DNA from: Archangium sp.
GTDB taxonomy: Bacteria; Myxococcota; Myxococcia; Myxococcales; Myxococcaceae
Direction: 5' to 3'
DNA length: 25,097 nt
Assembly: GCA_031367385.1 (NCBI GenBank)
Contig: JANLPS010000282.1
Location: 1-25,097, forward strand
Below the pieces are notes generated by a model. That model saw nothing but the letters and a program-made list of their open reading frames with translations, made no database searches and was not told the origin of the DNA. Positions 1 to 25,097 of the stretch are shown here, in pieces; position 1 is the first letter of the stretch; each line of letters starts with the position of its first letter. Made by a program: the position numbers and the translations under genes.

Positions 1-370
1 AGCAGCCCCCCGAAACGTCGGCCTCTCATCGCGCGATGCCGCAGCCGCACAAGATGGCGGTGTCGCTCGAGGAACTTCATCTCAGAACGCACTGACTGCC
101 CGCGACGCACTAGCTCGAAACGGCGGCCTCTCATCGCGCGATGCCGCAGCCGCACAAGATGGTGGCGTCGCTCGCGAAATTTCAGCGCAGAACGCACTGA
201 CTGCCCGCGAAGCAGCCCCCCGAAACGTCGGCCTCTCATCGCGCGATGCCGCAGCCGCACAAGATGGCGGTGTCGCTCGAGGAACTTCAGCTCAGAACGC
301 ACTGACTGCCAGCGACGCACTGGCCCGAAACGGCGACCTCTCCTCGCGCGATGCCGCAGCTGCACAAGAT
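1..370 (+). repeat. Tandem 105-bp repeat (about 3.5 copies visible, alternating A/B units giving a 210-bp higher-order period)
   Basis: CGAAAC recurs at 11, 116, 221 and 326. Positions 1-100 and 211-310 are nearly identical. Units contain the palindrome CATCGCGCGATG (e.g. 27-38). Reads in frame as 35-aa repeats (e.g. RNVGLSSRDAAAAQDGGVARGTSSQNALTARDALA). Confidence 0.95.
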
Positions 371-1561
371 CGTGAAGTTTCCGGCAGCGACGCTGGGGCT
401 GCGCGTGATTCAGCAGCTCCGAGAGCTGGGTTGCGCGACGCAGAGGCTCCTCGCGATGGCGGCCTCGCGGCAAGTGACGTTCGCCCGCGAACGACCCGCG
501 ACGGGGGCCCGCCAACACGCGACCCCCGCCCAGCTGCCCCACGATCAATGCTGGAGCGCCCGGTCGACGAAGCACGGGTCGCCCGAGTGCTCGCGAGCCT
601 CGATACCCGCGCCCGCGCCGGCCAGCTGCTGCTGGCGTACCCCCAGCTCGACAAGACCGCGCCCGTCGAGGTCGGAGGCGTGGTCTTCGTCGGCAACCTC
701 TTGCGCAAGCCCGAGCAAGCCAAGGCACGCATCGACTGGTCAAAAGCCAACGCAAAGGTGCCGCCGTTCTTCGCCATCGACATGGAGGGCGGCCCGTCGA
801 ACCGCATGAAGCGCGTCAAAGAGGTCGCCGACCTACCCTCCGCCAAGGAGATGGCCTCGCTCAGCGACGTCGAAGTCTGGCAGTGGGGCGCGCGGGTCGG
901 CCTGGCGATGCGCGAGGTGGGCCTCAACCTGAACCTCGCACCGGTGCTCGACGCGGCGGGCACCGGGCACATGGCCAGAAACATGCGCTCGTTCGGCGCT
1001 GACAAAACCCTGGTGGCCAAGAAGGCAAAGGCCTACGCGAAGGGTCTGCTCGAGCAGGGCGTGATGCCCTTCGGCAAGCACTTTCCCGGCTATGGAGACA
1101 TCGAAGGCGACTCAGATCACGCACTGGTCACCATCGACTGGAGCAATGCCCGGGTGCTCGAAGAGATCTCGGTCTTCGCCGAGGCCCGCGACGTGCTCGG
1201 CGGCGTGATGTTGGCGAACGTGGTCTACCCGGCCCTCGAAGACGTGCCGGCGATTCTCAGCCCGGTGGTCGTGCGTGAAGCCCACGCGCTCGGGTTCGTC
1301 ACCATGACCGACGACGTGTCGATTCAACTGCTCGCCGATTCGATTGGCGGTACCGGAGAAGACGTGTTGGTGAAGGCGTTTCTGGCGGGCAATGATCTGC
1401 TGCTGACCACGGCGCCCCCCGATTGGAACAAGGGTCTCGACTACCTCGGCATCTTGACCCGTACCGCCGAGGCCTCACCCGCGAACAGGGCGCTGCTCGA
1501 CGAATCATGCGCGAGGGTGTTGCGGCTCAAAGACCGCATGGGTCTGCTCGAAGGGCGTTGA
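2..1561 (+). CDS. Glycoside hydrolase family 3 N-terminal-domain protein (NagZ-like beta-N-acetylhexosaminidase), 5'-partial, with repetitive low-complexity N-terminal region
   Basis: GH3 motifs AIDMEGG, NLAPVLD, RSFG, KHFPGYG and MTDD (nucleophile-type Asp). Frame +2 has no stop from position 2 to the listed ORF start at 431, so the true start probably lies upstream of the window. Confidence 0.85.
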   Translation, partial: AAPRNVGLSSRDAAAAQDGGVARGTSSQNALTARDALARNGGLSSRDAAAAQDGGVAREISAQNALTAREAAPRNVGLSSRDAAAAQDGGVARGTSAQNALTASDALARNGDLSSRDAAAAQDREVSGSDAGAARDSAAPRAGLRDAEAPRDGGLAASDVRPRTTRDGGPPTRDPRPAAPRSMLERPVDEARVARVLASLDTRARAGQLLLAYPQLDKTAPVEVGGVVFVGNLLRKPEQAKARIDWSKANAKVPPFFAIDMEGGPSNRMKRVKEVADLPSAKEMASLSDVEVWQWGARVGLAMREVGLNLNLAPVLDAAGTGHMARNMRSFGADKTLVAKKAKAYAKGLLEQGVMPFGKHFPGYGDIEGDSDHALVTIDWSNARVLEEISVFAEARDVLGGVMLANVVYPALEDVPAILSPVVVREAHALGFVTMTDDVSIQLLADSIGGTGEDVLVKAFLAGNDLLLTTAPPDWNKGLDYLGILTRTAEASPANRALLDESCARVLRLKDRMGLLEGR

Positions 1562-1644
1562 CGCGCACCTGGTAGTCAATTCGCTCACTGCGCTTCTCTT
1601 CGAGCCAATGCGTAGACTGCGGCGTCTCTTTCGGGGGGTCTCGC

Positions 1645-3294
<1,650 letters not shown>

Positions 3295-3393
3295 GCCGCG
3301 GCTGGTGCTCAGGCGCCCTCGAGCCTCGGCACCAACGAAATAATGTCACGGGTCGCGTCCCGAGCCTCCTCGAGTCGCTGCGCGACGCGCCGC

Positions 3394-5061
3394 TCAGTTG
3401 ATGACGACGTTGCAGCTGCACGGCGTCGTGCCATCGCACAGGCCCGACGCGCCCAGACACAGCAGCCCGTTGCAGCAGCTGCTGCTGCCCGATGTACACG
3501 CCTGACCGGGGCCATTGCAGGTCGCTGCGACGCAAGCACCCGACGTGGCGCCCGCGACGATCGAGCATGACGTGCCTGAGCAGCAGTCGCTGCTCGCGGT
3601 GCACACCCCGCCGGTCGGCTGACACGCCATCGGTGCCTGACAGCTGCCGTTGGTGCAGACCCGTGAGCAACAGCTCGCGCCGCTCGCGCACGCGCTTCCG
3701 TTCGCGTTACAGCTGATGATGCCGCCGTCACTGCCAGTGCCAGTGCCTGTGCCACCGTCGGCCCGCACACCACCATCACCGCCGCCGCCTCCGCCCTCGT
3801 TGAAGGGCTGACACAGACCGCTCTGGCAGATGCCTTCACAGCACTTCTGCGACGCGCTGCAGGTCGCGCCGAGCGCCTGGCACAGCGGCGTCTGACACGA
3901 GAGCACGCCGCCATCACCAGGCAGACACAACGAGCCATCACAGCACTGGTCGCTGAATTGGCAGCTCTTGCTCGCGGCGATGCAACACGGCGCGGTGCCG
4001 GTATACCCGGTCGGGCACTGGCCCGAGCCACCCCCAAAGCACCGGGGGATGCCCGACGAGTCGAGCTTGCAAACGTCTTTCATGCCGTCGCAGCAGTTCT
4101 GCGAAGCGTTGATGCCACCGCCATCGGGGAGCACCTTCGCACCACAGATGTTGCCAGTGCCGTTGCAGCTCTGACCGTTGTCGCATCGGCCTCCGCTGCA
4201 CATCACGCTGCCGTTGGGGTTCACGCCGCCGCCGCAACAGGCATTGTCGCTCACACAGCTCGTACCGGTGAGCCGGCACCCGTTGGCGGGCAGGCACACC
4301 GTCGCTCCAGAGCCCGGGTCGAAGCAGGTACGCGAGCAGCAATTCGAGCCGCCGCTGCAGGGGTTGCCCTCTTGCGTACACCCGCCGCCGCCGCCGCCGG
4401 TGATGTTCAGGCACGCACCCACCCCGCCGTCGTTGACGCTGCAGGCGGCGCCGCAGCACTCCGCGTTGTGACCGCAGCGATCGCCGTTGGGCTGGCAGAA
4501 GTACGCCTTGCCGCACTTGCCGTTCTGGCACAGCGACGAGCAACAATCGGCGCCAGCGGCGCACGAGTCTCCGAGCACCTTGCACACGCCTCCCCCGGGT
4601 ATCGCCGCGCAGGTGTTGGCGTTGCAGACGCCGGTGCAGCAATCAGAAGGCGCGGCGCAGGTCGACCCCGTCGCGGTGCAAGCGTTGGCGCCGCACAGGC
4701 CATTCGCACCACACGAGCCATTGCAGCAGTCAGCGGCGGCTGCGCACGACGCGCCCGCGGGTTTGCAAAACATCGAAGCCGTACAGACCGACCCAAGGCA
4801 CTGACCATCGCAACACGGCACCGCGCCGCCGCAGGCCTGACCCGTTGCGTGGCAGCTCCCGCCGTCGGGCAACATTGTAGCCCCGCCACCGCCTCCGGCA
4901 CCGCCGCCCGAGCCGCCACCCGTACCTCCACCCGTACCTCCACCCGTACCTCCGCCCATACCGCCGCCGGTCGAGCCACCATCGACTCCCACGGGTGACT
5001 GACCGCAGGTGCAGGCCTGCAACGACAACAGACACACCATCACTGCGAACTGTAAGCGCAT
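3394..5061 (-). CDS. Cysteine-rich lipoprotein (555 aa) with 13 tandem C-C-CC-C-C modules
   Basis: Start reassigned from 5556 to ATG at 5061, giving MRLQFAVMVCLLSLQAC (lipoprotein signal) with GGAG upstream. The longer ORF would overlap the divergent gene. Repeated C-x6-C-x5-CC-x3-C-xn-C units. Confidence 0.88.
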   Translation of the reverse strand: MRLQFAVMVCLLSLQACTCGQSPVGVDGGSTGGGMGGGTGGGTGGGTGGGSGGGAGGGGGATMLPDGGSCHATGQACGGAVPCCDGQCLGSVCTASMFCKPAGASCAAAADCCNGSCGANGLCGANACTATGSTCAAPSDCCTGVCNANTCAAIPGGGVCKVLGDSCAAGADCCSSLCQNGKCGKAYFCQPNGDRCGHNAECCGAACSVNDGGVGACLNITGGGGGGCTQEGNPCSGGSNCCSRTCFDPGSGATVCLPANGCRLTGTSCVSDNACCGGGVNPNGSVMCSGGRCDNGQSCNGTGNICGAKVLPDGGGINASQNCCDGMKDVCKLDSSGIPRCFGGGSGQCPTGYTGTAPCCIAASKSCQFSDQCCDGSLCLPGDGGVLSCQTPLCQALGATCSASQKCCEGICQSGLCQPFNEGGGGGGDGGVRADGGTGTGTGSDGGIISCNANGSACASGASCCSRVCTNGSCQAPMACQPTGGVCTASSDCCSGTSCSIVAGATSGACVAATCNGPGQACTSGSSSCCNGLLCLGASGLCDGTTPCSCNVVIN

Positions 5062-5307
5062 GGAGAGCTCCGAACGGCGAACCGGCCCCGTCACCCTATG
5101 CTGTCTGCGCGAGGCTCGCGAAAAATCACACGGTGCGCACACACTGACCCACCCAGGCGAAAGGCCCAAGCAGATCACCGAAGTGGTCACCCGCGACCGG
5201 TTTCGCAGCGTTAGCAGGGGCGATTGTGCGCTCAACGCGTACGCAGACAGTGCAGCCCAAAACGGGTGAGCTTCGAGGCGCCGATGCGGCGTCTCTACAC
5301 CTGCCCC

Positions 5308-7155
5308 ATGCGAACCGATCTCTTGTTCATCGCGGGTCTGGTCGCCCTTGCCGGCTGCAATGGCGTCATCGACCTGCCCTCGCAGAGCGGCGCAATCGTA
5401 CCCGTCACCGACCCGAACCAAGACCCGGAGCCGACCGCCGAAGCCGACCCGCATATCTTCAAGTGCGCCGACCCGACCGCCGACCCGACGGTCAGCACCG
5501 TCTCGCGCCTGAGCCGCACCCAGTACATCAACTCGCTGCGAGACATTCTCGGGCACGGGCTCTCTGCGCCGCAGGCCGACGCGTTCATGGCCGCGGTCGG
5601 CACTTCACTGGCTCGGCTGCCGCGCGACGGCTCGGGCGGCAAAGCGGTGATCTACGACACCCAAGATCAAGGGCTCAATGGCCTGGCGGCGACGGCGCAA
5701 TTCGAAACGGCGCGTGCGTTGGGCACCAACCTCACCAACAACGGCAGCGTCAAAGACAGCTTCATTCGCGGCATCGCCGGCACGACCGTCTGCGCGAACA
5801 CGGCCTCGAGCGCCTGCGTCGATGCCTTCATCGAGCGCTTCGGCATGCTCGCCCTGCGACGGCCGCTCGACCCGGTCGATGGAGACCACGAGTTTTACCG
5901 CTCGGTCTACGACACCCAGAAGGGCTATCGCGGCCTGATCATCGCGCTCCTGCTCTCGCCGGGCTTCTTGTTTCAGACCGAGTTCAAGGGCGCCGCGGTG
6001 GCCGGTCGCAGCGACCTGTCGACCCGCACGCCGTACGAGCTCGCCTCGAAGCTCTCGTTCTCGATCGTCAATACCATGCCCGACGACGCGCTCTTCGCCG
6101 CGGCCGCCGCCAACTTCACCGGCCCCGGCAACTCGCTTGCCGAGCAGACCGATCGGCTCGTCGCCAGCGCCGAGGCCCGGGCCCAGTACCGCAGCTTCTT
6201 CACCCAGTGGCTGCGGCCCGACCGCGTGCCCGGCCTGAGCAACACCATCTTGAAGCCGGCGCTGACGATGATCTACCCCGACAACGCCGACGCCGGGCTC
6301 TCGCCGTACACCGACCTCGTGAAGCTGCGCAGCGCCGCCATTCAAGAAGTCGTCGACCTCGGCGACTACTACGCCTTCGGAGTCGAGCACGGCACCCTCA
6401 AAGACGTGATGACCAGCGACCTCTCGTTCTCGCAGTCAGACGATCTCTCGCGGCTCTACGGCGTCGACAACTGGACGCCAGCCGACGGAGGGACGCCGAC
6501 GCACTTCGCTCCAGGGCAACGGGCCGGGCTGTTCACCCGCGCGGCCTTCTTGTTCTCGGGCGCCACCGAGCCCAACCCGATCATGCGCGGAGCCCGGCTG
6601 CGCACTGAGTTCTTGTGCGCCTCGCTGACGCCTCCGGGCAACATCAACGTGCCTTCGCAGGTCGTCTTGCCGACCGAAGCCACCCACCGCCATGAGCTCG
6701 AGCTGAAGACTCAGACCAACGGCACGGTCTGCGCGGGTTGCCACGTGACGATGATCAACCCGCTGGGGTTCGCCTTCGACAGCTACGACTCGCTCGGGCG
6801 CTACCGCAGCCAGCAACCGATTCTCGAGCTGGCCACTGGCAAAACCAAGGGCTGGGCGCCGATCGATGCCGCCACGATGCCGAGGGTCGACTCGCTCGAA
6901 GACACCACCCAGACCACCGACGCGGTCGGGCTGAGCGCCCAGCTGGGCAAGAGCGAGCAGCTGAGCGCGTGCTTCACCCGCCACTACTTTCGCTTCACCG
7001 CGGGCCGCCCCGAGAACGAGAAGACCGACGGCTGCCAGCTTCGCCAGATGAACGACGCCCTCTCTGACCCCGCGACCGGCAGCCTGCAGGGTCTGATTCG
7101 CAGTGTGCCCACCACCCGCGCCTTCACGGTGCGCAAAATCGTGCCGGAGACTTGA
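5308..7155 (+). CDS. DUF1592/DUF1588-family (DUF1587-1595-1592-1588-1585 architecture) lipoprotein with a CxxCH motif
   Basis: Start at ATG 5308 gives MRTDLLFIAGLVALAGC (lipobox LAGC). Family-typical segments: RLSRTQYINSLRDILG, ALLLSPGFLF, YELASKLSF...PDDAL, RAGLFT...PIMRG, CAGCH..INPLGFAFDSYDSLGRYR. Confidence 0.88.
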   Translation: MRTDLLFIAGLVALAGCNGVIDLPSQSGAIVPVTDPNQDPEPTAEADPHIFKCADPTADPTVSTVSRLSRTQYINSLRDILGHGLSAPQADAFMAAVGTSLARLPRDGSGGKAVIYDTQDQGLNGLAATAQFETARALGTNLTNNGSVKDSFIRGIAGTTVCANTASSACVDAFIERFGMLALRRPLDPVDGDHEFYRSVYDTQKGYRGLIIALLLSPGFLFQTEFKGAAVAGRSDLSTRTPYELASKLSFSIVNTMPDDALFAAAAANFTGPGNSLAEQTDRLVASAEARAQYRSFFTQWLRPDRVPGLSNTILKPALTMIYPDNADAGLSPYTDLVKLRSAAIQEVVDLGDYYAFGVEHGTLKDVMTSDLSFSQSDDLSRLYGVDNWTPADGGTPTHFAPGQRAGLFTRAAFLFSGATEPNPIMRGARLRTEFLCASLTPPGNINVPSQVVLPTEATHRHELELKTQTNGTVCAGCHVTMINPLGFAFDSYDSLGRYRSQQPILELATGKTKGWAPIDAATMPRVDSLEDTTQTTDAVGLSAQLGKSEQLSACFTRHYFRFTAGRPENEKTDGCQLRQMNDALSDPATGSLQGLIRSVPTTRAFTVRKIVPET

Positions 7156-7161
7156 AGCGTC

Positions 7162-8904
7162 ATGAAATACCGACCTCTCTCACGTCGACATCTGCTGCAG
7201 GGAGCCGGGGGCTTCGCGCTGGCGCTGCCCTTCATGCCGTCGCTGATGAGCCAGGCGCACGCGCAGTCGATACCCAAACCGAAGTTTCTGGTGTTGATGG
7301 CCCACGGGCACGGCGGCGTGTCGGCCGAGAACACCTACCCGGTCAACGCGACCGTCAGCGCCAACTTGACCAGCTCGACGCTCTACGCCGCGATGAACGG
7401 AGCGCCCAAGCACGACATCGTCTCGGGCGACCTGCTCTCGCTCAAGCGCACCCACGCGCAGACCGCCGCGTCTCGCAGCCAGGTCATCAAAGATTTCGAC
7501 AACGGCGCCGCGCGCATCTCGCCGATGATCGGCAGCTTCGTACCCGATGCGCTGCTGGCGAAGATGAACCTGCTGTGCGGGCTCGACGTGATGTGCGGCT
7601 CGGGTCACTGGGCCGGCATGTTCGGCAACTTCGGCAACAGCTTCGGAGGCCCCCCCGACCCGGCGAATGGTCGCTCGGTCAAGCAGGTGCCGACCATCGA
7701 CTACGTGGTCTCGCAGTCGAACAAGTTCTACTCAGACGCTGATCGCACGCTGGTCAGGGCGCCGTCGCTGATGCTGGGCAACTGGGGCACCTCGTTCTAC
7801 CGCTCGGGCAACGACGTCGGTGAGAACCCCTACCGCTCGTGGAACCTGGGCGACATGTACGACAAGTTGTTCGCGGGAGTGAATACCAAGCCCGGCCAGA
7901 CCGACCCCGACGCGCCACTGGTCGACGTGCTGTACGACGATTACAAACGTCTGGCGCGTGGAGCCTTCGGCCCCGCCCGGCGCCTGGGCAAAGACGATCG
8001 CGTTCGTCTCGAAGCGCACATGTCGAACCTGCAGGAGATCAGCCAGCGCCTCAAAGCGGTGACCAGCGCGGCGTGCACGCTGCCGACGATCACCTCTACC
8101 CAACGCAACGACTTCATTCGCGGTGGCGACGTGACGTGGGACTGGGACTCAGCGCCTCCCGATGCCGCGGGCCAGCTGGCCGATGTGAAGGCGGCCTCTG
8201 AGCTGTTCAACCTGATGACGATTCAAGCCTTCTTGTGCGGCACCACCCGCATCGTCGTGCGCACCGTCAGCCCGCTGCTCGCTCCTGACCCGACCTACAT
8301 TCAGGACTACCACCACGCCCTCTTTCACAATCACTTCGTGCCGCAGATTCAAGAAGACTACATGGCGAACCACCGCCAGGCCTTTCAGATGGCGTTCGTC
8401 GATTTGATCTCCAAGATGAACGCGACCGAAGTGCTGCCAGGCGTGCCGCTGCTCGACCAATCACTGGTGTACTGGACGGCGGAGAGCGGCGTGAGCACCC
8501 ATGACAACCTCACCTTCCCCACCATCGCGGCGGGCAGCGCGGGTGGGTTCTTGAAGACCGGGCAATACGTCGACTACCGCAACACCCTCGTAGGCAGCGG
8601 CATGGGCTACTCCACCGGCATCACTGACCCCGAGCGAGAGGTCGTGCGGCTCTACCGCGGCATCGCGCAGAACCGGTGGCTGGCAACCATCTGCCAGGCG
8701 ATGGGCCTCGACCCGGTCGACTACGAGCTCAAAGACGACTTCTTCGATGACCCGGCGCTGCCGACCACCAACCGCCTCAAGTTTCCCGAGCGCGGCGGCA
8801 TGGCTCCCGGCTACGGCGACTCGGCGTTCAAAAGCTACTTCTACAGCTGGCCCGAGCACATCGTTCGAGACATGAGCGAGGTCATGCCGCTGCTCAAGGC
8901 GTGA
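7162..8904 (+). CDS. DUF1552 (HXXSHH-type) protein with Tat signal
   Basis: Twin-arginine signal SRRHLLQGAGGFALALPFMPSL; PTID, LGKDDRVRLEAH, LLDQSLV...ESG...HD and AGSAGGFLKTGQYVDY segments; lies 6 bp downstream of its usual DUF1592 partner. Confidence 0.88.
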   Translation: MKYRPLSRRHLLQGAGGFALALPFMPSLMSQAHAQSIPKPKFLVLMAHGHGGVSAENTYPVNATVSANLTSSTLYAAMNGAPKHDIVSGDLLSLKRTHAQTAASRSQVIKDFDNGAARISPMIGSFVPDALLAKMNLLCGLDVMCGSGHWAGMFGNFGNSFGGPPDPANGRSVKQVPTIDYVVSQSNKFYSDADRTLVRAPSLMLGNWGTSFYRSGNDVGENPYRSWNLGDMYDKLFAGVNTKPGQTDPDAPLVDVLYDDYKRLARGAFGPARRLGKDDRVRLEAHMSNLQEISQRLKAVTSAACTLPTITSTQRNDFIRGGDVTWDWDSAPPDAAGQLADVKAASELFNLMTIQAFLCGTTRIVVRTVSPLLAPDPTYIQDYHHALFHNHFVPQIQEDYMANHRQAFQMAFVDLISKMNATEVLPGVPLLDQSLVYWTAESGVSTHDNLTFPTIAAGSAGGFLKTGQYVDYRNTLVGSGMGYSTGITDPEREVVRLYRGIAQNRWLATICQAMGLDPVDYELKDDFFDDPALPTTNRLKFPERGGMAPGYGDSAFKSYFYSWPEHIVRDMSEVMPLLKA

Positions 8905-8964
8905 GCCGTGTCGCGGGTGACTCAAATCTTGAACGATGGCAGCGGCTCTTTGAAACTGGCCCCC

Positions 8965-9243
8965 ATGCTCAAGAACGTGTGGCTGGTAGTGGTGGTGATG
9001 CTCGGAGTTGCTTGCTCGCCGACGTATGGCCAGCAGAAATGCAAGACCTCAACCGAGTGCGGCGGCTCGCACTTCTGTTTGAAGAACTGCACCTCGGTCG
9101 ACGCCGGCCCCGGGGTCGACGTGTCTGGCACCTGCCGCAAGCCGTGCACAGCCGACAGCGATTGCGGTGACCTCGGGTTGAAGAAGCCGTTCTGCGCCAG
9201 TGACTTGTGCGGCAACAAGGCCTGCTACGAGGCCCCTTTCTGA
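8965..9243 (+). CDS. Small cysteine-rich lipoprotein (92 aa)
   Basis: MLKNVWLVVVVMLGVAC lipoprotein signal followed by CKTSTEC...C...C...CRKPCTADSDC...C...C...C disulfide-rich modules. Confidence 0.78.
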   Translation: MLKNVWLVVVVMLGVACSPTYGQQKCKTSTECGGSHFCLKNCTSVDAGPGVDVSGTCRKPCTADSDCGDLGLKKPFCASDLCGNKACYEAPF

Positions 9244-9569
9244 GGTACCTGCTGCTGCTGACGCTGGCCTGTGGGCTCACGCCTCGCGGCTACTGTGACA
9301 GCGTCGCCGAGACCACCTGCGCCCGGCTCTTCGCCTGCACGACCGGCGCGGCCGAACGCTCGGCGTTGACCTCGGTCTACGCAGACGAAGCGACCTGCAC
9401 CAAGACCTTCAAGACCCGCTCGCTCTGCGAGACGCAGACCGAGGCCTCGTTGTGCAAGGGCCAAAGCTGGGTGCCCGCCAACGCCTCGGTGTGCGTCGAG
9501 GAGCTGCGCACCCTGCCCTGCGAGCAGTTGGCCACCTACCGGCCGACCTGCGTGCCGCCCTGCCGCTGA
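9207..9569 (+). CDS. Small cysteine-rich lipoprotein (start uncertain)
   Basis: RYLLLLTLACG signal/lipobox followed by regularly spaced Cys. Start is either GTG 9207 or a non-canonical codon near 9240 overlapping the upstream stop. Confidence 0.7.
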   Translation: MRQQGLLRGPFLRYLLLLTLACGLTPRGYCDSVAETTCARLFACTTGAAERSALTSVYADEATCTKTFKTRSLCETQTEASLCKGQSWVPANASVCVEELRTLPCEQLATYRPTCVPPCR

Positions 9570-9586
9570 CGGCGCTGAGGTGTAGG

Positions 9587-9615
9587 TCAAGGTGATCTGC
9601 TTTTCGTCACCTTGA
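9587..9615. promoter_or_regulatory. Perfect 9-bp inverted repeat TCAAGGTGA-N11-TCACCTTGA; candidate enhancer-binding-protein site or 3' hairpin of the upstream operon
   Basis: Arms at 9587-9595 and 9607-9615, about 80-110 bp upstream of a sigma54-like promoter. Confidence 0.5.
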
Positions 9616-9694
9616 GAAGACAGTGCCCACAGAAAATTGGAGTCGGCTTGCGCTGTCAGGGAGCAGAGCGCTTCTCATTTGGCCATGATCCGCG

Positions 9695-9710
9695 AGGCAC
9701 GCGGGTTGCC
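9695..9710 (+). promoter_or_regulatory. Sigma54 (-24/-12) promoter
   Basis: AGGCAC-GCGGG-TTGCC matches TGGCAC-N5-TTGC with exact GG-N10-GC spacing (GG 9696-97, GC 9708-09), followed by RBS AAGGAGG (9728-9734) and ATG at 9740. Confidence 0.7.
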
Positions 9711-9739
9711 TTGGGTGGGCGTGCCTTAAGGAGGCGACC

Positions 9740-10294
9740 ATGACCAAGACTTTCACGACATCGATGCTGTTTGCAGTGGCGGGTCTGTATGGGTGCACTG
9801 GAGCGGTTTCGGATGACCCGACCGCGAGCGAGTTTGGTGTCTACCAAGACGCGCTGGTCAGCGCCGCCGGCGTCGCGAGCTGTGATTCTCCGAAGAAGGT
9901 GCTCGTTTGCCATCGGCCCCCCGGCAACCCGGCCAACGCCCACACCATTTGCATCGGCGCGCCGGCCGCGGCACCCCACCTGAAGCATCACCCCGACAGC
10001 CTCGGCGCGTGCGGGCCGACCGGCTCGGAGCCTGGCGGCCCCGGTTCGGGTCAGGGCGGCGGCCACGGCGATGACGGGCGAGATGGAGGAGACCTGGAGC
10101 TCGATGAAGGCGGCAGCGGTGGTCACGGTCACTCGGGCAGCGGCGGTGGTACCGGAGATGGCGCTGGCGGCGGTACTGGCACTGGCGGCGGTACTGGTAC
10201 TGGCGGCGGTACCGGTGCAGGCGGCAGCGCGGGTGGCCCGACCAACCCTGAGACGAGCCCTGACGCGGGCTACACCATGCCGGGCCTGGGGTAA
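9740..10294 (+). CDS. Small lipoprotein with a Cys/His module and Gly-rich tail
   Basis: Strong RBS; signal ending LYGC; compact module VCHRPPGNPANAHTICIG...HLKHHPDSLGAC; GGGTGT repeats. Confidence 0.82.
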   Translation: MTKTFTTSMLFAVAGLYGCTGAVSDDPTASEFGVYQDALVSAAGVASCDSPKKVLVCHRPPGNPANAHTICIGAPAAAPHLKHHPDSLGACGPTGSEPGGPGSGQGGGHGDDGRDGGDLELDEGGSGGHGHSGSGGGTGDGAGGGTGTGGGTGTGGGTGAGGSAGGPTNPETSPDAGYTMPGLG

Positions 10295-10423
10295 CCCGAC
10301 GCGAAAGAATGTGAAGCTGTCGGTGCTGCTGCGGCAACTGATGGGTGAAGCGCCGAAACTCCACGGTCGTTAGTGGGTTTCGCGCTAAACAATGGCCGAG
10401 GGCCGCACCCAGGAGTTGTCGCA

Positions 10424-10765
10424 ATGTCGGACATCGAACATCAAGAGCTGCCTCGCGCCCCCCTGACCGGCTCGGTTCGCTATTGGGAGTGGAATCAGCC
10501 CCGCACTGCCGAAGGCGTTGAAATATCGGGCAATGGCGTCTTCCTCCGCACTTCGCACGTGCTGGCCGAGGGCGCGCACCTGACGCTCCGCCTCGAGCTG
10601 CCCGCGGTGCCCGGCATGACCGTGCTGGGCAAAGTGGTGCGAACCGTTCGCGGCGGCGTTCTCTCTGCGCCGGGCATGGGCATTCGGTTTCTCGACCTCA
10701 CACCTGAGCAACACCAGCGCATCGTCTCGTTCGTCGAGGCACGCGCAGCGCTGGCCAAGGCCTGA
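10424..10765 (+). CDS. Stand-alone PilZ-domain protein (myxobacterial TIGR02266-like)
   Basis: AGGAG RBS at 10411-10415 before ATG 10424; PRAPL...EISGNGVFL...L.LELP...GKVVR...GMGIRFLDL...I..FV is the PilZ barrel pattern. Confidence 0.88.
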   Translation: MSDIEHQELPRAPLTGSVRYWEWNQPRTAEGVEISGNGVFLRTSHVLAEGAHLTLRLELPAVPGMTVLGKVVRTVRGGVLSAPGMGIRFLDLTPEQHQRIVSFVEARAALAKA

Positions 10766-10838
10766 GCCCCGCCTTTGGCCCTGGCTGAAAACAACCACGC
10801 GCGTTGACCCGATGCAGGCTGTCTGAGAAGACGGCCCC

Positions 10839-12242
10839 ATGAATCAGCCACTTGCGGCCGTGGTGCTGTGCGCTGGCAAAGGCACTCGCATGAAGTCAGA
10901 TCAGGCGAAGGTGCTGCACCCGATTCTGGGTCGGCCGATGGCCTGGTACCCGATTTCGCGCGCCATCGAGCTCGGCGCGCAGAACGTGGTGGCGGTGGTG
11001 GGCCATCAAGCCGACGCGGTGCAGAAACAGCTGTCGTCGATGTTCACGGCGGCGCCCATCTCGTACGCGATGCAGACGCAGCAACGGGGCACCGGTGATG
11101 CGGTGGCCGCGGCTCGCTCGGCGCTCACCGGGTTCTCGGGAGCCGTGCTCATTCTCTACGGCGACGTGCCGTTGATTCAGACCGCGACGCTCAAGCGCCT
11201 GGTCGACGCGTTCAAGGCCTCGAAGGGGCTGCTGGCGATGATGAGCTGCCGGCCGGCTGACCCCACCGGGTACGGGCGGGTGCTCCGCTCGGCCAACAAC
11301 CAGGTCGAGCGAATCGTCGAGCAGAAAGACGCGACCGAGGCGCAGCTGAAGATCGCCGAGGTCAACGCGGGGCTCTACCTGGCAGACGCCAAGTTCTTGT
11401 GGGGCGCGCTCGAGAAGCTCACGCCGCAGAACGCGCAGGGCGAATTGTATCTGACCGACATCGTGGCCCAGGCCGCCCAGCTGGGTGACGTGGCGGTGGT
11501 CGAGGCCGATGCCGTCGAGCTCGCCGGGGTCAATGACCGCGCGCAGCTCGCCGAGCTCTCCGATGTGATGCGGGCGCGCATCAACCTGCGGCACATGCAC
11601 GCGGGCGTGACCTTCTTGCACCCTGCTTCGGCCTTCATCGACGAAGGCGTCGAGATCGGCCCCGACACCACCATCGGCCCCAACGTGACGCTGAGCGGAG
11701 AATGCGAGATCGGCGCGCGTGTCACGATTGGGCAGGGCTCGGTGCTGACCCACTCCACCGTGGGCGACGAGTCAGAGGTGAAGCCGTATTCGGTGCTCGA
11801 CGACTCGGTGGTCGGCCCGCGCTGCCACGTCGGCCCCTTCGCGCGCCTGCGCCCTGGCACCGTGCTCGACGAGAACGTGCACGTCGGCAACTTCGTCGAG
11901 ACCAAGAAGGCGCGCTTGAAGAAGGGCACCAAGGCCGGGCACTTGAGCTACCTGGGCGACGCGGAGATTGGCGAGAACACCAACATCGGCGCCGGCACCA
12001 TCACCTGCAACTACGACGGCGTGAATAAGCACCAGACCACCATCGGCCGTGACGTGTTCATCGGCAGCGACACCCAACTGGTCGCGCCGGTCACCATCGG
12101 CAACGGGGCCTTCGTGGCCGCGGGCAGCACCATCACCGACAATGTGCCCGAGAACGCGCTGGCGCTCTCGAGAACTCCCCAGACGCTCAAAGAGAACTGG
12201 GTCGAGCGCCGCCGCAAGGTGCTCGCGGCGATGAAGCGTTAA
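10839..12242 (+). CDS. glmU: Bifunctional UDP-N-acetylglucosamine pyrophosphorylase / glucosamine-1-phosphate N-acetyltransferase
   Basis: [83 protein letters not shown]; hexapeptide repeats. Confidence 0.99.
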
Positions 12243-12277
12243 GCTCACTCTGAGCGTTCTAAAAATCAGGAGTCCCC

Positions 12278-14113
12278 ATGTGTGGAATCGTCGGCTACGT
12301 CGGTGAGAAGCAAGCAGCGCCCATTCTGGTCGCGGGCCTCAAGAGGCTCGAGTACCGCGGGTACGACTCGGCGGGCGTGGCGGTGCTCGATGGCACCCAC
12401 CTCACCGTGCTCCGCGCGACGGGCAAGCTGAAGAACCTCGAGGGCAAGGTCGCCAACGAGATGCCCAAGGGCGTCATCGGCATCGGCCACACGCGGTGGG
12501 CCACCCATGGCCGGCCGTCAGACGAGAACGCGCACCCGCACACCTTCGAAGGCGTGTCGGTGGTGCACAACGGCATCATCGAGAATCACCTGGCGCTGAA
12601 GACCCAGCTGCGTGCGCAGGGGCATGTGTTTGCCTCCGAGACCGACTCCGAGGTGTTCGCGCATTTGATTCACCAGGGGCTCAAGGGCGGCGGTGACCTG
12701 GTGGCGGCGGTGCGCGGCGCGATTGCCCAGGTTCGCGGCACTTACGCGCTGGTGGTCATCTCGCAAGACGACCCATCTCGCATCGTGGCGACCCGAGAGT
12801 CGCAGCCGATGGTGTTGGGGCTCTCGCAGGGGCAGCAGTTCGTCGCCTCCGACGTGCCGGCACTGCTCGAGCACACCCGCGACGTCATCTTCATGGAAGA
12901 CGGAGACCTGGCGGTGCTGATGACCGACCGCATCGACCTGTTCAGCAAAGACGGCAAACCGGTGAAGCGCCCGACCAAGCGCATCGACTGGACGCCCGGC
13001 ATGGCCGAGAAGAACGGCCACAAGCACTTCATGCACAAGGAGATCTGCGAGCAGCCCCGCGCGGTCGCCGACACCTTGCGCGGCCGAGCGCTTCGCAGCG
13101 AAGGCAACGTGCACTTCGACGGGTGGACGCTCAGCGAAGAGCAGGTCAAGTCGCTCGACCGCGTCTGGGTGCTCGCGTGCGGCACCTCGTACCACTCGGG
13201 CTTGGCCGGCAAGTGGATGATCGAGACGATCGCCCGCATACCCGTCGAGGTCGAGCTGGCGAGCGAGTTTCGGTACCGCGACCCGCTGGTCGGGCCGAAT
13301 CAAATGGCGGTGGCGATCAGCCAGTCGGGTGAGACGCTCGACACGTTGGCGGCGATGCGCGAGGCCAAGAAGCGCGGCGCGACCACGATGACCCTGTGCA
13401 ACGTGGTCGGCTCGGCGATGACTCGCGAGGCCGACTTCACCGTGCTCACCAACGCCGGCCCCGAAATCGGAGTCGCCTCGACCAAGGCCTTCACCACGCA
13501 GCTGGTTGGCCTCTACCTGTTGGCAGTGAAGCTCGGGCGGCTGCGTGGCACCCTGAGCCTGGCGGCCGCCCAGATGCACTTGGAGCACTTGAGCCAGGTG
13601 CCCGCGCTGGTCGAGCACGTGCTCAAGACCGAGAACGCGGTGAAAGAAATCGCCCGGCACTTCATGAACTCGCAAGACTTCTTGTTCTTGGGTCGCGGGC
13701 CGATGCAGTCGGTCGCGCTCGAGGGCGCACTGAAGCTCAAAGAGATCTCGTACATTCACGCCGAGGGGTACGCCGGCGGCGAGATGAAGCATGGGCCGAT
13801 CGCGCTCATCGACGAGAAGTTGCCGGTGGTGGTGGTGGCGCCCAGAGAGCCGGCGGTGCACTACGAGAAGATCATCGGCAACATCGAAGAGGTGCGCGCG
13901 CGCGGCGGGCAGGTCATCGCCGTGGTCGAAGAAGGTGACGAGCACGCCAAGTCGCTGGCGAACTTCGTGATCGAGATCCCTCCGTCGAGCGCGTTGATCG
14001 CGCCGATCATCGCCACCATTCCCCTCCAGATGCTCGCGTACCATGTGGCCGAGCTGCGCGGCACCGACGTCGACCAGCCGCGCAATTTGGCCAAGAGCGT
14101 CACCGTCGAGTAG
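12278..14113 (+). CDS. glmS: Glutamine--fructose-6-phosphate aminotransferase (isomerizing)
   Basis: MCGIVG start, LEYRGYDSAG, GHTRWATHG, HNGIIEN, SQSGET, GVASTKAF, LKLKEISYIHAEG, C-terminal PRNLAKSVTVE; AGGAG RBS at 12268. Confidence 0.99.
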   Translation: MCGIVGYVGEKQAAPILVAGLKRLEYRGYDSAGVAVLDGTHLTVLRATGKLKNLEGKVANEMPKGVIGIGHTRWATHGRPSDENAHPHTFEGVSVVHNGIIENHLALKTQLRAQGHVFASETDSEVFAHLIHQGLKGGGDLVAAVRGAIAQVRGTYALVVISQDDPSRIVATRESQPMVLGLSQGQQFVASDVPALLEHTRDVIFMEDGDLAVLMTDRIDLFSKDGKPVKRPTKRIDWTPGMAEKNGHKHFMHKEICEQPRAVADTLRGRALRSEGNVHFDGWTLSEEQVKSLDRVWVLACGTSYHSGLAGKWMIETIARIPVEVELASEFRYRDPLVGPNQMAVAISQSGETLDTLAAMREAKKRGATTMTLCNVVGSAMTREADFTVLTNAGPEIGVASTKAFTTQLVGLYLLAVKLGRLRGTLSLAAAQMHLEHLSQVPALVEHVLKTENAVKEIARHFMNSQDFLFLGRGPMQSVALEGALKLKEISYIHAEGYAGGEMKHGPIALIDEKLPVVVVAPREPAVHYEKIIGNIEEVRARGGQVIAVVEEGDEHAKSLANFVIEIPPSSALIAPIIATIPLQMLAYHVAELRGTDVDQPRNLAKSVTVE

Positions 14114-14140
14114 TCCCCGTTCGTCCTGAGGGACTCGAAG
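14078..14140 (+). other. attTn7-equivalent site (3' end of glmS and downstream insertion point), apparently unoccupied by Tn7
   Basis: TnsD recognises the glmS 3' codons (PRNLAKSVTVE, 14078-14113). No Tn7 end or tns genes are visible downstream. Confidence 0.6.
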
Positions 14141-14209
14141 GACCCGGCCTTCCCAAAGTCGCGCTTCAGTGACCCTTTCATCCTTCGACTTCGCTCAGGA
14201 TGACCGGGG
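14115..14209. repeat. REP-like imperfect inverted repeat between convergent genes (possible terminator)
   Basis: Left arm CCCCGTTCGTCCTGAGGGACTCGAAGGA (14115-14142) pairs with right arm TCCTTCGACTTCGCTCAGGATGACCGGGG (14181-14209). Confidence 0.78.
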
Positions 14210-14226
14210 CTCCCCTCGTCGGCGCG

Positions 14227-16788
14227 TCACGGCTGGTACGAGTGAACGATCACTTCGATCGCATCGACCTCGAGCACCGCCTGCGTCCCCCCGTTGCGCG
14301 CGAGCGGAGTGACCACGAAGGTCCACGTTTGGCGGTAGCGAAGCAGCCTTGCCAGCGCTTCGCCCTCGACGGTGGCGTGCAAGACGCCCCCATCGTCGGT
14401 GGTCGAAGGCAACGTCTCGTAGAACGGCCCCAACCAGGCCCCAAGCTCGACGCCCGCGCTGTCGCCGGTGTTGGTTCGCCGGTGGGCGACTGCACGCGCG
14501 ACCAGCTCGATGCTGCTGGGGCTCGCACCCAGCGCCGGCAGCCCGTCGGCCACCACGTCGAGCACCAGGGCTGGCCGCTGGCTGGCGTAGTGATACCTGC
14601 GGCCTGAACCCACAGACACCAGCGCATCGTACCGGCGGCTGTGCTGAACATGGGGCACGGCAAGCTGCTGAGAAACCTGCTGGCTCACCCCGACCCGAAC
14701 CCAGCCTCCATCAGGGTCGACGTCTTCAGGGCCCTGCCGCCGGTAGAGGTCGAAGGCCTCGTTGACCACCCAGAGGTGCTGGTGGCTCCAGTCCCAGGTG
14801 GCGTTGAGCAGCTGATTGGTCGGGCCTGGCAGCCCAGTGACTCCGGCATCTGGGAGCAGGGTCACCAGGGCTCCGCGGGTGGTCAGCGTCGGGCCGAGCG
14901 GGGTCGTGAAGCAGAAGTTGTTGAAGTCGGCCGGCCCCTCGGTGAACTCCGGGCCCAGCGAGACGCCACTGGGCAGCGACCAGACCGGTAAGCCCGCCGG
15001 GCCACCCGAGGCCACCAGGTACAACGGCGTTTGGCGAGCCTCGTACCAGCCCACGGCTGAAAAGAAGTCTGGCGCCGGCCAGCTGCTCACTCCGTCGGTC
15101 GCCACTCGCGCCGAGACTGAGATCAGCCCACCATCTGTCTTCAGCGCGCCGTTCGAGCTCGCAGGCTCGATGCCAATGGTCGCGCCGTAGGAGTAGCGAA
15201 GCACCGAGTCGACGCCGGTGACGAAGGTGTCGCTGAACGGCTCGTGCCAGACCAGGCCAGCGTCTCGCTCAATGCGGCGCGACGTATCGCTCGCGAGGTC
15301 GAAGTCGAACCATGACTGCGTGGCGATGAACGACATGTTGTCGTCGAACAGCACTTCGCACTCGATGCCGAGGTGACCGAGCGCGATCTGGCGCAGGCCA
15401 AGGCTCTCGAGAATGCCTCGGTCGGCACAGTCGACGCTGCCCAGCACCGGCAGCCCCCCATCTGCGAGCCACTCGCCGATGGCGATGGTGATGCCGCCGT
15501 CGCGCGTCGAGGGCGAGGCGTAAAAGGTGCGCCGCCGCCGCAGATCTTGGGTCAGCGCGGTCTGGTATCGGAGCTGCGGCTCGAGCACGCAGCCCAGCTC
15601 CCGCGAACAGGTCGACCACTGCGCGGTGTTGGCGTCGCGGCGAAGGCTGCGAGCCGACCACCACTCATCAACGCCGGTGAAGTTCTCGTCGGCCCAGGCG
15701 TCATGCGCGGTCGGCGGCTGGCGCCCAGCGAAGGGGTCGACGGTGAGGTTTTCTTGATCTCCCAGCCGGCTCAGATCAGCCGCGTAGATCGAGGGAAAAT
15801 CGGTCGTCAACAGGCTCTCACCGCCGATGACCAACGGGGTGCGGTCGAGCGACCAGGCGGGCTCGAGCCCTGCGTCGAGGCTCGGCGCGGCCAACGGGCC
15901 ATCGGGCAGCGCTCCCAGCGGGCGCAGGTGGTGGGGGCTGGCATTGATTCGCGTGTGGCGGGGCGAGGCCACCACGTCGAGCCAGTGCACTGGCACCTGC
16001 ATCGAGGGGTTTCCCGCTCCGTCGAACGCCTCAAGGCTCGCGCCGATGACGTCGGGGTTGAAGGCAACCGCAGTGGCTGGCAACGCGGTGCACTGCACGA
16101 ACTGGCTCGAGGCACTGCCACCCGCCGGGGTGCTCGGCACCGCCCTCAGCACCCGCTGGCCCGCTTGGCATGCGCCCAGCGAGAGCTCCGCGACCGAGTC
16201 GGGGCGGCTGATGTCGCCCCACGGCCGAATTTGGAGCACCGCCTGGTCGGCGGTCGAGGTCAGCGGCGGAGGAGGTGCGTCGGCATCGACCTCGAAGCGC
16301 GCGAGCTCGAGCGTGGCCGAGAGTTGGGCCAGGTCAGAGAGGGCGACCCGTACTGAGGCGGTGCCGGTGCCGGTGGCCGAGAGCGGCACGGTGCACGCCA
16401 GCGTGAACACCGGCGCCTCGGCGGTCGAGAGCACGCAGGTGAGCGCGACCACCGACTCGACCGTGACCTCAGGCAGGGTCGAGAGCGGCTCGCTGGCGAC
16501 GAAGCGAATCAAGGCCTGCACACGTGGCCCGGCGGCCGTGGGCGGCAAGTCAGGTTGATAGGTGGCCAGCGGCGTCAGGGCCAGCGTCGGAGCGACCGCC
16601 AAGCCCGGAGGCGTTTGATCGAAGAGCGTGCGCTCGACGCAGATGCCGGCCGGCAGCTGGCAGGCCAGGCCCGAGAGGCAATCGGCCGAGCTGGTGCAGG
16701 TGACCGACGCATCGGCCGCGATCGACGCATCGAAGCGGCAGCCACCGAAAAGCACGAGCAGGAGAATCGCGGTTCGTGGTGAGCTCAA
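14227..16788 (-). CDS. Large hypothetical lipoprotein (853 aa): N-terminal Cys module, Ig-like segments, possible degenerate beta-propeller
   Basis: TTG start, MSSPRTAILLLVLFGGC lipoprotein signal, CTSSADC...C...C module, DQTPP/ASEPL/DGAGN segments typical of bacterial Ig-like repeats; long ORF that fills the interval. Confidence 0.75.
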   Translation of the reverse strand: MSSPRTAILLLVLFGGCRFDASIAADASVTCTSSADCLSGLACQLPAGICVERTLFDQTPPGLAVAPTLALTPLATYQPDLPPTAAGPRVQALIRFVASEPLSTLPEVTVESVVALTCVLSTAEAPVFTLACTVPLSATGTGTASVRVALSDLAQLSATLELARFEVDADAPPPPLTSTADQAVLQIRPWGDISRPDSVAELSLGACQAGQRVLRAVPSTPAGGSASSQFVQCTALPATAVAFNPDVIGASLEAFDGAGNPSMQVPVHWLDVVASPRHTRINASPHHLRPLGALPDGPLAAPSLDAGLEPAWSLDRTPLVIGGESLLTTDFPSIYAADLSRLGDQENLTVDPFAGRQPPTAHDAWADENFTGVDEWWSARSLRRDANTAQWSTCSRELGCVLEPQLRYQTALTQDLRRRRTFYASPSTRDGGITIAIGEWLADGGLPVLGSVDCADRGILESLGLRQIALGHLGIECEVLFDDNMSFIATQSWFDFDLASDTSRRIERDAGLVWHEPFSDTFVTGVDSVLRYSYGATIGIEPASSNGALKTDGGLISVSARVATDGVSSWPAPDFFSAVGWYEARQTPLYLVASGGPAGLPVWSLPSGVSLGPEFTEGPADFNNFCFTTPLGPTLTTRGALVTLLPDAGVTGLPGPTNQLLNATWDWSHQHLWVVNEAFDLYRRQGPEDVDPDGGWVRVGVSQQVSQQLAVPHVQHSRRYDALVSVGSGRRYHYASQRPALVLDVVADGLPALGASPSSIELVARAVAHRRTNTGDSAGVELGAWLGPFYETLPSTTDDGGVLHATVEGEALARLLRYRQTWTFVVTPLARNGGTQAVLEVDAIEVIVHSYQP

Positions 16789-16809
16789 CCGAAAGATCCT
16801 CTCGTCACA

Positions 16810-16927
16810 GCCCGCGTGCGGTGCCGCCCGCGTGCGGTGCCGGACTTTACCCTTGTGTCGTCACCGCACCGGCGCGCCCGGGAAATCGGAGGGTTGACCC
16901 AACGGTGAGCGCGGTGCCGGACTTTAC
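16810..16927 (+). repeat. 16-bp tandem duplication plus 17-bp direct repeat in a divergent intergenic region
   Basis: GCCCGCGTGCGGTGCC at 16810-16825 and 16826-16841; GCGGTGCCGGACTTTAC at 16834-16850 and 16911-16927. Confidence 0.9.
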
Positions 16928-16950
16928 ACCTCAAGCGCACCATCACCCCG

Positions 16951-17140
16951 AAACACGTGCTTTGGCGGCCAACCACCCCTTGCGCGACCTCGAAACACCG
17001 ACTTTCACCCTCCCGCACCCGCTGCACGACGCTCAAACACGTGGTTTCGCCCCGCACCACCCTGTGCGCGACCCTCAAACACCTGCTTTGGCCCCGCACC
17101 ACCCTGTGCACGACCCTCAAACACGTCGTTTCGCCACGCA
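16951..17140 (+). repeat. Degenerate 42-bp tandem array (4 full units plus 1 partial)
   Basis: AAACAC-N4-TTT at 16951, 16993, 17035, 17077 and 17119; approximate consensus AAACACNNNNTTTSGCCCCGCACCACCCTGTGCRCGACCCTC. Confidence 0.92.
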
Positions 17141-17230
17141 ACACAGCGAAATTAGGTGTCAGAAAATGCGCGTGAATACCGCACATCGACCTCCGTCTGA
17201 GCCCGGCAGCAGTTCAACCCAGGAGGACAC

Positions 17231-17893
17231 ATGAGCAGCAAATACGCCGTGGCGTTGTTGGTTGTGGGCCAGTTGATCGTTCGCGCGTTGCGCGCCATCA
17301 CATCGAAGTTCTCGAAAGACGAGCGCCTTCGGTTCGTCGCCGTGCAAGCGGCGTTCGAGTCAATCGCGGAGCGAGTCAAAGTCGCCGAGCAGGCGCTTCG
17401 AGAAGCGAGCGCCAGAGCCGCTCTCGCCGACGAAGCGCAAGACAATGCGACCCGCACGCTCGCCGAAGCGCTCGCCGCCGAGGGGTTCGACCGCTTCAAC
17501 CCGTTCAAGGTCTTCGGCCTGCCCTCGCCCACCGCCATCTCTCGCCAAGACGAGCTCGGCCAGGCCACCACCTTGAAGCTGCTCGCGAAGAAGGTCTTGG
17601 AGCACCCCGATGCGAAGGTTCGCTCTCGAAAGGCCGCGGTCGCTGCGCAGAAGACCGCCGACGCGATGGTCGAAGCCGTCGCCGCTCACGCCGCCGCGTC
17701 GTCAGAGCACGCTGCCCTGATGGCCGAGCGCAACCACAGCTTGCCCGAAGAGTGGCGCTCGGCGCTCGCTGAGCTCAAGGCCGCGATTCGCTACGGCGAC
17801 ATGAAGGAGAAGACCAAGAATTATGACGCGGTCTTCGGTGGGTTGCCCAAGGCGCGCAAGGGCAAGAAGCCCGTGGTCGCGCCTCCGCAATAG
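17231..17893 (+). CDS. Hypothetical alpha-helical (coiled-coil-like) protein with Lys/Arg-rich C-terminal tail
   Basis: AGGAGG RBS at 17221-17226; Ala/Glu/Lys-rich helical composition; central NPFKVFGLPSP turn; tail LPKARKGKKP; no lipobox. Confidence 0.82.
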   Translation: MSSKYAVALLVVGQLIVRALRAITSKFSKDERLRFVAVQAAFESIAERVKVAEQALREASARAALADEAQDNATRTLAEALAAEGFDRFNPFKVFGLPSPTAISRQDELGQATTLKLLAKKVLEHPDAKVRSRKAAVAAQKTADAMVEAVAAHAAASSEHAALMAERNHSLPEEWRSALAELKAAIRYGDMKEKTKNYDAVFGGLPKARKGKKPVVAPPQ

Positions 17894-17925
17894 TGTGCTC
17901 AGAAACTTCGAGGCCGTCGTGCTGT

Positions 17926-17960
17926 TGAGGTGGCGGTGAACATTTCTCACCGCCACCTCA
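17926..17960. promoter_or_regulatory. Perfect 14-bp stem hairpin covering the translation-initiation region of the esterase gene
   Basis: TGAGGTGGCGGTGA (17926-17939), 7-nt loop, TCACCGCCACCTCA (17947-17960); no U-tract follows. Confidence 0.65.
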
Positions 17961-19060
17961 TGCTCGTTCTGACCCTCTGCGCCGCCTGCGGAGCCACTCC
18001 AAGCACCAGCAACGACTCAGGGTTGGTCGCCGAAGACCCCGACGCGGGCAGCGTGGTCGACGCTGGGGTGCACGTCGGTGACGCGGGCGTGCTGGCTGGC
18101 AACGCCATCTCCGCCCCCGCCGACACGTGGACGTGGGTCGATTTCCCCGAGTCGAAGTGTGCCTCAGGCTCGGCGACCGGCATCGGCATCAACCCGCATG
18201 CAGGCTCGACCAGGCTGCTCATCTACTTCGAGGGCGGCGGGGCGTGCTTCAACGCTGCCAGCTGCTGGGGCCCGATGCCGCAAGCCGCCAACGTCGCCGG
18301 CTTCGACGCCTCTGACTTCGCCGCCGCCCGACAACTGGGCTACCCCATCTTCTCTCGCACCAGCGCGGGCAACCCGTTCAAAGACATGAGCTTCGTGTTC
18401 GTGCCGTACTGCACCGGAGACATGCACGCGGGCCGGGTGGAGACCGACCTGATGGTGAACGGCGCGGTGAAGCCCACGTATTTCTGGGGAAGCAAAGACC
18501 TCGAGCTGTTCTTGGCCCGCCTGGTGCCCACCTTCTCGAACACCGATCACGTGTGGGCCATCGGCAGCAGCGCGGGCGGCTTCGCGACGGTGCTCGACTA
18601 CGACCAGGTCACGCGAGCGTTCAGCGGCGTGCGGGTCGACATCATCGATGACTCGGGCCCGTCGATCGTCTCGAAGGGCCAGACCGACAACGCCGGGCTG
18701 TTCAAGCTGTGGGGCGTCTCGCCACCCGTGGCGTGCCCTTCGTGTAAGAGCCACGCCGACGTGCTCGCCGCGAATCGCAAGAGCCAGCCGGGCAGCAAGT
18801 TTGCGTTGATGTCGTTCGCCGACGACCCGGTGATCTCGAAAGACTTCGGGTACACGGTGGCCGAGTACCCCGCGGTGCTGCAGAAGTTCGAGGCGGAGCA
18901 CCTGGCAGGTGACGCGAACGCGGCGACGTTCATCGTGACGAACAAGCAGCAGCATGTGGTGCAGACCGACCTGGCGAGCGCGCCGGCGTATCTGCCGTGG
19001 CTCACCCTGATGGTGAATGACGACCCGGCGTGGGCTTCGAAGTCATACGCGCACCCGTGA
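17930..19060 (+). CDS. Pectin acetylesterase-family (alpha/beta hydrolase) lipoprotein
   Basis: CASGS.TG, IYFEGGGACF...C, NPF...FVFVPYCTGDMHAG, nucleophile GSSAGG, IDDSGP; lipoprotein signal ending AAC. Start could be GTG 17930, GTG 17936 or ATG 17960. Confidence 0.87.
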   Translation: MAVNISHRHLMLVLTLCAACGATPSTSNDSGLVAEDPDAGSVVDAGVHVGDAGVLAGNAISAPADTWTWVDFPESKCASGSATGIGINPHAGSTRLLIYFEGGGACFNAASCWGPMPQAANVAGFDASDFAAARQLGYPIFSRTSAGNPFKDMSFVFVPYCTGDMHAGRVETDLMVNGAVKPTYFWGSKDLELFLARLVPTFSNTDHVWAIGSSAGGFATVLDYDQVTRAFSGVRVDIIDDSGPSIVSKGQTDNAGLFKLWGVSPPVACPSCKSHADVLAANRKSQPGSKFALMSFADDPVISKDFGYTVAEYPAVLQKFEAEHLAGDANAATFIVTNKQQHVVQTDLASAPAYLPWLTLMVNDDPAWASKSYAHP

Positions 19061-19135
19061 GGCATCCTTGGCGGCCGAGCTCCCATGCCACGCCGGTGAC
19101 TCCGCCGCTGCCAGGCACCGAGGGGCTCCGCCCGT

Positions 19136-21670
19136 TCATGCGCTCACGCCAACGCCATTCAGAGGCGGTACCACCGACTTCACCGCCTGCACTCGCGCGA
19201 TCGGCACCGGCCATGCCCCCAACCGCGTCGTCAATCGGCCGATAATCGCCAGCGCCACCGCGATGAAGAAGTCGAACGGTATCGCCTCGGTGCCCATGTC
19301 GCCGAAGGCCTGCAGCACGTAGGTCACCATGATGCTCAGCGCGGTCAGCAACGCCACCCGATCATCGAAGGTCTGCGCCTTTCGCAGCGTTCGCGCGAAG
19401 AAGAACGCCGCGATGCCGAGGTAGAGCAGCACGCAGGTCAAGCCGACGATTCCTCCGATCCACAAGAGCCAGAGCACGGAGTTGTGACCCACGTGCCCGA
19501 AGTTCGATTGGCTGAAATCGTTCGACGGCACGAACTCGGTGAAGGCATGACCGAAGCCCTGCCCGAAGATCATGTTGCCCTCCCATGACTTGAGCAGGTT
19601 GAAGTTCTCGATGTCGCGCTCGACGTTCGAGCTCTCTTCTTCAGTCTCTTCGGCCGGAGCGATGATCGACCGGATCTTCTGCACCGGCTTGAAGATGCTC
19701 GACCGCGCGCTCCACCCGACGACGAAGTACATCATCAGCACTGGCAACATCAGCACGAAGCCCTGCGTGACCAGCCGCTTCATGCGGTGCCGCGGGCTCA
19801 CCCAGTAGATGAACAACAGCGCCACCGCGATGTCGACGTACGCGATGCGCCGGTCGTTGAGCCGCAACGCCATCGCGACGAACGCCATCCACGCGGTGGC
19901 TTGAAAGAGGTGCCGCCAGGTCGGTTTTTCCCACAGCATCAAGAAGCAGACGACGCTCGCCGTCACGAACAACATCGTGTCGTTGTGCCCGGTGGTGTGC
20001 GGAGGGAACTTGCCGCTCGGGTACGCGATTGCATAGATGAAATACATGCCCAGCAACGACTTCACGATGCTGCCGAGCACCAGCGTGCCCAACACCAGCT
20101 TCACGTCACGGGGAAAATCGAAGGCGTACATCACCAGCGTGCTGATGACGGGCAGCATCGCCAGCACTCGAAATTGCCACAGCGCTTCGCGAAAGATGCC
20201 GCCTCGCAGAATGCCGTACCCGAACAGCACGATGATCGCCGCGCCTGAGAAGAGCACCGCCAGGCGCAGCTCCCTGGGCGCGAGGTTGGTCGTGGGGTCG
20301 AGCGGCAGCGCCCGCGACTTGGCCCGCAGCCGCCGCGCGATGGTCAGCACCACCAGCCCCATCACCGCCAGCTCGAACCCGGTGAACCACGCGATGTTCG
20401 AGAAAAACAGGCGGCCCGCGTCGGTCACCGGCGAGTGCCACAAGCGGTAGTACGGGCGATCAGACGGGTCATCGAGCGTCACCGCCGCGAGCATCAACAA
20501 CAGCAGCGGCCACTTGAGCGGCAACGACCAGAGCGCCCAGCACACGAAGGCGATGATCAACGGAGCGAAAGTAATCAGCGCGTTGCCTTCGGAAACCGCG
20601 AACGAGACGCCGCACGCCACCGACAGCACCGTCACCAGCACCAGCGCCCGCCGGTTGAGCGGCTCTTCGAGGCCCTTCCACGGCACCCAGCCGCTCGCGA
20701 TCACCGGCACCCGCAGCTCCCGGGTCAGCTGGCCGCCCGACATCACGCGGCCACCGGCGATTGACAGCGCGATCGCTCCGACCACCCCAGAGGCGACCGA
20801 GATCAACAGCAACAGAAACCCCATCAACGCCAGCGGCAACCCCTCGGGCACTTTGGGCCGCACCGCGGGGTGCACCACGGTGAAGCGCAGGGTGTTCGAG
20901 CGGCGCACCACCTCGGCGCTGATGTGCTTCTCTTCGGCGCGCAGCATCAGGTCGGCCTCGCGCGATTGATCACGCCGCAGCTGCTCGGTCTCGGCTTCGA
21001 GCGACGGCCGGTGCCCGCGCGCGGCGGCCCGAACCAGCTCGTCGCGAATGTTCTCGGCGCGGGTGACGACCTCGGAGTGCACTCCCGAGAGCTGATCATC
21101 GAGCGTTCGCGCCACCGCTTCGAGCGCCTCGGCGTCGCGGCTCTCGCGCAGGTGCTCGAGCGTGGCCACCGAGGCCTCGACCAGGCCGAAGGCGACGTCG
21201 CGCGAAGGCCACTCGACCCAGATCTTCACGTGGTCGGTGGTGACGCTGACGCTCAGGCGCTGCTCGAGCATCGCCACCAGCGCATCGAGCACGTCTTCTT
21301 CTTTCGGAGGCCCGCGAAAGAACGCCACCACCCGATCTTTGACCCGCTGGGGCACGGTGCGAGAGCTCTGCCACTGGTCGACCAGCCCCACCCGCTTGAC
21401 CAACGCGACCAGCTGCTCGTGCGCGGTGAGCTGCTCGGTCAATTCGTTGAGCCCATCTTTGGGAGACGGCACCGGCGCGAAGGGGTTGGCCAACCGGTGA
21501 ATGGTGACGGGCTCGGCGACGTAGACATCGGCTCCGACGCGCCAGGTGCGAGGCATCGCTGAGAAGACCGCCGCGCCGACCGCCGCGGTGATCAGCGCGC
21601 ACACCGCCGCCGCCTGGCGATGCCGCCGAAGAACCACTCGCAAGAACTGGCGCGCTCCCGGAGTCTTCAT
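19136..21670 (-). CDS. Fusion of a polysaccharide co-polymerase (Wzz/Wzc-N-like PCP) and a Wzy/O-antigen-ligase-like polymerase
   Basis: The N-terminal ~325 aa have a TM, a periplasmic coiled-coil region, FTVVHPAVRP, a second TM and the PCP-type tail QLTRELRVPVIA. The C-terminal ~515 aa are multi-TM with Wzy_C-like features (LNDRRIAY, SNVERDIEN, IFGQGFG, GHNSVLWLLWIGGIVG). Confidence 0.82.
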   Translation of the reverse strand: MKTPGARQFLRVVLRRHRQAAAVCALITAAVGAAVFSAMPRTWRVGADVYVAEPVTIHRLANPFAPVPSPKDGLNELTEQLTAHEQLVALVKRVGLVDQWQSSRTVPQRVKDRVVAFFRGPPKEEDVLDALVAMLEQRLSVSVTTDHVKIWVEWPSRDVAFGLVEASVATLEHLRESRDAEALEAVARTLDDQLSGVHSEVVTRAENIRDELVRAAARGHRPSLEAETEQLRRDQSREADLMLRAEEKHISAEVVRRSNTLRFTVVHPAVRPKVPEGLPLALMGFLLLLISVASGVVGAIALSIAGGRVMSGGQLTRELRVPVIASGWVPWKGLEEPLNRRALVLVTVLSVACGVSFAVSEGNALITFAPLIIAFVCWALWSLPLKWPLLLLMLAAVTLDDPSDRPYYRLWHSPVTDAGRLFFSNIAWFTGFELAVMGLVVLTIARRLRAKSRALPLDPTTNLAPRELRLAVLFSGAAIIVLFGYGILRGGIFREALWQFRVLAMLPVISTLVMYAFDFPRDVKLVLGTLVLGSIVKSLLGMYFIYAIAYPSGKFPPHTTGHNDTMLFVTASVVCFLMLWEKPTWRHLFQATAWMAFVAMALRLNDRRIAYVDIAVALLFIYWVSPRHRMKRLVTQGFVLMLPVLMMYFVVGWSARSSIFKPVQKIRSIIAPAEETEEESSNVERDIENFNLLKSWEGNMIFGQGFGHAFTEFVPSNDFSQSNFGHVGHNSVLWLLWIGGIVGLTCVLLYLGIAAFFFARTLRKAQTFDDRVALLTALSIMVTYVLQAFGDMGTEAIPFDFFIAVALAIIGRLTTRLGAWPVPIARVQAVKSVVPPLNGVGVSA

Positions 21671-21840
21671 CAGCCCAATCGCGGCACGACGAAGCGCACC
21701 AGAAACACGAAGAAGATGTTGAAGGCGACGACAGAGACCAGCGCCCGCTTGAGGCCGCGCTGAGGCAGCGGGTCGCGCGCCGCGATGATGGGCAGCGCGA
21801 GCAGCGCCAGAACCACCGACATGAGGACCAATTTACTCAC
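21670..21840 (-). CDS. Small 56-aa two-TM membrane protein (absent from the ORF track)
   Basis: GTG at 21840 gives MSKLVLMSVVLALLALPIIAARDPLPQRGLKRALVSVVAFNIFFVFLVRFVVPRLG; its TGA overlaps the ATG of the PCP-Wzy gene (TGATG); GC3-rich codons. Confidence 0.8.
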   Translation of the reverse strand: MSKLVLMSVVLALLALPIIAARDPLPQRGLKRALVSVVAFNIFFVFLVRFVVPRLG

Positions 21841-21882
21841 GGAAGTTTTTTACCACGGGTCTGTTAAGGCCGCGCCAGGCCT

Positions 21883-22818
21883 ATGAACATCTTTTCGACT
21901 CCCCTGTTTCTCGAGACCGCTGGCGCCCTCTTCTACCCCCAGCGGGAGCGGAGCATCGAGACCTTCGAGCTCGAGGGCCGGGTGCTGCGGTTGTTGGTGG
22001 TTGATCAGAAGACCGTCGTGCGCACGATGCCCTTCTACGACTACCCGCAGCCGCTCGACGTGGCGCCTGAGGGGCTGGTGAAGCCGCTGTCGTTTTTCCC
22101 CCGTACGGTGGTGAAGACGACGTTGGTCGAAGAGCGGGTCGGGGCCGAGCCGCCGGGGTTTCAGCCGTCTCCGTACATCGAGTGGGCGCGGGTGGGTGAT
22201 TGGGCGGCGTACACCAAGCTCATCGACGAGCGGCCGAAGATCAAAGCCAACGATTCAGCGCGGCAGATTCGGCGCATCACCAAAGACGTGGGGCCGTTGT
22301 CGTTCATCTTCGATGATCAGCGCCCGGAGGTGTTCGACGCCGTCGTTCGGTGGAAGTCGGCGCAGTACATCAGCACCGGAGTCGGCGACATGTTCGCGCG
22401 GCCAGCGAACGTGGAGCTGTTTCGGCAGCTGCAGGCGAGGAAGGCCGTGGTGGTGAGCAGTCTGACCGCCGGCTCGACGTTGGTGGCGGCGCACTTCGGC
22501 TCGCTGACCGATGAACGAATGACCTGGTGGGTACCGGCGTACGACTCGGCGTATTCGAAGTATTCGCCCGGGCGGCTGATGCTCGAGAAGTTGCTCGAGG
22601 AGAGCCATCGTTTGAAGCACCTCGAGTTCGACTTCTTGATCGGCGACGAGGGGTACAAGTTCAATTTCGCGACGCACAACCGGGTGATTGGGCCGCTGGG
22701 CACTCCGGGGTTGCGCGAGCGGGTGCTGACGCGGGCGCAGAAGGAGGCCAAGGGGCTGCTGCGGCGGTTTCCTCGGGTGTACGACCTTGCGAAAGAAGTG
22801 CGCAGACGGCTTCGCTGA
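21883..22818 (+). CDS. GNAT-family N-acetyltransferase (CelD/BcsL-like, Acetyltransf_6)
   Basis: LVAAHFG, PAYDSAYSKYSPGRLML, EFDFLIGDEGYK motifs; divergent from the polysaccharide polymerase genes. Confidence 0.85.
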   Translation: MNIFSTPLFLETAGALFYPQRERSIETFELEGRVLRLLVVDQKTVVRTMPFYDYPQPLDVAPEGLVKPLSFFPRTVVKTTLVEERVGAEPPGFQPSPYIEWARVGDWAAYTKLIDERPKIKANDSARQIRRITKDVGPLSFIFDDQRPEVFDAVVRWKSAQYISTGVGDMFARPANVELFRQLQARKAVVVSSLTAGSTLVAAHFGSLTDERMTWWVPAYDSAYSKYSPGRLMLEKLLEESHRLKHLEFDFLIGDEGYKFNFATHNRVIGPLGTPGLRERVLTRAQKEAKGLLRRFPRVYDLAKEVRRRLR

Positions 22819-23093
22819 GAGACCGGCGTCGCTCCACGTTCGAGCAGGTGCGGGGTCGTCCGCGTGTGGCCTCCGCTGTGAGCGGAAGTCGCGTGGCTCA
22901 TGGCGTGGTTGAGAAATCGCCGTCGATGGGCGCCGAATAGGGCCCGACGAGGCTGTGTTGGCCCAGGTTCAGCAGCAGTTTTCAAGGCGTTCTTCGGCGT
23001 CTTGGGCGAGACCCGGGTGACCACGTGAAGAACTTCGCGAGTGAGGTGCCGTCTGTGGCTGCGCGGGCTGATGCGGCGGCGGCGGACGATTTA

Positions 23094-23504
23094 GTCGAGC
23101 GTGTTCGGGCGGCGCGGCGAGAAGCTCGGATCCGCTTTCAGCGCGGTGGAGTGCGGCGACTCGCTGGTATCGATGAGCTCACTTCTGAACCGAAGAGCAT
23201 CGCAGCGCTTGCGGACGATTCATTAAGCCGTGGCGCCGAGTGTGTTCGGCCGGCGGGGCGAGAAGCGCTGCTGCGCTTTCAGCGCCTTGGAGTGCGGCGA
23301 CTCACTGGTACTGCTGACCTCACTTCCGAACCGGAAAGCCTCGCCGCGGCTTCGTACGATTCGTTGCTCCGTGGCGTCGAGCGCGTTCGGCCGGCGGGGC
23401 GAGAAGCGCTGATCCGCTTTCAGCGCCCTGGAGTGCCGAAGGGCGCTGGTACCGGTGAGCTCACTTCTGAACCGAGGAGTCTCGCCGCACCTGCCGACGA
23501 TTCA
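23094..23504 (+). repeat. Degenerate 141-bp tandem repeat (about 3 copies)
   Basis: GCGAGAAGC at 23117, 23258 and 23399; shared CGCTTTCAGCGC, GGAGTGC, CTCACTTCYGAACCG and ACGATTC blocks; units start near 23094, 23235 and 23376. Confidence 0.92.
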
Positions 23505-23717
23505 TCGGATCAAACGTCGGTGAGAGAAGCTGTGCTTCGCCCTCAGAGCCCTGGCGACCACCAGCGCCCTCGGACTGTTCAACGCTCGCGCGACGAGAGC
23601 GGTCTTGCGGCGCGAGGCTGTCACGTCGAAGCCCTGCTCGGTGACGTGGAGCGGGCTGCAGCGCGAGAAACGCGCGTGGGTAACGGCGAACGAGATTTTC
23701 CGGCTGGGCACAGCGCC

Positions 23718-25007
23718 GTGAGAAGGATGTTGTGCTCGCTGGTGCAGGTGACGAGTGTGCTCATCATGGTCGGCTGCACGGGCGCTGCAACAACGGGATC
23801 AGGCACGATCGCAAGCCGTGAAAACGATGCAGGTGGCGCAACGGTGAAAGCTGACGCGGGCATCACGTCGTTCGGCAACGGAGGTACCGGATCGGGTGGA
23901 GATTTTTCCGACGGCGGCATCAGCCGTGGCGGCGGAGATGGTGGCGGCGGCACCGGAAGCGGCGGCGGCACCGGAAGCGGCACCGGAAGCGGCACCGGAA
24001 GCGGCGGCGGCACCGGTAACGGCGGCGGCGGCACCGGGAACGGCGGCGGCACCGGGAACAGCGGCGGCACGGGAAGCGGCGGCGGTACGGGCAGCGGCGG
24101 CGGCACTGGAAGCGGTGGCGGCACCGGCAGCGGCGGTGGTACGGGCAGCGGCGGCGGCACTGGGAACGGCGGCGGCACGGGAAGCGGTGGCGGCACCGGA
24201 AGCGGCGGCGGTACGGGCAGCGGCGGCGGCACTGGCAGCGGTGGCGGTACTGGCGGCGGAGGCGGCACCGGAAGCGGTGGCGGTACCGGCGGCGGCGGCA
24301 CAGGAAGCGGTGGCGGTACTGGCGGCGGCGGCGGCACCGGAAGCGGTGGCGCGTTCGGAGAAACGCACGCCGGCAGCTACAACATCGGTCCCGTCGATTG
24401 GCAGGGCAGCGTCTTCAACAACTCCTGCAGCCCCTACCCCATCGCGATTCAAACCCTCGAAGGCATGTACCTCGCGGGAGTCGACAACTCCGTCAACTTC
24501 AGCGGCGCATACTGCGACGCCTGCGCGCAAATCACGACCCGCATGGGCAAGACGCTCTTGGTGCGAATCGTCACCACGGGCGTCTCGAAAGCTCCTGGAG
24601 ACATGGACCTGAGCCTCGAGGCCTACGACGCGATTCATCTCGATGACCCGCAGGGCACACCCACCATTCCTCGGCCGATGACGTGGCGCTTCGCGAACTG
24701 CGCAGCGGCTTCAACCATTCGGCTGCAATTTCAAACCGAGGCCAACGCGTACTGGACGAGCCTGTGGGTGCGAAACGCAAACCTCCCCTTGAGATCGGTC
24801 AAGGTGAAGAGCACCAAGCACGCTGCGTTCACCGAGCTTCGGCGAGAGACAGACGGCACGCTCAACGACGACAACGGCTTCGGCGCGGGGGCGTTCACGT
24901 TGCAACTGACCGCCGTCGATGGCCAGGTGGTCGAGCAGACCTTCACCGGGTTTAGTCCCAATGCTGGTCATTTAGCAGCGGGGCGCTGGACCCATTTCTT
25001 GTCGTAA
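23718..25007 (+). CDS. Expansin-like (EXLX1-type DPBB + CBM63-like) lipoprotein with long Gly/Thr/Ser linker; last 15 residues derived from an IS
   Basis: Start reassigned to GTG 23718 (MRRMLCSLVQVTSVLIMVGC). CDACAQIT, GDMDLSLEAY, MTWRFANC, NAYWTSLWVRNANLPL and FTLQLTAVDGQ are expansin-like. Confidence 0.82.
   Translation: MRRMLCSLVQVTSVLIMVGCTGAATTGSGTIASRENDAGGATVKADAGITSFGNGGTGSGGDFSDGGISRGGGDGGGGTGSGGGTGSGTGSGTGSGGGTGNGGGGTGNGGGTGNSGGTGSGGGTGSGGGTGSGGGTGSGGGTGSGGGTGNGGGTGSGGGTGSGGGTGSGGGTGSGGGTGGGGGTGSGGGTGGGGTGSGGGTGGGGGTGSGGAFGETHAGSYNIGPVDWQGSVFNNSCSPYPIAIQTLEGMYLAGVDNSVNFSGAYCDACAQITTRMGKTLLVRIVTTGVSKAPGDMDLSLEAYDAIHLDDPQGTPTIPRPMTWRFANCAAASTIRLQFQTEANAYWTSLWVRNANLPLRSVKVKSTKHAAFTELRRETDGTLNDDNGFGAGAFTLQLTAVDGQVVEQTFTGFSPNAGHLAAGRWTHFLS
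23941..24350 (+). repeat. Approximately 18-bp coding repeats (GGGTGS/GGGTGN linker)
   Basis: About 20 iterations of GGCGGCGGCACCGG(A/C)AGC-like units with synonymous variation. Confidence 0.92.
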
Positions 25008-25097
25008 GCGCTCATCTTGATCTTCACGACGCGTGGAAAACTGCGCTTCGGACGGCGTGGCGGCAGCAGTAAGAGTCGCATGCGTTGCCTGAGGTCC
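24959..25097 (-). mobile_element. IS4-family insertion sequence, right end (continues beyond the window)
   Basis: Terminus CAATGCTGGTCATTTAG at 24959 resembles IS4-subgroup inverted repeats (recalled as TAATGCCAGTCAGTTAAG-like); the transposase stop codon lies inside this repeat; lower GC than the flank. Confidence 0.78.
24968..25097 (-). CDS. IS4-family transposase, C-terminal fragment
   Basis: Minus-strand translation DLRQRMRLLLLPPRRPKRSFPRVVKIKMSAYDKKWVQRPAAK* shows the LPxRR..R.(F/Y)PRVVK tail typical of IS4-subgroup transposases. Confidence 0.78.
   Translation of the reverse strand, partial: DLRQRMRLLLLPPRRPKRSFPRVVKIKMSAYDKKWVQRPAAK

Follow-up and report, generated by a model that had tools for sequence, protein, structure and literature searches.

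Tandem Asp-(Ala/Gly/Ser)-Gly repeats as likely membrane-proximal spacers of lipid-anchored proteins in a Myxococcaceae genome

The tripeptide Asp-(Ala/Gly/Ser)-Gly is enriched in the exported proteins of a Myxococcaceae genome, and this enrichment is compartment-, Asp- and order-specific. We consider it probable (about 0.6) that the tripeptide, with Ala preferred in the middle over the about equally used Gly and Ser and with one copy every 5–8 residues, is the unit of acidic, predicted-disordered segments beside lipid-anchored cysteines, which likely serve as membrane-proximal spacers and not as sequons. The segments follow lipobox cysteines, precede MYXO-CTERM tags and also occur in some of the linkers between domains. 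The motif had been noticed in a preliminary description of a stretch of 25,097 nucleotides from Archangium sp., which, at its full length, is called the window below.

Results

Enrichment of the tripeptide in exported proteins

The genome to which the window belongs (8 Mb, uncultured Myxococcaceae) was scanned in whole, with observed/expected ratios (O/E) derived from composition. Export classes and lipoboxes come from heuristic gene and signal-peptide calls with no benchmarked predictor behind them, and a sample of 80 "lipoproteins" included two apparent misclassifications, a methyltransferase and a PilO. With these classes, DAG had 401 copies and an O/E of 0.98 in cytoplasmic proteins, 1,836 copies and an O/E of 3.39 in exported proteins, and an O/E of 4.54 in lipoproteins. 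Its five permutations ranged genome-wide from 0.86 to 1.30, EAG was at 0.78 and NAG at 0.99. When 6,423 tripeptides were ranked by over-representation in predicted exported proteins, DAG came first (z 39) and DGG second (z 19.8). The compartment enrichment proposed in the preliminary description thus holds genome-wide: it is order-specific, survives SEG masking and composition correction, and is absent for the shuffled tripeptides, EAG and EGG, whose equal enrichment that description had named as grounds against it. To say that the motif marks exported proteins only was too strong, as cytoplasmic proteins carry 674 copies of D[AG]G, which is the chance rate (O/E about 1.0). Synonymous codons inside DAG are diverse, with GAT, GCA and GCT over-used relative to the genome. 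Therefore, DAG is not a DNA word, but is encoded at the protein level.

The unit is sharply delimited in residues 6–80 of all 788 lipoproteins. For D-x-G, O/E was 11.1 with Ala, 4.3 with Gly and 4.3 with Ser in the middle, and at most 1.12 with every other residue (Thr 0.50, Val 0.57, Pro 0.77). Similarly, Asp alone was enriched in x-A-G (Glu 0.60, Asn 0.75), and D-A-x showed strong enrichment for Gly only. In this interval, 26.5% of all Asp residues are located in the motif, versus 1.9% in cytoplasmic proteins.

Tandem arrays and scattered copies

Tandem arrays hold 1,375 of the 2,081 copies in lipoproteins and 383 of the 807 in other secreted proteins, and 978 of 2,149 gaps between successive copies measure 5–8 residues. 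An array unit is the tripeptide plus 2–5 spacer residues, with a median of 5 units per array (DAG 669, DGG 172 and DSG 149). Thr, Val and Pro, whose codons are one base away from that of Ala, are frequent in the spacers but almost never occur within the unit. Of 838 lipoproteins, 188 have an array of at least three units, as do 53 of the 1,187 other secreted proteins and 8 of the 2,662 cytoplasmic ones. The reverse-order pattern gave one match, versus 302 for the forward pattern. Arrays are poor in hydrophobic and aromatic residues, and their composition (D 16%, A 18%, G 24%, E 0.8%, K 0.7%) gives a net charge of −0.14 per residue. D-[AGS]-G is over-represented in exported proteins because it is the repeat unit of these acidic, predicted-flexible stalks, which lie about ten residues from the lipid-bearing cysteine of lipoproteins and of MYXO-CTERM proteins.

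The motif had first been likened to a sequon scattered across unrelated folds. This was not supported: most lipoprotein copies are in arrays, and once arrays were masked DAG fell near expectation, with an O/E of 1.29 in lipoproteins (1.12 beyond residue 120), 1.05 in other secreted proteins (0.92) and 0.93 in cytoplasmic proteins. DGG still reached 1.7–1.8 after masking, and GDG, ADG and NGG did likewise. A significant excess of scattered copies was seen in only 9 of 814 lipoproteins, among them the 853-aa protein of the window, which has six non-array copies versus 0.93 expected (P 4e-4). In 61 genomes of the family, its own included, this protein has relatives for its first ~300 residues only. 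The few large exported proteins with scattered copies outside arrays were counted against the spacer reading.

Position relative to lipidated cysteines

Copy density was 19–22 per 1,000 residues at mature positions 10–40 of lipoproteins, and about 0.8 in cytoplasmic proteins. For 142 of the 196 arrays in predicted lipoproteins, the start is at most 60 residues from the cysteine. Among 167 lipoproteins with arrays, the Asp of the first unit is at +9 to +11 from the lipobox cysteine in 64, and it lies before +8 in just 4. At the other end of proteins, 30 of 47 C-terminal arrays precede a C-x-C/hydrophobic/basic tail, as defined by a regular expression, with a spacing of 9–12 residues in 25 of the 30; conversely, 28 of 46 such tails have at least three units upstream. 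When the first 20 tails were compared with the MYXO-CTERM models (TIGR03901/TIGR03382), 7 exceeded the cut-off and 3 gave no match. The MYXO-CTERM signature (Cys motif, transmembrane helix, Arg-rich end) is a property of the tails that follow arrays, not of the arrays. No DAG array was found in TraA in two genomes.

Passengers were compared between 40 array-bearing lipoproteins taken at random and 40 array-free ones, of which 23 and 18, respectively, had no family. The 17 array-bearing proteins with a Pfam family were esterases, GH5 cellulase, peptidase, nuclease, propeller, Ig-like and beta-helix proteins; the array-free set included TPR, cytochrome c, ABC-auxiliary, HEAT and PilO proteins. 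No arrays were present in OmpA-domain (19), TolC-like (16) or BamD-like (5) genes.

The window

A recount of the window reproduced exactly the DAG/DGG counts listed before, 40 copies in all (GH3 6, 1645 protein 6, Cys-rich protein 8, DUF1592 2, 8965 protein 1, 9740 protein 2, 853-aa protein 8, esterase 3, expansin-like protein 4), as well as their absence from 1,722 residues of cytoplasmic proteins (PilZ, GlmU, GlmS, 17231 protein, GNAT). This zero is uninformative alone, because only 1.6 copies were expected. Pfam confirmed the gene names except "expansin", for which there was no match at E<=1e-3. The "exported" label of GH3 is unsupported, as no signal peptide was seen from M548. In addition, three of the six "GH3" DGG copies correspond to one unit of a 105-bp repeat, which is probably non-coding, because its frame has a GC3 of 0.50 and a negative codon score (−0.29; 0.84 and +0.22 in the GH3 domain). 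Without GH3, the exported proteins of the window contain 34 D[AG]G, where their own composition predicts 9.5 (Poisson P 7e-10), and six copies of the reverse order G[AG]D; copy counts in DUF1592 and in the 8965 and 9740 proteins are near expectation. Coordinates are given in Table 1.

Table 1. Motif-bearing features of the window (positions in the 25,097-nucleotide stretch; residues numbered within each protein; + offsets counted from the lipobox Cys).
Feature	Span	Array or motif region	Strand	Lipobox Cys	Motif copies and remarks
Pectinacetylesterase lipoprotein (Pfam name)	17930-19060	tether array 18014..18088	+	20	DSG at +10; DAG at residues 38, 44, 51
Expansin-like lipoprotein (no Pfam match at E<=1e-3)	23676-25007	tether 23775..24351	+	34	DAG 23826-23834, 23853-23861; DGG 23910-23918, 23937-23945; then 18-bp x22 Gly-rich repeat 23943-24351
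1645 lipoprotein (Pfam family none)	1645-3294	motif region 1693..2496	+	17	first DAG at +11 (1723-1731); Gly-rich repeat 1738-1898; DAG 1912-1920; singles 2074, 2170; DGG/DAG pair 2476-2496
Cys-rich lipoprotein (Pfam family none)	3394..5061		-	17	first DGG at +11 (4975-4983); three-DGG cluster 3721-3777; four single P/N-D-G-G copies between cysteine modules
853-aa lipoprotein	14227..16788		-		eight scattered D[AG]G, hydrophobic residue after each
Isolated copies	6289..10270		+		DUF1592 6289-6297, 6484-6492; 8965 protein 9100-9108; 9740 protein 10082-10090, 10262-10270
105-bp tandem repeat, 3.4 copies (TRF)	9..370				probably non-coding; taken as GH3 N-terminus in the first reading

Disorder of the tether was predicted for one protein, the pectinacetylesterase. 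AlphaFold2, run on a 22-sequence alignment, gave a pLDDT below 50 for residues 1-42, of 60-67 for residues 41-60 and above 90 for the catalytic domain.

Homologues and lineage spread

Among 31 homologues of the window esterase, 19 have at least two units, three have one unit (two of them beside Gly-rich linkers) and nine have none, one of these having a poly-Gly linker instead. Array registers could not be aligned, and both register and array length shift rapidly between homologues. Within the genome's own family arrays are common, but they are nearly missing in the 75%-GC sister family, with none in a 75%-GC sister genome, and 10 Mb of GC-rich proteobacterial replicons contained none. Hundreds of unrelated genes carry the same D-[AGS]-G unit. 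It also turns up in distant families of the phylum, which argues for selection on the tripeptide itself.

Discussion

The arrays are best read as a version of the disordered membrane-proximal linker that is specific to certain lineages and defined in sequence. They would keep enzyme, propeller and Ig-like passenger domains at a distance from the membrane and maintain an unfolded, soluble, negatively charged chain, and the first ~8-10 residues by the lipidated cysteine would stay free for the anchor-processing and transport machinery. The choice of linker would depend on lineage, the family studied here using DAG arrays and its sister family linkers rich in Ala and Pro. The strictness of the unit counts against this reading, because a passive spacer would be expected to accept many different sequences; the exclusion of Glu, Asn, Thr, Val and Pro is not explained by the spacer reading, and may leave room for a role in recognition. 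Likewise, the ~10-residue offset from both kinds of lipidated cysteine could equally be the register of a recognition event.

The arrays might accordingly be a recognition element, the myxobacterial counterpart of lipoprotein surface-export signals, an explanation that we regard as rather unlikely. Besides the sharp motif and the fixed offset, it draws on the difference in passenger types, on the lack of arrays in OmpA-domain, TolC-like and BamD-like genes, and on the tie to MYXO-CTERM tails; in M. xanthus, proteins with this tag are anchored at the surface through the T2SS, according to the available text of PMC11980579. However, 38 arrays in lipoproteins and 13 in other secreted proteins are internal linkers, neither register nor unit number is conserved, with poly-Gly or nothing in some homologues, and TraA, the best-studied MYXO-CTERM protein, is arrayless. 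Moreover, the sister family is without arrays, although that same text reports MYXO-CTERM phylum-wide, and the functional contrast comes from 40+40 proteins, many of them without family. The more specific proposal is a positional code, set about ten residues from a lipidated cysteine at either end of a protein, by which the envelope machinery of Myxococcota would send lipid-anchored adhesins and enzymes to the surface of the cell or to vesicles. It is a little less likely again; if true, it would be a new sorting or retention signal common to the lipoprotein and myxosortase pathways.

With one Asp per 5–8 residues, almost no basic residues, Gly-rich surroundings and a location near the membrane, the carboxylates might bind Ca2+ or Mg2+ and thereby make the stalk more rigid or link it to lipopolysaccharide or exopolysaccharide. 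We find this very unlikely: no known Ca2+ motif was matched, the period varies, whereas that of the RTX unit is 9 residues, each unit has a single acidic residue, unlike DxDxDG loops, and Glu is excluded though it also binds cations.

Modification or isomerisation of the Asp, as part of a sequon for a periplasmic transferase or by succinimide/isoaspartate formation, appears more improbable still. It would suit a strictly defined, compartment-specific tripeptide in which only Ala, Gly or Ser follows Asp, small residues that permit succinimide formation. However, 85% of units lack a Ser/Thr/Asn acceptor, isolated DAG on folded domains occurs at about chance, isoaspartate chemistry leaves the invariant Gly in third place unexplained, and no candidate enzyme was identified; literature searches on such repeats found nothing. 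Finally, a neutral origin by replication slippage, amplifying an unselected founder unit in GC-rich linker DNA, is disfavoured and equally improbable: adjacent units are DNA-identical in some arrays (for example four 18-nt units, C55:10796-10875) and arrays change rapidly among homologues, but the diverse DAG codons with their over-used GAT, GCA and GCT, the near-confinement of Thr, Val and Pro to spacers, the recurrence of one unit in unrelated genes and distant families, the single reverse-order match and the array-free 75%-GC sister genome all argue against it.

Myxobacterial feeding and cooperation rely on lipid-anchored surface enzymes, vesicles and outer-membrane exchange, and the same strict acidic repeat carries about one fifth of the lipoproteins and most MYXO-CTERM-like proteins in this genome. 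The D-[AGS]-G array is thus a simple sequence mark for such proteins and a natural, ready-made stalk for display constructs. It also calls for caution in annotation, as arrays produce spurious similarity among unrelated proteins; the weak matches to MXAN_5453 and to phytase-like models are an example.

Comparison with known systems

About half of the outer-membrane lipoproteins of E. coli, including RcsF, Pal, NlpD and LolB, have a disordered linker after the lipid anchor that is reported, in the available text, to act independently of its sequence (El Rayes et al., bioRxiv 10.1101/2021.01.05.425367; PMC12846838). The arrays resemble these linkers as described there in that they follow a lipidated cysteine, are predicted to be unstructured, vary in length and precede unrelated globular domains. 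They differ from them by the strict tandem tripeptide, the start at +9 to +11, the strongly acidic character and the additional occurrence before a C-terminal lipid anchor. In contrast to the sequence independence reported for E. coli, the unit is strict here, as judged from sequence, and the arrays offer a clear way to test if information can be carried by lipoprotein linkers regarded as "sequence-independent".

An intrinsically disordered region adjoins MYXO-CTERM in TraA and MXAN_4924 (Guo, Haft & Wall 2025, PMC11980579). In its available text that paper describes neither a composition nor a repeat for this region, and TraA has no DAG array. The likeness is one of position, the predicted-disordered array lying just upstream of the invariant cysteine of the surface-anchoring tag in the 28 tails counted above.

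The Sdr/Clf adhesins of staphylococci, whose Gram-positive carriers are wall-anchored, have a stalk of Ser-Asp dipeptide repeats with glycosylated Ser. Here too, an acidic short-period repeat stands between anchor and functional domain in many unrelated surface proteins, but the unit is a tripeptide with spacers, mostly without a hydroxyl residue. In Bacteroidota, the lipoprotein export signal is an acidic motif between +2 and about +5 from the cysteine, and the O-glycosylation sequon D-[ST]-x, which requires Ser/Thr, is scattered over folded domains. The D-[AGS]-G unit is, like both, short, Asp-containing and compartment-specific in exported proteins. It differs from the export signal in that first units hardly ever lie before +8, and from the sequon in that copies are tandem and mostly without Ser/Thr. 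Lastly, the arrays are unlike the RTX or beta-roll repeat, a fixed nonapeptide (GGxGxD), in having a period of 4 to 9 residues, mostly 5–8, and the order D-x-G.

The motif is enriched in exported proteins of the whole genome

Genes of the draft assembly that holds the window (7.97 Mb, 65% GC; the window is its contig C242) were called with a synonymous-codon score of our own, which gave 6,311 genes at 86% coding. Heuristic rules, also our own, for lipoboxes, type-I signal peptides, Tat motifs and hydrophobic segments then gave approximate classes: 2,662 proteins were called cytoplasmic, 838 were called lipoproteins and 1,187 fell among the other secreted proteins. In a sample of 80 "lipoproteins", a methyltransferase and a PilO were apparently misplaced; class errors such as these weaken the contrast and do not produce it.

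The observed to expected ratio (O/E) of DAG was 0.98 in cytoplasmic proteins (401 copies) and 3.39 in exported ones (1,836 copies), of which lipoproteins reached 4.54 and the other secreted proteins 2.02. For DGG, cytoplasmic proteins gave 1.00 and exported ones 2.36 (GGD 0.81, EGG 0.76). The permutations DGA, ADG, AGD, GAD and GDA stayed between 0.86 and 1.30 in exported proteins, as did NAG (0.99), and EAG was at 0.78. When 6,423 tripeptides were ranked without bias, DAG came first (1,266 observed, 444 expected, z 39) and DGG second (z 19.8), the third-ranked tripeptide having a z of 14 only. DAG enrichment persisted under per-protein and first-order Markov expectations, and after SEG masking its O/E was 2.85 in exported versus 1.01 in cytoplasmic proteins. 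Since the permutations, EAG and EGG are unenriched and DAG ranks first, the compartment enrichment claimed in the preliminary description is real; it withstood the checks by shuffled tripeptides, EAG, EGG, composition and masking that were proposed there as able to refute it.

An artefact of GC content or composition is ruled out by the permutations close to 1, by the persistence of the signal under both expectations and SEG masking, and by its absence from a GC-rich sister-family genome and from GC-rich proteobacterial replicons. A word selected at the DNA level is ruled out as well: synonymous codons within DAG are diverse and the other frames have no excess, so that the constraint lies at the protein level.

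Motif counts in the window

GlmS of the window shares 89% identity with its counterpart in a Myxococcaceae MAG and 81–83% with those of Archangium MAGs. Pfam matches bore out the gene names proposed earlier (GH3, DUF1592/1588, DUF1552, PilZ, GlmU, GlmS, GNAT-type acetyltransferase, pectinacetylesterase, Wzy_C membrane protein) except for the "expansin", which had no Pfam match at E≤1e-3. DUF1592/DUF1588 lipoproteins are expanded in this genome, making up four of 40 random array-free lipoproteins (for instance at loci L193, L206 and L207).

Manual tallies of D[AG]G were reproduced, with 40 copies in proteins called exported and none in 1,722 cytoplasmic residues. The latter zero is correct as a count, but it is uninformative as evidence because only 1.6 copies were expected by chance. 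The six copies credited to GH3 are doubtful. In the frame used for them, the 105-bp repeat at the contig start is open, with a GC3 of 0.50 and a negative codon score (0.84 and +0.22 for the GH3 domain), and it resembles non-coding DNA; the GH3 domain, from M548, has no signal peptide. Leaving GH3 out, exported proteins of the window hold 34 D[AG]G where their own composition predicts 9.5 (P = 7e-10), and six copies of the reverse order G[AG]D. Two further tandem repeats were seen, of which the 141-bp one lies inside a 660-aa ORF reading through it, yet has a GC3 of 0.60 (Table).

Table. Coordinates of features in the window and on other contigs (C numbers) of the same genome
Feature	Position	Strand	Remark
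105-bp tandem repeat	9-370		3.4 copies, 87% matches; contig start; one unit supplies three of the six "GH3" copies
Stretch similar to the 105-bp repeat	C517:3937-4061		An assembly gap may perhaps lie between the two
(GGGxG)n linkers	1738-1898; 23943-24351		In tethers, adjoining DAG units; from 6/12/18-bp DNA repeats
Cys-rich lipoprotein	3394-5061	-	
DUF1592 lipoprotein	region 5302-8904		Directly upstream of the Tat-signal DUF1552 gene
853-aa lipoprotein	14227-16788	-	
42/84-bp tandem repeat	16951-17144		Intergenic, flanked by the genes of the 853-aa lipoprotein and the 17231 protein
Stretch similar to the 42/84-bp repeat	C514:10849-11023		78% similar
Esterase (lipoprotein)	17930-19060	+	
141-bp tandem repeat	23096-23505		2.9 copies; precedes the gene of the expansin-like lipoprotein; no second copy in the genome
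Expansin-like lipoprotein	23676-25007	+	
C-termini with the strand-like segment before the MYXO-CTERM Cys	C92:20806-21195; C257:5599-5988		Two examples

Most copies lie in tandem arrays

Gaps of 5–8 residues between successive copies were found in 978/2,149 cases for exported versus 17/140 for cytoplasmic proteins. Tandem runs of D-[AGS]-G units with spacers of two to five residues, hereafter arrays, accounted for 1,375 of the 2,081 lipoprotein copies, 383 of the 807 from other secreted proteins and 59 of the 674 from cytoplasmic ones. A typical lipoprotein N-terminus runs from the lipobox Cys through some eight residues into (D-A-G-x2-5)n, with DGG or DSG replacing some units. Lipoprotein copy density is 19–22 per 1,000 residues at mature positions 10–40 and about 3 past position 150 (cytoplasmic proteins, about 0.8). 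Median array size is five units over 33 residues, the maximum being 16 units over 113 residues. Arrays comprise 669 DAG, 172 DGG and 149 DSG units, and are rich in D (16%), A (18%) and G (24%) and poor in E (0.8%) and K (0.7%), for a net charge of -0.14 per residue. A second type of linker, (GGGxG)n, adjoins DAG units in two tethers of the window.

Once arrays and low complexity were masked, DAG O/E was 1.29 in lipoproteins, 1.05 in other secreted and 0.93 in cytoplasmic proteins, and beyond residue 120 it was 1.12, 0.92 and 0.92, respectively. DGG remained at 1.7–1.8 in masked lipoproteins, alongside GDG (1.9), ADG (1.7) and NGG (1.5); this residual excess is a generic Asp/Asn-Gly turn signal without order specificity. 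Scattered copies exceeded expectation at P<1e-3 in nine of 814 lipoproteins, three of 1,108 other secreted and two of 2,532 cytoplasmic proteins, and at this threshold no protein did so for the reverse motif. The 853-aa protein of the window is among the nine. Given so few proteins and a masked DAG ratio near 1, the earlier claim that the motif goes beyond linkers is true of those few and not of the bulk of the signal. Residues 1 to about 300 of the 853-aa protein share 28–36% identity with at least four paralogues of about 1,050 aa in its own genome, and with others in four more genomes of the family; for the remaining 550 or so residues, no relatives were found in 61 family genomes, its own included.

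Many arrays stand about ten residues from lipid anchors

The first-unit Asp was located 9, 10 or 11 residues after the lipobox Cys in 64 of 167 array-bearing lipoproteins, and before +8 in only four. In the window, the esterase has it at +10, the 1645 and Cys-rich proteins both at +11, and the expansin-like protein at +18.

Arrays were also found internally and C-terminally. Among 47 C-terminal arrays, 30 were followed by C-x-C, a hydrophobic segment and an Arg-rich tail, and in 25 of these 30 the last unit was 9–12 residues from the tail Cys. Such a tail was present in 46 proteins, of which 28 had at least three units within 60 residues upstream, and 37 at least one. When the first 20 tails were tested against NCBIfam, seven matched TIGR03901 or TIGR03382 above cut-off, which identifies them as MYXO-CTERM, the C-terminal Cys sorting tag. 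Adding weaker matches to MYXO-CTERM-anchored families brings the number to 16, the others being three tails without match and one with an unrelated match. The MYXO-CTERM Cys is recurrently separated from the last DAG unit by a strand-like segment of about ten residues (basic residue, Tyr/Leu, x, Val, Gly, then C-[GS]-C), which begins upstream of the TIGR03901 alignment start (examples in Table).

In M. xanthus, one study reports that myxosortase cleaves the MYXO-CTERM tag, and notes a disordered region adjoining the tag in TraA and MXAN_4924 (PMC11980579). A link of the arrays to this region of TraA found no support: TraA carries no DAG array in the family genomes G118 and G065, and no TraA was found above cut-off in the genome of the window.

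Proteins that carry arrays

We compared 40 random array-bearing with 40 random array-free lipoproteins, of which 23 and 18, respectively, had no family. The 17 array-bearing ones with a Pfam match were esterases, a GH5 cellulase, an S9 peptidase, a GDSL lipase, a nuclease, RCC1/Kelch propellers, Ig-like domains and a beta-helix protein; the array-free set included TPR, cytochrome c, ABC-auxiliary, HEAT, PilO and four DUF1592 proteins, and some hydrolases. No arrays were present in 19 OmpA-domain, 16 TolC-like and five BamD-like genes (input: 21 of 22 OmpA places, one place each for 18 genes from 37 TolC-like places, and the five of nine BamD-like places over cut-off; four places fell in no called gene). 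In the AlphaFold2 model of the window esterase, built from a 22-sequence alignment, pLDDT was above 90 for the domain, below 50 for residues 1–42 and 60–67 for residues 41–60.

Distribution in the phylum

Homologues of this esterase in the family are all lipoproteins, with tethers that cannot be aligned. At least two units were present in 19 of 31 homologues, a single one in three and none in nine; (GGGxG)n-type linkers occurred in one of the nine and two of the three. At loci L006 and L018 such a linker stands fully in place of the DAG arrays. Some homologues have a small Cys-rich module inserted.

A DNA pattern for three DAG units matched 302 places in the genome of the window, its built-in reversed control none and the G-A-D order one. 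Matches were found in 171 of 251 genomes of the phylum. In the family itself, 81 of 83 genomes matched (a tally that takes in the unpublished G196), with tens to about 350 matches per genome; in a sister family of the same order, 11 of 32 did, with at most eight each. None of 21 genomes matched in a family of small genomes, and three distant families had 16/18, 16/20 and 11/11, the period there often being four residues. Five GC-rich replicons (10.2 Mb), all large plasmid or chromid records from Pseudomonadota, gave no match.

The Myxococcus-like family genome G118 has 84 matches versus 302; in 400 kb sampled from it, two or three of 25 lipoproteins had arrays and the DAG excess was absent. 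Within the family the trait is thus a matter of degree. In 400 kb of the complete 75%-GC sister-family genome G060, DAG O/E was 1.04 over 24 lipoproteins, whose linkers after the lipobox Cys are mostly Ala/Pro-rich (e.g. AP/PA runs) where the genome of the window has DAG arrays.

A predicted disordered stalk with a sharply defined unit

We read the motif as the repeating element of an acidic stalk in exported proteins that is lineage-specific and predicted to be disordered. This stalk adjoins lipid-anchored cysteines at either protein end and is also used in some inter-domain linkers.

The disordered stalk does not account for how sharply its unit is defined. Over residues 6–80 of all 788 lipoproteins, a choice blind to the motif, O/E for D-x-G was 11.1 with Ala, 4.3 with Gly, 4.3 with Ser and at most 1.12 with any other residue; before A-G only Asp was enriched, and after D-A only Gly strongly so. 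This sharpness, the recurrence of the unit phylum-wide and its symmetric offset from both lipid anchors leave some room for a recognition role of the D-[AGS]-G arrays, which we nevertheless regard as unlikely. Modification of the Asp, raised in the preliminary description by analogy with sequons, or its isomerisation, cation binding and neutral slippage are each less likely still.

No account of Asp-Ala-Gly-type repeats in exported proteins of bacteria turned up in literature searches, supplements excluded. One report places myxobacteria first among bacteria for their load of low-complexity regions, its available part not mentioning the DAG detail (PMC6821194), and no such stalks are mentioned in the accessible portion of Haft's myxosortase preprint (10.1101/2023.06.07.544157).

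In its layout, the stalk agrees with what is known of disordered lipoprotein linkers. In E. coli, such a linker is present in about half of the outer-membrane lipoproteins and is reported to be required for Lol trafficking irrespective of its sequence (10.1101/2021.01.05.425367). The linker is described as a sequence-independent strand in a LolE cleft, at residues 12–14 in LolB (PMC12846838); this strand may explain why the first 8–10 residues of the stalk-bearing lipoproteins carry no motif.
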